Positions 1-64,000 of a DNA stretch of 64,000 nt are shown piece after piece. The position numbers were made by a program, and so were the translations under genes. The notes under the pieces are model-generated. The model searched no databases. It was not told the DNA's origin and was given only the letters and a program-made list of their open reading frames with translations. The DNA is taken from positions 2,708-66,707 of the forward strand of contig CANRHK010000001.1 in the NCBI GenBank assembly GCA_947630395.1, in the 5' to 3' direction. This DNA comes from an uncultured Oscillospiraceae bacterium. Lineage in GTDB: Bacteria > Bacillota > Clostridia > Oscillospirales > Oscillospiraceae. Numbering within the stretch: the first letter of the stretch is position 1; every line of letters starts with the position of its first letter.

Positions 1-683
1 CCTTTTGCGCCGTCTGCTGTTTTGCCTTCTGCCTGTGCCGTATTTTCTTCTTTGCTGTCGGATGCTTTCTGCTCTGTGCGTTCTGCTTCAGCAGCTTCTT
101 CCATCGCCTTATTCGCATCACCAAGTGTTTCCATCTGAGAAGCCGTTGCCTGCATAGCTGTCTGTTCTACATCTGCAAGCTCTTCCTTCTTTTTCGTTGC
201 ATCCCCACCACGTGCTTCATCCAGCTTGATCTCTGATTTCAAAACGCCGGCTCTGCCCTCCATCTTCATTGCCACGCTGCCCTGCACCTTTGCCTGCTTG
301 ATGGATGCGTCTGCGGAAATCATCGCCGTCATGCTTGCCTGTGAAAGTCCGGTGCTCTTACTGTCTGTCTTTGCATTTGTCCCGCCAAGCATATCATCCA
401 TAGAAGAACTTTTCGCCTGCTGTTTCTCTGAGCGTTCCGCTCTGCGCTGTTCGATCTGGTGCTGTCTGAGCTGCATATTCAAGTCACTGATCTGCTGCTG
501 GATCTCCTGCCGTTTCTTCCTCTTTTCTTCCAGTGTCATTTCTTCGTTGGAAGAAAGCTCCTGCAACTGCTTCTGCGCATTGGCAATCTGGTTCTGAATA
601 TTCTTGCTGTACGAATCCATTGCCGGATTCATCCCCATCTGTGCTGTCTGTGTGTTTGCTCCGCTGATTCCGTTAATTGTCAT
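1..683 (-). CDS. FlxA-like coiled-coil protein, C-terminus runs off the left edge
   Basis: ATG at 683-681 with AAGGAGGA 8 nt upstream. Hand translation MTINGISGANTQTAQMGMNPAMDSYSKNIQNQIANAQKQLQELSSNEEMTLEEKRKKRQEIQQQISDLNMQLRQHQIEQRR... I checked every codon and the frame has no stop down to position 3. It is absent from the ORF track only because no stop lies inside the window. The Q/E/K-rich repeat pattern resembles the FlxA-like family. Confidence 0.6.
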   Translation of the reverse strand, partial: MTINGISGANTQTAQMGMNPAMDSYSKNIQNQIANAQKQLQELSSNEEMTLEEKRKKRQEIQQQISDLNMQLRQHQIEQRRAERSEKQQAKSSSMDDMLGGTNAKTDSKSTGLSQASMTAMISADASIKQAKVQGSVAMKMEGRAGVLKSEIKLDEARGGDATKKKEELADVEQTAMQATASQMETLGDANKAMEEAAEAERTEQKASDSKEENTAQAEGKTADGAK

Positions 684-691
684 TTTGATCA

Positions 692-727
692 TCCTCCTTG
701 AATTTTATTGCTTTGAAATCCGTTTCC
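692..727 (-). repeat. 36-nt conserved leader, copy 1 (includes the SD of the FlxA-like gene)
   Basis: tcctccttgaattttattgCtttgaaatccgtttcc. It matches 1412-1447 with a single mismatch (c711 versus g1431). Confidence 0.8.
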
Positions 728-736
728 AATTTTAAA

Positions 737-1393
737 TTAGATTGTATAATCTACCTGTGCTCCTTTTCCTTCTTCGGGAATTTTCGTTGCCGTAACCGCA
801 CTATCTCCTGCTGCTTCTGTCTGTGAGTCCGTTTTCAGTTTTTCCAAAAGCTGTTCCGCCGTTTCCGCCTGCTCCAGACGCTTTTCCTTTAACTTTTCTT
901 CTTCTTTCTTCTTTGCCCGTTTTTCCTCTAACTGCTTCTGCACCTTTTCTTTGTAGACTGTTCCGGGATTTTCAACCGGCTTAGCCTTACTGATCCCCCA
1001 ATAAGTAACCTTTCCATTTTTGTCGATCACAGTGCCACTGGCAATTTGTTCTCCACCCATAGCCTCAATTTCCTTTTTAAATCTTTCACCCAAACCGGGA
1101 ACTTCTGCAATTACTTTTTCATATTTTGCCGCCGCTGCCGGATCAGACGCCATTTTCTCAACAATATTAGATGAAATTGCAATATTGTTAGATCCGCTGC
1201 AACTGAACATATACGCTTTCCGCTGTTCCAGATTGGAAAAGTCTGCCACAGTGATATTCACATCCGAATACTTCTGTCTTAATTCACTCAGATAATCCTG
1301 CGCTGTTTCACTTAAACCGCTGCTCCCTTTTGTGTTGGCGCTGTTTGACGCCGCATAAGTGTTTGTGTACTCATTTACTCCTGTTACTGCCAT
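737..1393 (-). CDS. hypothetical protein (218 aa, charged K/E-rich C-terminal half)
   Basis: ORF with ATG at 1393 and AAGGAGGA 6 nt upstream. No family recognised. It shares its 5' leader with the downstream FlxA-like gene. Confidence 0.6.
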   Translation of the reverse strand: MAVTGVNEYTNTYAASNSANTKGSSGLSETAQDYLSELRQKYSDVNITVADFSNLEQRKAYMFSCSGSNNIAISSNIVEKMASDPAAAAKYEKVIAEVPGLGERFKKEIEAMGGEQIASGTVIDKNGKVTYWGISKAKPVENPGTVYKEKVQKQLEEKRAKKKEEEKLKEKRLEQAETAEQLLEKLKTDSQTEAAGDSAVTATKIPEEGKGAQVDYTI

Positions 1394-1411
1394 AATAAAT
1401 CCTCCTTGTTT

Positions 1412-1447
1412 TCCTCCTTGAATTTTATTGGTTTGAAATCCGTTTCC
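1412..1447 (-). repeat. 36-nt conserved leader, copy 2
   Basis: tcctccttgaattttattgGtttgaaatccgtttcc. A second tcctccttg SD copy lies at 1400-1408, nearer the ATG. Confidence 0.8.
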
Positions 1448-1462
1448 GGCAAGTTGCCATTT

Positions 1463-1957
1463 TTATATACCCTTTTCATTTTGCAGCATAACGGACAGGG
1501 TAAATACGTTATGCCCTATCGACCAGTCTACCGCTCCATGATATTTTTCTGCGGTGTGTTTGATATTGATTAGTCCGATCCCATGCACCTTTTTGTCTGC
1601 CTTTGTCGTGACCGGAAATTCCGCATCCTGTTTCCGCAGCACCTTTCCGTCAAAACTGTTTTCTATTTCCAGAAAGAACATTTTCCCCTTTGCATAAGAG
1701 GACAGGCGGATAAAAGTTTCCGCTTCCGGTTCTTCTGCTTTCAGATGTTTGCAGGCTTCCAAAGCATTATCCAGAGCATTTCCAAGAATGATGCCAATAT
1801 CATAGCTCTGTATCATCAGCTTTTCAGGAAACAGCAGCTTATCCGCATGAAACTGTAAATCCGGCAGCGTGCGCATGATCTCATGGTATTTCGTATTCAG
1901 CAGCGTATCGACCACTGCATTTCCCGTCTTATACTGAAATTCCAGGCGGTCAACCAC
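1463..1957 (-). pseudogene. C-terminal GHKL ATPase fragment of an AgrC/HPK10-type sensor histidine kinase
   Basis: N-box-like ILGNALDNALEA and G-box-like KVHGIGLINIKHTAEKYHG. There are no transmembrane sensor segments and no His phosphoacceptor region. The ORF opens on GTG directly after an in-frame TAA. Confidence 0.55.
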
Positions 1958-2034
1958 TTTCCCGTATTTTCACAATCAGTCACTTAGCTGCTTCTATAAG
2001 CATAAGCCGCATAAAATTATTTGTTCTTTTGCTT

Positions 2035-2101
2035 ACTATATCGGCAAAGATTTCTTATTTTTCTGCTATATGATGTGAACCCCCCTCTTTAATGATGTGA
2101 A
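2035..2101 (-). promoter_or_regulatory. Candidate LytTR-type activator site plus -10 box
   Basis: ATGATGTGAA at 2070-2079 and again at 2092-2101, with a 12-nt spacer and 22-bp period. Read on the minus strand this is TTCACATCAT-N12-TTCACATCAT, followed 29 nt later by TATAGT (2040-2035). Confidence 0.35.
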
Positions 2102-2212
2102 ATCTTTTGAAATCGGATAAAAATTGTAAATCAGGGGTTAAGTTTTTAGAAAAACGTCCGATAGTTGCCGTCTGAATTGATTTTCAGCATCTTCCTCCGA
2201 AGTGATGTTCCA

Positions 2213-2662
2213 TCACTTTGCCTGTTCCCTCGGTCTGTCGCTTATCTTCCTCGGCTTACGGTAAGTAACGTATGATTTCTGCAAGGAATAGGTCTTGTCG
2301 ATGTCCGTCTGCCGGATCAGCTTGTAGGTGTCGGGAAAATCGGCGGCAAGCCTGTCCAATTTTCACATGACCGCCACCGGCATTGTAGTTGACTACGGTT
2401 TCCTGCTCGTATCGTGATAATGGTGTCCAGCAGGCGCACAGTCCGCACAAAAAAGGCTACAACATCTCTGCCATAGCCCTTTCTCTGAATCCTTTGATAG
2501 CTGCGCCGCAATCTGATACGGACCGTAACCCTCCAATGTCATCCGGAATATCCGCCTGACGATGGGCGCTGCATCCTTGTCAACCACTCATCTGTTTTTA
2601 TCCCCGCTGTCTTTCAGATAGCCGTATGGCGGGCTGCTCGCAGCGTGCTTTCCGCCAGTGCC
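2213..2662 (-). pseudogene. Decayed large serine recombinase remnant
   Basis: Hand translation GGKHAASSPPYGYLKDSGDKNR*VVDKDAAPIVRRIFRMTLEGYGPYQIAAQL carries an in-frame TGA where these recombinases normally have W. The reading then drops across three frames (three 64-aa ORFs, 2256-2587) and includes an LFCADC zinc-ribbon-like piece. The N-terminal resolvase catalytic domain is absent. Confidence 0.7.
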
Positions 2663-2733
2663 GCATAAATGCTATGCTGTGGCTGATTTTTGTTTCTTTT
2701 GTTTAAGAAGTCTTTTACATTTTATAACTTCCC

Positions 2734-4467
2734 CTATACCCCGATCAGCGCGTCGAAGGTCCCCACCATGTTCAGCCGTCCGTAGCCCCACTCCCTGTTC
2801 GGGTATCTCAGGGCCGCCTCTCTGGAGGCCCCCCGTATAAAGTAGTTCTTTACCTCTCTGCTCTCCGCATTCTCATTGTTCCCCTCCACCACCGCCCACT
2901 GCATAAACTGAGCGGCGGCGCCCGCAGCTATGGCGGCGGCCAGACTGCTGCCGGTGTCCTTCCCATAGACAGTGGACACGTTCACGCCCGGCGCCGCAAA
3001 GTCCGGACGGATGGCGCCGTCCCTGGAAAACCCTCTGCCGGACTCGGTGTAAAAGCTGTCATTCTCCGCATTGTAGGTGGACACACTGATAATATTCCGC
3101 GCCATCGACGGCTCTGTCAGCGTGGTGTAGGGACTGGCGGTCAAAAAATAGATCTGGGTGTCGAGAAACGCCGTGATGGGAAGCCAGAGATTGAAGTTTC
3201 CGTTGTGGATCTCCCCCACGGGAATCACGCGAAATGTCCAGATCCCCGGGGTGGGCACCTGGATGCGGAAGCGGATCAGCTGCTCGCCGGAGGCCGGCTC
3301 CACCAGCGTACTGTCTATGGTGATGCGGGTCCGCTCATAGACAAAGCTGTAGGTGATGCTCTGGTCCACGCCCAGCCGCATGGGCGGGATGCTCTCCCCT
3401 CCGGGTGAGCGAATCCCGATGTTAAATACATCCGGCACATTTCCCCACATTTCCATGTAGAACCCCCGCGAGCCCTCTCCCACGCGGATCTCCACATCGA
3501 CGGCGCTCTCGGCGGAATCCTCGCGCCTGCGCAGCATCCCCTGAAAATGATGCCCCGCATTTCCCTCATTTCCCCCGCCCACCACCACCACCCGGCTTCT
3601 CCTCACCGCGATGGTGCCAAGGTAGCGGGACAGAAAGGAGCTGCCCGTGTGATCTCCCATATTGGTGCCCAGCCCCAGGCAGATGATCACGGGACGGCGG
3701 AATGTCTCCGCGAAGGTGTTCGCGTAGGCGAGAGCGAACATAATGTCATTCTCCTGGTAGGCGGGCACGTCCTGAGGCACCAGATAAAAATCCCGCAGAT
3801 ACTGCTTGCACTCCTTCAGCTTTACCACCACCAGATCTGCGTCCGGAGCGGCCCCCAGATAGGAAAAACCGCCGTTGATCCTGCTGCCCGCCGCCACGCC
3901 CGCCAGGATGCTCCCGTGGCCGATCTCATCCAGGGACGGCACGACGGAAAAGGGATCCTCGGCCCGAAGCGCGCGGTTGATATCCTCTCTGGTGTACTCC
4001 GTCCCATACAAAAAGCCCTCCGGCGGCTCTCCGTCCTGAATGGTCTGATCCCAGATGGCAAGGATCCGGCTGTCGCCGTTCTCATCCAGAAAGGCTTCAT
4101 TCAGATAATTGATGCCCGTATCGATCACACAGATCACACAGCCCCTTCCGGTCAGGGCCAACGGCTCCCGCTGCACCTGAGTGATCCCGCTGGCGATCAG
4201 GCTTGCGGGATCAAAAGTTCCCGTCACGTCGGTCCTCTGCATCAGTCCGTACAGCTTGGGCATGTACTGATAATCGTAGAAATTTTCCAGGGGATCGGGG
4301 ACGTCGGCCCGGTTGATATAAAGAGCGGTGTAGTCGTTCTCGATATCCGTATAGCACAGATCGTAGCCCTCCACGCTCATCCTGCGCACCGAATAGTCGG
4401 CAATGGCATCGTAATAATCATTGGATAGGATCATTTCCCTGCAGTCCAAAGCAAAAGGCTCCCACAT
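2734..4467 (-). CDS. S8 (subtilisin-family) serine peptidase, possibly Csp-like
   Basis: Catalytic triad contexts VICVIDTGINY (Asp), IGHGSILAGVAAG (His) and DTGSSLAAAIAAGAAAQ (Ser). At about 577 aa with a large insertion it resembles clostridial Csp-type proteases. The start is uncertain: TTG 4470, ATG 4467 or ATG 4434, none with a strong SD. Confidence 0.8.
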   Translation of the reverse strand: MWEPFALDCREMILSNDYYDAIADYSVRRMSVEGYDLCYTDIENDYTALYINRADVPDPLENFYDYQYMPKLYGLMQRTDVTGTFDPASLIASGITQVQREPLALTGRGCVICVIDTGINYLNEAFLDENGDSRILAIWDQTIQDGEPPEGFLYGTEYTREDINRALRAEDPFSVVPSLDEIGHGSILAGVAAGSRINGGFSYLGAAPDADLVVVKLKECKQYLRDFYLVPQDVPAYQENDIMFALAYANTFAETFRRPVIICLGLGTNMGDHTGSSFLSRYLGTIAVRRSRVVVVGGGNEGNAGHHFQGMLRRREDSAESAVDVEIRVGEGSRGFYMEMWGNVPDVFNIGIRSPGGESIPPMRLGVDQSITYSFVYERTRITIDSTLVEPASGEQLIRFRIQVPTPGIWTFRVIPVGEIHNGNFNLWLPITAFLDTQIYFLTASPYTTLTEPSMARNIISVSTYNAENDSFYTESGRGFSRDGAIRPDFAAPGVNVSTVYGKDTGSSLAAAIAAGAAAQFMQWAVVEGNNENAESREVKNYFIRGASREAALRYPNREWGYGRLNMVGTFDALIGV

Positions 4468-4471
4468 CAAA

Positions 4472-4504
4472 AGAAGTCTCTATCATTCTATGACAGAGAC
4501 TTCT
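4472..4504 (-). terminator. Intrinsic terminator-like hairpin downstream of the P-type ATPase
   Basis: The 10-bp stem agaagtctct (4472-4481) pairs with agagacttct (4495-4504) around a 13-nt loop. On the minus strand the stem runs into CTTCTTTTG. Confidence 0.55.
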
Positions 4505-4524
4505 CCTTTGTTCCTGTATGTGGT

Positions 4525-6393
4525 TTACCGCTTCACTCTCAGGCACCGGATGGCATTGAGCACCGCCAGCACCATGACTCCCACGTCCGCAAAGATCGCC
4601 ACCCACATGTTGGCGATGCCGGCGGCCCCCAGGATCAGGCACACCGCTTTCACGCCTAGGGCAAACACGATGTTCTCACGGACAATGCGCAGACATTTGC
4701 GGGAAATGCGCATTGCCAGCGCAAGCTTCAGAGGATCGTCGTCCATGAGCACAACGTCCGCCGCCTCGATAGCGGCATCAGAGCCCAGCGCTCCCATCGC
4801 GACGCCGATATCCGCGCGGGAAAGCACGGGCGCGTCGTTGATCCCATCCCCCACAAAGGCAAGCTTTTCCCGTCTGCCCTTGCGCTGCAGAAGCTCCTCC
4901 ATGCGCTCCACCTTTTCGTCGGGAAGAAGCTCGCTGTACACCTCGTCCAGGCCCAGGCGCTCCGCCACGTGATCCGCCACCCTCCGGCTGTCGCCGGTGA
5001 GCATGACCGTCCTCTTTACCCCGGCGGACCGCAGGGCGGCAATGGCGTCCTTTGACTGCTCCTTCTCCACGTCGGAGATCAGGATATATCCGGCGTAGGA
5101 ACCGTCCACCGCCACGTGGACCACCGTGCCCACGCCGACCTCTTCCTCACAGGCGATTCCCAGGGTTTTCATCAGCTTCCCGTTGCCGGCCGCCACCGAA
5201 ACGCCGTCCACCTTCGCCCGCACGCCGTGGCCGCCGATCTCCTCCACATCCTGCACCTTACTGTGATCCAGGGGTTTCCCGTAGGCCTCGATCAGGCTCT
5301 TGCTGATGGGATGGGAAGAGTAGCTCTCCGCGTATGCCGCGGCCGCGATCAGCTCTTCCTCCCGCACCCCCTCTGACGGATGCACCTGAGTCACCTGAAA
5401 AACGCCCTTGGTCAGCGTTCCCGTCTTGTCAAACACCACATATCGGGTCTCCGACAGAGCCTCCAGATAGTTGGAGCCCTTCACCAGGATCCCGCAGGCG
5501 CTCGCCGCGCCGATCCCGCCAAAAAAGCTTAAAGGAATGGAGATCACCAGCGCACAGGGACAGCTGATGACCAGAAAGGTCAGCGCCCGAATGATCCAGG
5601 TGCTCCACAGCACCGGATTTCCCATAAGCATCTCCCAGAGCGGCGGCAGCACGGCCACCGCCAGGGCGCCGAAGCATACGGCCGGCGTGTAATATCTGGC
5701 AAAGCGGGTGATAAAATTCTCCGTGCGGGATTTCTTCATGCTGGAATTTTCCACCAGATCCAGTATCTTGGAGACGGTGGACTCCCCGAACTCCTTTGTG
5801 GTGCGCACCTTCAAAAGCCCCGTCAGGTTCACGCACCCGCTGATGATATCCGAGCCGGCCGACACGTCCCTCGGGACGCTCTCTCCGGTCAGGGCGCTGG
5901 TGTTTAAAGAGGCGTTTCCCTCCACCACCACGCCATCGATGGGCACCTTCTCCCCCGGCTGCACCACGATCACCGTGCCGATCTCCACCTCCTCGGGATC
6001 CACCTGCTCCAGCGTCCCGTCCTCCCTCTCCACGTTGGCATAGTCGGGCCGGATATCCATCAGGGCGCTGATGTTGCGGCGGCTTTTCCCAACCGCCACA
6101 CTCTGGAACAGCTCGCCGATCTGATAGAACAGCATGACCGCCACGCCCTCCGTATACTCCCCCAGAAGGATGGCTCCCACCGTGGCCACCGCCATCAGGA
6201 AGTTTTCATCGAACACCTCCCCGTGGACGATACCGAGAACCGCCTTCCGCAGGATATCATAGCCGATCACCGCGTAGGGGATCAGATTGAAAAGAAGCCT
6301 CGGCCACCCTGTGACCGGCAAAAACTGCACCGCCACGAGAAGCGCCGCTGAGATCAGAATACGGTACAACACTTTTTTCTGTTTTTTCGTCAT
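4525..6393 (-). CDS. cadA: Heavy-metal translocating P1B-type ATPase (Zn/Cd/Pb-type)
   Basis: DKTGTLT phosphorylation site, SCPCALVISIP (CPC) in TM6, GDGINDAP hinge and FADVGVMVLAVLNAIR in the last TM. The start was re-picked at ATG 6393 (MTKKQKKVLY) with GGGAGGGTG 5 nt upstream. Confidence 0.93.
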   Translation of the reverse strand: MTKKQKKVLYRILISAALLVAVQFLPVTGWPRLLFNLIPYAVIGYDILRKAVLGIVHGEVFDENFLMAVATVGAILLGEYTEGVAVMLFYQIGELFQSVAVGKSRRNISALMDIRPDYANVEREDGTLEQVDPEEVEIGTVIVVQPGEKVPIDGVVVEGNASLNTSALTGESVPRDVSAGSDIISGCVNLTGLLKVRTTKEFGESTVSKILDLVENSSMKKSRTENFITRFARYYTPAVCFGALAVAVLPPLWEMLMGNPVLWSTWIIRALTFLVISCPCALVISIPLSFFGGIGAASACGILVKGSNYLEALSETRYVVFDKTGTLTKGVFQVTQVHPSEGVREEELIAAAAYAESYSSHPISKSLIEAYGKPLDHSKVQDVEEIGGHGVRAKVDGVSVAAGNGKLMKTLGIACEEEVGVGTVVHVAVDGSYAGYILISDVEKEQSKDAIAALRSAGVKRTVMLTGDSRRVADHVAERLGLDEVYSELLPDEKVERMEELLQRKGRREKLAFVGDGINDAPVLSRADIGVAMGALGSDAAIEAADVVLMDDDPLKLALAMRISRKCLRIVRENIVFALGVKAVCLILGAAGIANMWVAIFADVGVMVLAVLNAIRCLRVKR

Positions 6394-6439
6394 AATTTCA
6401 CCCTCCCACATCCATCGGATCCGGCCGCGGCGCCTTGCG

Positions 6440-6658
6440 CTACAGGTAGATCTCACAATCCGACTCCACCTTCTTACACGCCTTGACTACCTGCTCCATC
6501 ACCGACTTCTCGTCGCTCCCCTCGGAAAACTCCACCTTCATCTTCTGTGTCATAAAGCTCACCGCGGCGTCCAGGACCCCTTCCACCTTCTTGGCGGCGT
6601 CCTCCATCTTCAGCGCACAGTTGGCACAATCCACTTCGATCTTATACGTCTTCTTCAT
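6440..6658 (-). CDS. Heavy-metal-associated (HMA) domain protein
   Basis: MKKTYKIEVDCANCALKMEDAAKKVEGV carries the CxxC metal-binding motif in a ferredoxin-like HMA pattern. It has its own SD (GGGAGGGCGAAGCA-ATG at 6658). Confidence 0.85.
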   Translation of the reverse strand: MKKTYKIEVDCANCALKMEDAAKKVEGVLDAAVSFMTQKMKVEFSEGSDEKSVMEQVVKACKKVESDCEIYL

Positions 6659-6683
6659 TGCTTCGCCCTCCCGCGATTCTTTT

Positions 6684-6709
6684 TTCATATGAACCATTGT
6701 TCATATGAA
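6684..6709. promoter_or_regulatory. Perfect 11-4-11 inverted repeat operator candidate upstream of the HMA/ATPase operon
   Basis: TTCATATGAAC-catt-GTTCATATGAA lies 26-51 nt upstream of the HMA start codon. Its ATGAAC/GTTCAT core is reminiscent of ArsR/SmtB-family operators. Confidence 0.5.
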
Positions 6710-6847
6710 TATGTTACCATATCTACCGCGGATGTCAATAGGTTTTCGATTTTTTTTCATAGAAGTTGCCAACTTCGACCAAACACATTATAATAATAGG
6801 AGAACGATTTTGTGCGTTACATACTGTTTTGAAAGGGAAGTATTATT

Positions 6848-8209
6848 ATGGGAAAATATTTTGGGACCGACGGCTTCCGCGGGGAAGCCAACAAGAATCT
6901 GACGGCGGATCACGCCTACCGGATCGGACGTTTCCTGGGCTGGTACTATCGGCATGAGACTCCAAAGGATGCGGAGGACCGGTGCCGCATCGTCATCGGC
7001 AAGGATACCCGCCGCTCCTCCTATATGTTTGAATACGCGCTGGGCGCGGGCCTCACCGCATCCGGCGCGGACGCATATCTGCTCCACGTCACCACCACCC
7101 CCAGCGTATCCTATGTGACCAGAACGGAAGGGTTCGACTGCGGCATCATGATCTCCGCCAGCCACAATCCCTACTACGACAACGGGATCAAGCTGATCAA
7201 CGCCAACGGGGAGAAGATGGATGAGGAGACCATCCTGAAAATCGAGAGCTACTTAGACGGCGAACCGTCCGAGATCCCCTACGCGGAGGGAGAGCATATC
7301 GGGCGCACGGTGGACTATGCCGCCGGCAGGAACCGCTACATCGGATATCTGATCTCCCTTGCCACCCGCTCCTACGAGGGCAAAAAGGTGGGGTTAGACT
7401 GCGCCAACGGCAGCTCCTGGATGATCGCCAAAAGCGTGTTTGACGCGCTGGGCGCCAAAACCTTCGTGATCAACAACCAGCCGGACGGCGTGAACATCAA
7501 CACGGACTGTGGTTCCACCCACATTCAGGGACTTCAGAAATTTGTGGTGGAGAACGGGCTTGATGTGGGATTTGCCTTTGACGGCGATGCGGACCGCTGC
7601 CTGTGCGTGGACGAAAAGGGCCGCCTGGTGGACGGCGACGGCATCCTCTACATTTACGGCCGCTATATGAAAGAACGCGGCAAGCTGTACGGCAACCGCG
7701 TGGTGACCACCGTCATGTCCAACTTCGGCCTATACAAGGCATTTGACGCGGTGGGAATCGAATATGAAAAGACTGCCGTAGGCGACAAATACGTCTATGA
7801 GAATATGGTGCAGAACGGCTACCGCCTGGGCGGCGAGCAGTCCGGCCACATCATTTTCAAGAAATACGCCACCACCGGCGACGGCATCCTGACCGCCATC
7901 AAAATGATGGAGGTCATGCTGGAGAAAAAGACCTCCTTGAGCGAGCTCGCCTCCCCTCTCACCATTTACCCGCAGGTGTTGAAAAATGTCCGCGTAAAGG
8001 ATAAGGCCGCGGTGCGCGGCGATGCGGCAGTGCAGGGGAAGGTGGATGAGATCGCCTCCCGCCTCGGGGACAACGGAAGGATCCTGGTCCGCGAGAGCGG
8101 CACGGAGCCCCTGATCCGCGTGATGGTGGAGGCGGATGATCTTGCGACCTGTCAGGGGCTTGTGGACGAGGTGGTGGATCTGATCCTGCAGCAAGGCTAC
8201 GGCGCATAG
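6848..8209 (+). CDS. glmM: Phosphoglucosamine mutase
   Basis: MGKYFGTDGFRGEAN N-terminus and the active-site serine loop ISASHNP, at 453 aa. The SD AAGGGAAG lies 8 nt upstream. Confidence 0.95.
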   Translation: MGKYFGTDGFRGEANKNLTADHAYRIGRFLGWYYRHETPKDAEDRCRIVIGKDTRRSSYMFEYALGAGLTASGADAYLLHVTTTPSVSYVTRTEGFDCGIMISASHNPYYDNGIKLINANGEKMDEETILKIESYLDGEPSEIPYAEGEHIGRTVDYAAGRNRYIGYLISLATRSYEGKKVGLDCANGSSWMIAKSVFDALGAKTFVINNQPDGVNINTDCGSTHIQGLQKFVVENGLDVGFAFDGDADRCLCVDEKGRLVDGDGILYIYGRYMKERGKLYGNRVVTTVMSNFGLYKAFDAVGIEYEKTAVGDKYVYENMVQNGYRLGGEQSGHIIFKKYATTGDGILTAIKMMEVMLEKKTSLSELASPLTIYPQVLKNVRVKDKAAVRGDAAVQGKVDEIASRLGDNGRILVRESGTEPLIRVMVEADDLATCQGLVDEVVDLILQQGYGA

Positions 8210-9741
8210 GAAAGGGAGTCCTCCGCCGCTTTCGCCTGGGGCAGCTCCTCCATGGAAGAAGAAACGATCTGATTGCTCCGGATGTCGATGATCGGGCCTC
8301 CGGTGCCCTCGATATACTCTCGGGTGATCGTCACCCTGCCGATGTTGTCATCCTTGGGGATCTCATACATGATATCCAGCATGAACTCCTCGATGATGGA
8401 GCGAAGCGCGCGGGCGCCGGTGTCTCTCTCCAGCGCCTTGTCCGCGATAGCCTCCAGCGCGTCCTCCGTAAACTCCAGCTTCACTTCATCCAGCTCCAAC
8501 AGCTTCTGGTACTGCTTCAGGATCGCGTTTTTCGGCTCCTTTAAGACCTTTACCAGCATCTCCTTGTTGAGGCCCTCCAGCGTGAAGATAATGGGCAGAC
8601 GGCCGATAAACTCCGGTATCATGCCAAATTTCCGGATATCCTCCACCGTCACCTTGGAGAGGATATTCTTGTCCTTGTCATATTTGTCCTTCAGCTCTGA
8701 GTTAAATCCGATGGAGGCGGTCTTGGTCAGCCGTTCCCGTATGATATCCTCCAGATCCGGAAACGCACCCCCGCAGATAAAGAGAATATTCCGCGTGTTG
8801 ACCGTCGCCAGAGGCACCATAGCGTTTTTGCTGTTTGCGCCCACCGGCACCTCCACCTCCGCGCCCTCAAGGAGCTTCAGCATCCCCTGCTGTACGCTCT
8901 CGCCGCTGACATCCCGGGTGTTGGTGTTTTTCTTTTTGGCGATCTTGTCGATCTCGTCGATAAAGACGATGCCGCGCTCCGCCTTCTCCACATCGTTGTC
9001 CGCTGCCGCCAAAAGCTTCGACACCACGCTCTCAATGTCGTCGCCAATGTAGCCGGCCTCCGTCAGGGAAGTGGCGTCGGCGATGGCAAGAGGCACATCC
9101 AGAAGCCTTGCCAGGGTCTTTACCAGGTAGGTCTTGCCGCTTCCGGTGGGCCCGATCATCAGCATGTTGGATTTCTCGATCTCGATCTCGTCCATGGTGT
9201 TGGTCGCCACGCGCTTGTAGTGATTGTATACGGCCACGGAGATCACCTTCTTGGCGTGCTCCTGCCCTACCACATACTCGTCCAGGCTGGCCTTGATCCT
9301 GTGGGGGGCCGGAATATTGCGGATATCCAGCACCGGCTCCGAGCCCTCCTTCTTTTTCTTTCTCTTCAGCTTCTGTTTGTTGGGGATTCCCCCGTCTCCC
9401 TGCAGATCCGCCAGATTCACAAAGCTGATGCTGGGGAAACCGTTCTGCTTGGAAAACTGCTCCACATCGTTCTGAAAATTGGGATTGTTCAACATTCCCT
9501 GATAGTCGAACTGGCTGACAGTCTCCATGGTCTTGTGCATACAGTCGTTGCAGACGCAGATATGGTTGGGGAGCCGGAACATTTTGCCCGCCTTGCTCTC
9601 CGGCCTGCGGCAGATGAAGCAGACGTCCTCGTACTCGCTGTGCTCCTCCGTCCCCGAAGCGTCCGGCTTCTGTCCCTTCTCTTCCTTCTGTTCCTTTTCC
9701 TCTTTCTCTTTATCGTCCACTACTTCCCTGAAATCATTCAT
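8197..9741 (-). CDS. clpX: ATP-dependent Clp protease ATP-binding subunit ClpX, long form
   Basis: Zinc ribbon CFICRR...CVCNDC, Walker A GPTGSGKT, Walker B VFIDEIDK and an IGF-like loop MIPEFIGRLP. At 514 aa it has an acidic N-terminal extension and a long basic linker. Confidence 0.92.
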   Translation of the reverse strand: MNDFREVVDDKEKEEKEQKEEKGQKPDASGTEEHSEYEDVCFICRRPESKAGKMFRLPNHICVCNDCMHKTMETVSQFDYQGMLNNPNFQNDVEQFSKQNGFPSISFVNLADLQGDGGIPNKQKLKRKKKKEGSEPVLDIRNIPAPHRIKASLDEYVVGQEHAKKVISVAVYNHYKRVATNTMDEIEIEKSNMLMIGPTGSGKTYLVKTLARLLDVPLAIADATSLTEAGYIGDDIESVVSKLLAAADNDVEKAERGIVFIDEIDKIAKKKNTNTRDVSGESVQQGMLKLLEGAEVEVPVGANSKNAMVPLATVNTRNILFICGGAFPDLEDIIRERLTKTASIGFNSELKDKYDKDKNILSKVTVEDIRKFGMIPEFIGRLPIIFTLEGLNKEMLVKVLKEPKNAILKQYQKLLELDEVKLEFTEDALEAIADKALERDTGARALRSIIEEFMLDIMYEIPKDDNIGRVTITREYIEGTGGPIIDIRSNQIVSSSMEELPQAKAAEDSLSYAP

Positions 9742-9846
9742 CTTGGTTTTCTCCCGCTTTTTATTCTAAGCCTGCCTTTATTATACCGGACTCTCCCCAT
9801 TATCACAAGTGAAGTTTTTATAAACAGCACAAACGCGCCCTATCAC

Positions 9847-9886
9847 AAAAGGCGGCCGGCGCCAAAACGCCGTACCGCCTTTTTTT
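9847..9886 (-). terminator. Intrinsic terminator downstream of htrA (bidirectional shape)
   Basis: aaaa-GGCGGcCGGCG-ccaaaa-CGCCGtaCCGCC-ttttttt is a GC-rich hairpin at 9851-9879. It is flanked by an A-run and a T-run. Confidence 0.6.
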
Positions 9887-9892
9887 ATTCGT

Positions 9893-11203
9893 TTAATTGT
9901 CACTGGGCCGTTCCCCCAGCGTGATCTCGACCTCGTGGCTCACATAGGCGCCATTCTCCGGCCGCATCACAGACAGGGTGACGGTGTCTCCCACCGCGTA
10001 GTACTGCAGCGTTTCCTGGAGATCGCTGTAGGAGGTGATCCGCTCCCCGTCGAAGCGGGTGATGATATCGCCCACCTGAAGATCCACCGACTGCGCCGCG
10101 CCGCCGTCCAGGATCGCCGCAATGTAGATCCCCTGGGGCATATTGAACATCTGTGCCAGCTGGCCGGTGACCTCCTGAGGCTGGATCCCGATATAGCCCA
10201 TCTCCTCCTCATCGACCTTGCTTCTGGTCTGGCGCTCCATCAGATCGGCGATAATCGGGCTTGCGGAGGTGATGGGGATCGCGTAGCCCATTCCCTCCAC
10301 CAGGCTTCCTCCGAGCTTGCAGGAATTGATTCCGATCACCTCGCCGTAGATATTTAACAGCGCGCCGCCGGAGTTGCCCTCGTTGATGGCCGCATTGGTC
10401 TGGATAAAGGTGCCCTCACTGCCGTCCTCCGTAGTGATCTGACGGTCCAGCGCGCTGATGATGCCGTTGGTCACGGACTGTCCATAGCCCAGGGCGTTAC
10501 CGATGGCGATCACCGGCTCGCCCAGCTGCAGGTTCTCGCTGTCGCCCAGGGTGGCCACGCTGATCGACTCCTGCGTCTCCTTGTCAATGTCGGAGAGCTT
10601 CACGGCGATCACCGCCAGATCCATCTCCGAGTCCTTGCCCTTGATCACAGCCTCCGCCGTACTGCCGTTGATAAAGCTCACGGTCAGCTGTTCGGCGTCC
10701 TCCACCACGTGGTTGTTGGTCACGATCAAAAGCTCCTCGTCATTCTTTGCCACAATGATACCGGTTCCGTCGCTCTCATGCGGCTCCGTGTAGGTCTGCC
10801 CCCAGAAGCCATTGTACTGCTCCGTGTAGTTGTTGACAATGGACACCATGGCGGGCATCACTTCCTTCACCACCTCGGTGATATTGGACTCCACCACGTT
10901 GACGGTGCCCGAGTTGGAGAGCTTCATAGCCTTTAGGGCCTCCTGAACCGCCTCCTCCACGTCTCGGTCCGCGACCGCGTTCTCCACGGAGGCGTCCGTC
11001 TCGCGCTGCAACATTCCGGTTCCTTGCTGCACCGCGTAAAATCCAAGCCCCGCAAAAATACCGAAAAACAGTCCCAGGCTGACACTGAGAAGCGCCTTGC
11101 GGAAAAATCCGCCTTTGTGCCCCTTCTCCTCCCTGGGCGGCCTGCCGCTCAAATCCCCCCCATCCGTGTTGGTTTGATAGGTTTCGTAATGATTCTCGTA
11201 CAT
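9893..11203 (-). CDS. htrA: HtrA/DegP-family S1C serine protease with PDZ domain
   Basis: N-terminal TM anchor, catalytic His context IVTNNHVV, Ser context GNSGGALL and a C-terminal PDZ-like segment (GIYIAAILDGGAAQSVDLQVGDIITRFDG). The start was re-picked at ATG 11203 with AAGGAGAGGG upstream. Confidence 0.9.
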   Translation of the reverse strand: MYENHYETYQTNTDGGDLSGRPPREEKGHKGGFFRKALLSVSLGLFFGIFAGLGFYAVQQGTGMLQRETDASVENAVADRDVEEAVQEALKAMKLSNSGTVNVVESNITEVVKEVMPAMVSIVNNYTEQYNGFWGQTYTEPHESDGTGIIVAKNDEELLIVTNNHVVEDAEQLTVSFINGSTAEAVIKGKDSEMDLAVIAVKLSDIDKETQESISVATLGDSENLQLGEPVIAIGNALGYGQSVTNGIISALDRQITTEDGSEGTFIQTNAAINEGNSGGALLNIYGEVIGINSCKLGGSLVEGMGYAIPITSASPIIADLMERQTRSKVDEEEMGYIGIQPQEVTGQLAQMFNMPQGIYIAAILDGGAAQSVDLQVGDIITRFDGERITSYSDLQETLQYYAVGDTVTLSVMRPENGAYVSHEVEITLGERPSDN

Positions 11204-11333
11204 AATGATTCCCTCTCCTTTCGGGAAGTGTATGCCGCTTCCGCTTTGCATGTTCCATCTTTATGTACCCCAGTATATCCCCGCTTTGTGTCAAAATTGT
11301 GAAGAAAATATAATAGAAATGTGAAGTTTCGTC

Positions 11334-13160
11334 CTATTCCACCGTCACGGATTTCGCCAGATTTCGGGGCTTATCTACATCGCAGCCCCTTCCCACCGCC
11401 ACGTAGTAGGCGAACAGCTGCAGCGGTATAATGGCCAGAGAATTGGTGAAATAGGGATTGGTCTCCGGTATATATATCACGTAGTCGGACGCCTTCTCGA
11501 TGGCCCGGTTTCCCTCGTTAGTCACCGCCATAACAAACGCGCCCCTCGCCTTGACCTCCACCATATTGCTGATCGTCTTCTGGAAAAGCTCCGGCTGGGT
11601 GGACAGCGCCACCACCAGCGTGCCGTCCTCGATCAGGGAGATCGTCCCATGCTTCAGCTCTCCCGCCGCGTACGCCTCCGAGTGGATGTAGGAGATCTCC
11701 TTCAGCTTCAGCGAGCCCTCCAGCGAAATGGCGTAATCCACGCCCCTGCCGATAAAGAAGATATCCCTGGCGCCCACATAACGGTTGGCAAAATGCTGCA
11801 CCTTCTCCTTCTGCCCCAAAAGAAGCTCGATCTGATCCGGCAGGCACTCTAAGTCATCCAGCAGGCTTTGAAACTGTTGATCGTCCAGCTTTCCCCGCAC
11901 TCTGGCAAATTTCATAGCAAGCATATACAGTGTCACCAGCTGGGCGCTGTACGCCTTGGTGGTGGCCACGGCGATCTCCGGCCCCGCCCAGGTGTACATG
12001 CAGGAATCCGCCTCCCTGGCGATGGAGCTTCCCACCACATTGACGATCCCCAGCACCCGCACTCCCCGGGCCTTGGATTCCCGCAGAGCGGAGAGGGTGT
12101 CCGCCGTCTCGCCCGACTGGCTGATGACGATGACCATGCTGCCCTCCTCCAGGATGGGGTCCCGATAGCGGAACTCGCTCGCCACATCCACCTCCACCGG
12201 AATCCTGGCAAGCCCCTCGATCACATACTTGGCGGTCACGCCGGTGTGGTAGGCGGAGCCGCAGGCGACAATGTGGATCTTGCGGATCCCGCGGATCTCC
12301 TCGTCGGTCATATTGAGCTCCTCGATCACGATATCGCCGTTTTGGACCCGGGGGGAGATGGTGTCCGCAACGGTCTTGGGCTGCTCATACATCTCCTTCA
12401 GCATAAAGTGCTCGTAGCCGGCCTTCTCCGCGGCGTCCGCATCCCAGTCGATGGTGACGGCCTCCTTGGTGATCTCCTCCTCGTCCACCGTGTAAAACTG
12501 CAGCCCGTCCGGATGCAGCTTCACCACCTCCTGATTGTCCATATAGTACACGGTCCTGGTGTACTTTAGCACGGCGGGGACGTCGGACGCAATAAAGCAG
12601 CCGTCCTCGCTCTTCCCCACGATCAGGGGACTGTCCTTGCGGGCCGCGTAGAGCTCTTCGGGGAAGTCGGAAAACAAAATCCCCAGGGCGTAGGAGCCCT
12701 CCACCCGATGCAGCACCTTGGTGATCGCTTCCAGCGGGTTCCCCCTATAGTAATAGTCCAGCAGATGGGCCAGAACCTCCGTGTCCGTCTCGGACACAAA
12801 CTGATATCCTTTGTCCGTCAGCTTCTTTTTCAGGGAGATGTAATTTTCGATAATGCCGTTGTGCACCACGGCGATGGTGCCGCCGTTGTTTGTGTGGGGA
12901 TGGGCGTTTCGGTCGCTGGGAGCTCCGTGGGTCGCCCAGCGGGTGTGCCCGATTCCGGAAAATCCTTTCATCGTCTCCCCGCCGTGGGTCAGGTTTTCCA
13001 GAACCTTCAGCCTTCCCGTGGCTTTCTTCGTGAGGATCTTCTCCCCGTCAAATACGGCAATGCCCGCGGAGTCGTAGCCGCGGTACTCCAGCTTGGACAG
13101 TCCGTCCAAGATCACAGGGGCCGCCTGCTTCTCTCCGATATATCCTACGATACCACACAT
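11334..13160 (-). CDS. glmS: Glutamine--fructose-6-phosphate aminotransferase
   Basis: MCGIVGYIG N-terminal nucleophile, two SIS domains and a C-terminal KSVTVE, at 608 aa. Confidence 0.97.
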   Translation of the reverse strand: MCGIVGYIGEKQAAPVILDGLSKLEYRGYDSAGIAVFDGEKILTKKATGRLKVLENLTHGGETMKGFSGIGHTRWATHGAPSDRNAHPHTNNGGTIAVVHNGIIENYISLKKKLTDKGYQFVSETDTEVLAHLLDYYYRGNPLEAITKVLHRVEGSYALGILFSDFPEELYAARKDSPLIVGKSEDGCFIASDVPAVLKYTRTVYYMDNQEVVKLHPDGLQFYTVDEEEITKEAVTIDWDADAAEKAGYEHFMLKEMYEQPKTVADTISPRVQNGDIVIEELNMTDEEIRGIRKIHIVACGSAYHTGVTAKYVIEGLARIPVEVDVASEFRYRDPILEEGSMVIVISQSGETADTLSALRESKARGVRVLGIVNVVGSSIAREADSCMYTWAGPEIAVATTKAYSAQLVTLYMLAMKFARVRGKLDDQQFQSLLDDLECLPDQIELLLGQKEKVQHFANRYVGARDIFFIGRGVDYAISLEGSLKLKEISYIHSEAYAAGELKHGTISLIEDGTLVVALSTQPELFQKTISNMVEVKARGAFVMAVTNEGNRAIEKASDYVIYIPETNPYFTNSLAIIPLQLFAYYVAVGRGCDVDKPRNLAKSVTVE

Positions 13161-13215
13161 GAGCGATACCTTCCTTTCCGTCGTTTGCTGTTTTGTGTTT
13201 CACGGTGTCCGGCCT

Positions 13216-14145
13216 TTACCGCCAGTATTCCCGATTGTTCGTAAAGCGCAGCACCAGCCCCCTGGGAAGATTGTGGTAATGCCTTCCCAGCAGATATCCG
13301 GCGTACTTGCAGACGCACTGCATATAAAAATGAGGGATCTCTTTCTGTCTCCGCTGCTCCCTCAGATATGCCGTTGCCTCCCGAACCAGCTTTCTCCCCT
13401 CCTTCTCGGAGGAGATGCCGGCAAACACCTCCGGATGGTCGACCTGGGACACCCCGAGGTCAAAATTTCTCCGAAACAGCTGGCCGTTGGTGTACGCATG
13501 GGAGTGATAGACGCACGCCTCCGCCTCATAGGCGACCCGATACCCCGACCGGATGGCGCACGCCGCGTAGATCATATCCTCGTTAAATATGGTATGCCGC
13601 ACGAAACCGCCCAATTCCTCATAGACATCCCTCCGGTACGCGGCGCACACGTTGGAGCACATATAGGTCTTGACCCCCAGCTCCTCCAGATCCTCGGCGG
13701 ACTTGATGCGCGACTCGGCAGGGTAGTTGAACTGTCTGGTAAAGCGCTCCAAAATGTCGCAGTCCTTTTTGGGAAGCTGCCTGGCATACGCCACCGCCAC
13801 CTTTTCGTCCCTCGTCAAGCGCGCCGTCAGCCGCTCCAGGAGATAGGGATCCGCGGGGACGGCGTCCTGCGTCATCATCACAAAGATCTCCGCCTGGGAT
13901 TTCTGCACGCCCCGCCGCCTGGTCTTTCCGTGGTCAAACTCCCACTTGGAGAGATGGTATACGCGCACATTCCGGTGGCGTTCCAGCTCTCTGTTTCCAT
14001 AGATCAGCTGTTCAAAATATTTTTCCTCCGTGTTCATCAGGATGATCTGATGCACGGGAACCGTCTGTCTGTCCAACAGATCCAGCAGGGAAAAAAGACC
14101 CTTGTCCGGTTTATACAGCGGAATTATCACGTCTACATCCATCAA
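13216..14145 (-). CDS. Family 2 glycosyltransferase
   Basis: VDVIIPLYKPDKGLFSLLDLLDRQT GT-A N-terminus and a DAV (DxD-like) motif. It lies 55 nt upstream of glmS on the same strand. Confidence 0.8.
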   Translation of the reverse strand: MMDVDVIIPLYKPDKGLFSLLDLLDRQTVPVHQIILMNTEEKYFEQLIYGNRELERHRNVRVYHLSKWEFDHGKTRRRGVQKSQAEIFVMMTQDAVPADPYLLERLTARLTRDEKVAVAYARQLPKKDCDILERFTRQFNYPAESRIKSAEDLEELGVKTYMCSNVCAAYRRDVYEELGGFVRHTIFNEDMIYAACAIRSGYRVAYEAEACVYHSHAYTNGQLFRRNFDLGVSQVDHPEVFAGISSEKEGRKLVREATAYLREQRRQKEIPHFYMQCVCKYAGYLLGRHYHNLPRGLVLRFTNNREYWR

Positions 14146-14190
14146 TTATTATGCCTCCCTCTGCTGCCGCTTTTTCTGCCCTTTGCGCCT

Positions 14191-14219
14191 ACTATAACAC
14201 AGAATCCTTTTTTAGACAA
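14191..14219 (-). promoter_or_regulatory. Sigma-70-type promoter for the GT2-glmS unit
   Basis: On the minus strand: TTGTCT (14219-14214), a 17-nt spacer, then TGtTATAGT (-10 at 14196-14191). The -35 box sits in an 11-nt tandem duplication, tttagacaaga x2, at 14211-14232. Confidence 0.45.
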
Positions 14220-14247
14220 GATTTAGACAAGAAGAACCAGCAAAGAA

Positions 14248-14275
14248 GAGGAGGCCCTTTCGCAAAAGCCCCCTC
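14248..14275 (-). terminator. Hairpin downstream of the LCP gene
   Basis: gaggaggcc...ggccccctc forms a stem with one mismatch, followed on the minus strand by TTCTTTG. The T-tract is weak. Confidence 0.35.
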
Positions 14276-14298
14276 GCCTGATCTCTTCTCTTCCCTCT

Positions 14299-15450
14299 TT
14301 AATTCAGCCGGTTGATATACGGCGACGTGTCCGACTCCACCTTGCCGGAGATCTCCTTCACAACGCTGGTCACCACGTAGTCCGTCTCGTCAAAGAGAAA
14401 CTCGTGCAGCCAGACCACATTGCTCTCCAGATCGACCGGTATCACGCAGCTTCCCTTCGCGCCGATGTTGCCGGTGGTGCGCATACTCTCGTCGGGGAAG
14501 CCTCCCTCCTCCACAATGCGGTAATCGGCAATATTCTCCAGAAGCGTCAGGATGTCGTCGGTCTCCAGATTGGTGTAGATGTCGTCGATGGAGTCGTTGA
14601 ACACCTTCACCAGGGTGGTATAGTCCGCCTGCTTGGCCTGATCCTCTATCGCCATAACCACTTCCCTCTGGCGGGAAGTACGCATGAAATCATCGCCTCC
14701 GCCATAGCGGATACGGCAGTAGGCGGTAGCCTGAAGGCCGTTCAGCTTCTGATATCCCGTCTGTTTCACAGGCGTGTAGTCACACTTTAACACCGACGCA
14801 ACGTCCTGCTGATAGTTGTTGATATGCTTTAACTCGGTGGCATCCACGTCGATGTACACGCCGCCCAAGCCGTCGATCACCTCGCTCAGGCCCTGGTAGC
14901 CCACCGTCACAAACTTGGTGATATCCATATCCAGGTTCATATTCAGCATTTTGACCGCCTGCTCCGCTCCTCCGTAGGAGTATGCGCCGTTGCACTTATC
15001 GTACTTGTCGTTGCCCAGATTCAGGTAGGTGTCGCGGTACACACTGACCAGACGGATGTCTCCGGTCTGCAGGTTGACGCTGGCGATCATGGTACAGTCG
15101 CTTCGGCTCCCCTTGTAAAGCTCATCGTGCTTTCGCGCATCCACGCCGAACAGCGCCACATTCATGTAAACCGGCTGGTCGTCCACAATCGCCTCTCCGG
15201 TGCCCTCGGTATCGGCGTTGCTCTGGGTGTAGGATATCCCCAGGTCCTCCGGCGACAGGTAGGTGGTCGTGGGGCCCTTGTCGTTCGCCTTGGTCATCAC
15301 CACGTAGAGAATCCCCACCATAGCGAGGATCACCACAATCTCGATGCCGAAAATAACAAATTTTCTCTTCCTCCTGGCCTCATACTCCTTTGCGGACATC
15401 CTGCGGCGCGGGGCGTTCTGATCGTTTCTCTGGTTGGACTTTGCTGCCAT
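14299..15450 (-). CDS. LytR-CpsA-Psr (LCP) family glycopolymer ligase
   Basis: N-terminal TM anchor followed by LFGVDARK...SDCTMIASVNLQTGDIRLVSVYRDTYL, the characteristic LCP core. The SD AAGGAGAA lies 8 nt upstream. Confidence 0.88.
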   Translation of the reverse strand: MAAKSNQRNDQNAPRRRMSAKEYEARRKRKFVIFGIEIVVILAMVGILYVVMTKANDKGPTTTYLSPEDLGISYTQSNADTEGTGEAIVDDQPVYMNVALFGVDARKHDELYKGSRSDCTMIASVNLQTGDIRLVSVYRDTYLNLGNDKYDKCNGAYSYGGAEQAVKMLNMNLDMDITKFVTVGYQGLSEVIDGLGGVYIDVDATELKHINNYQQDVASVLKCDYTPVKQTGYQKLNGLQATAYCRIRYGGGDDFMRTSRQREVVMAIEDQAKQADYTTLVKVFNDSIDDIYTNLETDDILTLLENIADYRIVEEGGFPDESMRTTGNIGAKGSCVIPVDLESNVVWLHEFLFDETDYVVTSVVKEISGKVESDTSPYINRLN

Positions 15451-15476
15451 AACACTTTCTCCTTACTTCATCTCTT

Positions 15477-16883
15477 TTAGTATGCGTTTTTGTTGACAAA
15501 CCCTGTGAAAAAGGTCATCAGGATTATCTTTATATCAAATCCTATGGTCCAGTTCTCGATATAGTAGACATCGTACTCAATGCGCTTCTTGATCGAGGTA
15601 TCGCCTCTCAGCCCATTGACCTGCGCCCAGCCGGTCAAACCCGGCCGGACCTGATGCTTTACCATATAGCGCGGGATCTCCTCTCGGAATTTCTCTACAA
15701 AGAGAGGTCTCTCCGGCCTGGGGCCCACAAGACTCATATCGCCCTTTAAAATATTAAACAGCTGCGGCAGCTCATCCAGGCTGGTCCGCCTTAAGAATTT
15801 CCCGACGCCCGTGACCCTCGGGTCATCCCGCACCGTCCAAGCCTTCTTCTCCTGGCCGGGGGGCTGTATCTCCATGCTGCGGAATTTATACATATAGAAC
15901 GGCTTGTTGTGGAGACCGACCCTCTCCTGCTTAAAGATCACAGGGCCGGGGCTGCTCAGCTTGACGCAGCACGCCACGACCAGCATGATGGGCGAGGTGA
16001 CCAGGATGCCGAACAGGGAGCCCGCCACGTCCATGATCCGCTTCAGCATCATATTGCCGGTGTTGGTCAGGGGCACATAGCGGATATTGATCACCGGAAG
16101 CCCCATCAGATCCTCCGTGTAGGGCCTTGTGGGGATCAGGCTGTTATAGTCCGGTATAAACTTGGTGTGGACGCCCGACTTCTCGCAGATGTGCACCAGC
16201 TCCTCCAGCATGTCGTAATCCCGAAGCGAGAGCGTTATGGCGATCTCGTCCAGCCGGTTCTCCGGCAGTATATACTCCAGATTTCCCACGCTGCCCAAGA
16301 CCTTGATCCCCTTGTAGGTGGTGCCGCTGGGGATGTGGTCGTCCAGGATGCCGCACACCACATATCCCCACTGGGGATTGTCCAAAATGCGCCGGATATA
16401 CTCCTCCGCCGCACGGGAGTAGCCAACCAGAAGGATATGCTTGAGATTGTAGCCCTTGCTGCGGATGGTCCGCAGAAATTTTCTCAGCACCACACGAAAA
16501 GCGGCGGACAGGAAAATGTTTAAAACATAAAAGATAACGATGACGGAACGGGAGACGTTGATCTCCTTGACGATCATATACAGAATAATGATCAGCGCCG
16601 CAAGCCCGATGGTGTTTGCCTGCCAGATCCGGTAGAGCTCATGTCTGCGCTTCACCGTCCGCTTCGGCGTGTACACGTTGCAGCCGTAATACAAGAACAG
16701 ATAGCCTGGGACAATGAGGATCAGAAGCATGTAATAGTACTCCACAGGCAGTACGCCGATCCCCGGGCCGTCCTCCAAAATATAAAATTTCACATAGTAA
16801 GACAGGATGAAGGCAACTCCGGTAATAAACGCATCCAATATCACCAACAGCCTGTTGAATACCTTCTGATTGTCCTTTATCAT
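15477..16883 (-). CDS. Polyprenyl glycosylphosphotransferase (WbaP/CpsE-type initiating enzyme)
   Basis: N-terminal TM block, a central Rossmann-like domain and a C-terminal bacterial sugar transferase domain (KRIMDVAGSLFGILVTSPIML...KFRSM...DELPQLFNILKGDMSLVGPRPERP). The start was re-picked at ATG 16883. Confidence 0.9.
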   Translation of the reverse strand: MIKDNQKVFNRLLVILDAFITGVAFILSYYVKFYILEDGPGIGVLPVEYYYMLLILIVPGYLFLYYGCNVYTPKRTVKRRHELYRIWQANTIGLAALIIILYMIVKEINVSRSVIVIFYVLNIFLSAAFRVVLRKFLRTIRSKGYNLKHILLVGYSRAAEEYIRRILDNPQWGYVVCGILDDHIPSGTTYKGIKVLGSVGNLEYILPENRLDEIAITLSLRDYDMLEELVHICEKSGVHTKFIPDYNSLIPTRPYTEDLMGLPVINIRYVPLTNTGNMMLKRIMDVAGSLFGILVTSPIMLVVACCVKLSSPGPVIFKQERVGLHNKPFYMYKFRSMEIQPPGQEKKAWTVRDDPRVTGVGKFLRRTSLDELPQLFNILKGDMSLVGPRPERPLFVEKFREEIPRYMVKHQVRPGLTGWAQVNGLRGDTSIKKRIEYDVYYIENWTIGFDIKIILMTFFTGFVNKNAY

Positions 16884-17026
16884 ATCTGTCACCCAATGGC
16901 CTGCCCTCAGGGCAATATCTGTCGATTCCTCACCATTTATGCCTATTTTACAATATTGTGCCAAAAAGCACAACTTAAGAATGTATGAAGCACTTTCTTA
17001 AGGAATCTTAAGATTTTGTTTGGATT

Positions 17027-18007
17027 CTATCCCCTGGTCAAAAATTTAATGGTATTTACATAAAGTGCCCATTGAATGGCAAGATAATTCTTGAAATGTC
17101 TCATGGAAAATGGAACCTTATGCCTGCGCCCCTCCTCGGACAGCGCCAGGCGAAGCCCCTTTTTGAGTCCCCGAAGATACAGAAGCCCCATGCCCTTATG
17201 CCAAAAAAACAGCGCCTTTACGGCAAAACCCACAAAGAGAAACGGCAGATTGACGATCAGCTGGAAGAGCGGCATATTTTTCCCGATCACATACACATTG
17301 TTGGCGGAGGCGAGCGTCGTCTTGAGCTCGTTGTACTGGGAGCCCGTGGAAGCGGAGCCGAAGTGGAGCACCTCCGCCGCCGGCTCATAGGCATTGCGGT
17401 AGCCGTAAATCCTCGCCCGGTAGCCGATATCCAGATCCTCCAGATAGGCAAAATGCCTTTCGTCAAAGAGGCCGATCTCGTCAAAGACCCTCCGGCGGTA
17501 GATGGCGGCGCCGCCGCAGGCGGAAAAGACCCGGGCGGGCCTGTCATAGAAGCGGGCCGGACGCCCCTTCCCCCTGGCAAAGGCCCACCCCAGCACACAG
17601 TACAGATCTCCCGCGCCGTCCACCAGCTCCGGCCTGTCCCACATCAGCATACGGGCGCTGACGGAGAAAAGCCTGGGGTCCCGCTCGATGGCATCGTACA
17701 GGGATTTCATAAATCCGGATTTCACTTTTGTGTCATTGTTCAGAAGAATCACATAGGGGGTCTGGGATCGGAGGATGCCCACGTTCACCGCGTGGCAGAA
17801 GCCGGTATTCTCCGGAAGAAGCACCGTGTCCACCTCGGGCCGCCCGCGCAAAAGCTTCGGGCTTCCGTCTATGGAGCCGTTGTCCACCACCAGCACCCGA
17901 AAGGCGGGAGTGTCCTCCCGCCCCTGCTCCCGGGCCAGGGAATCCAGGCAGTCCGCCAGGTATCTCTCCCCGTTATAATTCGGTATAACAACCGTTATTA
18001 AGTCCAT
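17027..18007 (-). CDS. Family 2 glycosyltransferase
   Basis: ITVVIPNYNGERYLADCLDSL and VVDNGSIDGS, with one C-terminal TM helix. The ATG at 18007 overlaps the upstream stop (ATGGACTTAA), suggesting translational coupling. Confidence 0.85.
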   Translation of the reverse strand: MDLITVVIPNYNGERYLADCLDSLAREQGREDTPAFRVLVVDNGSIDGSPKLLRGRPEVDTVLLPENTGFCHAVNVGILRSQTPYVILLNNDTKVKSGFMKSLYDAIERDPRLFSVSARMLMWDRPELVDGAGDLYCVLGWAFARGKGRPARFYDRPARVFSACGGAAIYRRRVFDEIGLFDERHFAYLEDLDIGYRARIYGYRNAYEPAAEVLHFGSASTGSQYNELKTTLASANNVYVIGKNMPLFQLIVNLPFLFVGFAVKALFFWHKGMGLLYLRGLKKGLRLALSEEGRRHKVPFSMRHFKNYLAIQWALYVNTIKFLTRG

Positions 18008-19446
18008 AATGTCTCCCCTGTCTGTCTGACCTTCCGCAAAAGAGGCAGCCATTTCCCCCTCCTGCGCGGCGTGTAGAGGAGGCGGTAGCCGTTGTCCCGA
18101 AGGGCCTGGGACAGCTTCAGGCTCAGCTCCAGATAATCCGCTCCGGCCGGAAGCCTGGACGCGTCAAACCAGTGTGTGCCCCATATTTCCACATAGGGCA
18201 CTCCCACCGCCTGCTCAAAGATCTCCCAGCACTCCTCCCGCACCGATATCATGCGTATATCCAAGGCATCCGCGCTCTGCAGAAGGATGGCGCGGTGCAT
18301 ATAGCCGGAGTACTGGCGCGGAAGTCCCTTGTAATAGACCGCCCCGTCCATGTTCATCCGTCCGCCGATCAGCCGGTTGTGGACATAGATGCCTCCCCCT
18401 ATGGCCGCCACGTCCTCCCTGCAGACCAGCGGGCCTCCCTGACACAGCCAGTTATAGTACCCGTCGTGCATATACGGAAGGACCAGGGCGTTGATATTCT
18501 TGACATCCATAAAATTCTGTATGGCCTCTCTGCCCGCCACGTAGGCGTACTCCTTGCTCTCCGGATTCTCCGCCGTGGACGCCGGATGGCAGCGCCAGTG
18601 GTAGAGCACCTTGGGAACGTGGACGATCTTCTCCTCCTCGTCCATGAGCTCCCCCACCGCCCGAAGCACCAGATCAAAGTCCTGGGCCCCGTCGTACTCC
18701 GGCCGCAGCCTGAGACGCTTGATCATTTCGCTTGTCATGACCATAAAATGACAGATGTAATTATTTGTCAGGATCATGTCAAAATTAAAATCTTCTTTAA
18801 AGTGAGGCTCGAAATACTCCGTGCGCTCACTGTTGCACTTGTCCTCATCCGAGTAGAGAAGCTGCGCGTCGATCCCTTTTTCCCGCGCCGCCAGAATCGC
18901 CGCCGCCATCTCATAGAGCGCATCCGGCGTCAGCACATCGTCGTGGTCCAAAAGCCCCACGTAGTCTCCTCCGGCGTGCTCCAGCCCTCGGTTGGTGTTC
19001 AACGAGATGCCCGCGTTGCAGGGAAGGCGCAGGTAACGGATCCGGCCGTCCTTCCAGGGCGGCAGCGGCCTTCCGAAAGCGGTCTCCTCCACCGCTTCCC
19101 CCGCCACGTCATCCAGGACCCTTTTCACGCTGTCGTCCTCCGTGGCATCCGCCAAAATCAGCTCCCAATGCGGGTAGCTCTGGCTTAAGACGGACTGTAA
19201 CAGATCCCTCAGATACGACTCCTTCGTCTGGTAGGCGGGCACGACGATGCTGAATGTGACCGTCTGCTCTTTTGCCCACGCTCTCTGCCGCTCCAGCTCC
19301 CCCTCGCTGACAGGAACAAAATCATAGGTCACCTTCCGCGCCTCCAGGCGCTCCTTCACCGCATAAAAGGTTCTTAACAGCCCGTTTCCCTCCAAAAAAT
19401 ACCACGCTCTTCTCATCTGAGATGCTTTCACTTTTCCCGCAGTCAT
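17998..19446 (-). CDS. Family 2 glycosyltransferase with extra C-terminal domain
   Basis: FSIVVPAYQTKESYLRDLLQSVLSQSYPHWELILADAT, then LLDHDD (DxD). The track start at 19452 is TTG, so I prefer ATG 19446 with AAGGGAG upstream. Confidence 0.8.
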   Translation of the reverse strand: MTAGKVKASQMRRAWYFLEGNGLLRTFYAVKERLEARKVTYDFVPVSEGELERQRAWAKEQTVTFSIVVPAYQTKESYLRDLLQSVLSQSYPHWELILADATEDDSVKRVLDDVAGEAVEETAFGRPLPPWKDGRIRYLRLPCNAGISLNTNRGLEHAGGDYVGLLDHDDVLTPDALYEMAAAILAAREKGIDAQLLYSDEDKCNSERTEYFEPHFKEDFNFDMILTNNYICHFMVMTSEMIKRLRLRPEYDGAQDFDLVLRAVGELMDEEEKIVHVPKVLYHWRCHPASTAENPESKEYAYVAGREAIQNFMDVKNINALVLPYMHDGYYNWLCQGGPLVCREDVAAIGGGIYVHNRLIGGRMNMDGAVYYKGLPRQYSGYMHRAILLQSADALDIRMISVREECWEIFEQAVGVPYVEIWGTHWFDASRLPAGADYLELSLKLSQALRDNGYRLLYTPRRRGKWLPLLRKVRQTGETLWT

Positions 19447-19570
19447 ACACAACTCCCTTTCTTCACAATCGTATTTTTTTACTTGAACAAGAGCAACAAA
19501 CCACCCCCAGAGAGGCGATCTGTTGCTCTGTCAGTGTCATTTCCGCATCCTGTCCATGCTTCACCGGAGG

Positions 19571-21292
19571 CTACAGCACAGCCTTGACGTCTTCCGTCAG
19601 CTTCTCCACTCTCGCCTTTGCGTCCTCCAGGCTGGTGCCCTTCACGCCCATGTAAAACTTGATCTTGGGCTCCGTTCCGGAAGGACGGGCACAGCACCAG
19701 CAGTTGTCGGGCAGCTCAAAGTAGAGCACGTTGGACTTGGGCAGGCCCGTGGTGGTCTTCTCGCCGGTGGCCATATCGAGGATCACGTCGTTCTGATAAT
19801 CCCTGAACTTCAGCACTTTCAGATCGCCGAACGCCTTGGGCGGATTCTGACGCAGCTTCTCCATGATCTCCGCGATCTGCTTGGAGCCGTCAATGCCCTT
19901 TAAAGTGATGGTGTACTGCGTCTCCTTAAAGTAGCCGTACTTCTCATACATATCGAGCATCATATCCCACAGCGTCTTGCCCTGCTTCTTGCAGAAGGAT
20001 GCCACCTCGCACAGACACATCACCGCCACGATAGCGTCCTTGTCTCTCGCGTGGGTGCCCACCAGGCAGCCGTAGGACTCCTCCAGGCCGAACACATAAT
20101 GATTGCTCCCGCTCTGCTCAAAGAGCTTGATCTGCTCGCCGATAAACTTAAATCCGGTCAAAACCTCGATCATCTTCACGCCGTAGGCCTGGGTGATGGG
20201 AACCGTCATGTTAGTGGTCACGATGGTGGTCACGAGCGCAGGATCGGAAGGCATGGTGCCGGTCGCCGCGCGCTCTCTCAAGGTGTACTCCGCCAGCAGC
20301 ATACCGGACATATTGCCGGTGAACGCCACGTATTCTCCGGTCTTTTGATCCTTCGCGTAAACTCCCAGACGGTCCGCGTCGGGATCGGTGGCCAGAACGA
20401 TATCCGCATCCTTCTCCTTCGCCAGACGGAGCGCATAGGTAAACGCCTTGGGATCCTCGGGGTTGGGGTACTCCAGGGTCGTGAACTTGGGATCCGGATT
20501 CTCCTGCTCCGGAACCACATATACGTTTTGAAATCCGAGCTCCTCCAGGACTCTTCTCACGGGCTTGTTGCCGGTGCCGCAGAGGGGAGTGTACACGATC
20601 TTAATATCGTTTGCCATCTCTCGGATCACATCGGGGTGGATGATCTGCTTTTTCAGCTCCACCATGTACGCGTCGTCGATCTCTTTGCCGATCACCTGGT
20701 ACAGGCCTGCCGCAACGGCGGCTTCCTTGTCCATGGTCTTGACGGTGTGGTAGTCCTTGATCGCCTTCACCTCGTCAATGATCTGTTTATCCTTGGGAGC
20801 GGTGACCTGCGCGCCATCCTCCCAGTATACCTTGTAACCGTTGTACTCGGGGGGATTGTGGCTGGCCGTCACCATGATGCCGGCCGTGCAGCCCAGCTTG
20901 CGCAGCGCAAAGGAAAGCTCCGGAGTCGGTCTCAGGGACTCAAAGATATAAGCCTTGATGCCGTTTGCCGCCAGACACAGCGCCGCCTCCTGGGAAAACT
21001 CGGGGGACATATTGCGGTTGTCATAGGAGATCGCCACTCCCTTGGCCTGAGTGCCCTGCTTCAGGATAAAGTTTGCCAGTCCCTGGGTAGCCTTGCGGAC
21101 CGTGTAAACGTTCATACGGTTCGTTCCCGCGCCGACGATGCCGCGCAGGCCGCCCGTGCCAAACTCCAGCTCCTGATAGAAGCGCTCTTCGATCTCACCC
21201 TGGTTGTCCTTGATCGCAAGCAGCTCGTCCTTGGTGTTCTGGTCGAAATAATCGTCGTTCAGCCAGAAATTAAATTCCTCCATAAAACTCAT
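19571..21292 (-). CDS. Phosphoglucomutase/phosphomannomutase-family phospho-sugar mutase
   Basis: The active-site loop TASHNPPEYNGYKVY and about 573 aa fit a PgcA-like enzyme. The ATG is at 21292. Confidence 0.9.
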   Translation of the reverse strand: MSFMEEFNFWLNDDYFDQNTKDELLAIKDNQGEIEERFYQELEFGTGGLRGIVGAGTNRMNVYTVRKATQGLANFILKQGTQAKGVAISYDNRNMSPEFSQEAALCLAANGIKAYIFESLRPTPELSFALRKLGCTAGIMVTASHNPPEYNGYKVYWEDGAQVTAPKDKQIIDEVKAIKDYHTVKTMDKEAAVAAGLYQVIGKEIDDAYMVELKKQIIHPDVIREMANDIKIVYTPLCGTGNKPVRRVLEELGFQNVYVVPEQENPDPKFTTLEYPNPEDPKAFTYALRLAKEKDADIVLATDPDADRLGVYAKDQKTGEYVAFTGNMSGMLLAEYTLRERAATGTMPSDPALVTTIVTTNMTVPITQAYGVKMIEVLTGFKFIGEQIKLFEQSGSNHYVFGLEESYGCLVGTHARDKDAIVAVMCLCEVASFCKKQGKTLWDMMLDMYEKYGYFKETQYTITLKGIDGSKQIAEIMEKLRQNPPKAFGDLKVLKFRDYQNDVILDMATGEKTTTGLPKSNVLYFELPDNCWCCARPSGTEPKIKFYMGVKGTSLEDAKARVEKLTEDVKAVL

Positions 21293-21358
21293 GTTGCACA
21301 TCCTCCTCTATCTTATATTTTGTTTTGCTTACCCTTCTGTATCGTAACCAGTAGGTTT

Positions 21359-21387
21359 ATTTTACCATAACCCACGGAAAATTTCCA
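21359..21387 (-). promoter_or_regulatory. Candidate promoter upstream of the phospho-sugar mutase gene
   Basis: On the minus strand: TGGAAA (21387-21382), a 17-nt spacer, then TGgTAAAAT (-10 at 21364-21359). Confidence 0.35.
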
Positions 21388-21416
21388 GATAATTCTCGAA
21401 ATTGCCACTGCAAATA

Positions 21417-23504
21417 TCATTCCGAATCCGCCGGCAGCTTCAGAGAATAATCGCTGCGGTCCAGCGAGAAATTGGGATTGTAGTAGGGATCCCCCTTCTC
21501 CAGGACCTCCTTCCACCGCTGGCGGAATCTCTCCGACTCCCGATGGTAGCGCTCCGCCCGCTCCCCGCCATCGTCCAGCCCCCTGGACACCGACTCAAAG
21601 TGGTAGAGCTCCGCAAAGGGCGTAAACACGTTGAGAAGCCCCCGCTCCCGAAGCTTCAGGCAAAAATCCACATCGTTTAAGGAGACGGCAAATCCCTCGT
21701 CCAGACCTCCCACCTCCTCGTAAAGCGCCTTCTTCACCAGAAGGCAGGCCCCCGTCACCGCGGAGACATCCTGCGCGTAGCAGAGCCTCCCCATGTAGCC
21801 CAGATTCTGCCGCGACTGCTTGTAGTGGGTGTGTCCGGCGGTGCGGTGCGCCCCCAGCCCGATCACGACGCCCGCGTGCTGGATGGTCCTGTCCCCATAG
21901 TAGAGCTTTGCCCCCACGGCGCCCACGTCCCGGCGCTGGGCGTACATGAGAAGCTCCTCCATCCAGTTTACCGTGATGACCTCTGTGTCGTTGTTCAAAA
22001 GAAGGAGATACTCCCCTCCGGCATAGGACGCGCCCAGGTTGTTGACGGCGGAGTAGTTGAACTCGCCGCGGTAGGTCACAACGGCGACCTTGCCGCCCGA
22101 AGCCCTGCCGTCATAGAGCCCGCTCTCCCCGCTGTAGAGGATCCCTCCGTCCCGCTCTCCCCGCAGCGCGCCGGACGCCTCTTTCCTGCTCAGCGCCTCC
22201 TCGTAGGAATACCCCAGCAGTCGGGTATAGTAATCCCGTATCCGGTCGGTGGTACTGTTGTTCTCCACAATGAGGATCTCGTAGTTGTCGTAGGTGGACT
22301 TCTCCAGGATCGAGCGGACACACCGCTCCAGGTCCTCCACGTGATCTCGGTTGGCGATCAAAACAGAGATCTTCGGCGTGCCGAGAATCTCGTAGCGGAT
22401 GCGGAAGATCGTCTCGAAGGCGCGGGTGCTGCTGATCTGAAAATGGTCAAAGCCGTGCTTTCTGAGGTGCTCCGCCACCGCCCCCCTGGCCGCCGAAACC
22501 GCGTAGGGCTTCGCGTCGATCCCCGCGGCCACGCTGCCGGCGTGGCTGCGCCAGTAGTACATCAGCCTGGGAACATGCACGATCTTTTTGGCGTTGTCCG
22601 TCAGGCGCAGGATCATGTCATGGTCCTGGCTGCCGTCAAACTTCGTGCGGAACAGCTCGCCGCCCTCCAGAAGATCCCTGGAAAACACGCTGAAATGACA
22701 GATGTAATTGTTGGCTCTCAGGTTGTCCGGCGCATAGTCCGGCTTAAAGTGCATGGTCAGCATCCGGTTGATGTCGCCGCTTTTAAAGGTGGTCTCGTCG
22801 CAGTACAGATAGTCTGCCCCCTGCTCGTTGATCGCCTTCACATACTCATAGAGCACCGAGGGGTGCAGGATGTCGTCCTGGTCAAACAGGCCGATGTACT
22901 CCCCCGTGGCAAGCTTCAGGCACTCGTTGGTGTTGCCCGAGATGCCCTCGTTTTTCTCCAGCTTGCGGTAGACGATCCTGCCGCCTGCCCGCGCGGCATA
23001 CTCCCTGCAGATCTCCCCAATATAGGCGTGCTCCTCGTCGGAACCGTCCGCCAGACAAAGCTCCCAGTTCTGATAGGTCTGATTCATGACCGAATCCAGC
23101 ATCTCGATCTGAAACTCTCTCCGGTTGTTCCAGAGCGGCACCAGGATGCTGATCTTCACCATCCGCTCAAACACCGTCCCCCGCTCCCGGGCCGCCTGCT
23201 CCTCGTCGGGAAAGCTCTGGGTGCCAAACTGGGCCATCGCCGCCCGCTCTCTCTTTTTGTAGGCAAGCTTTTTAATAACACCAGTTATTCCTCCGCAGTT
23301 CACGAGGCGACCCCTCTGGCGTATCCCCCAGTGCAGCGCGCTCCGCAGAGGCTTGCACGCCTTCCAGAGCGGATTGTTTTTGATGCGCCCCAGCTTCCAG
23401 CTAAGCTCCTCGTTTTCCGCCTCCAGATCCGCGATCCGCGCAGCCAGCTCCGCGCATTTTAAATGCTCCCTCTCATAGGCCTCCCTGTATTCCAACTCCG
23501 ACAT
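21417..23504 (-). CDS. Two-domain GT2 glycosyltransferase with N-terminal coiled coil (polymerase-like)
   Basis: The coiled-coil N-terminus (ARIADLEAENEELSWKL) is followed by two GT-A modules. These are ISILVPLWNNRREF...QTYQNWELCLADGSD and ISVLIANRDHVEDL...YDNYEILIVENNST...LLLNNDTEV. Confidence 0.8.
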   Translation of the reverse strand: MSELEYREAYEREHLKCAELAARIADLEAENEELSWKLGRIKNNPLWKACKPLRSALHWGIRQRGRLVNCGGITGVIKKLAYKKRERAAMAQFGTQSFPDEEQAARERGTVFERMVKISILVPLWNNRREFQIEMLDSVMNQTYQNWELCLADGSDEEHAYIGEICREYAARAGGRIVYRKLEKNEGISGNTNECLKLATGEYIGLFDQDDILHPSVLYEYVKAINEQGADYLYCDETTFKSGDINRMLTMHFKPDYAPDNLRANNYICHFSVFSRDLLEGGELFRTKFDGSQDHDMILRLTDNAKKIVHVPRLMYYWRSHAGSVAAGIDAKPYAVSAARGAVAEHLRKHGFDHFQISSTRAFETIFRIRYEILGTPKISVLIANRDHVEDLERCVRSILEKSTYDNYEILIVENNSTTDRIRDYYTRLLGYSYEEALSRKEASGALRGERDGGILYSGESGLYDGRASGGKVAVVTYRGEFNYSAVNNLGASYAGGEYLLLLNNDTEVITVNWMEELLMYAQRRDVGAVGAKLYYGDRTIQHAGVVIGLGAHRTAGHTHYKQSRQNLGYMGRLCYAQDVSAVTGACLLVKKALYEEVGGLDEGFAVSLNDVDFCLKLRERGLLNVFTPFAELYHFESVSRGLDDGGERAERYHRESERFRQRWKEVLEKGDPYYNPNFSLDRSDYSLKLPADSE

Positions 23505-23538
23505 ATTTCCTCTTTTCCGCCGATCCGACGCCGTCCGC

Positions 23539-25641
23539 TCAGATCAGCTTTTTCACTGCCTCACACATATCCCGGGCGATCGGCAGAGGGATCCTCACGA
23601 TCTCCATACGGGTGTGCAGGACGTTTTTCTCCAAAAGCTTAAGCCCCTCCAGCTGAATATTGATGTTGGGGTCCTCCGTGGGAAACACCATGCTCGGCTG
23701 ATAGACCGCCGCGTCCTTGTCGGCCGGCTTTACCACCCGCCCGTTCACCAGAAGCACCTTCCGCCTCTCTAGCGGCACCCGCTCCCCGTTTAAGGTCATC
23801 TCCAGGATCTTGACCATGCAGGAATCCATAGCGGGATCGATGCGCAGAAGCTTCACGCTGCCGTCGAAGGTAAGCTCCAGCTCCAGAAAATGATCCCCCT
23901 GATAAGCCTCCCTGACAAAGTAGGAATGTTCCTCGCTACAGCCCTCTCCGGTATCCTCGTAGATCTGTACCCGATTGACATCCTTAGAATCCCGGTAGCG
24001 GTCGATCCACCTCTGGGGCTCCATGAGCCGACGCCCGATCAGATCCCGCATCTGCGCCAGGGAGGTGTGCTTTCCCCGTATGCTATCCTGGAAGGCCGTC
24101 TCCTGCTCCCAGAGCTCATCCGCCCTTTGGGGCGAGATTCCAAGCTCCTTCAGCGCCCAGTCCAGGGAAAACCTGCTGCGTCCCGCCCCGTCCTTAAAAT
24201 AGTAGTTGACGGCGCGGAAGGCCAGCTCCTGGGGCGGGATCGGCCTGCCGAAGGTCCACTCGTAATCTATTAAATACCATTTGTTATCTTTTATTAAAAT
24301 ATTGCCGAACACCAGATCAAAGTCCGACGCCGGATAGTCCGGACGGCTGCTGATCTTCTCCACATACTCCAGGAAACGGGCCTGAAAACCGGCCCAGTCG
24401 TCCCGCTCCACCAGACGGTCCAGCACCTCCACCAGGGGCGTACCGTCCACATACTCAAATTCGGCATAGAGCCCGTCCTCCTGCTCCACCAGACGGCACC
24501 GGTTGACTTCCATGCCGCTGCCCTCATACTTCTCTGTGAGGCTCCGGCAGGCGGCCTCCATCCCGCGCACATGCTCCGCCGCCCTTTCGTCCATGGGGTA
24601 TTTGCGGACATAGAGCTCTCCCTTCCCGTCCACGCCGATCTGCGTCTTAATGGCGTACTCCGGCGCCCTGTCGTTGGAATATTTCACATAGCGGACAGGA
24701 AAATCCTTTCCGATCACCGCCAGGTAGGAGTTGGAAAACACCGGAAAAAGCCCCTCGTCCACGATTCCGTCAAAGGCGTTTTTCTCATCGAACAGGACCA
24801 TCCTGTCGCTGTCAAAATTGCGGAGATTGTCGGAAAGCTCCCCCTTCCCCGGCAGATGCGAGTCGCTGTAGAGACTGGTCATAAACTTATAGTCCGGATA
24901 GGGATAGTAGAAGTGGTACTCCCGCACGCCGCAGTCTGCAAAGATCCGCTCCAGCCCGCTGCGTCCGAAGGTGCGCACGCCTCCCCCCTCAGGGTAATTC
25001 TCAATGCCGCTGAAATAAGCGCCCAGATGATCCTCCCTGCAGCCCGCAAAATATTTCAGGCCGTATTTGTTCTCAATGGCGATCAGGATGCGGCCTCCCT
25101 CCTTCATGTGGGGCAAAAGGATCCTCAGGAAATCTTCAAAGGGCGTATCGCCGCCGATATAGCTCTGTCCATACTCAAAGACGCCGATCAGGCAGATATA
25201 GTCGTAGTCCCGGTCGAGCCCGGGCTCAATGTCCTTAAAATTTCCCACGCGGATCGCCACATTGCCGCAATCCCGATTGCGGTTGGCATTGATCAGGCTC
25301 CGCTTTCTGGACAGCTCCACGCAGGTGACGCTGGCCGCCTTGCGCGCCAAAACGCCGGTGATGGCGCCGCAGCCGCTCCCCACCTCCAGCACCTTGGCAT
25401 CCGGCTCCATGGGAACCCACTCCAGGATATTCTGGCGAAGCGGGGACAAATGGTACAGGATGGGCCAGCTCGCCCTCTCCCCGATGACCTGCTCGTACTC
25501 CTCGGGCGTCCTCTCGCTCACGATCCGCAGAAGCTTGTCCTCCACATCGCCGTCACTGTAGTAGTCCGTCCCGGAATAACATGTGTAATCTATTTTCACC
25601 CTGCCCACATACTCCTCGGCGGATGCCAGCTTTTCCTCCAT
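23539..25641 (-). CDS. SAM-dependent methyltransferase fused to a kinase-like domain and a C-terminal domain (WbdD-like architecture)
   Basis: Motif I is VLEVGSGCGAITGVLA. Later DFDLVFGNILIKDNKWYLIDYEWTF resembles the catalytic-loop D..N and IDxE of APH/kinase-fold enzymes. At about 700 aa it is close to E. coli O9a WbdD in size. The start is uncertain (GTG 25659 or ATG 25641). Confidence 0.6.
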   Translation of the reverse strand: MEEKLASAEEYVGRVKIDYTCYSGTDYYSDGDVEDKLLRIVSERTPEEYEQVIGERASWPILYHLSPLRQNILEWVPMEPDAKVLEVGSGCGAITGVLARKAASVTCVELSRKRSLINANRNRDCGNVAIRVGNFKDIEPGLDRDYDYICLIGVFEYGQSYIGGDTPFEDFLRILLPHMKEGGRILIAIENKYGLKYFAGCREDHLGAYFSGIENYPEGGGVRTFGRSGLERIFADCGVREYHFYYPYPDYKFMTSLYSDSHLPGKGELSDNLRNFDSDRMVLFDEKNAFDGIVDEGLFPVFSNSYLAVIGKDFPVRYVKYSNDRAPEYAIKTQIGVDGKGELYVRKYPMDERAAEHVRGMEAACRSLTEKYEGSGMEVNRCRLVEQEDGLYAEFEYVDGTPLVEVLDRLVERDDWAGFQARFLEYVEKISSRPDYPASDFDLVFGNILIKDNKWYLIDYEWTFGRPIPPQELAFRAVNYYFKDGAGRSRFSLDWALKELGISPQRADELWEQETAFQDSIRGKHTSLAQMRDLIGRRLMEPQRWIDRYRDSKDVNRVQIYEDTGEGCSEEHSYFVREAYQGDHFLELELTFDGSVKLLRIDPAMDSCMVKILEMTLNGERVPLERRKVLLVNGRVVKPADKDAAVYQPSMVFPTEDPNINIQLEGLKLLEKNVLHTRMEIVRIPLPIARDMCEAVKKLI

Positions 25642-25677
25642 ATCCGGTGATAACCTCACTTCCCTCCAAAACTGCGC

Positions 25678-27111
25678 TCATGCCTCAGGCGCCACATCGC
25701 TCACGACCACCTGGGACTCCATATCGTAAAACCCCACGGTGTTCTTATCCGACACCACCGTGATGTTGATCACGTCATAGAGCCGGTGATACACTTCAAA
25801 GGTGTCCCCCCGATATCCGGTGACCCCCAGCGAGATCAGGTACTCCCCGCCTTGCAGCGTCATCCTCTGCCGGAAGGTGATCTCCTTCACCTGCCCGGGC
25901 TCCCCGCTCTCCAGGTACGCCTTCTCGATCATGGAGTTTGTCCCCGTGATCTCCGTCCCCTGTACATTCTTGATGGAAAAGGCAAAGATGGGGGCGGGGA
26001 CATGCTCCGAAAATTTCACCTTCATTCGCATGGTAAACTCGCTTCCCTTCAGGATCGCCATAGTGGGAAGCCCTCTCTCGTCCACAAGCTGATATTCCGT
26101 GATACACGCCTGCTGGTTGCCGTACTCCTGCAGGTTGGGGTTTACGCCGGGGACCAAAACCACCTCCCGCTCCCGCTCTGCGCCGCTCTCCTCCGGCCCT
26201 GCGCCGTTCTCCTCCTGCGTGGGCAGCTCATACTGTCCCACCAGCACCCTCTTGAAAGCGTCTATCATCTCCTTGGGGGAACCCTCCCCCAAAAGATCGC
26301 CCTGATTCAGCAAAAAGACCCTGTCGCAGTACTTGCTGATGCTGTTCAGATCATGGCTCACAAACACGATGGTCTTGCCCATCTCCTTAAATTCCTCAAA
26401 CTTGTGGTAGCACTTCGCCTGGAAGAAGATATCCCCCACGGACAACGCCTCGTCCACGATCAGGATCTCCGGCTCGATGTTGATCGCCACCGCAAAGGCA
26501 AGGCGCACAAACATACCGCTGGAATAGGTCTTGACCGGCTGGTATACATAGTCTCCGATATCGGCAAACTCCAGGATAGCCGGCAGCTTGGCGTCGATCT
26601 CCTTCTCGGAGAAGCCCATCATCGTCCCGTTTAAGTAAATATTCTCAATCCCGTTATACTCCTGGTTAAAGCCCGCTCCCAGCTCCAGCAGGGCGGAAAT
26701 GCGCCCGTTCACACGCACCTCTCCGGAGGTGGGGTGCAGCACGCCGGTGATGATCTTCAGGATGGTGGACTTGCCGGAGCCGTTGGTGCCGATGATGCCC
26801 ACGGTCTCCCCCCGCCGGATCTTCATGCTCACGCCGTTCAACGCGTAGTGGAGCTTATAGGCTTTCTTTCCGATGCCGAAGGCCTCCTTCAGCCGGTCCC
26901 TGAGCCTGTCGTACAGCTTGTATACCTTGACGACGTCCTTCACCTCGATCGCGATGTCCTCCGCCCCCACGACGCGGAATTTTCCGGCCTCCGGATTCCG
27001 ATCCCGAACGCGCTGTTTTTCTTTCCTGCCGGAGCCCTTCTCCTGCTCCCTGCTCCAATTTGAACTTTCCTTTCGATTTCGCTTCCGAGCTTCCCCGTTC
27101 TTCTGGCCCAT
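25678..27111 (-). CDS. wzt: Polysaccharide ABC transporter ATP-binding protein (Wzt/TagH-type) with C-terminal extra domain
   Basis: Walker A GTNGSGKST, signature YSSGM and Walker B ILIVDEA. About 170 C-terminal residues of beta-rich sequence (ITEYQLVDERG...FTMRMKVKF...ISLGVTGY) lie where Wzt glycan-binding domains sit. The N-terminus has a basic 65-aa extension. Confidence 0.85.
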   Translation of the reverse strand: MGQKNGEARKRNRKESSNWSREQEKGSGRKEKQRVRDRNPEAGKFRVVGAEDIAIEVKDVVKVYKLYDRLRDRLKEAFGIGKKAYKLHYALNGVSMKIRRGETVGIIGTNGSGKSTILKIITGVLHPTSGEVRVNGRISALLELGAGFNQEYNGIENIYLNGTMMGFSEKEIDAKLPAILEFADIGDYVYQPVKTYSSGMFVRLAFAVAINIEPEILIVDEALSVGDIFFQAKCYHKFEEFKEMGKTIVFVSHDLNSISKYCDRVFLLNQGDLLGEGSPKEMIDAFKRVLVGQYELPTQEENGAGPEESGAEREREVVLVPGVNPNLQEYGNQQACITEYQLVDERGLPTMAILKGSEFTMRMKVKFSEHVPAPIFAFSIKNVQGTEITGTNSMIEKAYLESGEPGQVKEITFRQRMTLQGGEYLISLGVTGYRGDTFEVYHRLYDVINITVVSDKNTVGFYDMESQVVVSDVAPEA

Positions 27112-27130
27112 CTTCCTTCACCTCCGCTTC

Positions 27131-28120
27131 CTACAGCACATCCGCAAAATGCACCTTCAGTCGCTTAAATACAAGCGCTCCCAGGCCGAACAGCACCACC
27201 GTCACGATCCAGAAATACATGGTGGAGAAAAAGTCCTGAAAAAACCACTCCCGCTCGTAGATCGCGCTGCGGTAACCGTTCACAATATACACCATCGGAT
27301 TCAGCTTCAGCACAGGCACCACCCAGCTGTCCCCCAGGGAGTTGATATCCCACAGGATGGGAGTCGCCCACATAGCGATCTGCAGACCGATGTTGATGAT
27401 CTGGGACAGATCCTTAAAAAACACCACGATGGCGCAGGTCGTATAGCTGAGCGCCAGCACAAAGACAAACAGGCAGGCGCTGTAGTAGACCAGCTGCAGC
27501 ATATAGAGATTGGGATAATAGCCGTAAATTGCCGCCACGACCAACAGAATACACACGAAAAACACATGGACAAAGGTCGCCGCAATGATTTTGATGATGG
27601 GCAGGATGCTGATCTTAAAGACCACCTTTTTCACCAGATAATTGTACTCTAAGAGCGCGTTGGTCCCGTTGTTCAACGCCTCGTTAAAGTAAAACCAGGG
27701 CACCAGGCCCGCCGTCAAAAACAAGACAAAGGGAGCCTCCCCGCCGTTTGCCAGCCTGGGGCCGGAGCTTCCGAAGATCCGATCGAACACAATATAATAC
27801 ATCGCCACCGTGACCACCGGCTGGGCAAGCGCCCACACCGCACCCAGATAGGATCCGGCGTACCGCTTCTTAAAGTCGTTCTTCGCCAGCTTCCAGATCA
27901 AATGCCGGTTCTGATACAGCTCCAACGGCAGGACCGTAAACTTGTCGTACCACTTCACAAAGATCAGGCACGCCGCCGCGATCACCGCGCAGGATATCCC
28001 TTTTTTTAACAGCTCCTCCCCCTGGTCGGCCCCGGGATTGCTGTGCACGATAATGATCGCCGCCATAACGGCCGCCAGCGCCATAAAAACCGAGATCCCG
28101 ATCCGTTTACTCATCCTCAT
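27131..28120 (-). CDS. wzm: ABC-2 type polysaccharide transporter permease (Wzm/TagG-type)
   Basis: Six or more TM helices and the KNDFKKRYAGSYLGAVWALAQP motif typical of ABC-2 permeases. It lies immediately upstream of wzt. Confidence 0.85.
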   Translation of the reverse strand: MRMSKRIGISVFMALAAVMAAIIIVHSNPGADQGEELLKKGISCAVIAAACLIFVKWYDKFTVLPLELYQNRHLIWKLAKNDFKKRYAGSYLGAVWALAQPVVTVAMYYIVFDRIFGSSGPRLANGGEAPFVLFLTAGLVPWFYFNEALNNGTNALLEYNYLVKKVVFKISILPIIKIIAATFVHVFFVCILLVVAAIYGYYPNLYMLQLVYYSACLFVFVLALSYTTCAIVVFFKDLSQIINIGLQIAMWATPILWDINSLGDSWVVPVLKLNPMVYIVNGYRSAIYEREWFFQDFFSTMYFWIVTVVLFGLGALVFKRLKVHFADVL

Positions 28121-28162
28121 GTCATCCGTTCCCTTTCTGTATACCTGTGCGTTTGCCGGAAG

Positions 28163-29437
28163 CTACTCATAACGGATATTCATATCCACATTTCCCTCGA
28201 CTCCGTCGATCTTTCCCTTGGAGGTGTGCTGCCACATCCGATAATACCCCTGGTACAGAGGAATGTCCCGATACTCCGCCAGCCAGATAAAGTAGCGGTC
28301 CAGCCGGTTCATATCCAGATTGTTGTTGTACCAGTTGCGGCTTGCGTAGATACCGGCCGTGTAACCAGCATTCTCAATGGTCCTGCAGAACGCCTCGCAG
28401 ACCAGGGTCCTGGTCTCCTTGTCCAACCCGTCGGCGCGGCCGTTCCCTCCGGCGCCCTCCGTGTCGATAAAGATGGGATAATTGACAGGGTACTCCCGCA
28501 CCAGCGCCAGCACCACAGACGCCTCCTCCACCGCCTCCACCTCGTTCGTGGCCTGCGTAAAGAAGTATACGCCCGTGTCGATACCGGCGTTTGCGGCGCC
28601 TCTCATATTCTCCGCAAAATAGGGGTCCTCCACCAGGCTTCCCGTGACGGAACCGCGATATCCCGCACGGACGATGGCAAAATCCACGCCCGCGTTTTTC
28701 ACCTTATCCCAGTCGATCTCTCCGTTCCACTTAGACACGTCGATTCCCACCGTCGCGTCCCCGCTCACGCTCTGAAGCCTTTGAAGCTCCGTCCGATCCG
28801 CGTCCGACCGCGCCTCCCGCACGCCGGAGTCCTCGGCCTGGGCGTCGATCTCATCCTCCGTCTTGATGAGGAGGGAGATGTCTTCGATCTCCAGGTATTC
28901 CACCTTGTCCTTCACCCTCACGCGGGTGGGGGTGACAGGCACCTTGTACCCCTCCAGGGGCTTCAGGTCCACAAAGTATTCCCCCGCGTCAAGCTCCCCT
29001 ATATAAATGATGCCGTCCTGATCCAGATCCTTATACTCTCCCAGGTCCTCCAGCTCCACGAAAAAGCTCTCGCCCGTCACGGGCCTGCCCTCGATATCGA
29101 CGATCTGTATGCGCAGATCCCGCTCCACGGAGGTGACGATCAGGGAGAGGCTGTTGCTCTGGTCCCTCGCCTCCTCCAAAACCGGATTGACCTCCTCGTC
29201 AAAAAAGCTCTCATCCCGCAAAAAGGCCGACAGATCATTGCCGATCTGACCGCCCTGGGCCGTGGGGAGCTCCTCTGTCAGGGCGTCTGTGGCCGCCGAT
29301 GTGCCGGCGGACGGCTTGGGCGATCCCCCGCCCTTTTGGTTCCTCGTGTCCGCATTGGTGTAAAATACTAACAGCGACACAATCAGAATCGCTGCCAGCG
29401 AGCCCAGGATAGCCAGGCGCCGCAGTTTCGCATCCAT
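28163..29437 (-). CDS. Membrane-anchored GH25 muramidase
   Basis: Signal anchor, an Ig-like middle domain, then GIDVSKWNGEIDWDKVKNAGVDFAIVRAGYRG...VYFFTQA...FIDTE, a GH25 lysozyme signature. Confidence 0.85.
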   Translation of the reverse strand: MDAKLRRLAILGSLAAILIVSLLVFYTNADTRNQKGGGSPKPSAGTSAATDALTEELPTAQGGQIGNDLSAFLRDESFFDEEVNPVLEEARDQSNSLSLIVTSVERDLRIQIVDIEGRPVTGESFFVELEDLGEYKDLDQDGIIYIGELDAGEYFVDLKPLEGYKVPVTPTRVRVKDKVEYLEIEDISLLIKTEDEIDAQAEDSGVREARSDADRTELQRLQSVSGDATVGIDVSKWNGEIDWDKVKNAGVDFAIVRAGYRGSVTGSLVEDPYFAENMRGAANAGIDTGVYFFTQATNEVEAVEEASVVLALVREYPVNYPIFIDTEGAGGNGRADGLDKETRTLVCEAFCRTIENAGYTAGIYASRNWYNNNLDMNRLDRYFIWLAEYRDIPLYQGYYRMWQHTSKGKIDGVEGNVDMNIRYE

Positions 29438-29484
29438 TTGATCTTCCTCTCTTGTCTCCCCGACAAATCCATTAAAATTCGGCG

Positions 29485-29512
29485 AATGGGAACGACATAC
29501 ATCGTTCCCATT
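29485..29512 (-). terminator. Strong hairpin downstream of rfbB (no clear U-tract)
   Basis: aatgggaacga-cataca-tcgttcccatt is an 11-bp perfect stem. Only a weak T-run follows on either strand. Confidence 0.35.
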
Positions 29513-29547
29513 TCCTGCGCCCTTAATGTACTTACCCTCTCAAACCA

Positions 29548-30633
29548 TTATCGCTTCTCATACATCTCTGCATAATATTTCTGATAGTCGCCGCTTGTGA
29601 CATTTTTCATCCACTCCTCATGCTCAAAGAACCAGGCGATCGTCTTGCGGATGCCCTCCTTAAACATGGTCTCGGGATACCAGCCGATCTCGGCCTTGAT
29701 CTTGTCCGGCGCGATCGCATATCTGCGGTCATGCCCCTTGCGGTCCTCCACATAGGTGATCAGATCCTCCGTCACCAGAGCCTTCCTGGGATCCCCCTCC
29801 GGCAGCATCTCCTGCAGGGTCTCCAGGATAATGTGTACAATCTCAATGTTCTGCTTTTCGTTGTGACCGCCGATATTGTAGGTTTCAAACAGCCGCCCCT
29901 GCTCCTGCACCATATCGATCGCCTTGGCATGGTCCTCCACAAACAGCCAGTCGCGGACGTTTTTGCCGTCCCCGTAAACGGGAAGCTTCTTGCCCTGAAG
30001 CGCATTGTTGATAATCAGGGGGATCAGCTTCTCGGGAAACTGGTAAGGCCCGTAGTTGTTGGAGCAGTTGGTGATGTTTGCCGGAAAACGATACGTGTCC
30101 ATGTACGCCTTCACCAGCATATCCGAGCTCGCCTTGCTGGCGGAATAAGGGCTGTGGGGATCGTAGGGCGTCGTCTCGTAGAAGAAAGCGTTGTCGTCAT
30201 CCGGCAGGGAGCCGTACACCTCGTCCGTGGAGACGTGCAGGAATTTCTTGCCCTCCCGAAAGCTTCCGTCGGGGAGCTCCCAGGCCGCCTTTGCGCAGTT
30301 CAGCATCACGGCGGTCCCCAGCACGTTGGTCTGTACAAACACCTCCGGATTGCGGATGCTCCGATCCACGTGGCTCTCCGCCGCAAAGTGCACCACCCGG
30401 TCAATGTCGTTCTCCGCAAAGATCCGCGCGATGGCCTCCTTGTCGCAGATATCCGCCTTCACAAAGGTATAGTTGTCCCGATCCTCCACATCCTTCAGAT
30501 TCTCCAGATTCCCCGCGTAGGTCAGGGCATCCACATTGATGATGCGGATCTCGTTGTCATATTTCCGAAACATGTAGTGAATGTAATTGGAGCCGATAAA
30601 ACCGGCGCCGCCCGTCACAAGATAAGTTCTCAT
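29548..30633 (-). CDS. rfbB: dTDP-glucose 4,6-dehydratase
   Basis: MRTYLVTGGAGFIGSNYIHYM, the YSASKASSD catalytic triad context, and 361 aa. The true ATG is at 30633 with TAGGAGAT upstream. The 5' part of the 574-aa track ORF is an out-of-context extension overlapping the neighbouring gene. Confidence 0.95.
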   Translation of the reverse strand: MRTYLVTGGAGFIGSNYIHYMFRKYDNEIRIINVDALTYAGNLENLKDVEDRDNYTFVKADICDKEAIARIFAENDIDRVVHFAAESHVDRSIRNPEVFVQTNVLGTAVMLNCAKAAWELPDGSFREGKKFLHVSTDEVYGSLPDDDNAFFYETTPYDPHSPYSASKASSDMLVKAYMDTYRFPANITNCSNNYGPYQFPEKLIPLIINNALQGKKLPVYGDGKNVRDWLFVEDHAKAIDMVQEQGRLFETYNIGGHNEKQNIEIVHIILETLQEMLPEGDPRKALVTEDLITYVEDRKGHDRRYAIAPDKIKAEIGWYPETMFKEGIRKTIAWFFEHEEWMKNVTSGDYQKYYAEMYEKR

Positions 30634-30658
30634 CGTCGTAAAATCTCCTATCGTTTCC

Positions 30659-30688
30659 AGTATAACACAAGCAGTCCTGTTCTGGCTA
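30659..30688 (-). promoter_or_regulatory. Candidate promoter for rfbB
   Basis: On the minus strand: TAGCCA (30688-30683), an 18-nt spacer, then TGtTATACT (-10 at 30664-30659). Confidence 0.35.
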
Positions 30689-30704
30689 TAAAAATCTTTT
30701 AAAA

Positions 30705-33368
30705 TCAGTACCCCAGATAGCTGATATTCATATCCACATCGCCGCTGATGCCGCTGACTCTGCCGGTGGCCTTGTACTGCCACAGATCGTACCTGCCCTT
30801 GTAGGTGGGCGACGCCGCATACTGTGCCAGCCATATCTTGTATGCGCTCAAGGCGCCGGGGTCCAGCTTTGAGTTCAGCCAGGTCTTGTTGGCGTAGATG
30901 CCCGCCGTGTAGCCGCCGCTCTGGATGGTCGCGCAGAACGCCTTGCAGACGGCCGTCCTCGTGGCCTTGTCGATCTTGTCCCCACGGCCCCCGCTGGGCT
31001 CCACATCCAGAAAGATCGGGTAGGATATCCGGTAGCCGCTGATCTGGCCCAGCACCATGGAGGCTTCCTCCACCGCTTCCACCTCGTCCACCGCCTGGGT
31101 AAAGAAGTATACCCCCACCTTCAGTCCGGCCGCCGTCGCCCCCTTGATGTTCGAGGCAAACTTGGGATCTTCGATCAGGGCTCCCTGGGAGGAGCCACGG
31201 TAGCCGCAGCGGATGATCACATAGGACACTCCGGAGTTTTTGACCGCGTTCCAGTCGATGGAGCCGTTCCATTTGGACACGTCGATCCCCATGGTGCCGG
31301 ATCCGGTGACCAGAGAGCCGTCGCTGGCAAAGTTGTACTTGGCGCCCTGGATGACCTGTTCGCCCGTCACCTTATTTCCGGTGGAATCAAAATAGTAAAC
31401 GCTTCCGTCTATGGTCTGCCAGCCGGTGTACTTCACTCCGTTGCTGATAAAGAAATGCTCCGCCGTATAGTAATCCGCATAGACCGCCGGACGATAGCCG
31501 TCGCCGTCCTGCACATAGAGCGGATTGCCCTGTGCGTCCTTGAGCGCGGTGCTCGTATCGTTTTTGGGATGCTTCTTCACGGTCACGGCACAGGCCGCTT
31601 TCTGCTCCGAGCCGTTCTGCACATAGCTCACCGTGATCGTAACGCTTCCCTCGCTCACCCCGTTCACCGTCACAGCGGTCCCGCTGACGGATGCCGTGGC
31701 GATCCCTTCGTCGGAGGACGACACACTCAGGGCGCCGTCGCCCGCGCCTTCGGCTCCCGTCACCGAAACGTTTAACGCAAGCGGCTCCGTCAGGTAGGCC
31801 GTCGCCGTGGTGCGGTCCAGCGCGACAGTGACATTGGAGGCGTTGCCTCCGCTGACCGCAGGCGCTGAGGTCAGCCTGCCCGCCGCCACCCTACGGAAGG
31901 CCCCGCTCTTTGCCAGTGTCAGAGGGTCCGGTATGGTGCTCTTGGACACCTCCGTATAGGTAGAGCTGCTCGACGTGCTCTCCACCCAGCCGACCGTGTC
32001 CTTCAGGGAGGACTCCACCGCCGTATCCTTCTTCTTGGTGTCCTCCTTGGCCACGTTGACCTCAGACTCCTTTTTTACCTCGTTGGACACGTCCACCTTC
32101 TTGTAGGCGATGTCCTTCTTGACCTCCACCTTCTGCGCAGCCGTCGGCAGGGTGTAGGACTCATATTTTGCGTCCGTCAGCGCCAGCATCGCCACCGAGT
32201 AACTGCCCGGCGTCAGTTCCTTCTGATAAATAATACCGTCCATGTCCTCGTCCGTCCAGGTGGAGCTGGCGCCGTTTCCGTCGGTCACCGTCACGCTGAA
32301 GGGCACGTTGGCGATCAGCTTTCCCGTGGCCTTGTTGATAAACTTGATCTTCAGATCCTTCAGGACGGACACCATCTCCAGGGCGACCGTGACTTCGCTG
32401 CCGTACTCCGCCTCGTTGTACCCGACCGGCTTTCTCTCCTCCGCCACCACGCTGGCCGCCGCGATTCCGGAACGTCTCTCATCCGCCATAGCCACAAGCC
32501 CATCCTCGCCTATGAGCCCCATGCCGTCCAGCTGGCTGCCCACAGTGACAAACTCGTCCATCTGACGGTCCAACACAGCCGCGGAGGCATACACGCTGCC
32601 CGTGACCAGGGCGAGCACCAGCACCGCCACCCCCGTGGAGGTGATGATGCGGTCCATAGCGCTCATATCCAGAAAGGCCTGCCACATAGCGGCGATCCGG
32701 TTTTGCTTCCTCGGCGCGCCGGAGCCCTTTCGTTTGGACACCGCTCCCCGGCGCTCCTCCCGCTCTGTAAAATAGCCGTCTTCTTCCTCGTAGCCTTCCT
32801 CCTCTGCCAGGTACTCGGCTTCTCCTTCGTAGCCTTCCTGTTCTGCCAGGAAGCCGCCTTCCTCATAGCTTTCTATCGCTTCCGGCTCCGAGGCGCTTTC
32901 TTCCCAGGTGCTCACTTCCTCGTAACCTTCCTCCTCTGACAGGTACTCGCCTTCTCCTTCATAGCTTTCCTCATAGCTTTCCTGTTCTGACAGGCAGCCG
33001 CTTTCTTCATAGCCTTCTATCGCTTCCGGTTCCGAGGCGCTTTCCTCCCAGGAACTCACTTCCTCGTAACCTTCCTCCTCTGACAGGTACTCGCCTTCTC
33101 CTTCGTAGTTTTCCTGTTCTGACAGGTACTCGGCTTCTCCTTCATAGTTTTCCTGTTCTGACAAAAAGCCGCCTTCCTCATAGCTTTCTATCGCTTCCGA
33201 TTCCGAGGCGCTTTCCTCCCAGGAACTCACTTCCTCGTAACCTTCCTCCTCTGACAGGTACTCGCCTTCTCCTTCATAGCCTTCCTCCTCTGACAGGTAC
33301 TCGGCTTCCTCCTCGTAGTCCTCCCAGTCCTTCTGCCTGTCACCCTTATGTCCGAATAGTTTCTTCAT
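30705..33368 (-). CDS. Large multidomain GH25 muramidase with acidic N-terminal repeat region
   Basis: About 220 aa of E/Y/G/S-rich tandem repeats come first, then a basic stretch and one TM helix. These are followed by Ig-like/Big-type domains, cell-wall-binding-type repeats (GWQTIDGSVYYFDSTGNKVTG) and a C-terminal GH25 domain (GIDVSKWNGSIDWNAVKNSGVSYVIIRCGYRG). The ATG is at 33368. Confidence 0.85.
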   Translation of the reverse strand: MKKLFGHKGDRQKDWEDYEEEAEYLSEEEGYEGEGEYLSEEEGYEEVSSWEESASESEAIESYEEGGFLSEQENYEGEAEYLSEQENYEGEGEYLSEEEGYEEVSSWEESASEPEAIEGYEESGCLSEQESYEESYEGEGEYLSEEEGYEEVSTWEESASEPEAIESYEEGGFLAEQEGYEGEAEYLAEEEGYEEEDGYFTEREERRGAVSKRKGSGAPRKQNRIAAMWQAFLDMSAMDRIITSTGVAVLVLALVTGSVYASAAVLDRQMDEFVTVGSQLDGMGLIGEDGLVAMADERRSGIAAASVVAEERKPVGYNEAEYGSEVTVALEMVSVLKDLKIKFINKATGKLIANVPFSVTVTDGNGASSTWTDEDMDGIIYQKELTPGSYSVAMLALTDAKYESYTLPTAAQKVEVKKDIAYKKVDVSNEVKKESEVNVAKEDTKKKDTAVESSLKDTVGWVESTSSSSTYTEVSKSTIPDPLTLAKSGAFRRVAAGRLTSAPAVSGGNASNVTVALDRTTATAYLTEPLALNVSVTGAEGAGDGALSVSSSDEGIATASVSGTAVTVNGVSEGSVTITVSYVQNGSEQKAACAVTVKKHPKNDTSTALKDAQGNPLYVQDGDGYRPAVYADYYTAEHFFISNGVKYTGWQTIDGSVYYFDSTGNKVTGEQVIQGAKYNFASDGSLVTGSGTMGIDVSKWNGSIDWNAVKNSGVSYVIIRCGYRGSSQGALIEDPKFASNIKGATAAGLKVGVYFFTQAVDEVEAVEEASMVLGQISGYRISYPIFLDVEPSGGRGDKIDKATRTAVCKAFCATIQSGGYTAGIYANKTWLNSKLDPGALSAYKIWLAQYAASPTYKGRYDLWQYKATGRVSGISGDVDMNISYLGY
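32790..33310 (-). repeat. Imperfect in-frame tandem repeats (units of about 141 and 171 bp, three copies) encoding the acidic region
   Basis: The core ...tagc[t/c]ttctatcgcttccg..tccgaggcgctttc.tcccagg..ctcacttcctcgtaaccttcctcctctgacaggtactcgccttctccttc recurs near 32869, 33010 and 33181. Confidence 0.8.
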
Positions 33369-33434
33369 TGCAAAACATCCCTTTCCACCGGTATCTTTGT
33401 CATAGGTGTCTTCATTTTTTAACAATTCCGTAAC

Positions 33435-33463
33435 ATTATAGCATTGTCGCCGTCCATCTTCAA
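33435..33463 (-). promoter_or_regulatory. Candidate promoter for the large GH25 gene
   Basis: On the minus strand: TTGAAG (33463-33458), a 17-nt spacer, then TATAAT (33440-33435). It sits in an AT-rich divergent intergenic region. Confidence 0.45.
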
Positions 33464-33627
33464 GTTTTTCCTGCGTTTCTTCATAATTTCTTAAATTTTT
33501 TTCATAATTATATGGGTAGACTTTCCGAAAGGATGATAGTAGAATAAAAAACAGCAGGAAATCATCAGGAAACCATTAAAAAACATCAGAAAAATAATGA
33601 AAATTTCATTGGGAGTTTTGTGACAAA

Positions 33628-34809
33628 ATGAGAGAAAATAAGAACAACAGCGGCAAGCTTATAGACAGGCCCGACGAGGTTCTCGGGCAGAAGCAGAACG
33701 CAGGACAGATACCTCAGATCGAATTGGTGGATCTGGAACAGGAGGATAGGGACAGCGGCGCTGTCGGAGAATCCGGAGAGGAATTTCCGGCCGATGACCG
33801 CGGCGGGAAGCCGAAGACCTCCCGGGGCCTTGTCCGCTTTCTGAACCTGCACACACTGCTTCTTTTGGTGGTGATCGTCTTTGTGGTCTGCATTTATGTG
33901 AAGTTTCGCAACTGGGGCGTATTCATCGATCAGGCCGACATCATTCCGGAGGAGCCCGGGGAATACCACGATGTGCTGGATATGGTCCTTCCCCTTATGA
34001 CGGAAACCGGCGAGCGGATTCCGACCGGCCCCGCGGAAAACATCATGCTTTTCGGAAACAGTCCCTTTGCCGACGACCGAGGGGAGGCGGACAATCTTGC
34101 CAGCCTCATTGCCGAAAAGACCGGCGCGACGGTCTACAACTGCTCCATCGGGGACAGCTATCTGGCGGCACAGAGCTACGCCTTCAATGCCGATGAGTAC
34201 CCCATGGACGCATACACCTTTTACTGGCTGGTGACCTACGGGCTTACGGGAGTCAATGAGAGATATTACACCGACGCGGCGGCAGCGCTCGGGGAAGATA
34301 CCCCCGAAGACGCGGAGGAAGTGCTCTCCATTTTGAAAAACGTCGATATGGCAGAGATGGATGTGATCGGCATCATGTACGACGCCACGGATTATCTGCT
34401 GGGGCATCCGATGTACAGCGACCAGAACTACACGGACACGCTGCAGTTTACCGGCAATCTGGAGGCCGGCATCGAGCTGATCCAGGCCAACTGCCCCAAC
34501 ACGCGCATTATCATTATGTCCCCCACCTACGCCTACGCGGTGACGGAGGACGGGGAGTATGTCAGCAGCGATATGTACATCTACGGGCAGGATGTCCTGT
34601 CCACCTACTCGCTCATGCAGATGCGCACCGCCTCCTTCCGCAGCGTCACCTACATTGACAACCTGTACGGCACCATCACGGAGGACAACGCGAAGCGATA
34701 CCTGATTGACAACCTGCATCTGAACACGGCCGGAAGAGAGCTGGTCGCAAACCGCTTCGTGGACGCAGTCAACGCGTATAACCAGCCCCTGGAAGAGGAA
34801 GAAGAATAA
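33628..34809 (+). CDS. Membrane-anchored SGNH/GDSL-like protein with divergent catalytic blocks
   Basis: One TM helix, then block I as LFGNSPF (GNS instead of GDS). Block III is YDATDY (no GxND) and block V is IDNLHLNTAGRELVANRF (DxxH retained). It is collinear with the canonical paralog at 45445-46296. This is the only complete plus-strand gene inside the glycan locus. Confidence 0.6.
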   Translation: MRENKNNSGKLIDRPDEVLGQKQNAGQIPQIELVDLEQEDRDSGAVGESGEEFPADDRGGKPKTSRGLVRFLNLHTLLLLVVIVFVVCIYVKFRNWGVFIDQADIIPEEPGEYHDVLDMVLPLMTETGERIPTGPAENIMLFGNSPFADDRGEADNLASLIAEKTGATVYNCSIGDSYLAAQSYAFNADEYPMDAYTFYWLVTYGLTGVNERYYTDAAAALGEDTPEDAEEVLSILKNVDMAEMDVIGIMYDATDYLLGHPMYSDQNYTDTLQFTGNLEAGIELIQANCPNTRIIIMSPTYAYAVTEDGEYVSSDMYIYGQDVLSTYSLMQMRTASFRSVTYIDNLYGTITEDNAKRYLIDNLHLNTAGRELVANRFVDAVNAYNQPLEEEEE

Positions 34810-34811
34810 GG

Positions 34812-35573
34812 CTACGGTACGGAAAGATCCGCGTCCGCATACCGATAGATCGTATATCCGTCCACATGATCGTACCTTTCATAGGAGCAGGCGGCCAGGC
34901 TGCCTGCTATCTTTTTGTCATCGGGCAGGATGATATAATGGCAGCCCCACTGTCTGGCAAGCGCCGTCAAAGCGGCGGCGTCGATCTCCTCCGCCTCCAT
35001 CTCCCCGTACAGCTCATTCCACACATTCCACCGATCCACCGTGATCTCTCTGCCGTAGGGCATACAGATGGTGCCGTCATACTGCCTTACATACTGCAAA
35101 AGCTCCTCCGGAAAGACCGCCATCACCTCTCTGCCTTCCACCCGTATGCTGTCGCAGATATCCACCACGCTCTGGGGCATGTGATACCAGTTTTCCGCCC
35201 GATGAAACAGAGGATTTTGATAGATGAAGCTTCCGGACACCAAAAGGATCACTGCCGCAGCTCCCGCAAAAAATAACTTCGCCCGCCCCTGCAGCTGCCC
35301 GTAGATCTTTGTCACCGCACAGGCGATGGTCACGGATACGGGCAGAAGCCAAAGGATGCGATAATAGATCTCCGTATCCGCCAGACGGAACACGATTCGG
35401 GCAATCAGCGGATTAAAAAAGAGCAAAAGCAGAATGACCGGCACATAGACAAACAGGATCCGGATATTTTTTCTCTTTTCCTCAAGCCACAAATAGACCA
35501 GGGAAAAAAAGTACCAGATCATTATCAGCCCATCCCCCATATAATTCTGAAACAAAGCGATCACATCCCGCAT
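34812..35573 (-). CDS. Membrane protein with soluble C-terminal domain; in frame with the upstream ORF across a single TGA
   Basis: Four to five TM helices followed by a soluble domain of about 130 aa. It has its own strong SD (AAAGGAGAG, 5 nt from ATG 35573). Confidence 0.6.
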   Translation of the reverse strand: MRDVIALFQNYMGDGLIMIWYFFSLVYLWLEEKRKNIRILFVYVPVILLLLFFNPLIARIVFRLADTEIYYRILWLLPVSVTIACAVTKIYGQLQGRAKLFFAGAAAVILLVSGSFIYQNPLFHRAENWYHMPQSVVDICDSIRVEGREVMAVFPEELLQYVRQYDGTICMPYGREITVDRWNVWNELYGEMEAEEIDAAALTALARQWGCHYIILPDDKKIAGSLAACSYERYDHVDGYTIYRYADADLSVP

Positions 35574-35597
35574 GGTTCTCTCCTTTCCCCCGATCCC

Positions 35598-36665
35598 TCA
35601 GGTCAGCAGCATGTACAGCGCCGTGCAGGCCGCGCACGGAACACAGCAGGCCGCCATCGGCAGCAAAAATTTCCACTGCCGGTAACAAACCGCGCCGCAG
35701 AGCGCGGCAATTCCCACAAGCATACAGCACAGCATGGATCCCATGGTGCTGCAGAGACAGCCGGACGTCATAGCCGACGCAAAGAGCACCCAGAAGCCGA
35801 TCGAAGCCTTGTGGCCGCTCTGCAGCCGTTCCAGCAGGACGAACAAAAGAAGAAACAGCACCGGTATGACGATGCTTCCCAGCGCCGCCTTCCCCTGGCG
35901 GCTCCTGGCGATCAAAAAATTCTCCACCGTATAGTGGGAGCTGTCTCCAAACAGCACCAAAAGCTCCGCGAACACCAGAAACAACGGCAGGCGTTCCCTG
36001 TTTCCGGCGCAGAGCTTCTGCCCCAACAGATAAAACGCCCCGTACGCCATAGCGATCATCGCGAGAGGAACCGCCACCTGGGCCACGCTCACGGAACGGA
36101 TCCCCGACATTCTGACAAGGAACGTGATCCAGACGGGAAACGGGGCCAGGCAATGCCTGAGATCCAGCTCGGAGGTATCTCCGGTGTAGGGCGACTTCCG
36201 GTACATGGTGCCGGCGTCGTCCGTGACGGTGGAGGTGGCCACATAAAAGGCATCGTCCGTGTCCGCGTAGGCCAGCCGCACCGCCTGCACCATCTGCAGG
36301 AGAAACAGCGCCCAGAACAGCGCCCACAAAAGCTTCGCGCCCCTGCCGCCCGCATCGGAGCGGTCCGAGACCACCCTGAGCGCTCCCCGACGCTTTCCGG
36401 CGAGCACCCAAAGGCGCGCCGCGGCCGCCGCCAGGCATACGCCCGTCGCAGCCAGATACACCCGCTGGAGCACCATATAATCCTTTTCCATCAGGATCAG
36501 GGGGACGCAGATCACCTGAAAGAGCGCCCAGAGGAAGATCTGCCCGCTTATCCAGGCAAAGGGAAGCCTGCCCGCCTTTTTATCCACCGCGCAAAACAGA
36601 CTGCCGACACCTGTCGGCACTGCCAGCAGCCAGACCGCCAGCAGAAAGCACTGTACTACTATCAT
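35598..36665 (-). CDS. Polytopic membrane protein, GT-C-like (acidic loop motif ADTDDAFYV)
   Basis: Ten or so TM helices. ATG 36665 overlaps the upstream stop as ATGA, with AAAGGAGAA upstream. The stop is TGA at 35600-35598. Confidence 0.6.
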   Translation of the reverse strand: MIVVQCFLLAVWLLAVPTGVGSLFCAVDKKAGRLPFAWISGQIFLWALFQVICVPLILMEKDYMVLQRVYLAATGVCLAAAAARLWVLAGKRRGALRVVSDRSDAGGRGAKLLWALFWALFLLQMVQAVRLAYADTDDAFYVATSTVTDDAGTMYRKSPYTGDTSELDLRHCLAPFPVWITFLVRMSGIRSVSVAQVAVPLAMIAMAYGAFYLLGQKLCAGNRERLPLFLVFAELLVLFGDSSHYTVENFLIARSRQGKAALGSIVIPVLFLLLFVLLERLQSGHKASIGFWVLFASAMTSGCLCSTMGSMLCCMLVGIAALCGAVCYRQWKFLLPMAACCVPCAACTALYMLLT

Positions 36666-38404
36666 AGGTTTTCTCCTTTTCCTTCTCGGATAAACAGGCC
36701 GACCCAATCGCCGTGGACGCCGGACTCGATCAGCCACTCCTCCAGGACAAGGCCGTATTCCTCCTCAAGCGCCTCGATGACGTCATCTTGGTCCACGCCG
36801 GTCTTAAGGATCACCACCGCCTCGTCCAGCGCCCGTATCGACTCCTTGTCCTCACGATTCAAAAGCTCGTCCCGGGTCAGCAGAAGCGTGCGCTCATATT
36901 CCGCAAACTCTAAAAGATTCTCATAGTACCCCACACCCGCGTAGACACAGATACAGCTCTCCTCCGCATAGGCCTCTGCCACCGCCCTCTGATCCAGATA
37001 GCCGGTGTAGAGATATTCTCCGTCATAAGCCCCAAGCCGCCCTATCTGCCAGACGACCAGGACGCCGCAGACTATAGTGCAGGAAAGCCTTGGCACCCCC
37101 AAAAAGCCAAGCAGCCAAAGCAGGCCAAACACCAGGCCGAACAGCACAAAGGGAAAGACCGGCATCATGTAGCGGTCCACCAGGTAAGGGGACATTTTGG
37201 CCGCCAGCAGGAAATACCCCGCCGCCGGCAGAATCAGCATCAATAGAAGCGCCCTTCCCTGTCTGCGCCGGACGCTCACCGCCAGACAGACGATCAAAAG
37301 CGCTGCGGCCAGGACAAGCCCCGCTCCGGACACCGTCCGGTCCGCCACCACCCCCCAAAAAGCGCCAAGCCTTGCCGCGTATTCCGCGGGCCCTCCCGCC
37401 AGATTCCGCAGCGCCTCCACCCCCCGGCTGCTTTGAAACACATCCGATATGGCAAAGGGGAATCCGACGACGCCGATGCACGCGGCAAACGCCAGGGAGC
37501 GCGCATATCCAAAAAGCTCCCGATATTTTCTGCGGGCCGCAAGAAGCGCGGCCGTCACAAGCGCAAGCACCAGGCAGTAGAACAGGAAAAAGTACTGCGT
37601 CCAGAACCCCAGCACGGTGACTAAGATCAACAGCCGATTGCCGCCCGCAAAGCCGTCCTCCGTCCATTTCCGCACATGCAGCGCAAACAGCGCCACACAG
37701 AAAAAAGTCACCAGCGCGTACATCCGCACCAGGAGGGTCGTCGCCATCGCCCCCGCCGAGAGACCGTAGGCCAGCGCGGCCATCACCCCCAGCAGACGTC
37801 CGGACACCCCAGACGCCGATGTCCCCCGCTCCAAAAACACCGCGCCAAACCGCTCCCCCGTCCTCATCAGCAGAAGCAGGATCCCCAGCACCGCCGCCAG
37901 ATTGATCACACAGCCCACAAAGGGGCTCACGCTTCCCGGAAACAGGGAGGACAGGGTGTGAAGGAGCATAAAGTGGAGCGGAGGATGGTTATCGTCCTTC
38001 ACGTTAAAGTACACGGACAGATAGTTGAAGGCGTCGTCTCTGTCCACCGTGATATACTTCTCAAAGGTCTGCCCCGCGATCCAGACGGGCTCCTCATAGA
38101 CGTCCGCCGTATAGGAAAGGAGCCTGCTGCCCCTCCCGTTCTTCAGCACATCCAGAAGCGTCTCCCTCAGGTTGGCCAGGGTCTCCCCAAGGGTCTCGCC
38201 GTCGATCTCGTTGTGCACAAACTTTGCAAGGCGGCCCTCCGGCTGCGTCGGGACGATCCATGGGTTAAACTCCGCATTGGCGAGCTCAAAGCTCAAAAGC
38301 TCGTCCATATGATACCCTTCCTTTTTGGCAATGCCCGCACACAGCAGCGCCGCGCACAGAAAAAGCACCGGCAGACGGGTCCGGATAAAGATATTCCAAT
38401 TCAT
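36662..38404 (-). CDS. GT-C fold glycosyltransferase, ArnT/PMT (GT39/GT83)-like
   Basis: A first-loop DE motif (GYHMDELLSFELAN), many TM helices and a soluble C-terminal domain of about 110 aa. ATG 38404 has GGAGGA upstream. Confidence 0.6.
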   Translation of the reverse strand: MNWNIFIRTRLPVLFLCAALLCAGIAKKEGYHMDELLSFELANAEFNPWIVPTQPEGRLAKFVHNEIDGETLGETLANLRETLLDVLKNGRGSRLLSYTADVYEEPVWIAGQTFEKYITVDRDDAFNYLSVYFNVKDDNHPPLHFMLLHTLSSLFPGSVSPFVGCVINLAAVLGILLLLMRTGERFGAVFLERGTSASGVSGRLLGVMAALAYGLSAGAMATTLLVRMYALVTFFCVALFALHVRKWTEDGFAGGNRLLILVTVLGFWTQYFFLFYCLVLALVTAALLAARRKYRELFGYARSLAFAACIGVVGFPFAISDVFQSSRGVEALRNLAGGPAEYAARLGAFWGVVADRTVSGAGLVLAAALLIVCLAVSVRRRQGRALLLMLILPAAGYFLLAAKMSPYLVDRYMMPVFPFVLFGLVFGLLWLLGFLGVPRLSCTIVCGVLVVWQIGRLGAYDGEYLYTGYLDQRAVAEAYAEESCICVYAGVGYYENLLEFAEYERTLLLTRDELLNREDKESIRALDEAVVILKTGVDQDDVIEALEEEYGLVLEEWLIESGVHGDWVGLFIREGKGENL

Positions 38405-38470
38405 GTAATCCTCCACAATTCCGCAGAAGCTCCTCTGCGCGGGCGGTCAAAAGCGCCTTTTTCCTCTCTG

Positions 38471-40264
38471 TCAGTCGGGCTCCACGCGGTACACATAGAT
38501 TTGATAGTAGCTCTCCTCTGTGGAAAAGGGCTCCTCCCGCATCAGCACAAGACCCTGTTGTTCGGCGTTCAGGATGTAGGCGGCGGAAAAGAGATATCTT
38601 CCGCCCATCTCCCACAGCGCCTCCGCGTCCAGCCGGTAATCCAGAAAGGCAAAGCCGCCCTTTTCTATGGTGTAATAGCCGGGGCACTCCGAGCTGAACA
38701 GATAACAGCGGTTGCCCCACTTGTCAAAATTATCCGCCAGATAATCGCTGCGCTCCAGCTCCGGCGAAAGGATCCGGCGAAAGGCGTGCTTGTATTTTAA
38801 CGGGTAATTGTTGGAGTAGCCGTCCAGCGTATAGAAGCCGTGGTAGAGCGCCGCGGCCGGATCGATCCCCAGGCTGACCACCCGATAGTCCTCCTTCTCC
38901 TCTCCGGTCCGCTCCCGCAAAAACTCCTCCACCTGGGAGTAGACTCCCACGGCGTAGTAGTCGTTAAAGCTGATGGCCCCGTAATCGGGATTGCGAAGCC
39001 GCTGGACATTCCATTTAAAGTTGCTCTCCAAAAGCACCTTTCCCCCCGTGCCGCACAGCGCCGCCGCCATCACCAGACCCAAAAGCGCCGCCGGCGCCCG
39101 CAGTCTGCCTCCGGATTCCCAAAGCTCCCACACAAGCGCCAGCCCACAGGCCAGGATCAGATACCAAAGACAGGGGGCCAGCCAAAGGAGACGGTCCATC
39201 TGAAAGGCGCCAAACGCCTGAAACCGCTCTCTCAGCCGGATGCACCCCTCCGTGTTCCAGAGGGCTGCCGCCGCGGCCAGAAAAAGATTGCATCCCAGGG
39301 CGACAGCCATCGCCCTAAGATCCCGCTTCAAAGCCTCCTCGCACCGGCCGCTGGAAGCGCCTCTCCCCGCCCGGGTCCCAAGCGCCCAACCGCACACCGC
39401 CGCCAAGAGGACCGGCAACAGAAACAATACATGAAAGTCTCCGCTGTGTTGCCCTCCCTGTAAAAACCCCTGCCAGAGGGCGGGGGCAAACGCCTCCGGA
39501 TACATCGCATACTCGGACTTATGGGAGACGACAGCTCCTGCAGCGCCCAGGCCCAAAAGCTCCGCAAACAGCCGCAGATTTTCAAGCACATAGATCCCCA
39601 GCATCACCAGAAAGCACCACAGCAGGCGGCGCCGGAAAAAAGGCGTCCCTCTGCCCCGTCTGCCCCTCCAAAGCTCCCACAGCATCCACAAAAGAAGCGC
39701 TCCCAGGACGCCGAATCCCACCAGCACCAGCGAGGAATTAAGGGCAAAAAACGCCGCGTAGGCAAGACAAAGCCTCGTATGCCTCCCCTCCTTCGCCTCC
39801 AAAAGCAGATAGAGAAGCAGGGGCAGGCCGTACTGAGCCAGGCCGTATACCGGAAGAAAGGGAAGGTACGCGTACAGGACGCCGACCGCTGCGGCGATCA
39901 ACGGCCTCCCCGTCACTCTGCGGGCCAAAAGCGCCATACCCACATAGCCGCACAGGCTTTCCGACACCTGCAGAAAGGCCAGGGCGCCAAAGGCGTTTCC
40001 CGAAAGGAACAACAGCACCGCCGCCGGCGCGGGGGGCGTCAGCGCCGTCTTGGACACCCCGCCCAGAAATTCCGGCAGCGTGCTCCCCTGAAAAAGATGC
40101 TTCGCCTGGAGCAGATAGGCGATCAGCTCGCCGTCCAGCTGGTCGTGGTAGGTCACAATGGCGTCCTGTCCCAGGATCAGATAGGGGATCCCCATTGCAA
40201 ACACCGCCAGAAAGCCGGCGATCCAGAAGAAGGTATGCAGTTGAAAGCGCCTCCGATCGCCCAT
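38471..40264 (-). CDS. Polytopic membrane protein, paralog of 55974-57758 (possibly the family databases call DUF6044; unverified)
   Basis: It shares the blocks YHDQLDGELIAYLL / TDQLDGEVINYIY and ALTPPAP / AMTPPAP. It also shares the C-terminal GIDPAAALYHGFYTLDGYSNNYPL / GVNPAAALYNGFYCLDGYSNYYSL and WGNRCYL. The start is ATG 40264 or 40273. Confidence 0.6.
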   Translation of the reverse strand: MGDRRRFQLHTFFWIAGFLAVFAMGIPYLILGQDAIVTYHDQLDGELIAYLLQAKHLFQGSTLPEFLGGVSKTALTPPAPAAVLLFLSGNAFGALAFLQVSESLCGYVGMALLARRVTGRPLIAAAVGVLYAYLPFLPVYGLAQYGLPLLLYLLLEAKEGRHTRLCLAYAAFFALNSSLVLVGFGVLGALLLWMLWELWRGRRGRGTPFFRRRLLWCFLVMLGIYVLENLRLFAELLGLGAAGAVVSHKSEYAMYPEAFAPALWQGFLQGGQHSGDFHVLFLLPVLLAAVCGWALGTRAGRGASSGRCEEALKRDLRAMAVALGCNLFLAAAAALWNTEGCIRLRERFQAFGAFQMDRLLWLAPCLWYLILACGLALVWELWESGGRLRAPAALLGLVMAAALCGTGGKVLLESNFKWNVQRLRNPDYGAISFNDYYAVGVYSQVEEFLRERTGEEKEDYRVVSLGIDPAAALYHGFYTLDGYSNNYPLKYKHAFRRILSPELERSDYLADNFDKWGNRCYLFSSECPGYYTIEKGGFAFLDYRLDAEALWEMGGRYLFSAAYILNAEQQGLVLMREEPFSTEESYYQIYVYRVEPD

Positions 40265-40265
40265 G

Positions 40266-41672
40266 TCACTCATTCCTCCACACGGCGGCCCGCACGCCGG
40301 CCGTCGAAGCCCAGGCCGTCCACAGACAGCCGATCACGATGGTCTTTTTATAGTCAAACATCCCGCCGCCGCGCATGGTGTACCAGATCGTCATACCGAC
40401 GCCGGTCAGAAGCAGGATCCCCCAGAAAAAAGCCTTCCTCCCAAACAGCGTCCCTCCGCGCTCCCCCCGCAGGCGGCCAAGGGCCCTGAGCCAGAAGAGC
40501 GCCTGCAGCGCAGCGGCCATAACCAGCGCCAGCCCAAACCACCATCCGCTGTAGTGAAAGTAGCGGCTGGCAAGCGCCGGCGTGCGGTTCATCATCAGAT
40601 CGTAATTGCGGGTGGTGTAGGAGTCGTACCCTCTTCCCCTTAACAGAAGCACCGATATGGGAGGCGAGAACACATACCCCGCCGCATCCCACGCCATCTC
40701 GTGAAGGATCCGATCCCGATAACGGGAGTAAGAAAGCCGCGCCACCTGTCCAAACAGCTCCTCTGCGCGCTCCGCGCCGTAACTCTCCTCCACGGCTCTC
40801 CCCGCCACCCGAAGCATATTGTCCGCGTAGAAAAAGGTCTCCCTCACCTGATCCGGATCCAGGCACTGCCGTACCTCCTGGGGCCAGTCCTCGTAGGTTT
40901 TGTCCGCGGTGGACCAGGAAAACCGGCTAAACAGCGCTGCGTTCAGACTTAAAGTGCCTCTCCCACAGGCGTCCTTTGTCTGGGTCAGATCGTTCATTCC
41001 CAAGATGATCCCCGCAAAGGACACCACGATGATCAGATGGTTCGCAATCTGGGTCGGCTTTTTGGGGGAAAAGCAGACGAGCCCGTACAGAAAGACGAGC
41101 GCCACCGGCACCGCCCCCAGATACAGATACTCCGGCTGCAACAGCGCGCCCACCAGCCAAAAGACCGCGATCCGCGCCAGATCCATACTTCGGATCTCCT
41201 TCCCGCCCTTCAGCGCCGCCCAGGTCCAGGCCAACTCCAAGAGCATCATGGAGCCGGTCAGGGATTCCGGCAAAACCGCCAGATGGCACTGCATCGCCAT
41301 AGGAAACGTAAGCATCGCCAGACTGCCCCACAGATTGGCGGGCCGCCCCGAGGGGTACACCGCCTGCAAAAAGGCGTGGGCCGCGTAGAGGGCGACCGCA
41401 AGCTGCAGGGCATACATCACACAGTGGCAGGAAACTCCAAAAAGCCCCTCTATCCCTCTGGCAAACAGCAGAAGGACCGGATACAGGATCCCCACGTTCG
41501 GGTCGCACAAAAAATCCTTGCTGACCTGCTCATAAAGGTACGTGTCGCCAAATTTCTGAAAACCGGCAAAATTGCAGAGCATCCAGAATAGTCCCAGGAC
41601 TATCTGGATGCTGAAACCAATCATGCACATCCTGCCGGTCACGGCGGCAGCCGCCTTTACAACTCTCCGCAT
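40266..41672 (-). CDS. Polytopic membrane protein of unknown family
   Basis: 468 aa with about ten TM helices. ATG 41672 has AGGGAGAAG upstream. The 5' 110 codons of the track ORF overlap wecE out of frame and are rejected. Confidence 0.55.
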   Translation of the reverse strand: MRRVVKAAAAVTGRMCMIGFSIQIVLGLFWMLCNFAGFQKFGDTYLYEQVSKDFLCDPNVGILYPVLLLFARGIEGLFGVSCHCVMYALQLAVALYAAHAFLQAVYPSGRPANLWGSLAMLTFPMAMQCHLAVLPESLTGSMMLLELAWTWAALKGGKEIRSMDLARIAVFWLVGALLQPEYLYLGAVPVALVFLYGLVCFSPKKPTQIANHLIIVVSFAGIILGMNDLTQTKDACGRGTLSLNAALFSRFSWSTADKTYEDWPQEVRQCLDPDQVRETFFYADNMLRVAGRAVEESYGAERAEELFGQVARLSYSRYRDRILHEMAWDAAGYVFSPPISVLLLRGRGYDSYTTRNYDLMMNRTPALASRYFHYSGWWFGLALVMAAALQALFWLRALGRLRGERGGTLFGRKAFFWGILLLTGVGMTIWYTMRGGGMFDYKKTIVIGCLWTAWASTAGVRAAVWRNE

Positions 41673-41725
41673 CGATCTTCTCCCTATCCGTCCGCAATGT
41701 GAGCCCTTGGGCCCTCGTCCTATCT

Positions 41726-42859
41726 CTAGGCGTAAAACGCCTTCACGGCGTCGCAGATATAGTCCACCTGCTCCAGGGTCAGGCCATAGAACATGGGCAG
41801 TCTCGTCAGGCGCTCGCTCTCCCTGGTGGTGTACCGGTCCTCCCCGTGGAAACGGCCGAACCGGATCCCCGCGGGAGCCGTATGAAGAGGAATGTAGTGA
41901 AATACAGAGTGGATGTCCCTCTGATCCAGAAACCGGATCAGCTCGGAGCGCTCCTCGATATCCTTCGCCTTCAGGTAGAACATATGGGCGTTGTGCACAC
42001 ACCCCTCCGGTATCACAGGAAGGTCGATCCTGCCGCTCTCAGCCAGAGGCGCCAGATTCTCGTAATACCGGTTCCAGCACGCCATACGGGCATCGTTGAT
42101 GGCATCCGCGATCTCCAGCTGGGCATACAGATACGCCGCGTTCATATCGCTGGGCAGGTAGGAGGAGCCGTGATCCACCCAGGTGTATTTGTCGATCTGC
42201 CCGCGGTAAAATTTGGTCCGGTTGGTCCCCTTCTCGCGGATGATCTCCGCCTCCTCAATGTTCTTCTCGTCCCGTATTAAAAGCGCGCCGCCCTCGCCCA
42301 TGCTGTAATTTTTGGTCTCATGAAAGCTAAAGCATCCGAAGTCGCCGATGGTGCCAAGCGCCCTTCCCTTGTAGGAGGAGAGCACTCCCTGCGCGGCGTC
42401 CTCGATCACCATGAGCCCGTGCCGTCCGGCAATGTCCATGATCGTGTCCATCTCGCAGGCGACGCCCGCGTAATGCACGGGCACAATGGCTCTGGTCCGC
42501 TCCGTGACGGCGTCCTCGATCCGCTTCTCGTCCAGATTCATGGTGTCCGGCCGTATGTCCACAAAGACCGGCACGGCGCCCCTGAGCACAAAGGCGTCCG
42601 CCGTGGAGACAAAAGTGTAGGCGGGCATGATGACCTCGTCCCCCTCTCGGATCTGGGCCAGCAGCGCCGCAAGCTCCGTGGCGTGGGTGCACGAGGTGGT
42701 CAAAAGGCACTTCGCGGTTTTCGTGCGCCGCTCGATCCACTCGCTGCATTTTTTTGTATAAGCGCCGTCGCCGCAGATCTTTTGATTTTTCACACACTCC
42801 TGAATATACCCCATCGCGGTCTCCACGTAGGGGGGCACGTTGAAATTGATCCTGCTCAT
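41726..42859 (-). CDS. wecE: dTDP-4-amino-4,6-dideoxygalactose transaminase (WecE/RffA-like, DegT family)
   Basis: From memory, long blocks match E. coli WecE. These include FNVPPY, CGDGAYTKKC, VIMPAYTFVSTADAFVLRGA, VPVHYAGVACEMDTIM, GCFSFHETKNYS, IIREKGTNRT, DKYTWVD and VFHYIPLH. The start is ATG 42859 or 42865. Confidence 0.88.
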   Translation of the reverse strand: MSRINFNVPPYVETAMGYIQECVKNQKICGDGAYTKKCSEWIERRTKTAKCLLTTSCTHATELAALLAQIREGDEVIMPAYTFVSTADAFVLRGAVPVFVDIRPDTMNLDEKRIEDAVTERTRAIVPVHYAGVACEMDTIMDIAGRHGLMVIEDAAQGVLSSYKGRALGTIGDFGCFSFHETKNYSMGEGGALLIRDEKNIEEAEIIREKGTNRTKFYRGQIDKYTWVDHGSSYLPSDMNAAYLYAQLEIADAINDARMACWNRYYENLAPLAESGRIDLPVIPEGCVHNAHMFYLKAKDIEERSELIRFLDQRDIHSVFHYIPLHTAPAGIRFGRFHGEDRYTTRESERLTRLPMFYGLTLEQVDYICDAVKAFYA

Positions 42860-42861
42860 CC

Positions 42862-43815
42862 TCATTTCCTCCAGATTCCCTTCGCCGTCTCCGGCACATT
42901 CTCCGTTGTCCTGCTGATAATATATTTGGGACGTCCCTTGACCTCCTCATAGATCCTGGCGATATAGTGGCCGATGATCCCCAGGCTCACCATCAAAAAG
43001 CCCCCGATGATCAAGAGCAGAAGGATCACCGTGGTAAACCCTTCCACCGCCGTGCCGGTGACGTAGCGCACCAGCGTCTGCACCGCGAGGATCGCGCTGA
43101 AGATCAGGGAGATCATCCCCATCACCGTCACCGCCTGCAGCGGCAGCGTGCTGAAGGAGGTGGCGTTGGTGACCGCGTATCTCATCAGGCTGAAAAACGA
43201 CCACTTGCTCTCTCCAAACTGCCGTTCCTGCACCTCGTACTCCACCCGCTCCGTGCGAAAGCCCGCCCAGAAGGTCAGCGCCCGAAAGAAGGTGTTTCGC
43301 TCGGGAAGCTCCAGCAATACCTTCACCACCTTGCGGTCCAGAAGCTTAAAATCCGAGGTGGAGCTCATGTCCATCCGGATCAGCCTGCTCATGATCTTAT
43401 AGAACAATCCGGCGGAAAGCCTGTAAAAAATGCTCTCCCTGCCGCGGTTTTTCTTGATCCCCTCCACAATTTCCGCGCCCTCCTGCCAGAGCTTCCACAT
43501 CTGAGGAATGGTCTCCGGCGGGTGCTGCAGATCACAGTCCATGACGATCACCGCGTCGCCGGCGGCCAGCTCCAGCCCGGCGAAGATAGCGGCCTCCTTG
43601 CCGAAATTGCGGGAAAACTCCGCGCCCTTGACACGGGGATCCCGGGCCGCCGCCCTCTGGATCTCCTGAAAGGTGCCGTCCACCGAGCCGTCGCTGATAA
43701 ATACCAGCTCGTAGTCGATCCCGTGGCGATTCAAAAGCTCCGACAGCACCCTTGCCGTATTCTCAATATTCTGTTCCTCGTTGTACGCCGGCAAAACCAC
43801 CGATAACAGCGCCAT
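42862..43815 (-). CDS. Polyprenyl-phosphate glycosyltransferase, GtrB/ArnC/DPM1-like GT2
   Basis: The GT-A N-terminus (LSVVLPAYNEEQNIENT...LVFISDGSVDGT...VMDCDLQHPP) is followed by two C-terminal TM helices. Its stop overlaps the wecE start region. Confidence 0.82.
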   Translation of the reverse strand: MALLSVVLPAYNEEQNIENTARVLSELLNRHGIDYELVFISDGSVDGTFQEIQRAAARDPRVKGAEFSRNFGKEAAIFAGLELAAGDAVIVMDCDLQHPPETIPQMWKLWQEGAEIVEGIKKNRGRESIFYRLSAGLFYKIMSRLIRMDMSSTSDFKLLDRKVVKVLLELPERNTFFRALTFWAGFRTERVEYEVQERQFGESKWSFFSLMRYAVTNATSFSTLPLQAVTVMGMISLIFSAILAVQTLVRYVTGTAVEGFTTVILLLLIIGGFLMVSLGIIGHYIARIYEEVKGRPKYIISRTTENVPETAKGIWRK

Positions 43816-43838
43816 CTTAAACTCACTCCTCCGCCGCT

Positions 43839-45413
43839 TTAGTCTCTCCCCGTGTTCTCTGTCTTGACACACAGCACCCCGTCTATGACCTTTACGGAGG
43901 TCTCCCCGGGGAAGCTCTCCATGTCAATGTATTCCTCCGAATAATAGATGCGGCCGGTCTCCTCGGGAGACAGGAAATTCAAGGTCGCTCCCAGATAATT
44001 CTTCATAAACGCCTGATAGTTGGCTCCGGTATACAAAAGCAGATCCTGGTCGCCGCTGATGCCGATCATACCGGAGGTCACATCCTGCGTGATGTCCGTC
44101 AGCGGGTACGGATCGCTCCCCACCACGCCCACGATGGCAATGGGGATCCCCTGATAATACCCTTCGGTCTGCTCGATCCGATCCAGCAGGCGGACACAGT
44201 AGGCGTACGTCTTTTCGTACCGCTTCTCCAGGTTGGAGTAGGCAATATTGTCCGTCACCAGATAGCAGAACACCATCACGGCCCCCGAGAGGACCAGCGC
44301 CCAGGAGCAGAGCGCGCCGCTCCTTCCGCCACCGCCGTACCGGCTCACAAACGCAAGCATCAGAATCGGATACAGGATCCACTGATACCGCATGAGCAGA
44401 TGGTAGGTCACCTCCGGCGAGATCGCCAGGATCACGTTGGTGGCCAGGGGACAGCCAATCACCAATAAGCCTATTATAACGAAAAAAATCGGTTTCTTCC
44501 ACCATTTTCTAAAGAAAGCCATCCGAATCACCGCCGCCGCGGTCAAAAGCACCAAAACCGCCAGCGCGGCTATGGAGAACGGATTGTGAAACAGCACGTT
44601 CCCCTTGAAGGTGAAGGAAAAAAAGTCCCGATACATGTGGGCCAGGGAGGATAGCAGCCCCCGAGAGCCCACGCTCTCCATGCCGTCGATCCCCTGGTAG
44701 GACGCAAGCTCCTTTCCCTGGAGCCACAGAAGGACGCGCAGGATCCCATAGTAGAGCGCCGCGCCGAAAATTCCCATACCGGCGTAGCGCAGGATCCCCC
44801 TCGCCTTCTCTCTCACCGTACCCTCCTCCACCGCCAGAAGCACCGCCGAGTAGAGGCTCAGCAAAATCGCAAAGGGCAGATACGCCTGATAGATCCCCAT
44901 GCTGAACGCCAGGCACACCGCCCCGGCCACAAAGCCAAACCGGGGGCGCCCCGCCAGAAACACGGCGAGCACCGCAAGAAAAAGCGCCATCATGTAGCCG
45001 TCCAGGGTGAACACATAGGCAAAGGTGGAGGCCAGCGCCGGAAAGGTCACCAGCAGCCCGCTCACCAGTCCGATCACCAGCCTGTCCTTCAGTCTCAGAA
45101 TCTCCGTCAGCACCACGCCGGCGCAGGAGAGCCAGAAGATCCCGATCAGGCCGATGACCCAGGGAAGCGTATAAAAAGAAGAAAAACCACACGCCACCAT
45201 GAGAAACCACCTGCCGGAGGTGATCATATTCTGGTCAAAATATATGCTTCCCAGCCCGTCGTGGTTGGGAATATCCGACAGCAGAATGGGCATATGGGTC
45301 AACAGCCCCAAAAGAAAAGCCGACCAAAAGGCCGTCCTCCACTCCGGTCTGATATGCCCTCGCAGCCATGTAATTGTCTCCCAGGGAGTCCTGTACTCTT
45401 TTTGCGCCGACAT
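43839..45413 (-). CDS. Polytopic membrane glycosyltransferase, GtrC/GtrII-like (tentative)
   Basis: The first-loop motif is LLSDIPNHDGLGSIYFDQNMITSGRWF. It has about 12 TM helices and a soluble C-terminal domain. It lies directly upstream of the GtrB-like gene. Confidence 0.5.
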   Translation of the reverse strand: MSAQKEYRTPWETITWLRGHIRPEWRTAFWSAFLLGLLTHMPILLSDIPNHDGLGSIYFDQNMITSGRWFLMVACGFSSFYTLPWVIGLIGIFWLSCAGVVLTEILRLKDRLVIGLVSGLLVTFPALASTFAYVFTLDGYMMALFLAVLAVFLAGRPRFGFVAGAVCLAFSMGIYQAYLPFAILLSLYSAVLLAVEEGTVREKARGILRYAGMGIFGAALYYGILRVLLWLQGKELASYQGIDGMESVGSRGLLSSLAHMYRDFFSFTFKGNVLFHNPFSIAALAVLVLLTAAAVIRMAFFRKWWKKPIFFVIIGLLVIGCPLATNVILAISPEVTYHLLMRYQWILYPILMLAFVSRYGGGGRSGALCSWALVLSGAVMVFCYLVTDNIAYSNLEKRYEKTYAYCVRLLDRIEQTEGYYQGIPIAIVGVVGSDPYPLTDITQDVTSGMIGISGDQDLLLYTGANYQAFMKNYLGATLNFLSPEETGRIYYSEEYIDMESFPGETSVKVIDGVLCVKTENTGRD

Positions 45414-45444
45414 TTTCTGTCCCTCCAGTCCGATCCTGTCCGTT

Positions 45445-46296
45445 TTAAGGGTTGTCCCTCAGATAATCCGCAATTCTGCGGGCCAAAAGCTCCCGCCCCG
45501 CTTCGTTCGGGTGCATACCGTCCCTGGTGTATAGCTCCCAGTCCTCCCACCTCTCGTGGGGATAAAAATCATGGTAGACATCGATGATCTCCACGCCAAG
45601 CTCTCCGGCGGCCTGCAGCTCCGTGTCCACGTAGAGATCCAGGGTGCCCCCTCCGGGGTCATACTCCTCACAGGTGAGCCTGCGGTCCCGATACCAGGTG
45701 TAGGTGGGCGTCACCAGAATGATCCGAAGATCTGGGTATGCCTCCCGAAGCGTCCGCACCGTGCTCCGCACAGCGCCGGCAAAGGTGTATTCGTCATAGG
45801 GGTCTTCCCCGCTGAAAAGGGGAGTCCCCGCGTGATAATCGTTCAGCCCGTAAGCCAGAAAGACGATCTCCACCGCGTCGAAGTCGATCTCGGACAGCCC
45901 CTCTATCGTCTCCGGAAAATATTCCGTGTAATTTTCCCGAACGCGCGTGGAGATCTGCACCCCGAAATCCCCGGCCCGTATCGCCTCGGCCAGAACCGCC
46001 ATATTCATGGATTCCTTGGTATAGCCCAGCCTCCTGTCGGTGTCCGTCCTCCCGAAGCAGGTGCCGCCCAGAGCGCCGTTGTACACCGTCTCCCCCAGAA
46101 GCCTCTCCAGCTGCGAGGTCACGGAGGTCTCATCCCGACACTCCCCGAAAATGCTGTCTCCAAAGACCACGATCCGGACATCCTGACGCCAGGGACGGGG
46201 CAGCCGGACCAAAAAGGTGCCCCAAACCAGCGCGCCGAAGCAGACGAGCGCCAGAAGCCCATATATCGTTTTTTTCACTCGTTCCCTGTTCTCCAT
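45445..46296 (-). CDS. Membrane-anchored SGNH/GDSL hydrolase (canonical motifs)
   Basis: Block I VFGDSIF, block II GALGGT, block III AYGLNDY and block V DGMHPNEAGRELLARR. It has one N-terminal TM helix. The ATG is at 46296. Confidence 0.8.
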   Translation of the reverse strand: MENRERVKKTIYGLLALVCFGALVWGTFLVRLPRPWRQDVRIVVFGDSIFGECRDETSVTSQLERLLGETVYNGALGGTCFGRTDTDRRLGYTKESMNMAVLAEAIRAGDFGVQISTRVRENYTEYFPETIEGLSEIDFDAVEIVFLAYGLNDYHAGTPLFSGEDPYDEYTFAGAVRSTVRTLREAYPDLRIILVTPTYTWYRDRRLTCEEYDPGGGTLDLYVDTELQAAGELGVEIIDVYHDFYPHERWEDWELYTRDGMHPNEAGRELLARRIADYLRDNP

Positions 46297-46357
46297 GCCT
46301 TCTCCATGCCTTGTGCTTCTCAAAACTCGGCTCGCCGCCCGACCCGTCCGCCGGCTC

Positions 46358-47416
46358 CTATGCCCTGCGGGAGAGCGCGATCATCTTTTCCGCGATGCGG
46401 CCGGCGCCCTTGCCGTCCGTCATCGCCCTCTCCTTTTCATAACACATGTTTCTTTTGCTTTTATCCCTGCAGAACTCCTCCGCCAGCCCGCACATTCTCT
46501 CCAGGGTCCCCTCGGCGTCCCGATGAAAGGCCCCCGCATAGCCCGCGATGGCGTGCTCTCCCACGTAGCGGGCCAGCCGCTCCTGGTTTTCGGCACAGGA
46601 GAAACAGATCAAAGGCACACCCACGGCCGCCAGCTCATAGACCGTAGTGCCCCCCGCCGTGACCGCAAGGTCGCAGCGTTTCATCAGGCCCGCCATATCC
46701 TCCACATCCTGGTGCAGAAACAGGTTGGCGCAAGACGCCGCCCGCTGTCTCCAGGCATCCACATGGGGATGAAATTGCCCAATTATTAAATGATAATTTA
46801 ACTTTCTGCTATCCGTTGTATCCGTCTGCAGGTTCCTATCCCCCGTCAGACGCTCCCAAATGCGTCCCGCGATATCGGCCGCATCGCCGCCGCCCACAGT
46901 AATCAGCACCTCCCGCACCCGATCCCTCACCTCATAGGAAACACCGGTAAACTGCGGCCTTAAAGGCACATATCGGGCGCCTGCATAACACATGGTATTT
47001 TTATTTTGGTAAAGCTCCTGATAGGTCTCCTCCTCCGCGAAGGCGTTATAATTGACCACCGCGTCCACCGGAAAGACGTCCTCCCCCATGTCGTCCAAAA
47101 GGATCGTCCGTCCGATGCGCCCGAGAGCCTTCAGATAGTCCTTTGTCACATAGTAACTGTCTATTAAAATAACGCATGATTTTTTATGAAATTCTTCCCA
47201 TGCCGGAAGCTCCATTTCCAGGTCGCGGTAATCCGTCCCCAGCGCGCGCGCCGCAAACCCATGACGTTTTGCCAATTCCGCCGATCTCTCGTCCGCGCAC
47301 AAAAACAGGATTTCCTCCCGTCCCGTCTCATGGGCAAGCGCATCCGCTATCGTCAGGCAGCGCATCAGATGCCCCGCTCCGATCTTTGCATTGCCGTCCG
47401 CCCGAATCACATACAT
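46358..47416 (-). CDS. pseG: UDP-2,4-diacetamido-2,4,6-trideoxy-beta-L-altropyranose hydrolase
   Basis: The N-terminus MYVIRADGNAKIGAGHLMRCLTIADAL is typical of PseG, with a GT-B-like C-terminal half. It sits among other pse genes. Confidence 0.78.
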   Translation of the reverse strand: MYVIRADGNAKIGAGHLMRCLTIADALAHETGREEILFLCADERSAELAKRHGFAARALGTDYRDLEMELPAWEEFHKKSCVILIDSYYVTKDYLKALGRIGRTILLDDMGEDVFPVDAVVNYNAFAEEETYQELYQNKNTMCYAGARYVPLRPQFTGVSYEVRDRVREVLITVGGGDAADIAGRIWERLTGDRNLQTDTTDSRKLNYHLIIGQFHPHVDAWRQRAASCANLFLHQDVEDMAGLMKRCDLAVTAGGTTVYELAAVGVPLICFSCAENQERLARYVGEHAIAGYAGAFHRDAEGTLERMCGLAEEFCRDKSKRNMCYEKERAMTDGKGAGRIAEKMIALSRRA

Positions 47417-47612
47417 CCGCTATCGTCCTCGCTTTTCTGTCTCTTTTCTATCTCTTCCCTGTCTTTCTTCTATCTCGTTCCTGTCTCTCTTTGGTCTTTT
47501 CCTTGTCTCTCTTCCGTCTCTTCCCTGTCTCTTCTCCGTCTCTTTTCTGTCTTTCTTCTATCTCTTTCCTGTTTCTCTTCGGTCTTTCTTCTATCTCTCC
47601 TCTGCCTCTTCC
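47417..47612 (-). repeat. 196-nt polypurine (mRNA sense) degenerate tandem repeat between pseI and pseG
   Basis: The plus strand is almost pure pyrimidine. The unit gtctttcttctatctc recurs at 47461, 47549 and 47581, with a related copy (ctgtctcttttctatctc) near 47438. Overall this gives roughly six units of about 30-32 nt. The tract fills the whole pseI-pseG gap. Confidence 0.85.
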
Positions 47613-48677
47613 TCACTGCCCCTCAAAATCTACCAGATCCCAGCTCATGGGCGTTCCCAGCTTTGCGTCCCTCTTGATCCGCTTGCCCAGAAGCTCCTCA
47701 TAATATTTGGTGTGCAGTCCGTTTGCGGGCCTCACGGAACGGAGATTCTCCGGCGTAAAGATGTCGCCCGCCTTCATATCCTTCGCCACAAACAGGGAGC
47801 GGGAGTGCTCCCGTTCCTTTGTCTGCCCGAAAGTCAAATCGTAAGTTACCTTTCCCAGAGCCTTCTCGATGATACGGATATTCTCCACCATCTCCCGAAA
47901 CTCCTCCGGCTCCATGGAAAATGCGGCATCCGCTCCGCCGTCCGCCCTTCTCAGCGTCAGATGCTTCTCCACCATCCTCGCCCCCAGCGCCACGGCGGCT
48001 CCCGCCACCGCGGTCCCCATGGAGTGGTCGGAGAGTCCGGTAAGGCATCCGAAGGTCTCCCCCATGGAGGGGATCGTCCTCAAATTGATATCCTCGTAGG
48101 GAGTGGGATAGGCGGAGCAGCATTTGAGCAGAATGACATCCTCATTCCCCTCCTCCTTGCAGGTGGCAAGGGCCAGCTCGATGTCCGCAAGACGCGCAAC
48201 TCCCGTGGCAAGGATCATGGGCTTTCCCAGCCTTGCGATCTTTCGGATCAGAGGGATATCGGTGATCTCAAAGGACGCGATCTTATAGGCCGGCACGTTC
48301 ATCTCCTCGAGAAAGTCCACCGAGCTGGGGTCAAAGGGGGAGGAAAAGAAAAGCAGTCCCATCTCCTCCGCGATCTTCTGCAGTCTGGGCTGCCACTCCC
48401 AGGGCGTGTACGCCTGCTCGTACAGCTTGTGGAGCGTGGTGCCGTCCCACAGCGTCCCTTGCGTGATCTGAAAACAGGGGTCCTCACAGTCCAGCGTGAT
48501 CGTGTCAGCCGTATAGGTTTGAATTTTGACGGCGTCCGCTCCCGCATCCCTGGCCGCCCGCAGGATCTCTACCGCCACGTCAAAGTCCATTCGATGATTG
48601 GCGGACATCTCCGCCACGATCAATGTGGGCGACGTCTCGCTGATGATACGGTTTCCGATTCTGATCTCCTTGTTCAT
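47613..48677 (-). CDS. pseI: Pseudaminic acid synthase (NeuB family)
   Basis: The N-terminus is PTLIVAEMSANH. It has a TIM-barrel NeuB pattern and a C-terminal SAF domain (VAKDMKAGDIFTPENLRSVRP). It is 354 aa. Confidence 0.88.
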   Translation of the reverse strand: MNKEIRIGNRIISETSPTLIVAEMSANHRMDFDVAVEILRAARDAGADAVKIQTYTADTITLDCEDPCFQITQGTLWDGTTLHKLYEQAYTPWEWQPRLQKIAEEMGLLFFSSPFDPSSVDFLEEMNVPAYKIASFEITDIPLIRKIARLGKPMILATGVARLADIELALATCKEEGNEDVILLKCCSAYPTPYEDINLRTIPSMGETFGCLTGLSDHSMGTAVAGAAVALGARMVEKHLTLRRADGGADAAFSMEPEEFREMVENIRIIEKALGKVTYDLTFGQTKEREHSRSLFVAKDMKAGDIFTPENLRSVRPANGLHTKYYEELLGKRIKRDAKLGTPMSWDLVDFEGQ

Positions 48678-48691
48678 AGCGCTCCTCTCCT

Positions 48692-49237
48692 CTACGCAAA
48701 CGCAATCCTGTCATATTTTTTGGTTCCGCGCACCTCTCTCCAGCGCTCTGCCGTCATCCGCATATAGGTCACGTCGTAATAGACGCCCCCCTTGCACACA
48801 TGGTTCTTTTTTTCCTCCACGATCTCACAGCCGCAAAGCCTGTGAAGCGCAATGACGCCCTGGTTCAAGGTAAACACATCCCCATATACCGCCTGCTTTT
48901 TCAGCCCGTCAAACACATAGTCGTACAGGCTCATTTCCAGCGAGAGCGCCGTCCTCATGCTGCGCAGCCGCTTCTCGCCCACATAATATGCCCAGCCCAG
49001 CTCCCCCGAGGGCTTTGTGAGTCCGGTGAGATTGATGACCCCCGCGGGTTCCCCGTCTACCGAGATCAGCCAGTAGCGCACATCCTCGTTTGCCCGAAGC
49101 GCCGCGAGCCATTTCCGCTGTCCCTCCAGGGTCAGCTTCGGATCGGTGTTCATATACCGCGTGATGTCCGGATCCATTCTCCAGCGCATGATATTTTCCA
49201 GATCCGCCTCCTGTATTTCCCGCAATGTCACTCCCAT
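48692..49237 (-). CDS. pseH: GNAT N-acetyltransferase, PseH-like
   Basis: LREIQEADLENIMRWRMDPDITRYM...QRKWL resembles PseH. It is 181 aa and lies between the ACP gene and pseI. Confidence 0.7.
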   Translation of the reverse strand: MGVTLREIQEADLENIMRWRMDPDITRYMNTDPKLTLEGQRKWLAALRANEDVRYWLISVDGEPAGVINLTGLTKPSGELGWAYYVGEKRLRSMRTALSLEMSLYDYVFDGLKKQAVYGDVFTLNQGVIALHRLCGCEIVEEKKNHVCKGGVYYDVTYMRMTAERWREVRGTKKYDRIAFA

Positions 49238-49286
49238 CTGCCTTCACCTCGCCTTCCTCCTGCCGTCCGCTCTTTTCGGCGCCCTG

Positions 49287-49505
49287 TCACACGCCTGCCT
49301 TCTCAAAGAGCTCCCTCACGCCCGAAAGCTCAACGGCCTCCTCCAGGGGGATCGACACGCCCAGCCGGCTCTCCAGCTCTCCGATAATCATAACGTGCGC
49401 CAGGGAATCCCACTGTTCGACCTCCGAGATCTCCGTGTCCTCCGTAATGGTTCCGGCAGGCACCTTCAAAAGCTCCTCGATCAGAGCGATGATTTTCTCT
49501 CTCAT
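49287..49505 (-). CDS. Acyl carrier protein
   Basis: 72 aa, with the phosphopantetheine-site context EQWDSLAHVMIIGELE (DSL). The SD is TAGGAGAA. Confidence 0.8.
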   Translation of the reverse strand: MREKIIALIEELLKVPAGTITEDTEISEVEQWDSLAHVMIIGELESRLGVSIPLEEAVELSGVRELFEKAGV

Positions 49506-49515
49506 CCGATTTCTC

Positions 49516-51171
49516 CTACCTTTCTTTTCCTCTTTCTCCCTCTTCCCTCTCTACATAATACACCCTTCGGGGGGCCTTTGCGATCTCTATCTCATAGACC
49601 GCCCCTCCCCCGGGCGCTTCCCCCACTCTATGGTATCCCGCCTGCCCGTAAAGCCCCTGAACGGGCTTGTTCTTGAGCGTGGGCAGATAGCTTCCCCGCA
49701 GCCTTTCAAATCCGGAGGCCAGCAGATCCCGCTCCACATCCTCCAGAATGGCGTACTCGATATTCCTTCCCATCACCCGACAGCTCATGGCAAACTCCTC
49801 CACCTCGGGGATCTCTCCCCCAAGATCCACGATGACCGCCGCGATCACGCCGCTGTCCCCAAAGCGGTCCGCCGCCTGATACAGGTACACGCGACGGCTC
49901 TCATCCTCCAGCGTCTGCAATATCTGGGCCTGTGTGTATCGCCTGGTCGTCAGGTTGAACTGGTTGGTCTTGTTCACCAGCTGGGTCAGGCGCTCCACCT
50001 GAGAGGCGGGCTCCACCCGCCGCAGGGTGATGTGCAGTTGCTCCAGATACGCCTCAAAGCTTCCCGAGGCGCTCTTCAGCCGGGCGCGCTCTGCGTTCGC
50101 GGCATACTGCCTGGTCTTGTCCCCATCCTCATCGGTGAGCGCCGCCTTCTCAAAAAAGCGGCGATAGATCTCCACCATAGCCCCCGCCAGCTCCTCCGGT
50201 CTTTCGGGAAAATCCGGCACCTCCACCTGGGGGAGAAGCTCCTTTACCAGCGCCCGCTCCGCGGGATGATCGTCAAAGAACACAAAGGAGTCCAGCCCCA
50301 GGTTCAGCTCTTTTGCGATTTCGGCAATATTCTCATGCTTCGGCTCCCAGTTGATCCTCTGGGCGGCAAAATGCTCCGGCTTAAGCACCATATGGGGATG
50401 ATGGGCCAGAATCCCCTGTACATCCTCCGCATTATTCTTGGACACGATCCCAAGGAGCACGCCCTGTCTCTGCATCTGCAGGAGCACTCTCTGGAGATTT
50501 TTGTACGCCAGACCGCTTTTCTCCTCGGACAGAGTGATCGGCGTATGGTCCGCCTCCCCCGCCAGGCCGCCCCACAGCGTGTTGTCCAGATCCAGAAGCA
50601 GCACCTTTTTGGGGGTGCGCCCCTCCACCTTTGCCAGATGGCGGATACACCTGCAGAGACTCTCCTGGGCCTCGCTGCTCAACAGGATCTTCCCCAAATA
50701 CCACATTTTCAGCGAAAACGCCCTCTCCTCCCCCAACGCTTCTATCAGGCGGCGATAGGGCAGGATCCGCACGTTCGCATGTTCCCTCACACAGCGCGCA
50801 AGGCGCTCCTGCCAGATCCCCTCCAGGGCCGCCTTCCTTCCGGTATCGTGTACGGCCCCCAGCTCTATCCCCCACAGATACGCGTCCGAAATATAATAAA
50901 TAACATCCGTTTTTATGCAGCCTTCCAGGTCGGAAAACCAGCGCTCCACCGGCTCTGCGGCGCGCTCCGGATCCAGCTCGTGCCCTGTAAGCTCCATCAG
51001 ATCCTCCACGAGGAAGGTGATGTCCGGCGCAAAGGCGTGGTAGGAGGATGACGGATTTAGCAGCGTCCCCAGCTCGTTCCCGTACCCTTCCGCCTCGTAC
51101 ACCGAAAAATCCTCCTTGAGCCTGCGGATCACAAAGTCCATATTCACATTGGAAAGCAGCGCAATCTTCAT
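49516..51171 (-). CDS. FkbH-like HAD-IIIC family protein with C-terminal GNAT-like domain
   Basis: It carries the HAD motif I LLLDLDNTLWGG and the fold order typical of FkbH-like proteins. The C-terminal part is acyltransferase-like (VIAAVIVDLGG...FAMSCRVMGRNIE). The ATG is at 51171. Confidence 0.75.
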   Translation of the reverse strand: MKIALLSNVNMDFVIRRLKEDFSVYEAEGYGNELGTLLNPSSSYHAFAPDITFLVEDLMELTGHELDPERAAEPVERWFSDLEGCIKTDVIYYISDAYLWGIELGAVHDTGRKAALEGIWQERLARCVREHANVRILPYRRLIEALGEERAFSLKMWYLGKILLSSEAQESLCRCIRHLAKVEGRTPKKVLLLDLDNTLWGGLAGEADHTPITLSEEKSGLAYKNLQRVLLQMQRQGVLLGIVSKNNAEDVQGILAHHPHMVLKPEHFAAQRINWEPKHENIAEIAKELNLGLDSFVFFDDHPAERALVKELLPQVEVPDFPERPEELAGAMVEIYRRFFEKAALTDEDGDKTRQYAANAERARLKSASGSFEAYLEQLHITLRRVEPASQVERLTQLVNKTNQFNLTTRRYTQAQILQTLEDESRRVYLYQAADRFGDSGVIAAVIVDLGGEIPEVEEFAMSCRVMGRNIEYAILEDVERDLLASGFERLRGSYLPTLKNKPVQGLYGQAGYHRVGEAPGGGAVYEIEIAKAPRRVYYVEREEGERGKER

Positions 51172-51215
51172 TCTGTCTTCTCCGTTTCCCGCTGTCACTC
51201 AGACTGTTTTTCAGA

Positions 51216-51953
51216 CTATTTTTCTGTCTGTTTTTCAGGCTGTTTTTCAGGCTGTTTCTCAACCTGTCTCTCCGCCATCAGGCGGTATTTTATCTCCGCG
51301 ATCTCCCAGTCCGTCTCACTGTCTATGTCCTGGACCTCCAGCTCGGGCACCACGAGGGGCAGGATGTTTCCCACCATAAGCCTGCGGTTTTCCTGAAAGG
51401 CTTTTGTCCGAAACACATAAAACTGACCGGCGTCGTGATAATGCGGCTCCAGATCCTGGGAACGGCTGTCCAGATACTCGGGATATTCAAACACGAGACG
51501 CCCCTCCCTTACGATCAGCGCCCTCTGGGGCGGGTAGGAGAAGGCTACCACCGGTATCAGCGTATCCGCGTCGCTTTCCGAAAGCCGCTTCAGCGCATCC
51601 GAGAGCTTTCGGGCCGTCACAAAGGGCGCCGTGGGATAAATGCAGCAGCCCAGATCAAAGCGCTCCCCTCGTTTTTCATACTCCGAGAGCACCTCCAGCA
51701 GCACATCGTTGGTAGTGGCGAAATCGCCGGCGGTCTCCCCGCTCCGAAAGAAAGGCACCTCGGCGCCATAGCGCTCCGCCACACCGGCGATCTCCTCATC
51801 GTCCGTGGACACCATCACGGTGTCGAACGCGCCGGAGTCCACCGCCGCCTCTATGGAATAGGCCAGGATCGGCTTGCCGCAAAATTCCTTGATATTCTTG
51901 CGGGGAATACGCTTGCTCCCTCCCCTTGCCGTGATAATCGCGATCTTTTTCAT
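51216..51953 (-). CDS. pseF: Pseudaminic acid cytidylyltransferase (CMP-NeuAc synthetase family)
   Basis: The N-terminus is MKKIAIITARGGSKRIPRKNIKEFCGKPILAYSI. ATG 51953 overlaps the upstream stop as ATGA. The protein ends in an EKQPEKQPEKQTEK tail. Confidence 0.85.
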   Translation of the reverse strand: MKKIAIITARGGSKRIPRKNIKEFCGKPILAYSIEAAVDSGAFDTVMVSTDDEEIAGVAERYGAEVPFFRSGETAGDFATTNDVLLEVLSEYEKRGERFDLGCCIYPTAPFVTARKLSDALKRLSESDADTLIPVVAFSYPPQRALIVREGRLVFEYPEYLDSRSQDLEPHYHDAGQFYVFRTKAFQENRRLMVGNILPLVVPELEVQDIDSETDWEIAEIKYRLMAERQVEKQPEKQPEKQTEK

Positions 51954-52996
51954 CGTATGCCTCCCTTTCCGGACGCCCGCGCCATAAACCTGCGAAGCGC
52001 CCATCTCCCGTGATAGACCAGCCAGAAGAGAAGATCGGACCGCCCCTGAAGAGCGATCATTTCCTGCTCCTCGGCTCCGGTGAGCTCCCGATAATAAGGG
52101 TTGTCCGCAAAATCCGGAAACCGCTCCAGGACCCCTCTTCTAAGCTCCCGCACAAAGGAGAGCCGGGGCCTCTTCACGCCGGATAGATAGGAAAACAGCG
52201 TGATCACATAAAAAAGCTCCGTAAACCGGTACTCTATCTCCCTCTCATACTCCGGCAAAAACCCTCGGGTCCGGCACTCCTCATAGAGAAGCGCCCCCGC
52301 GCGCATACGGTCCCTGCACGTTTCCTCCGTGATGTGATGCACCGTGGAGACGGCGTGCTGATAATAATAGTACAGCGGTTCCTCCACCCTCTCAAAGTGC
52401 GTAAAATACAGCGACCATACCGGCCCGGCGCAGTTGTCCTCATAGAAGATCCCCTCCGGAAAGGAAAGCCGGTTTTCGCGGATCACATCGTGCCTGTAGA
52501 TTTTGACGACCATACTGCCGGGGCGCATCAAAAGCTTTTTGTGCCGCTCTTTGTCCAGCACGCCGGTCTGGTCCGCCGAGTTGTTCCGCACCACCTTTCC
52601 CACCTGAAAGGTGTGCTCCTCCACCAGGCTGTAGTCGCAGCCCACCAGGTCTGCTCCGGTCTCTCCCGCTCTCGCCAAAAGCTTCTCATAGCAGTCCGGC
52701 GCCACCCAGTCGTCGCTGTCCACAAAGCCGATCCACTCCCCCTGGGCGGCCCGCAGGCCCACATTCTTGGCCCCGCCCTGCCGCCTGTTCTCCTCACAGC
52801 AGATCACTCTCACCCGATCCGGATATCTCGCCCCGTAATCCCGCAGGATCTCGGGAGAGCCGTCCGTGGAGGCGTCGTCCACCGCCAGGATCTCATAGTC
52901 CTCTATCGTCTGGTTCAACAGAGAATCCATACAAAAATTCAGTTTTCCGTCCGCCGCCATATTGTACACCGGCACGATCACGCTCAATTTCTTCAT
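51950..52996 (-). CDS. Family 2 glycosyltransferase
   Basis: LSVIVPVYNMAADGKLNFCMDSLLNQTIEDYEILAVDDASTDGS, then VDSDD (DxD). Confidence 0.85.
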   Translation of the reverse strand: MKKLSVIVPVYNMAADGKLNFCMDSLLNQTIEDYEILAVDDASTDGSPEILRDYGARYPDRVRVICCEENRRQGGAKNVGLRAAQGEWIGFVDSDDWVAPDCYEKLLARAGETGADLVGCDYSLVEEHTFQVGKVVRNNSADQTGVLDKERHKKLLMRPGSMVVKIYRHDVIRENRLSFPEGIFYEDNCAGPVWSLYFTHFERVEEPLYYYYQHAVSTVHHITEETCRDRMRAGALLYEECRTRGFLPEYEREIEYRFTELFYVITLFSYLSGVKRPRLSFVRELRRGVLERFPDFADNPYYRELTGAEEQEMIALQGRSDLLFWLVYHGRWALRRFMARASGKGGIR

Positions 52997-54741
52997 AGGC
53001 TGCCCCGTTCTATCAAAGCCTTTCCGTTCTCCACCCGATATACGATATCACATTTCTCTATGGTCTGCAGTCTGTGGGCGATAATAATGAGGGTCTTTTT
53101 CCCGTGCAGCCGGTTGATGGACTCCATGATCGCCGCCTCCGTATCGTTGTCCAGCGCGGAGGTCGCCTCGTCCAGAACCAGCACCTCCGGGTCGTTATAG
53201 AGAGCCCGGGCAATACCGATCCTCTGCCTCTGGCCGCCGGACAGGCGGATGCCCCGCTCCCCGATGCCGGTATCCAGCCCCTCGGGCAGCGTCCGTATAA
53301 ATTCGTCCAGCTGCGCCTCTCTGAGCACCTCCCACAGCCTGTCCTCGTCGATCCGGTCCTCCGGCACGCCGAACGCCACGTTCCTGCGGATGGTGTCGTC
53401 CAGCATAAATATCATCTGGGGGATATAGCCGATGTTTTTCAGCCAGGCCCGATACGCCTCCTTCACATTCCTGCCGTCCGCCAGGATCACGCCCTCCTTT
53501 ACCTCCAGCAGCCCCAGGAGAATATCCACCACCGTGCTCTTGCCGGCTCCGGAGGTCCCCACGATCCCCACGGATTTGCCCACGGGAACCACCAGATCCG
53601 CGTGGTCAAAGATCAGCTTCTCCGTATTGGGGTAAGCGTACGTGATCCCCTTCAGCTCGATCCGGCTCTGCACCGGAAGCTTCTCATCGTCGTCGGTGGC
53701 AAAGGACAGATCCACCTTAGCGGCTCCAATCTCATCCTGCAGATTGTCGCTGACCCCCATAAAAAAGGGCTCAAAGTAGGCGATCGAGTTGATCTGGTTG
53801 TTGATGCGGTTGATGCTGGGAAGCAGCACAAAGGCCGCCGCCGCAAGGGTGCTGAACACATTCAGCATATTCTCCGCGGGGACCCCCGTCGCCACCAGGA
53901 AGATCATATAGCCCACCATCGTCGCCACGCAGACGGTCTCGATCAGCAGCTTGGGAATATTGTTGTAAAGGCTGTACCGCTGCACCGCATCCACATACCC
54001 CTTGCCGCACTTGCGGTACTCGGCCACGAAATACTGTTCCTTGCAGGCGATCTTCACCTCCTTGATCCCCTGGACCGTCTGGGAGATCCACTTAAACAAA
54101 CCGCTGTAATAGTCCTGATTGTCCTTGCCCGCCTTGTACATGATGGGCTTTAACACCTTCTTCACCACCAGCATGAGCACGATGAGCACCACGGCCAGGA
54201 TCATGGTCATAGCGCCGTTGCTGAACAGGCAGTAGGCGATGATAAAGAGGGACACCACGCCGTCCGACAGCATCTGCAAAAGCGCCAGGATCAGCGCGTA
54301 CATATTGTTCACGTCGGAGGTGATGCTCCTCTGCACCACCGCCGTATCGGCGTTTAGATAAAACTCATAACCCCTGCGCAGATAATTCCGCATCATGCGC
54401 TCGGAGGTGCGAAACTGGTTGGTGTAAACGAACGCAAGCGTCAGCTTCTGCTGCACATAGAGAAACGTATTCTTCACCACAAAGACCAGGATCAAAAGAA
54501 CCATGACCCAGATGGAGAAGGAGCGGTAATCCCTGGCGCCCATCAGCTCATAAGCCCTGGCCACCAGGCGGCTTTCCTGCATAGCCTGTGGATTGATGGC
54601 CATTTGGACCACCTCCACCAAAAGCCCCACGCCCGCGGTCTGGAGAAAGGCTCCGACGATCATGAGAAAGATCAGGCCCACCATGGTGCGCTTTTGTTTT
54701 TTATCCAATAAAACCCGTAGTTTTCTTAAAATTTGTAACAT
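52993..54741 (-). CDS. ABC exporter, fused permease/ATPase half-transporter (MsbA/PglK-like)
   Basis: Six TM helices, then Walker A GTSGAGKST, signature LSGGQRQR and Walker B LVLDEATSALD. Its stop overlaps the next start. Confidence 0.88.
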   Translation of the reverse strand: MLQILRKLRVLLDKKQKRTMVGLIFLMIVGAFLQTAGVGLLVEVVQMAINPQAMQESRLVARAYELMGARDYRSFSIWVMVLLILVFVVKNTFLYVQQKLTLAFVYTNQFRTSERMMRNYLRRGYEFYLNADTAVVQRSITSDVNNMYALILALLQMLSDGVVSLFIIAYCLFSNGAMTMILAVVLIVLMLVVKKVLKPIMYKAGKDNQDYYSGLFKWISQTVQGIKEVKIACKEQYFVAEYRKCGKGYVDAVQRYSLYNNIPKLLIETVCVATMVGYMIFLVATGVPAENMLNVFSTLAAAAFVLLPSINRINNQINSIAYFEPFFMGVSDNLQDEIGAAKVDLSFATDDDEKLPVQSRIELKGITYAYPNTEKLIFDHADLVVPVGKSVGIVGTSGAGKSTVVDILLGLLEVKEGVILADGRNVKEAYRAWLKNIGYIPQMIFMLDDTIRRNVAFGVPEDRIDEDRLWEVLREAQLDEFIRTLPEGLDTGIGERGIRLSGGQRQRIGIARALYNDPEVLVLDEATSALDNDTEAAIMESINRLHGKKTLIIIAHRLQTIEKCDIVYRVENGKALIERGSL

Positions 54742-54764
54742 GAAAGCTCCTTTTCGCCCGACGC

Positions 54765-55853
54765 CTATATCTGCTCGTTCTGACGATGGATCAGGGGATC
54801 CTCATAGGCATCCATAAAGTCCTCGCCCAGCCTGACCGTCTCGTCGGCAAACCGGATCGCCTTGATCTCTGTCAGCACCGCCACCACCTTGCGGAAACGA
54901 AGCCCCGGAAAAAAGTTCAGCATCTCCATGGGCACGGTGGCGTCAAACTGCGGATACTCCGGAAAAAGCGCCCGATAATCCAGCTCATCCCTGGGATGAG
55001 GCTTCAAAAAGATGGTCCCCTCCGGCTCGTACATCCGGATGATGTCGCGGAAGATCCGCTCTCTCACCTCCAGGCTGCAGAGGGGATCGGTCAAAATCAG
55101 GATCTTGTCGCCCACCCTGCCGCTCTCCGCGATCTGCCTCTCCAGGCCCTCCTTATCGCGGATAAACGCCTGCAGAATCAGCTCCTTGTCCTCAGCGGTC
55201 AGCCGGTCCGTCAGCGCCTGCCTCGGCTCGTCGATATATTTCGGACAGGGATACCGGATCAGGGAGCTGTCGTTTACCTCCATGTCCAGACAGTATTTGC
55301 CGTAGCCGTTCTGTACAAAGATCAGATTGAGCCTCTGGGAGAGAAACGCCTTCAGCCCAAAATGCCCTCGGTTGTCGTATCGGGCCGCGTCGAAGTTTTT
55401 CAAGCAGTTTAGCCCGTCCTCCAGCGCGTGGTAGGGAATTTTATATTGATTCAGATAATAGCCGATGGGGTCGGAGTCGCAGTAGACATACACGTCCTGA
55501 TAGGCCCGAAAATCCACGGGAACATAGGCGGACTCCAGCCTCGCGTACTCCCTGGTAAACCGGATGCGGTGAAGGAGATTTCCCAGGAAATTTCCGGTAT
55601 CTTTTCGCCATCTGGCAAGCTCCGGAAAAAAATCCTCCCTCTTTTCGTCAAATTCAATGACCTCCTCAAAAAGTCCCGTGGTCTCCACCCGCGCCTTCAG
55701 ATTTTCAAAATCGGTGGACATTTTGGACAGCACAAGGGTGGCTCCTCCAAAATCCCTTCCCTCATTTCGGCACTGCTCTCTGCGCTTGAGCTCCTTTAAA
55801 AAGGTCACATACACATGGTAATAGGTATGGCATACATAGATTCTGTCCTTCAT
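54765..55853 (-). CDS. GT52-like glycosyltransferase with sialyltransferase motifs (candidate nonulosonic acid transferase)
   Basis: It carries a D/E-D/E-G motif (HALEDGLN) and an HP motif (FLKPHPRDE). These occur in the same order as I recall for Neisseria Lst (FDDGTGN ... APHPRQ), and LILTDPL parallels ILLGSPD. It is 362 aa. Confidence 0.55.
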   Translation of the reverse strand: MKDRIYVCHTYYHVYVTFLKELKRREQCRNEGRDFGGATLVLSKMSTDFENLKARVETTGLFEEVIEFDEKREDFFPELARWRKDTGNFLGNLLHRIRFTREYARLESAYVPVDFRAYQDVYVYCDSDPIGYYLNQYKIPYHALEDGLNCLKNFDAARYDNRGHFGLKAFLSQRLNLIFVQNGYGKYCLDMEVNDSSLIRYPCPKYIDEPRQALTDRLTAEDKELILQAFIRDKEGLERQIAESGRVGDKILILTDPLCSLEVRERIFRDIIRMYEPEGTIFLKPHPRDELDYRALFPEYPQFDATVPMEMLNFFPGLRFRKVVAVLTEIKAIRFADETVRLGEDFMDAYEDPLIHRQNEQI

Positions 55854-55935
55854 GGCAGGCTCCTATCGTGCGGATCCGTCGGGATCCCTGTTCCTTTCCG
55901 GCCGACGCTTGTCTGGATTGTCTGGAATATGGTAT

Positions 55936-55964
55936 ATTCTACCACACTTGAGCCGGTTTGTCAC
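55936..55964 (-). promoter_or_regulatory. Internal sigma-70-type promoter upstream of the GT52-like gene
   Basis: On the minus strand: GTGACA (55964-55959), a 17-nt spacer, then TGgTAGAAT (-10 at 55941-55936). It lies in the only 120-nt gap of this gene run. Confidence 0.5.
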
Positions 55965-55973
55965 CCTACCTGT

Positions 55974-57758
55974 CTAGGGTTCCAGGCGATAGAGCCAGAT
56001 CGCGTAATAGCTGTCTTCGGTCTCAAAGGGCTCCTCCCGTGCCGGCACCAGGTGCATCTCTTGCGCGTTGTCGATGGGCATAGCCGCAAAAAGATAGCGC
56101 GCGCCCATTTCATAGGCTTTCTCCGTATTGAGAGAAAGATCGTGGTACGAGGCGTTCACATCGCGCCCCACGGTCATATAGTTGCCGGTCTCGGCATTCA
56201 ACAGATAACAGCGGTTGCCCCAGGTGTCAAAGTAGATCCTGCTCTCCTCCGATTTGGCCAGCTCGTCCGCGATGATCTCCCGAAACCGATGCTTGTAATC
56301 CAGGGAATAATAATTGGAATAGCCGTCCAGACAGTAGAACCCATTGTAGAGGGCCGCCGCCGGATTGACGCCGAGGCTCAGGGTCCGGTAGGAAGCCTTA
56401 TCCTCGCCGATAAAACGGTCGATCTGCCGGTACACATCCTCCGCGTAGTAATCGTCCCAGTCCATCAGACGGTAGGTGTCCGGAAAGAGCATCAGCCGCA
56501 GGTTATGGTAGAGAGTGCTGTTTTCGTAGATGCGGGGCAGCAGGGCGAGCACGACGGCCAGCGCCAGAAGGCACCGGACGGGCCGATCTCTCTTCCACCC
56601 TCGAAACAAAAACCTAAGATCCAGCGCCAGAAGGGTATACCAGCACAGCGGCAGAAGCCAGTAGATCCGGTCCGCCTGAAAGTATTTGACCGTTCCCCCG
56701 ATTCGGGTCCGCAGGCCGATCACCCACGGCGTCCTCCACAGAACCGCTCCGAGGGCAAGCAGGATCGCCAGCGCAAAGATCCCTCCGATCCGCCGATACA
56801 GGCGGGCGCTCTCTTTTTCCCGCTCATCGTCCTCCCTCCGTCCCCGGGTCAGAAAACGGCCGATCGGCCAGGCCGCGAGAAGGACTGCCGTAAGCGCCGC
56901 GATCGGCGCGTTATAGGCCTTTCCGTAGGCGCCGCCCGACAGAAAGATCTCCGCAAAGTACTCCACTGGGTTCGGCATCGCGGCCAGGACCATCTCCTCC
57001 CTGTGGGGCACGAAGGAGGCCCCGCCCAGAAGCTGGACCGCCAGATCTTTGTTGCAGGCCAGAAAGACCGCCGTCAGCAATAAAAAGGCCAGTCCCGTCT
57101 CCCTGTAACCCCCTCTGCGCCTGAGAAGCGTCACGGCCCAGACGATCCCAAGGACCGCCACCCAGGCAAACCCCACCAGCGCCAAAGACGAGCTCACCGC
57201 GTACAGCACAATACAGAGATAGTATTTCCATTTTGCACAAAAGGGGATCTGCCTTTCACAGATGCCGAGCATAGCCCAAACCAGAAGGGGCTGCCCCAAA
57301 ACGGACAGACCATACACCGGATAAAAGGGCAGACAGACAAAAAGCCCCGACGCCGCCAGGGCGGCAAGCGGCGAGGCCGTGAGTCTTTTACAGAGCAGAT
57401 ACATCCCCACATAGCCCACCGCCAGGACAAAGATATGAAAGGCCGCAAAGGCGGCAAAGGGCGGCAGGAACCGGTAAAAGAGCACCCCGACCGGCGCGGG
57501 CGGCGTCATAGCGCTCTTGCTCATGCCGTTCATAAACTCCGGAATGACGTCCTCTCCGGAGAAAAGATACCTCGCCCGATAGATATAGTTGATCACTTCC
57601 CCGTCCAGCTGGTCCGTGATCTGTACATAGGCTCCGCTTCCCAGCACAAAATAGGGAAGCGAAAGAAGAAACACCACGCAGAGCCCCGCCCCGAAGCAAA
57701 GACCTTCCAGGGCCTTAGGATGTCCTGTCACAAATTTTCCGATCGTCTCTCTCTCCAT
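55974..57758 (-). CDS. Polytopic membrane protein, paralog of 38471-40264
   Basis: See the shared sequence blocks listed for 38471-40264. ATG 57758 has GAGGAGAGAGGG upstream. Confidence 0.6.
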   Translation of the reverse strand: MERETIGKFVTGHPKALEGLCFGAGLCVVFLLSLPYFVLGSGAYVQITDQLDGEVINYIYRARYLFSGEDVIPEFMNGMSKSAMTPPAPVGVLFYRFLPPFAAFAAFHIFVLAVGYVGMYLLCKRLTASPLAALAASGLFVCLPFYPVYGLSVLGQPLLVWAMLGICERQIPFCAKWKYYLCIVLYAVSSSLALVGFAWVAVLGIVWAVTLLRRRGGYRETGLAFLLLTAVFLACNKDLAVQLLGGASFVPHREEMVLAAMPNPVEYFAEIFLSGGAYGKAYNAPIAALTAVLLAAWPIGRFLTRGRREDDEREKESARLYRRIGGIFALAILLALGAVLWRTPWVIGLRTRIGGTVKYFQADRIYWLLPLCWYTLLALDLRFLFRGWKRDRPVRCLLALAVVLALLPRIYENSTLYHNLRLMLFPDTYRLMDWDDYYAEDVYRQIDRFIGEDKASYRTLSLGVNPAAALYNGFYCLDGYSNYYSLDYKHRFREIIADELAKSEESRIYFDTWGNRCYLLNAETGNYMTVGRDVNASYHDLSLNTEKAYEMGARYLFAAMPIDNAQEMHLVPAREEPFETEDSYYAIWLYRLEP

Positions 57759-57768
57759 CCCTCTCTCC

Positions 57769-59480
57769 TCACCGACGGATCTCAAACCGGTATACCGTGT
57801 ACGTGCCGCCGTGCGACGCCGTGATTTCGTCCGCCGCCTGCGCCCTACTGCCGCAGGCTTCCTCCAAAAACTTCACAGACGGGTGGCTGCTCTCATTTCC
57901 ATCCCGATAGAGAATCAGATACAGCTCCTCTGCACCTTCCAGATATTCCGCCAGCTTGGCACGCATGGAAGGGCTGTTGGAATACCAACAGCCGGAGACA
58001 ACGCTGTTTCTCGGCTGTGCAAGCCTTGCGTCCAGCGCGCTGCCCGTATAGTAGCCGGCCGACACCGACTCCATAAGATAGCGGTTTTCCGGACGGCACC
58101 GACAGTATTCCTGTATCTCGTACATCCCCTCCATAAAGGCAAGCTTTCCCCTGTTTTGTTCCGCCGTGTAATAGTATTGCCGCTTTCCGGACTGATACGC
58201 CGTGACACAGACCGCCGCACAGCAGACAAGAAGCAACGCCCGCTGACGCCATAGTCCCACCTTATCACATTCTATCCAAAGAAGCGCAAGCGCCAGGGCG
58301 ATCTCGCAGAGAAACAACGGATGCGTCACTCGGTGCGGGTAACGCCCCTGCCAGATCAGATATCCCCAGACCGCCGTCCTGGCAGCCGCCACTCCCAATA
58401 TCGGCAGCAGCATGACAAAGCGCCGCCGAAGCAGAACCCACAAAAGCAGGACCGCCCACAGGCTGACCGCCAGATGATTGACCTGCCAGTAGCCGTCCCC
58501 AAAGTAATCCTGCCACGTCATCCGCAGGACCTCCCACAACGAGGGATGCACCTCCCCGTGCTCTCTCGCATAAGCGACAAGCTCCTCCCCGCACTCCACA
58601 GAGATCTCCCAATCCAGGATCGTGCCGTTACAAAACGCCTGATACTGCGCCTCCGTCACCTGAAAACGGTCCAGGATATCGCGAACCTCCTCATACGCCG
58701 GCTTTCCGTATATATCGTACAGCTCCGCGCGCACTCGGTTGAACCGCTGATATTCCCTCCACGTCTCCCCCCGATAGGCAAGTCCGTCCCCCAGCGCCGC
58801 CAGAAGAAAAACCGCAAAAAGCACCGCCGGAATCAGACAAAACGCTCTGCAGCGCCTTTTCAGATCCCCTTCCCTCCATGCTCCCTGTTTTCCCAAAAAG
58901 AGCCCCAGGCATACCGCAAGCCCGAAGGGCTGTATCATCCACATGGAATCCTGCCGCAGGCAGACGCTCAGAAATTCCAGGAGAAAGAAAAGGAAAAGTC
59001 CTTTTTTGCCGGATCGGTTCAAAATAAGGCAGACGTATCCGGCAATCGCAAGCAGAGCCGCCGTGGAGGTGAATTGTATCTGGGCCAGGGAATATATACC
59101 CCCCCTGTCAAAAGCACAATGCCGCCTGCGGTCACCGCCAGGTATTGCGCCGGCCTTTCGCAGCGGGAATAGCCCGCATCCAGCATCGCGCCGTAGGACA
59201 GTACCTGGAGGCACACAAGCGCGCCGCCGTACCACGGCACCGCGGCTGTCAGACGATAAAGCGCGGAGAGCGGCAGCGCCAGCAGATAATTGATGAAAAC
59301 CGCGTGGGCGTCCGGTTTTGCGGAGAGCACGCCCGACAGGATCTCTGCCAAAAAACGGTCATCGTTGGTCTCAAAACAGATGCCGGCCTTCTGATACACA
59401 CAAAACACATAGCCGAGGGCGATTCCGATCCCCAGCGAAAGGCGCGCGATATCTCGATACAGCCCTTTTTTTGTCATCAT
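57769..59480 (-). pseudogene. Polytopic membrane protein gene interrupted by a frameshift at a G7 tract (possibly phase-variable)
   Basis: ORF 59480-59019 reads as TM-like sequence up to ...AVTAGGIVLLTGG, then becomes R/P-rich. ORF 59235-57769 is R-rich before the tract and TM-like after it (IYSLAQIQFTSTAALLAIAGYV...). The switch is at C7 on the plus strand, 59099-59105. Eight or five G would fuse the frames. Confidence 0.7.
59099..59105 (-). repeat. Homopolymeric G7 (C7 on plus strand) at the frameshift point
   Basis: Read directly: aatatatacc|ccccctgtca. Confidence 0.95.
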
Positions 59481-59519
59481 ACTCTGCCGACCTCCTCAAC
59501 GTCCCCACGGCAAACGGGG

Positions 59520-61193
59520 TTAAAAGTGTACAATGATATACTCCCCCACATCGACAATCGACCCCTCCCTCGGAAAACGGGGCCACTCCGCAGACAGACG
59601 CTCCGCCTCCGCATAATCCGCGTTCTGAAGCGGGAGGATTTCCTGCCCGTGCATAGCAAAAAAGCGCACCAGCTCCGTATCGTCCCCAAAGGCGTAACGG
59701 CCCCAGTCAATGACGGACAGAGCCGGTGTCTGCGCCACCCACACGCCGTAGGGGCGGTAAAATTTTTCCAGAAGATGCTCGTCTATGCGGGTGGTGATAC
59801 GGCTGATCTGGTAGAAGGTCTTTGAGTTATAGGGCACATAGGCGGCCCCGATGATCCCCGCAGGCACCTCGTAGGAGCCGGTGAACACCACCGGTTTCCC
59901 CGTGTCAAAATCCCGCTCCAGCTCATAGGCGACCCGCGAAGCCACATTCTTGGCCTCCTCGTATTTCAGATAGTCCACATAGAACCAGCGGTTCATATCG
60001 CTGCACTGGTTCCACACCACCGCGGTCAGCGCGAACACCAAAAGTCCCACAAGCAGCCTCCTGCCCCTCTGCGGAAGCCATCGCCCCCGCACGGCGCCGT
60101 TTACCGCATACACCGCCAGGAGCGCACCGTACCCGCAGATCACGGGCAAAAACTGCGCCGAACGGTACAGGGTCGCGCTCCCCTCGACAAAAATCAAAAG
60201 AAAGGACGCTACAAAGCTCCCCAGGGTCAGAAGAAGGATCCACGGATCCCGCTGCCGTATCGTCCGCCAGAGTCCAAAGCAGAAGATCACGGCCGCCGCC
60301 CACACGAAAATCCGTATGGGATAATAGGCGTAGGCGAAGACCCCGTACATGACAAACATCCTCTTGAGCACCATCGCAAACTCCGGACCGGCATTCTCCG
60401 CAAAGATCCAGGACACCATCTCCGTGACAGACCGCCGGACCGCCTCGTCCTGCAGCTCCTCCAGACCGAAGATGCGGATGACGGCAACGATCATCACACT
60501 CCGAAGCACGATGCCCGCGGCCGCCACCGCCACTGCCGCCAGCGCGCCGCGAAACAGCCTGCGCCTCTCGCCTGCAAAGCGTTCCGTGAGAAACATCAGA
60601 CAGACGCCCAAGAGCCATACGATCATCAGGGACTCATAACAGCCGACGGCAGCCCAAAGTCCGGCCGCCGACCCGAGAAAGGGCAGAAGGCACCCTCCGG
60701 CCTCCCTGCGCTCCAGGCGAAGCCGCGCCTCCCGAAAACAGCACAGGCTGACGCCGCAGAACAGATAGCCCATGGATATGCCGTTGTGCAGATAATAAGT
60801 GTACACCTCGCTGATCAGCGGCGAGGATAAAAACACCGCGCCAAAAAAAAGATATCCGTACCACGGGAGGCTGTCCTCCAGTATGGAGTACAAAAGAACG
60901 CACCATACCGTGACCGCCGCCATCAGGATCAGGACGCCCGCCAGATCCGTCAAAAACGGCGCAAATTCCGCAATGTGCACCACCTTATTCAGCAGATACA
61001 GCACCCACCTGCCCACGATCGCCGCCAGGCCGTCCTCAAAGTAATAGAGATACGGCGTATCGTCGATCCCGACCGTGGCGTGCGTCACCAGAAAGCCGTA
61101 GCTGCCCAGTGCCACGAGCCCCAGCGCCAGAAGATAAGCCCGGTTCCCTATGAATTTCCTACCGTAATTCAGCCATTTTCCCATGCCAAACAT
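59520..61193 (-). CDS. Polytopic membrane glycosyltransferase, GtrC/GtrII-like (tentative), second copy
   Basis: The first-loop motif THATVGIDDTPYLYYFEDGLAAIVGRWV parallels NHDGL...SGRWF in 43839-45413. It has about 12 TM helices and a soluble C-terminal domain. Confidence 0.5.
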   Translation of the reverse strand: MFGMGKWLNYGRKFIGNRAYLLALGLVALGSYGFLVTHATVGIDDTPYLYYFEDGLAAIVGRWVLYLLNKVVHIAEFAPFLTDLAGVLILMAAVTVWCVLLYSILEDSLPWYGYLFFGAVFLSSPLISEVYTYYLHNGISMGYLFCGVSLCCFREARLRLERREAGGCLLPFLGSAAGLWAAVGCYESLMIVWLLGVCLMFLTERFAGERRRLFRGALAAVAVAAAGIVLRSVMIVAVIRIFGLEELQDEAVRRSVTEMVSWIFAENAGPEFAMVLKRMFVMYGVFAYAYYPIRIFVWAAAVIFCFGLWRTIRQRDPWILLLTLGSFVASFLLIFVEGSATLYRSAQFLPVICGYGALLAVYAVNGAVRGRWLPQRGRRLLVGLLVFALTAVVWNQCSDMNRWFYVDYLKYEEAKNVASRVAYELERDFDTGKPVVFTGSYEVPAGIIGAAYVPYNSKTFYQISRITTRIDEHLLEKFYRPYGVWVAQTPALSVIDWGRYAFGDDTELVRFFAMHGQEILPLQNADYAEAERLSAEWPRFPREGSIVDVGEYIIVHF

Positions 61194-61202
61194 TCCCTTC
61201 CG

Positions 61203-62642
61203 TCAGGAGGCGGTCAGCCGAAAGATCACAAAGTCGTAATACATATAATGAAAGCGTAAGACCTCCTCATAGGTGTACCATTCCGCCATAGAATCCGGCC
61301 GGTCCCCCGCAAAGGCCACATACCAAATATTTCCCGTCACATCCTCGAGCTGGCTTAGGTCCGTGAGGGCATCCGTGTTGGAGAAGGGCAGACTGTACAG
61401 CTTATAACCGCACAGATAATATTGAAGCTCCGGATGATATACATTCAAAAAAATCGTGTGGGTATAAGGCCCGATCATCACATCGTTCTCCGTCACCTGC
61501 TCCTCCCAGAACCGCTCGTACACATCCAGACCCCTGTCGTACTCCAGGCGGATCTCGCTGCCATACTGGAGCAAAAAACAGACTGCCATCCCCGCAACGA
61601 CCAGAGCTCCTGCCCATTTTCTGCGGATTTGGTCAAAGCCCACCGCGTAGAAAAGCATCAGAAATCCGAAGCCCGGGAACACATAGCGGCCCATGAAGCA
61701 GTTGTTGACACAGGCGGAGATCACTCCCCCCGCAAGCACCGTCAACCCCAGAGCTCCCATGCCAACCGCCGGAGCAAACTCCCTGTGCTCCCGCATCCAG
61801 TCCACCGCCAGATAACACAGGATCAGGCACAGCCCCATCCCCAGTATCACCACCGGCCCGATGGGCGTCTCCACCGCGGAAAACCACTCCTTACAGTAGT
61901 CCATCAGGGAATACAGATCCGCCAGCTCGGCGGTGGAGCCTGCGTCGTAGCGCATCCTCAGAACCATCTGCCTGCAGGTCACCAGAAGCCACGGGGAGAA
62001 CACAAACGCCACCGTTCCTCCGCACACAAAGAAGGGCTTCACCAGCCGTCTCCTTTTGGTGATAAGGATGGCCCCCAAAAAGAGCAGATAAAAGAAAAAC
62101 GTCTGGATCATAGCAAACGTATGACAGTACACCGTACAGATGCTGGACAAGCAGAACACGACCCATTTCCTCCGCGAGGGGCTTCGATAGAGATCACAGG
62201 CGCTCAGTCCCGCAAGTGTCAGGAAAAAAAGCGCGGCCGCATACATGCGCACATTCCCCGCCTGCACGCTCATGATCGGCATGAGGATGGAAAACAGCAT
62301 AAAATAGATCGATATCCGCAGGCCGAAAAGCTTTCTCACATAGTACTTGCCCAGCAGAAGGTAGCCCTCCATGAACAGGACCGACATCAGCTTCAGGCTG
62401 AAGAACCGTTTCCCGCCGCCAAACAGCATAAAGAACAGCTTCAGCAGAATATAGTAAAAAGGGGAATGATCGTCCGACGCCGTGATATAGAACAGCCTGG
62501 TCCAGGACTGCGACACCATGGAGGCGGAATACGCCTCATCATACCAGAGATTATTGGTGACGCAGAACGCTCCCCACACCAAAAGCCCTGCGACCGGCAG
62601 AGCGTGCCACAGCCGGCCCCATCCTTTCTTTTCTTCGTCCAT
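61203..62642 (-). CDS. GT-C fold glycosyltransferase, PMT_2/ArnT-like
   Basis: It has the motif NNLWYDEAYSASMV, a DE motif in the first loop, and many TM helices. The preferred ATG is 62642 with GGGAGGG 9 nt upstream; the alternative is 62675. Confidence 0.6.
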   Translation of the reverse strand: MDEEKKGWGRLWHALPVAGLLVWGAFCVTNNLWYDEAYSASMVSQSWTRLFYITASDDHSPFYYILLKLFFMLFGGGKRFFSLKLMSVLFMEGYLLLGKYYVRKLFGLRISIYFMLFSILMPIMSVQAGNVRMYAAALFFLTLAGLSACDLYRSPSRRKWVVFCLSSICTVYCHTFAMIQTFFFYLLFLGAILITKRRRLVKPFFVCGGTVAFVFSPWLLVTCRQMVLRMRYDAGSTAELADLYSLMDYCKEWFSAVETPIGPVVILGMGLCLILCYLAVDWMREHREFAPAVGMGALGLTVLAGGVISACVNNCFMGRYVFPGFGFLMLFYAVGFDQIRRKWAGALVVAGMAVCFLLQYGSEIRLEYDRGLDVYERFWEEQVTENDVMIGPYTHTIFLNVYHPELQYYLCGYKLYSLPFSNTDALTDLSQLEDVTGNIWYVAFAGDRPDSMAEWYTYEEVLRFHYMYYDFVIFRLTAS

Positions 62643-62697
62643 ACCCTTCATCCCTCCCGCAAAACTGCGGTACATTCCAAGTCGTTGTCTCTAACTT

Positions 62698-62726
62698 ATT
62701 ATACTAACGGCATCCTTTTTGTGCAA
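62698..62726 (-). promoter_or_regulatory. Candidate promoter of the long minus-strand gene run
   Basis: On the minus strand: TTGCAC (62726-62721), a 17-nt spacer, then TATAAT (62703-62698). Confidence 0.45.
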
Positions 62727-62757
62727 GCTGGTGTTTCTCTTTTTTACCGGAATGTGC

Positions 62758-62763
62758 TATACT
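62758..62763 (+). promoter_or_regulatory. Candidate extended -10 box for pseC
   Basis: TGcTATACT lies 52 nt upstream of the pseC ATG. The -35 is poor (TTCTCT). Confidence 0.3.
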
Positions 62764-62815
62764 TGAATCAATGTCACTATCAACCTTAGACAAACGACCA
62801 AAACAGGAGAAGAAT

Positions 62816-64000
62816 ATGGACAAGCTTGCAATCGAAGGAGGCATCCCCGTGCGGGAGACGCCCCTGAGCTATGGAAGACAATACATTGACGATGCGGACA
62901 TCCAGGCGGTAACGGACGTGCTGAGAAGCGATTATCTGACCTGCGGCCCCCGCATCTCTCAGCTGGAGGAGCGGCTGTGCGAAGTCACCGGCGCCAGATA
63001 CTGTGTCGCGGTGAGCAGCGGGACCGCCGCCCTCCACATTGCGGCAATCGCCGCCGGCATCGGGGAGGGGGACGAGGTCATCACCACCCCGATCACCTTT
63101 GCCGCCTCCGCTAACTGTGCGCTGTACTGTGGCGCAAGGCCCGTCTTTGCGGATATCAACCCCGAGACCTACAACATCGATCCCGCTTCCATAGAAGCCC
63201 ACATCACGGATCGGACCCGGGCGGTAGTGGCCGTGGATTTCACCGGACAGGCCGCAGAGCTCGACGCCATCCGCGCCATCTGCAAACGGCACGGGCTGGT
63301 TCTGATCGAGGACGCCGCTCATTCCATCGGCACCCGATACAAGGGACAGCCTGTGGGCAGCATCGCGGACCTGACCGCCTTCAGCTTTCATCCGGTCAAA
63401 ACCGTGACCGCCGGCGAGGGCGGAGCCGTCACCACCAACAGCAAATCGCTGTACGACAAACTGGTTCTGGCACACGCCCACGGCATTACCAGAGACCGGA
63501 GCCTGATGGTCCATCCCACCGACGATCCCTGGTACAACGAGCAGGTGGGATTCGGCTACAACTACCGCATGACCGATTTTCAGGCGGCGCTGCTCATGAG
63601 CCAGCTGGATAAGCTGGCAGCCTTTTCCAGACGCCGCAGGGAGATCGTCGCCAGGTATGACGAGGCGTTCTCCCGCATCCCTCAGCTGCAGGTACAGCGC
63701 GAGATGCCCGAATCCGACACCACCCGCCACCTGTATATCCTTCGCTTCCACAAGGAACAAATGTCCTGCGACAGGCGGCAGTTTTTTGACGCCCTCACGG
63801 CGGAGGGGATTCGTCCACAGGTCCACTATCTGCCCGTCTACTGGCACTCTTACTATGAAAAACTCGGCTACCAAAAGGGCCTTTGCCCCAACGCGGAAAA
63901 ATATTACATGGAGTCCATGAGCCTGCCGCTGTACTACTCCCTCACCGACGAGGACGTGCAGGATGTGATACGGGCTGTGGAAAAAATTGTGGAGAGGTAT
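62816..64000 (+). CDS. pseC: UDP-4-amino-4,6-dideoxy-N-acetyl-beta-L-altrosamine transaminase-like (DegT family), runs off the right edge
   Basis: Hand translation MDKLAIEGGIPVRETPLSYGRQYIDDADIQAVTDVLRSDYLTCGPRISQLEERL...VITTPITFAASAN...FSFHPVKTVTAGEGGAV...HGITRD... includes the PLP lysine context FHPVK. The SD AGGAGAAG lies 5 nt upstream. The frame is open for 395 codons to the window end. The 362-aa minus-strand ORF over it is antisense noise. Confidence 0.78.
   Translation, partial: MDKLAIEGGIPVRETPLSYGRQYIDDADIQAVTDVLRSDYLTCGPRISQLEERLCEVTGARYCVAVSSGTAALHIAAIAAGIGEGDEVITTPITFAASANCALYCGARPVFADINPETYNIDPASIEAHITDRTRAVVAVDFTGQAAELDAIRAICKRHGLVLIEDAAHSIGTRYKGQPVGSIADLTAFSFHPVKTVTAGEGGAVTTNSKSLYDKLVLAHAHGITRDRSLMVHPTDDPWYNEQVGFGYNYRMTDFQAALLMSQLDKLAAFSRRRREIVARYDEAFSRIPQLQVQREMPESDTTRHLYILRFHKEQMSCDRRQFFDALTAEGIRPQVHYLPVYWHSYYEKLGYQKGLCPNAEKYYMESMSLPLYYSLTDEDVQDVIRAVEKIVERY

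Follow-up and report, generated by a model that had tools for sequence, protein, structure and literature searches.

The window, the whole 64,000-nucleotide stretch of DNA analyzed here, contains a run of approximately 28 kb (34812-62642) in which ten large polytopic membrane protein genes occupy nine loci, labeled A to I, all on the minus strand. The coordinates given for the nine loci in the initial annotation of this stretch match independent NCBI gene calls in 9/9 cases, and the loci are minus-strand and polytopic throughout. NCBI records exact translations with the same start and stop sites (355 plus 253, 580, 597, 468, 524, 594, 557 and 479 aa). Thirteen open reading frames in the window have at least five predicted transmembrane (TM) segments, and ten of them fall within 34.8-62.7 kb. 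A Kyte-Doolittle scan, which is crude and gives a lower bound, places 8-9 TM segments in A_N, B, C, E, F, G, H and I, while the AlphaFold models of D and of one G homologue have approximately 11-12 membrane helices each. In the hydropathy scan the N-termini are rich in Lys and Arg, which suggests an N-in orientation.

Two array members belong to a named family. E (43839..45413, 524 aa) and H (59520..61193, 557 aa) are members of the GtrII family (PF14264), with scores of 158 and 92 bits against a cutoff of 30, and their matches cover almost the entire model. Because both exceed the threshold of this Pfam family, Glucos_trans_II, which HHpred ties to the GT-C/PMT clan (PMC7801869), we count E and H as GT-C-type by homology. 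In an alignment of 22 E/H sequences, D45 of the GIDDTP motif is invariant. It is this pair that can be named with confidence, and not, as had been suggested, the two proteins with a DE motif: I has no Pfam match and B falls below the gathering score.

For D and G the assignment comes from predicted structures. D (40266..41672, 468 aa) has no Pfam match when its own sequence is searched. Among its 53 homologues, 18 match DUF2142 (PF09913, best 6.7e-7) and eight match Glyco_transf_22 (PF03901, best 4.5e-5), suggesting a distant relationship to DUF2142/GT22; D57 is conserved in at least 90% of these sequences. The AlphaFold model of D (pLDDT 91) gave high-probability Foldseek matches exclusively to GT-C proteins (STT3, ArnT, AglB, Pmt4, EmbB and ALG9/3), with transporters appearing at probabilities below 0.3. 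G (57769..59480) is a frameshifted member of a family without a Pfam model, whose intact homologues have 550-620 residues. Its FETNDD motif follows TM1, with F29, N32 and D33 invariant and E30, T31 and D34 at least 90% conserved in 50 sequences. The model of a G homologue (pLDDT 92.6) matched DPY19, ArnT, AftA, PglB, EmbC, AftD and Pmt4 at a probability of approximately 1. With both models, only GT-C entries reached probabilities of 0.8-1.0, at modest TM-scores of 0.29-0.48, and confident PDB matches were limited to STT3, ArnT, PglB, DPY19, Emb/Aft and PMT proteins. The models and searches together predict a GT-C fold for both families. None of the nine loci was assigned to a transporter family; placement of most of them in transporter or other non-glycosyltransferase families was what the initial annotation had named as evidence against its reading.

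The frameshift previously noted in G is real. The reading frame breaks in a G7 homopolymer (59099..59105, minus strand; C7 on the plus strand), would be regained by G5 or G8 instead of G7, and is broken in the same way in a second assembly.

I and B resemble the PMT_2 family more faintly. I (61203..62642, 479 aa) is a candidate PMT_2/ArnT-like GT-C on the basis of its alignment and of Pfam matches among its homologues. I itself has no match in a Pfam search, PMT_2 included, and three of 35 homologues match PMT_2 (best 2.9e-6). The LWYDEA motif after TM1 is invariant in 35/35 sequences. I is the most conserved member of the array, with 60-77% identity across the clade, and its homologues are also found alone, outside glycan loci. 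B (36662..38404, 580 aa) has a first loop of 138 residues and a GYHMDELLSF motif that is invariant in 5/5 sequences. Its sole Pfam match is to TMEM260-like proteins at 0.0047, below the gathering score, with none to PMT_2; alignment with the I profile using hhalign gave a probability of 46% (E 2e-4). These sequence comparisons weakly support PMT_2-like enzymes in both cases.

The remaining three loci encode proteins of DUF families. F (55974..57758, 594 aa) and C (38471..40264, 597 aa), which are 37% identical, match DUF6044 (PF19510) with 398 and 375 bits, both above the gathering threshold. DUF6044 comprises 2,266 representative clusters at 50% identity. In an alignment of 52 sequences D41 is invariant and D44 at least 90% conserved; the invariant Asp lies approximately 10 residues past an N-in TM1, and after it come an amphipathic stretch and, at the C-terminus, a conserved soluble domain of approximately 185 residues. 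The locus at 34812-36665 had been described as one split gene, but it contains two. A_N (35598..36665) encodes a 355-aa DUF6077 protein with nine predicted TM segments that exceeds the gathering threshold of PF19554 (320 bits, model positions 1-353 of 354). A_C (34812..35573) is a separate gene for a 253-aa protein with 3-4 TM segments and a soluble domain of approximately 135 residues. A Shine-Dalgarno site of its own precedes it, four relatives keep the pair as two genes, and A_C comes after the DUF6077 gene in the window and in 4/5 related loci. A_C is a possible second subunit alongside the DUF6077 protein.

Searches for C and F (52-sequence profile) and for A_N (5-sequence profile) gave no link to GT-C families at the level of sequence, profile, Pfam or PDB, consistent with C, F and the A_N/A_C pair being wall-biogenesis membrane proteins of another kind, such as polymerases or ligases, flippases, or acyl- or phospho-group transferases, that share with GT-Cs only their many TM segments. 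The DUF6077 motif, YADTDDAFY, follows predicted TM4 instead of TM1, and polytopic Acyl_transf_3 and MBOAT proteins are encoded in related loci. We nevertheless consider such a function rather doubtful. The Asp after TM1, the amphipathic stretch and the C-terminal domain give DUF6044 the layout of a GT-C, one of the 52 DUF6044 members matches GT-C_AftD at 6e-4, and A_N and A_C together (nine plus four TM segments and a soluble domain) sum to the 13-TM plan of PglB and ArnT. Both DUF families also share an operon with proven GT-C genes. We treat C, F and A_N as putative GT-Cs.

The description of all nine proteins as GT-C-like thus stands for E, H, D and the G family and weakly for I and B, but for C, F and A the searches gave no GT-C link. 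An acidic motif just after TM1, proposed for most members, is borne out by alignment: directly after TM1 an Asp or Glu is found in all or at least 90% of the sequences of each family (I, G, C/F, E/H, B and D), and A_N is the exception. The C-terminal soluble domain likewise proposed for most is conserved in DUF6044, but the soluble part of D is internal. Taken together, most of the run appears to encode GT-C-type, outside-acting transferases of unrelated and partly undescribed families, within one cell-wall glycan operon.

Upstream on the same strand lies backbone machinery (13216..30570) that includes GT2s, a methyltransferase-domain protein, a GH25 lysozyme, an LCP ligase (14299-15450), a WbaP-type priming transferase (Bac_transf, 15477-16973), a Wzt-like ATPase (25678-27111, match 1e-80), a polytopic ABC-2/Wzm-like candidate assigned by hydropathy and position (27131-28120), and RmlB (29548-30570, match 1e-116). 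Within the array, a GT2 protein with two C-terminal TM helices (42862..43815, minus strand) is a polyprenyl-phosphate sugar synthase by homology. It matches GtrB sll0501 (5EKP, 2e-69) and ArnC structures (1e-43) over its full length, in agreement with the single GtrB/ArnC-like synthase reported beside the array. Its gene overlaps by 4 nt that of a WecE-type dTDP-4-amino-4,6-dideoxyhexose transaminase (41726..42865, minus strand; NF008687, 625 bits against a cutoff of 375). We also considered PseC for this transaminase and rejected it, as the PseC model scores 184 bits against a cutoff of 423. No N-acetyl- or formyltransferase gene adjoins the WecE/GtrB pair. A search of small TM open reading frames and MOP-like genes recognized no GtrA- or Wzx-type flippase in the window; this is not decisive, because the flippase gene is unlinked in several known transmembrane glycosylation systems (PMC8035078). 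The lone small open reading frame with at least three TM segments (plus strand, 226-597) is apparently spurious.

A membrane-anchored GDSL/SGNH hydrolase or acyl-esterase (45445..46323) adjoins a block of pseudaminic acid genes (46358..52004), all on the minus strand. PseG (46358-47416), PseI (47613-48677) and PseF (51216-52004) score above their equivalog cutoffs and PseH (48692-49237) just below (91.3 against 93.1). The block also contains a 72-aa acyl carrier protein (49287-49505) and an FkbH-domain protein (49516-51198). No PseB was recognized in the window. At its 5' end the array is bounded by a divergent DegT-family aminotransferase on the plus strand (62812..64000), PseC-like by inspection, and one relative (L004) carries a DegT-like gene at the corresponding position, also on the opposite strand. 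Between the Pse block and F, on the minus strand, are genes for a soluble GT2 glycosyltransferase (51950..52996), a half-size ABC exporter (52993..54741) and a sialyltransferase-type GT52-like soluble protein without TM segments (54765..55853; PF07922, 1e-9). The best named match of the exporter, at 353 bits and below the equivalog cutoff, is PglK, which is a lipid-linked-oligosaccharide flippase. The GT52-like gene beside the exporter gene is conserved in relatives, and its product is likely a cytoplasmic pseudaminic acid transferase. Entry of pseudaminic acid is most likely through this enzyme and the PglK-like flippase, and the Pse pathway, although present as first described, is therefore a neighbor of the GT-Cs and not their donor source; the transaminase at GtrB is WecE-type.

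Comparison with Acetatifactor/Waltera relatives separates constant from variable parts. The order E-GtrB-WecE-D is constant in five related loci, so that E always adjoins the GtrB-like gene. H comes after I in every relative examined, and the I-H pair occurs in 28 loci. G, F, B and C are gained and lost between relatives in a cassette-like manner, as had been suspected for strains, C for instance being missing from L080 and L084. The concentration of such genes is unusual against characterized systems but ordinary within the Acetatifactor/Waltera clade, where 3-10 polytopic open reading frames (median 6) occur per 21 kb.

We propose that the array carries out multi-component transmembrane glycosylation of a wall glycopolymer, and would form the variable half of the locus for that polymer in an Acetatifactor-like Lachnospiraceae bacterium. 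The backbone would be built in the cytoplasm by the WbaP-type primer and GT2 enzymes, exported by the Wzm/Wzt-type ABC transporter and attached to peptidoglycan by the LCP enzyme. RmlB and the WecE-type transaminase would provide a dTDP-4-amino-4,6-dideoxyhexose, and the translationally coupled GtrB/ArnC-like GT2 would transfer this amino sugar, or a derivative, to undecaprenyl phosphate. After being turned over by an unlinked flippase, the lipid-linked sugar would be added to the polymer by GT-C enzymes using the acidic residue of their first outside loop. Since the synthase gene lies between those of E and D in every relative, these two are the best candidates for using its product. A second module (I, H, the GT52-like protein, the PglK-like ABC exporter, GT2 and the Pse genes) would make and export a unit containing pseudaminic acid. 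G, F, B and C would act as interchangeable cassettes through which the surface glycan comes to differ from strain to strain, and G would be switched off in this genome by its frameshift. We give these steps jointly a probability of roughly 0.65; the donor sugar, the acceptor and the order of action are inferred. A single synthase for nine candidate GT-Cs, far from the 1:1 relationship of characterized systems, argues against this explanation. Also counting against it are the lack of a GtrA- or Wzx-type flippase in the window and of an N-acetyl- or formyltransferase beside WecE/GtrB, the missing GT-C link of C, F and A_N, the modest TM-scores of D and G, and the sub-cutoff PglK-like match.

Some or all of the GT-Cs might instead O-glycosylate extracytoplasmic proteins, with wall proteins or membrane-anchored proteins as targets, modified in regions rich in Ser/Thr. 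Streptococcal PgfS/PgfM1 and the eukaryotic PMT/TMEM260 enzymes act in this way, and the mechanism is documented (PMC12041528). PgfS is the best named NCBIfam match of the synthase, although its 281 bits are well under the cutoff of 500, and the lone Pfam hint for B is to protein O-mannosyltransferases. A housekeeping protein-modifying enzyme would also fit I, given its PMT_2 likeness, far higher conservation and solitary homologues. However, the locus also encodes an LCP ligase, a Wzm/Wzt-type exporter, RmlB and GH25 wall hydrolases, and no obvious substrate protein was found. We regard protein O-glycosylation as unlikely.

One operon with a single synthase and many GT-Cs would also fit an extracytoplasmic assembly line, in which the GT-Cs together make an entire glycan domain out of one or two lipid-phosphate sugars instead of adding single-sugar decorations. 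In mycobacteria the Emb/Aft enzymes work in such a manner, making arabinan with decaprenyl-phosphate-arabinose as the donor. The G-family model matches AftA, AftD and EmbC, the D model matches EmbB, and large polytopic arrays are general in the clade, but these structural matches reflect the GT-C fold generally and not Emb/Aft specifically. The differences in membership between close relatives are more easily reconciled with optional decorations, and G is frameshifted in two assemblies; an assembly line thus seems quite improbable. We retain decoration of a wall glycopolymer as our explanation.

A more far-reaching and rather speculative reading is that gut Lachnospiraceae (Acetatifactor/Waltera) carry a chromosomal GT-C cassette array in which at least seven unrelated families, three of them without a Pfam model, are shuffled around two fixed modules. 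DUF6077 and its 253-aa partner (9+4 TM) would possibly be a naturally split enzyme, the donor would be an undecaprenyl-phosphate 4-amino-6-deoxyhexose, undescribed in Firmicutes, and single cassettes could be switched through homopolymer slippage. If true, the array would be a hypervariable surface-glycan code. In abundant gut Firmicutes, surface glycans shape both susceptibility to phages and recognition by the immune system and are almost uncharacterized, and their diversity may owe much to outside-acting GT-Cs that family databases miss; the D and G families have a predicted GT-C fold and no usable Pfam model. The locus provides testable candidates for new glycosyltransferase families, a split GT-C and a new lipid-linked amino-sugar donor.

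Several known systems resemble parts of the array. In the Campylobacter Pgl system (PglK and PglB), the likeness is to the PglK-like ABC exporter and cytoplasmic GTs conserved beside I and H; however, the PglK match is under its cutoff, and I and H resemble users of monosaccharide-phosphate lipids (PMT_2, GtrII) and not STT3/PglB. The mycobacterial and corynebacterial Emb/Aft/Mpt enzymes are likewise many GT-Cs on one lipid-phosphate donor, and the array models match EmbB/C, AftA and AftD structurally, but there is no sequence relationship and the array members are dispensable and variable. The ArnB-ArnC-ArnT pathway for lipid A aminoarabinose also places a DegT-family aminotransferase beside an ArnC-type Und-P transferase followed by a GT-C, and ArnT ranks with the best structural matches for both D and G. 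The transaminase of the array is WecE-type, acting on a dTDP-hexose and not UDP-Ara4N, formyltransferase and deformylase genes are absent from the array, and its acceptor is not lipid A, because the host is Gram-positive. The serotype-converting GtrA-GtrB-Gtr(type) cassettes of Shigella and Salmonella share with it the GtrII family (E, H), a close GtrB homologue and the proposed role in variable glycan decoration, but they are prophage-borne, whereas the array is chromosomal, in an operon, without GtrA and with several non-Gtr families.

The closest precedent is found in Gram-positive wall polymers: CsbB/GtcA/YfhO, GtlA/GtlB, CsdAB/CD/EF of L. lactis, and GacI-L (PMC8035078, PMC9574508). These systems also use a membrane GtrB-type GT-A to make C55-P-sugar and a polytopic GT-C with an acidic outside loop to transfer the sugar to the wall polymer after export, the GT-C sequences are so divergent that several are without a Pfam domain, and the flippase is often unlinked. 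They form 1:1 pairs, whereas here a single synthase is accompanied by as many as nine candidate GT-Cs, which belong to seven or more unrelated families, this synthase is coupled to a 4-amino-6-deoxyhexose transaminase, and the cassettes are species-variable. The mechanism is of a known kind, while the number and variety of enzymes are unusual; because the general mechanism is established in lactococci, listeriae and streptococci, the array extends known biology and does not overturn it.

Positions 34812-62642 form a single array in which all genes are co-directional on the minus strand. The array is bounded at its lower end by a convergent GDSL gene (34809/34812) and at its upper end by a divergent DegT-type gene (62642/62812), with a promoter-like site at 62725-62698. 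The positive AT skew of the plus strand coincides exactly with the array genes, as expected when T-rich genes for membrane proteins lie on the minus strand. The initial annotation placed nine polytopic membrane protein loci here, labelled A to I from 34.8 kb upward, and its starts and stops all give proteins that are recorded residue for residue on one 66,755-bp NCBI contig (355, 253, 580, 597, 468, 524, 594, 557 and 479 aa, in order from A_N and A_C, the two genes of locus A, to I and without G). A simple hydropathy scan found 8-9 TM segments in most loci, in agreement with their description as polytopic. Thirteen ORFs with at least five TM segments lie in the 64 kb window, and the ten within the array are the nine loci and an ABC exporter. 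Pairwise comparison of the nine revealed clear paralogy only between C (38471-40264) and F (55974-57758), at 37% identity, and a faint similarity between B (36662-38404) and I (61203-62642); the remaining pairs are unrelated in sequence.

All nine proteins had been proposed to be GT-C-like. This proposal stands for E, H, D and G, is tentatively favoured for I and B, and for C, F and A_N would follow from layout and context. None of the nine was placed in a transporter family, and a search of NCBIfam found no model for any of them. E (43839-45413) and H (59520-61193) match the Pfam family Glucos_trans_II at 158 and 92 bits, respectively (cutoff 30), and HHpred ties this family to the GT-C/PMT clan (PMC7801869). 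Predicted structures cover D and one G homologue. D (40266-41672), which like I has no Pfam match, was modelled with AlphaFold from a 53-sequence alignment (pLDDT 91). In a Foldseek search of the PDB with this model the high-probability matches were all GT-C enzymes (STT3, ArnT, AglB, Pmt4, EmbB, ALG9 and ALG3), and transporters appeared at probabilities below 0.3. Among the D homologues, 18 of 53 touch DUF2142 and 8 of 53 Glyco_transf_22. The soluble C-terminal domain expected of most of these proteins is not seen in D, where the AlphaFold model places the extramembrane part internally.

G (57769-59480) has no Pfam match in the window, and its homologues, which are intact and 550-620 aa long, have no consistent one. 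The model of a 44%-identical homologue (pLDDT 92.6) matches DPY19, ArnT, AftA, PglB, EmbC, AftD and Pmt4 at a probability of ~1, with TM-scores up to 0.48. The family carries an FETNDD motif, located between TM1 and the first juxtamembrane helix, in which F, N and the first D are invariant and the other residues are at least 90% conserved. As the initial annotation noted, G is frameshifted: it consists of two ORFs in different frames, and the break falls inside a G7 run at 59099-59105; the 64 kb contain just one other G/C run of seven or more. An assembly error is countered by an ENA contig from a second assembly (2x coverage) that is identical over 1.88 kb, G7 included, although its reads may not be independent. 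Because the homologues have no homopolymer at this site and are one residue shorter, the ancestral state, judged by sequence comparison, was probably G5. The frameshift could be fixed, leaving a pseudogene, or could act as an on/off switch prone to slippage.

I is strikingly conserved (60-77% identity), and 3 of 35 homologues reach PMT_2 (best 2.9e-6). B has a TMEM260-like match in Pfam that falls below threshold (0.0047). Its alignment with the I profile (263 columns, hhalign probability 46%, E 2e-4) was the sole signal among the profile-profile comparisons. PDB searches with the D, I, B, DUF6044 and DUF6077 profiles and with the single A_C sequence returned only noise. For I and B in particular, a rival to the decoration of a wall polymer is that they O-glycosylate proteins, like the streptococcal Pgf system (PMC12041528).

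C and F belong to DUF6044, a Pfam family in which an Asp following TM1 is invariant and the soluble C-terminal domain is strongly conserved. Profile, Pfam and PDB comparisons revealed no link from DUF6044 to any GT-C family or solved structure; a single sequence of 52 touches GT-C_AftD, which is too weak to count. A genome scan with C alone found no relative. The same comparisons found no GT-C family or solved structure for DUF6077, the family of A_N, and neither family produced a signal in profile-profile comparison with D, G, I or GtrII. Our literature search on DUF6044, DUF6077, PF19510 and PF19554 found nothing. Both families may have a GT-C role, as their layout and context suggest, or a non-glycosyltransferase role, as the lack of a family link would allow.

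Locus A, described as one split gene at 34812-36665, is instead two genes, A_N (35598-36665), which covers the whole DUF6077 model, and A_C (34812-35573), which is preceded by an AAGGAG site and starts 24 nt past the stop codon of A_N. A pair of 355 and ~253 aa also occurs in three loci from related genomes (L001 15027-16892, L080 7944-9842 and L083 15190-17076). DUF6077 is present in four related loci: these three, with A_C, and L084, which has an insertion sequence in its place. A metagenome scan with DUF6077 returned three loci only. A_N and A_C are in frame with each other in the window, L001 and L080, but two additional stop codons in the L001 spacer exclude stop-codon read-through and make the shared frame coincidental; every A_C also has its own ribosome-binding site. 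The acidic motif YADTDDAFY, previously placed after the first TM helix, follows the fourth predicted helix of A_N. With 9 TM helices in the DUF6077 protein and 3-4 plus a soluble domain in A_C, the pair resembles the 13-TM-plus-domain plan of PglB and ArnT (as 9 + 4), and by this analogy suggests a split, two-subunit enzyme. One published speculation is that small GT-Cs could depend on a second protein to bind the acceptor (PMC8035078).

The reported GtrB/ArnC-like synthase (42862-43815) was confirmed as a full-length homologue of GtrB (5EKP, 2e-69) and ArnC (1e-43), a GT2 with two C-terminal TM helices. It is overlapped by 4 nt by a gene for a WecE-type dTDP-4-amino-4,6-dideoxyhexose transaminase (the pair spans 41726-43815). 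NCBIfam scores rule out that this DegT-family gene is PseC (184 bits against a cutoff of 423, compared with 625 against 375 for WecE). The pairing resembles ArnB/ArnC, an analogy that suggests an undecaprenyl-phosphate amino-deoxyhexose donor, and the transaminase can draw its substrate from RmlB (29548-30570). A Pse pathway does lie nearby, with PseG, PseI and PseF over their cutoffs and PseH borderline. Embedded in the Pse operon are genes for an FkbH-domain protein and a 72-aa acyl carrier protein (49287-51198), which hints at an unusual N-acyl (e.g. glyceroyl) pseudaminic acid derivative; the arrangement is kept in L001, L083 and L084. The interval from the Pse genes to F encodes a soluble GT2, an ABC exporter that among named families matches PglK best, and a GT52-like protein, also soluble. 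The latter two (52993-55853) are kept together beside I-H in many genomes.

Upstream genes encode a WbaP-type primer, an LCP ligase, several GT2s, a methyltransferase-domain protein, two GH25 lysozymes and a Wzt-like ATPase (1e-80), beside which a polytopic protein is read, by hydropathy only, as a Wzm-type permease. No GtrA- or Wzx-like flippase was found within the 64 kb window. At 23539-27111 the Wzt-like ATPase, which has a C-terminal extension of ~190 aa, adjoins a 706-aa protein whose N-terminal domain is of the methyltransferase type, recalling the control of chain termination by WbdD/Wzt in ABC-exported polysaccharides. One GH25 gene (30705-33425) contains, at 32830-33313, highly acidic N-terminal tandem repeats rich in E, S, Y and G ahead of a TM helix (periods 144 and 171 nt, ~2 copies, 91% matches).

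Scanning with the I profile recovered 76 loci, nearly all from Acetatifactor, Waltera and unnamed Lachnospiraceae. In most of them I-H is followed by GT52-like, ABC and GT2 genes, and the interval from H to the GT52-like gene may or may not contain G, F and B (IH in 14 of 28 loci, IHGF in 7, IHF in 5, IHB and IHC in 1 each). Five related loci all keep E-GtrB-WecE-D and A_N but differ in C and B: the order after D is D-C-B-A in the window, L001 and L083, D-B-A in L080, and D-A followed by an IS605-type insertion in L084. Across relatives, G, F, B and C come and go like cassettes. The L084 element (12659-14429; resolvase-like and OrfB/TnpB) directly follows DUF6077, at the place of A_C, where the glycan locus also ends. 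Genes of the I family are also found in loci that have neither H nor the Pse module (L008, L009, L014, L016, L017, L023, L028 and others), often beside ABC transporter genes; this occurrence and the conservation of I suggest that its function is core, not variable. Related loci also encode DUF6020, PMT_2, Acyl_transf_3, MBOAT and several unclassified polytopic proteins. Additional polytopic proteins in L004-L072 (e.g. L072, L066, L038 and L033) fall into at least 33 sequence clusters, many without a Pfam match.

From these gene structures, assignments and synteny we infer a donor, an acceptor and a division of labour. RmlB and WecE would produce dTDP-4-amino-6-deoxyhexose, and the coupled GtrB/ArnC-like enzyme would transfer the sugar to undecaprenyl phosphate, ArnB/ArnC being the closest analogy. 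An unlinked flippase would expose the lipid-linked sugar, and GT-C enzymes would place it on an exported wall polymer; among these, E and D, being fixed beside the synthase, are the most likely to use it. A rival to such decoration is an extracytoplasmic assembly line of the Emb/Aft kind. Pseudaminic acid is CMP-activated. In the decoration scheme it most likely enters in the cytoplasm via the GT52-like enzyme, and the PglK-like exporter may then flip the resulting lipid-linked unit. I and H are fixed beside this module, and G, F, B and C are optional cassettes.

The concentration of such genes had been called unusual. It is far denser than in any characterised system, but it is typical of the clade, as related loci have a median of 6 large polytopic non-ABC ORFs per 21 kb (range 3-10). 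By comparison, three GT-A/GT-C pairs are scattered through the genome in B. subtilis and L. lactis (PMC8035078). Systems of this kind are already known. New here are the count of candidate GT-Cs per synthase, the GT-C folds modelled for families D and G, which lack a usable Pfam model, the conserved DUF6077/partner gene pair resembling a split 13-TM GT-C, and the coupling of WecE to a GtrB-like synthase.

Follow-up and report, generated by a model that had tools for sequence, protein, structure and literature searches.

A conserved module of a WecE-type aminotransferase, a polyprenyl-phosphate glycosyltransferase and GT-C-type transferases in a gut Firmicute suggests a lipid-linked amino-sugar pathway

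Results and discussion

In all 72 informative species-level loci that encode the polyprenyl-phosphate (Pren-P) glycosyltransferase described below, referred to as the GT2, a wecE gene follows on the same strand within 3.2 kb. Together with the neighbouring GT-C-type genes, this linkage suggests, without proving, an undescribed and possibly positively charged cell-wall decoration in a gut Firmicute. The window, which is the whole 64-kb stretch of DNA analysed, is an Acetatifactor-like (Lachnospiraceae) wall-glycan locus of about 50 kb; the features discussed are collected in Table 1. A lipid-linked donor of the Fuc4N type, used by a conserved extracytoplasmic glycosylation module, is in our view the best explanation, and we give it roughly an even chance. 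The pathway would start from dTDP-glucose, the product of an RmlA whose gene lies beyond the window; RfbB would convert this to dTDP-4-keto-6-deoxyglucose, which WecE would aminate to dTDP-4-amino-4,6-dideoxygalactose (dTDP-Fuc4N). The GtrB-type GT2 would then load Fuc4N, or an N-acylated form of it, onto undecaprenyl phosphate (Und-P), the PglK-like ABC exporter would flip the lipid-linked sugar, and the GtrII-type GT-C, probably along with the membrane protein TM472, would move the sugar to the wall-linked polysaccharide or another surface acceptor. Within this lipid-linked model the odds that the 4-amino group stays free are about even and, speculatively, the decoration could have a cationic role like that of D-alanylation.

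Table 1. Features of the window discussed in the text.
Feature	Position	Strand	Evidence or remark
RfbB, dTDP-glucose 4,6-dehydratase	29548-30633	-	TIGR01181, PF16363; supplies WecE substrate
253-aa protein, three TM helices and soluble domain	34812-35573	-	Synteny, constant DUF6077 partner; no family match
DUF6077 membrane protein, eight TM helices	35598-36737	-	PF19554, E 1.9e-95
TM472, polytopic membrane protein of 468-472 aa, uncharacterised family	40266-41684	-	GT-C fold modelled (AF2 and Foldseek)
WecE, dTDP-4-keto-6-deoxy-D-glucose 4-aminotransferase	41726-42865	-	NCBIfam models, alignment with E. coli WecE
GT2, GtrB/PgfS-like Pren-P glycosyltransferase, candidate Und-P sugar synthase	42862-43815	-	PF00535, GtrB alignment
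GtrII-type GT-C, at least eight TM helices and C-terminal extracytoplasmic domain	43839-45413	-	PF14264, E 3.4e-46
Membrane-anchored SGNH/GDSL hydrolase or acyltransferase	45445-46323	-	PF13472, PF00657; one N-terminal TM helix
PseH-like GNAT	48692-49237	same as wecE	N-acylation cassette
ACP	49287-49505	same as wecE	PF00550; N-acylation cassette
FkbH	49516-51198	same as wecE	N-acylation cassette, 5.8 kb upstream in pseudaminic-acid block
Homodimeric ABC exporter resembling PglK, candidate flippase of lipid-linked sugar or oligosaccharide	52993-54741	-	PF00664, PF00005
PseC, second aminotransferase	62816-64000	+	PF01041, E 5e-123; 68% identical to a PseC scoring 459 bits

Supply of the amino sugar

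The aminotransferase scored 624.9 bits on NF008687 (cut-off 375) and 617 bits on TIGR02379 (cut-off 434.85), as opposed to 184 bits on the PseC model (cut-off 423.5), and it aligned with E. coli WecE (4PIW) at 560 bits and 67% identity, keeping the HETK lysine motif. Judged by their sequences, the two enzymes are orthologous, and with an orthodox RfbB upstream in the pathway (487.8 bits on TIGR01181, cut-off 365) the one encoded here should make dTDP-Fuc4N, in agreement with the preliminary description of this DNA, which had assigned both genes and predicted a dTDP-4-amino-4,6-dideoxyhexose. As also described there, the window holds no RmlA, RmlC or RmlD according to scans of all plausible ORFs and, for RmlA, tblastn; nor did the ORF scans find a 4-ketoreductase in it, so that within the window only WecE visibly draws on the RfbB product. 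In related loci, RfbB copies with 81-95% identity lie 7-10 kb downstream of WecE, usually followed by RmlA, and the window differs from these sister loci in that RmlA is missing beside RfbB.

The scans of all plausible ORFs likewise found no formyltransferase, LbH acetyltransferase or deacylase in the window, no WecD, either adjoining wecE or elsewhere in it, and no GT56 WecF. The earlier statement that wecE has no WecD-type N-acetyltransferase or formyltransferase beside it thus holds, but the FkbH-ACP-GNAT cassette 5.8 kb upstream had been overlooked. Since this cassette lies between pseF and pseI, and its GNAT is the sole PseH candidate in the window, its simplest assignment is to pseudaminic-acid (Pse) synthesis. 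The Pse block itself and the second aminotransferase, PseC, had also gone unnoticed; PseB was not found in the 64-kb window by profile scans and search.

The glycosyltransferase and its membrane partners

A GGAGG Shine-Dalgarno sequence stands 8 nt before the second ATG of wecE at 42859, which is therefore the likely true start and would leave a 2-nt spacer to the GT2 gene in place of an ATGA start/stop overlap. The overlap reported earlier consequently depends on the start codon, whereas the two genes are tightly coupled whichever start is used. The GT2 ORF spans 42862-43872, with the real start at about 43815. By sequence, its product has the complete architecture of a Pren-P glycosyltransferase, with two TM helices (residues 222 and 252) placed C-terminally to a GT-A domain, and it keeps DCDLQH as its DxD motif and, within TSDFKL, the catalytic Asp. 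The description as a GtrB/ArnC-type enzyme is borne out by full-length alignments with Synechocystis GtrB (sll0501; E 2e-69, 38% identity) and ArnC (E 3e-43). Among the NCBIfam models, that of PgfS scored best (280 bits) and that of ArnC reached 167 bits (cut-off 529), both below cut-off. We know of no dTDP-sugar donor in the GtrB-type GT2 family. The closest characterised relatives are GtrB, a user of UDP-Glc, and PgfS, which transfers GalNAc (PMC11092751), and reviews treat GtrB-type enzymes as UDP-sugar users (PMC11127046). In addition, the enzyme has the catalytic Asp typical of GtrB, not that of ArnC (compared with PMC12690121).

The membrane transferase previously described as GtrC-like is a GtrII-type GT-C, which we propose as the user of the lipid-linked sugar; in almost every locus with this GT2, its gene immediately precedes that of the GT2. 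TM472 has no Pfam or NCBIfam match and only 82 homologues were found, and in 45 of 80 loci its gene is the one immediately following wecE. Its AlphaFold (AF2) model (pLDDT 88.9) indicates a GT-C fold, the best Foldseek matches in the PDB all being GT-C proteins (STT3, ArnT 5F15, AglB, EmbB and Pmt; E 2e-4 to 1e-2). The earlier claim of further GT-C-like genes downstream is thus supported for TM472, but could not be verified for the other membrane genes there, namely those for DUF6044, DUF6077 and a 584-aa protein whose TMEM260-like match stays below threshold. Synteny shows the SGNH, GtrII and GT2 genes to be a conserved module, and DUF6077 and the 253-aa protein belong to the conserved core, DUF6077 also occurring in loci without WecE. 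Among half-transporters in the PDB that the ABC exporter matches over its full length, PglK/WlaB scores best (283 bits, residues 5-576). A search for a GtrA-family flippase found none in the window.

Linkage across species

The GT2-ascertained set comprised 76 new loci, one per species, with 64-100% identity. WecE follows the GT2 within 200 bp in 46 of them and within 3.2 kb in a further 26, in which nothing but an AT3 acyltransferase, in some cases together with a GtrII-like membrane protein, lies between; the remaining four contigs are truncated and hence uninformative, which leaves the base of 72. Conversely, 57 of 80 WecE-ascertained loci carry this GT2 within 5 kb, in 15 the sole Pren-P GT2 is another, ArnC-like one, and eight, two of them truncated, carry neither; in four complete WecE loci, no Pren-P GT2 lies within range. 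Directly beside WecE one nearly always finds this GT2, a GtrII-like protein or a polytopic membrane protein (of the GT-C-fold family, family c24 or DUF6077), and in the loci surveyed wecE never adjoins RfbB/RmlA or main-chain glycosyltransferases. These approximately 150 loci all come from one bacterial family, so the complete linkage could partly reflect common ancestry of a single locus.

Five minimal loci (L033, L034, L046, L050 and L067) begin directly after housekeeping genes and have overlapping ORFs in the order ABC exporter, SGNH, GtrII, GT2, WecE, TM472-like, DUF6077 and 253-aa protein, so that the exporter directly precedes the SGNH-GtrII-GT2-WecE genes; RfbB-RmlA come next in L046 and L050, the two that reach that far. 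They contain no Pse genes, GNAT, N-acyltransferase or other GT-A/GT-B (nucleotide-sugar) enzyme. In six PseC-ascertained loci, the ABC exporter, GtrII, GT2, WecE and TM472 are absent together, while DUF6077, the 253-aa protein, RfbB, RmlA and GH25 are kept, as are Wzm-Wzt in L120 and L139. WecE therefore co-varies with the GT2/GT-C block and not with the main-chain module.

Alternative explanations

The gene observations of the preliminary description are confirmed, whereas its reading as ArnB-ArnC-ArnT-like logic is supported in part: WecE is locked to a Pren-P GT2 and GT-Cs by the 72 loci, the joint absences and the minimal operon, but two obligatory Arn steps, N-formylation and deformylation by ArnD, are missing. 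A possible, though rather unlikely, alternative is that two independent modules stand side by side. SGNH-GtrII-GT2 would be an ordinary three-component system of the Gtr/Pgf type that draws on a housekeeping UDP-sugar to add Glc, GlcNAc or GalNAc, and dTDP-Fuc4N, probably N-acetylated by an enzyme encoded elsewhere, would serve a cytoplasmic glycosyltransferase, encoded by one of the six other GT2 genes or at a distal site, in building the Wzm/Wzt-exported wall polysaccharide or the PglK-exported oligosaccharide. GT2 enzymes commonly accept dTDP-sugars, and cytoplasmic ones are available in the window (13216-14145, 17027-18052, 17998-19452, 21417-23504 and 51950-52996). The donors of the nearest relatives (PMC11092751) and the GtrB-type Asp (PMC12690121) fit this alternative, as does the observation that SGNH-GtrII-GT2 behaves as a self-contained module, which inserted genes part from wecE in 26 of the 72 loci and which seven WecE-ascertained loci (L008, L027, L044, L056, L058, L068 and L072) combine with another Pren-P GT2. 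However, no cytoplasmic glycosyltransferase co-occurs with WecE across the loci, and the minimal operons have none. This GT2 clade was never found without WecE, which avoids RfbB/RmlA and main-chain glycosyltransferases as neighbours and is lost jointly with the GT2/GT-C block where RfbB-RmlA are retained.

The lipid-linked Fuc4N donor could also end in a neutral product, a sub-case of our preferred reading in which the 4-amino group acquires an N-acyl substituent, either before the sugar is loaded or afterwards, through the FkbH-ACP-GNAT cassette, through a WecD-like enzyme encoded elsewhere or outside the cell, so that Fuc4NAc or N-hydroxyacyl-Fuc4N is installed; the combination of lipid route and neutral product seems unlikely to us. 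The restriction of ArnC to an N-formylated donor (PMC12690121) and the cassette, with its same-direction genes, argue for it, and a PseH-like GNAT lies within 10 kb of WecE in 47 of 80 loci, in some abutting wecE with overlapping codons (L055, L066, L068 and L074), and a third of the loci have an AT3 acyltransferase inserted beside wecE. Against this stand the simplest assignment of the cassette, its presence or absence independently of WecE and GT2, the 33 of 80 loci without a GNAT within 10 kb, the minimal operons without any acyltransferase, and the c18 GNAT, which mainly accompanies PseB-PseC in PseC-ascertained loci. A replacement of PseC and PseB by WecE and RfbB, feeding PseH, PseG, PseI and PseF towards an unusual nonulosonic acid, finds some support in the missing PseB and in sister loci (L036, L037, L055 and L066) in which PseB, the PseH-like GNAT and WecE occur together without PseC. 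It is highly improbable, being already contradicted by the genuine PseC encoded in the window, the low score of WecE on the PseC model, the minimal loci, which have WecE (and RfbB and RmlA where reached) without Pse genes, and three loci (L040, L061 and L064) with a complete PseB-PseC set plus WecE.

Comparison with known systems

The Fuc4NAc branch of the enterobacterial common antigen (ECA) in Enterobacterales, with RffG/RfbB, WecE, WecD and WecF, shares RfbB and the WecE orthologue with the window, which differs in having no WecD or WecF and in placing wecE among genes for extracytoplasmic, membrane-embedded transferases, in contrast to the cytoplasmic lipid III assembly enzymes of ECA. As in the three-component Gtr systems (GtrA/GtrB/GtrC of Shigella and Salmonella, CsbB/GtcA/YfhO, GacI/GacL, and streptococcal GtrB-PgtC2 and PgfS-PgfM1), a GT2 with two C-terminal TM helices, closely resembling GtrB and PgfS, is combined with a PF14264 GT-C in a wall-polysaccharide locus. 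Unlike in these systems, a PglK-like ABC exporter is conserved in place of the GtrA-family flippase, several further GT-C-like proteins share one synthase, and every species examined has a dedicated dTDP-pathway aminotransferase tied to the GT2, whereas known Gtr systems draw on UDP-Glc, UDP-GlcNAc or UDP-GalNAc.

The Arn pathway, which adds aminoarabinose to lipid A (ArnB, ArnA, ArnC, ArnD, ArnE/F and ArnT), follows the same general scheme, with one operon encoding a Pren-P GT2 and a GT-C transferase along with a DegT-family 4-aminotransferase, and ArnT is among the best structural matches of the TM472 model. It differs in that the GT2 here is GtrB/PgfS-like in model scores and catalytic Asp, in that the window is without formyltransferase, ArnD-type deformylase and ArnE/F, and in using a UDP-pentose, as opposed to the dTDP-6-deoxyhexose branch of this organism, which is without lipid A. 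ArnC accepts only N-formylated UDP-Ara4FN, and ArnD deformylates the product afterwards (PMC12690121). As the window has no formyltransferase or deacylase, a free-amine route would diverge from Arn and not repeat it. In Francisella (FlmF2/NaxD/FlmK, GalN), Bordetella (LgmA/C/B, GlcN) and mycobacteria (PpgS/Rv3779, GalN), a Pren-P GT2 and a GT-C bring a cationic amino sugar to an envelope polymer through Und-P and N-acetylated intermediates, starting from UDP-HexNAc and requiring a deacetylase. To our knowledge, all Und-P-linked cationic sugar pathways load an N-acylated sugar and deacylate it afterwards. The present locus differs in having no deacetylase gene, and its sugar would be a 4-amino-4,6-dideoxyhexose of the dTDP pathway.

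Organisation of the locus

The genes for the GtrII protein, the GtrB-type polyprenyl-phosphate (Pren-P) sugar synthase, here simply called GT2, and WecE span 3.7 kb inside a wall-glycan locus of approximately 50 kb, in a window with about 57% G+C in which nearly all genes are encoded on the minus strand. WecE, the GT2 with its C-terminal transmembrane helices, the GtrII-type GT-C upstream and RfbB had already been named in the preliminary description and were all recovered by profile and structure-family matches. Scanning 33-52 kb for promoters and terminators revealed no intergenic signal that would interrupt the operon from 45413 to 40266; promoter-like matches occurred at chance level, and the terminator-like ones in this interval were intragenic. 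Formyltransferases, LbH acetyltransferases and polysaccharide deacetylases were not found among the plausible ORFs of the window.

Gene order and coordinates, listed in the direction of transcription of the GtrII, GT2 and WecE genes
Position (nt)	Strand	Feature
62816-64000	+	PseC, at the window edge
62786-63874	-	ORF, antisense artefact masking PseC
		Four polytopic membrane proteins, among them another GtrII and another DUF6044
		GT52-like transferase, PglK-like ABC exporter, another GT2
		PseF
48692-51198	-	Acylation cassette: FkbH-domain protein, ACP, PseH-like GNAT
49287-49505	-	ACP of this cassette (PF00550)
		PseI, PseG
		SGNH protein, same direction as GtrII
43839-45413	-	GtrII protein
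42862-43815	-	GT2
41726-42865	-	WecE
40266-41684	-	472-aa membrane protein (TM472)
		DUF6044, 584-aa membrane protein, DUF6077, 253-aa membrane protein
		SGNH protein, opposite orientation
30705-33425		GH25 muramidase (larger)
29548-30633		RfbB
28163-29437		GH25 muramidase
		Wzm
23539-27111		Wzt with C-terminal carbohydrate-binding domain (PF14524), adjoining a 706-aa methyltransferase fusion
		Phosphoglucomutase, several GT2s
		Bac_transf priming enzyme, LCP ligase
35598-41684 and 55974-62675		Regions with polytopic membrane proteins
1-2000		DUF6033 protein, GHKL-type ATPase fragment

At least nine polytopic membrane proteins, namely two GtrII, two DUF6044, one DUF6077, TM472 with its predicted GT-C fold and proteins of 584, 488 and 490 aa, stand beside a single Pren-P GT2 in the window. 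The two GH25 muramidases, the larger of which bears choline-binding-type cell-wall repeats, are located on either side of rfbB, an arrangement which is kept in sister loci from other genomes. Together, the methyltransferase fusion and the PF14524 domain of Wzt are characteristic of a polysaccharide exported by an ABC transporter, with a chain length governed by terminal modification. The first 2,000 nt of the window have a G+C content of 45%, much below the rest, and may be of different origin.

WecE and the supply of the dTDP-sugar

The DegT-family aminotransferase is, by profile and sequence comparison, an orthodox WecE, with 624.9 bits against NF008687 (cut-off 375) and 617 bits against TIGR02379 (cut-off 434.85), as opposed to 184 bits on the PseC model and 182 bits on the ArnB model; PseC, ArnB and LegC all stay far under their cut-offs. 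The PLP-lysine motif FSFHETKNY is kept, and the predicted product is dTDP-4-amino-4,6-dideoxygalactose (dTDP-Fuc4N). The alignment with E. coli WecE (4PIW/4ZAH) covers 360 columns with 560 bits and 67% identity. For a Firmicute and E. coli, this identity is far above the expectation between phyla, a hint that the gene was passed horizontally between Enterobacterales and Lachnospiraceae of the gut. The overlap of wecE with the stop of the GT2 gene, as previously described, holds for the first ATG of wecE; translation may begin instead at a second ATG (42859), which has a GGAGG 8 nt ahead of it, and the two genes would then be parted by a 2-nt spacer.

RfbB is likewise orthodox. RmlA, RmlC and RmlD are absent from the window, as previously stated, according to a scan of all plausible ORFs and, for RmlA, a tblastn search. 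In every sister locus reaching that far, RmlA (TIGR01207, 490 bits) lies between RfbB and GH25, and in the window the GH25 gene follows 110 bp after RfbB (29437-29548). RmlA must be encoded elsewhere in the genome, or the dTDP branch is broken.

The GT2 synthase, its GT-C partners and the exporter

The GT2 has an N-terminal GT-A domain (PF00535, E 5e-27), in which DCDLQH aligns with the DADLQD of GtrB (DxD), and two hydrophobic helices at the C-terminus, at approximately residues 222 and 252. Residues 4-301 align to residues 28-327 of Synechocystis GtrB with 38% identity (E 2e-69), the match to ArnC being weaker (E 3e-43). The best curated family match is streptococcal PgfS with 280 bits, which does not reach the cut-off of 500, and the score on the ArnC equivalog (NF007986) is 166.6 bits, below the cut-off of 529. 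The Asp proposed as catalytic in the GtrB papers is kept. ArnC has a Met where GtrB-type enzymes, including the GT2 described here, have an Asp (PMC12690121). The published structures of GtrB and ArnC give the contacts to nucleotide, metal and undecaprenyl phosphate (Und-P); no mappable sugar-contact residues were found in them.

The GtrII gene, which encodes a GtrII-family GT-C (PF14264, E 3.4e-46), stops 23 nt ahead of the GT2 start. TM472, encoded directly downstream of wecE, could be assigned to no family, and only 82 homologues were detectable, one of which, at 35% identity, keeps the same gene order. At the sequence level no match to ArnT was found, PDB profile searches gave nothing meaningful, and hhalign revealed no relationship between the TM472 and GtrII families (10% probability). 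The fold was settled only by the AlphaFold model (44 homologues, pLDDT 88.9, pTM 0.90), which points to a GT-C: the top PDB matches STT3, ArnT, AglB, EmbB and Pmt all belong to this fold (E 2e-4 to 1e-2, TM-scores 0.3-0.39), and ArnT (5F15) fits no better than STT3, AglB or Pmt. Because TM472 models as a GT-C, wecE would be enclosed by a Pren-P sugar synthase and GT-C transferases. A recurrent family of the sister loci, c12, aligns to GtrII (hhalign, 70% probability).

Among full-length half-transporter matches in the PDB, the ABC exporter fits PglK best, which flips lipid-linked oligosaccharide in Campylobacter. The GtrA family (PF04138) does occur in sister loci of another type, and a tblastn search with the GtrA-like protein of one locus (L059) found nothing in the window. 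As GtrA is absent, the PglK-like exporter is the sole candidate flippase.

Conservation of the WecE-GT2 pair

Sister loci were ascertained by WecE, GT2 and PseC in a collection of one genome per species. The WecE ascertainment yielded 80 loci (74-84% identical), all from Lachnospiraceae, e.g., Acetatifactor and Waltera. The GT2 clade of the window is found at most 5 kb upstream of WecE in 57 of these, in 15 the sole Pren-P GT2 is a second, ArnC-like one (family c19), and eight, two of them truncated contigs, have neither. The neighbour of WecE on one side is the GT2 (45 loci) or the GtrII-like c12 (26 loci), and on the other side the TM472 family (45 loci), the family c24 (13 loci) or DUF6077 (11 loci). 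With a divergent GT2 as query, 76 new loci were obtained (64-100% identical), in 46 of which WecE follows less than 200 bp after the GT2; in another 26 it lies within 3.2 kb, with nothing but an AT3 acyltransferase, in some loci together with c12, in between, and the remaining four contigs end too early for WecE to be seen. No GT2 of this clade without WecE was seen among the informative loci of this ascertainment (72/72 with WecE).

Six of the 80 loci ascertained by PseC keep the series DUF6077-253aa-RfbB-RmlA-GH25 (Wzm-Wzt also in L120 and L139) and lack the ABC exporter, SGNH, GtrII, GT2, WecE and TM472 as one block. Conversely, five minimal loci (L033, L034, L046, L050 and L067), which start right after housekeeping genes (EF-Tu, HAD phosphatase, TruA), show the order ABC exporter-SGNH-GtrII-GT2-WecE-472aa-like-DUF6077-253aa with overlapping ORFs. 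In L046 and L050 an inverted SGNH gene and GH25 come next, and then RfbB-RmlA; the other three continue with other genes, or end, before this point. The minimal loci lack pseudaminic acid (Pse) genes and a GNAT as well as any further GT-A or GT-B enzyme, and because Pse genes and GNAT are missing there, the Pse block and the acylation cassette are regarded as optional inserts and GT2-WecE as the invariant pair. The same locus is present in Acetatifactor muris DSM 23669, a cultured isolate from the mouse gut (L011, L166).

The pseudaminic acid block and the acylation cassette

The acylation cassette, made up of the FkbH-domain protein (TIGR01686, 304 bits), the 72-aa ACP and the GNAT, is either present or absent as a whole across the sister loci. 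The GNAT, which is PseH-like with 91.3 bits (cut-off 93.1), is the only one of the window. The previous statement that no WecD-type N-acetyltransferase lies beside wecE holds, the cassette being located 5.8 kb away in a Pse block which had gone unmentioned. Since it lies between pseF and pseI and there is no other PseH candidate, its most economical assignment is to Pse synthesis, and it suggests that N-acylation of Pse uses an acyl group borne by the ACP, glycerate-derived or other, in place of acetate.

PseC, which shares 68% identity with a PseC of 459 bits, is transcribed divergently from the rest of the locus and extends beyond the right end of the window; PseB was not found anywhere in the window. 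As close relatives (L082, L099) show housekeeping genes beyond PseC, the locus probably ends there. WecE and RfbB as substitutes for PseC and PseB were ruled out by this genuine PseC, detected by tblastn, and the minimal loci with WecE but no Pse genes also speak against them. The order WecE, c18 GNAT, c19 ArnC-like GT2, considered as an Arn-like precedent, was weakened as well: in the PseC-ascertained loci c18-c19 mostly follow PseB-PseC, in part with the family c36, so that this pair more likely handles the PseH product. In seven loci (L113, L114, L117, L126, L131, L133 and L143, at about 8000-12000) the order is PseB-(SDR)-PseC-AglJ-like GT2-PseH-like GNAT-ArnC-like GT2, and in L040 a GtrB-like GT2 starts 13 bp after PseC; this suggests Und-P-linked 2,4-diacetamido-2,4,6-trideoxyhexose donors in Lachnospiraceae.

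Proposed route and alternative readings

The preliminary description is confirmed in its observation and partly supported in its interpretation; the link between WecE and a GtrB-type synthase is conserved, and its function is what we infer. In the best-supported reading, to which we give about an even chance and for which the arguments are genetic, the dTDP-glucose step would be performed by RmlA, encoded elsewhere, followed by RfbB; WecE would convert the RfbB product to dTDP-Fuc4N, the GT2 would load Fuc4N, or an N-acylated form of it, onto Und-P, the PglK-like exporter would flip the lipid-linked sugar, and the GtrII-type GT-C and TM472 would attach it to a wall-linked glycan or a different acceptor at the surface. 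In the main alternative, which we consider rather unlikely, SGNH-GtrII-GT2 would be an ordinary UDP-Glc or UDP-HexNAc side-chain module, with WecE feeding a cytoplasmic GT2. This agrees with the nearest characterised relatives of the GT2, of which GtrB uses UDP-Glc and PgfS together with PgfM1 transfers GalNAc (PMC11092751), and with the description of GtrB-type enzymes as users of UDP-sugars (PMC11127046). In addition, inserted genes can part this module from wecE, in seven of the loci ascertained by WecE (e.g., L068, L072) a second synthase is present beside it, and with all loci originating from one bacterial family, the linkage may partly be inheritance. The lipid-linked route is nevertheless favoured because the linkage is complete and asymmetric, the GT2 always occurring with WecE and WecE not always with the GT2, because GT2, GT-C and WecE are absent together as a block, because the minimal operon holds no alternative consumer, and because wecE is never found beside RfbB/RmlA or the main-chain glycosyltransferases.

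The proposed cationic sugar further requires that the amine stays free, and within the lipid-linked route a free and an N-acylated amine appear about equally probable. For a free amine, there is no GNAT within 10 kb in 33 of the 80 WecE loci, and the minimal operons contain no acyltransferase of any kind. Against it, a GNAT cassette lies near wecE in the window, and a PseH-like GNAT abuts wecE in many sister loci, although this GNAT mostly accompanies PseB-PseC. Other Und-P-linked amino-sugar systems known to us load N-acetylated sugars and deacetylate them later. Moreover, ArnC is unable to use the non-formylated sugar (PMC12690121). That the GT2 is the first GtrB-type enzyme acting on a dTDP-sugar and the first to load non-acylated Fuc4N onto Und-P, that several GT-Cs share this donor, and that together with Pse from the neighbouring genes a zwitterionic wall glycan (amine and carboxylate) results in Lachnospiraceae which are abundant in the gut, is a combination we hold to be improbable.

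Significance and comparison with known systems

No description of an Und-P-linked 4-amino-4,6-dideoxyhexose, of this locus or of Fuc4N glycans in Lachnospiraceae was found in the literature. If the GT2 loads the WecE product onto Und-P, the donor range of GtrB-type enzymes would extend to dTDP-4-amino-6-deoxyhexoses, and an undescribed system of envelope charge or antigen variation would be common to dozens of Lachnospiraceae species of the gut. Cationic decorations determine how resistant a bacterium is to the antimicrobial peptides of its host; with a free amine next to Pse, the surface glycan would be zwitterionic, and such glycans of other gut bacteria interact with host immunity. Even conservatively, the locus offers a cultured, testable entry to DUF6044, DUF6077, a putative new GT-C-fold family and the pairing of a PglK-like exporter with a Gtr-type module.

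In Gram-positives, a zwitterionic glycan would correspond to the aminoarabinose decoration of lipid A and to zwitterionic capsules such as PSA of Bacteroides. The many polytopic proteins next to one Pren-P GT2 resemble mycobacterial arabinan assembly, in which many GT-Cs work on one lipid-linked donor. The module is not the Fuc4NAc branch of ECA, as WecD and WecF (GT56) are absent from the window. The proposed Arn-like logic is retained in outline, i.e. in the sequence of aminotransferase, Pren-P GT2 and GT-C, but the module is not a member of this pathway: the GT2 is no ArnC equivalog by score, no formyltransferase, ArnD-type deformylase or SMR flippase (ArnE/F) was found among the scanned ORFs of the window, and Arn acts on lipid A via ArnT (GT83), whereas the host here is a Firmicute without lipid A. 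The module works like the three-component Gtr/Pgf systems, with a GtrC-type GT-C adjoining a GtrB-type synthase. It differs from the described Gtr systems in its obligatory partner, an aminotransferase of the dTDP pathway, in the PglK-like exporter which replaces GtrA, and in having several GT-C-like proteins to one synthase.
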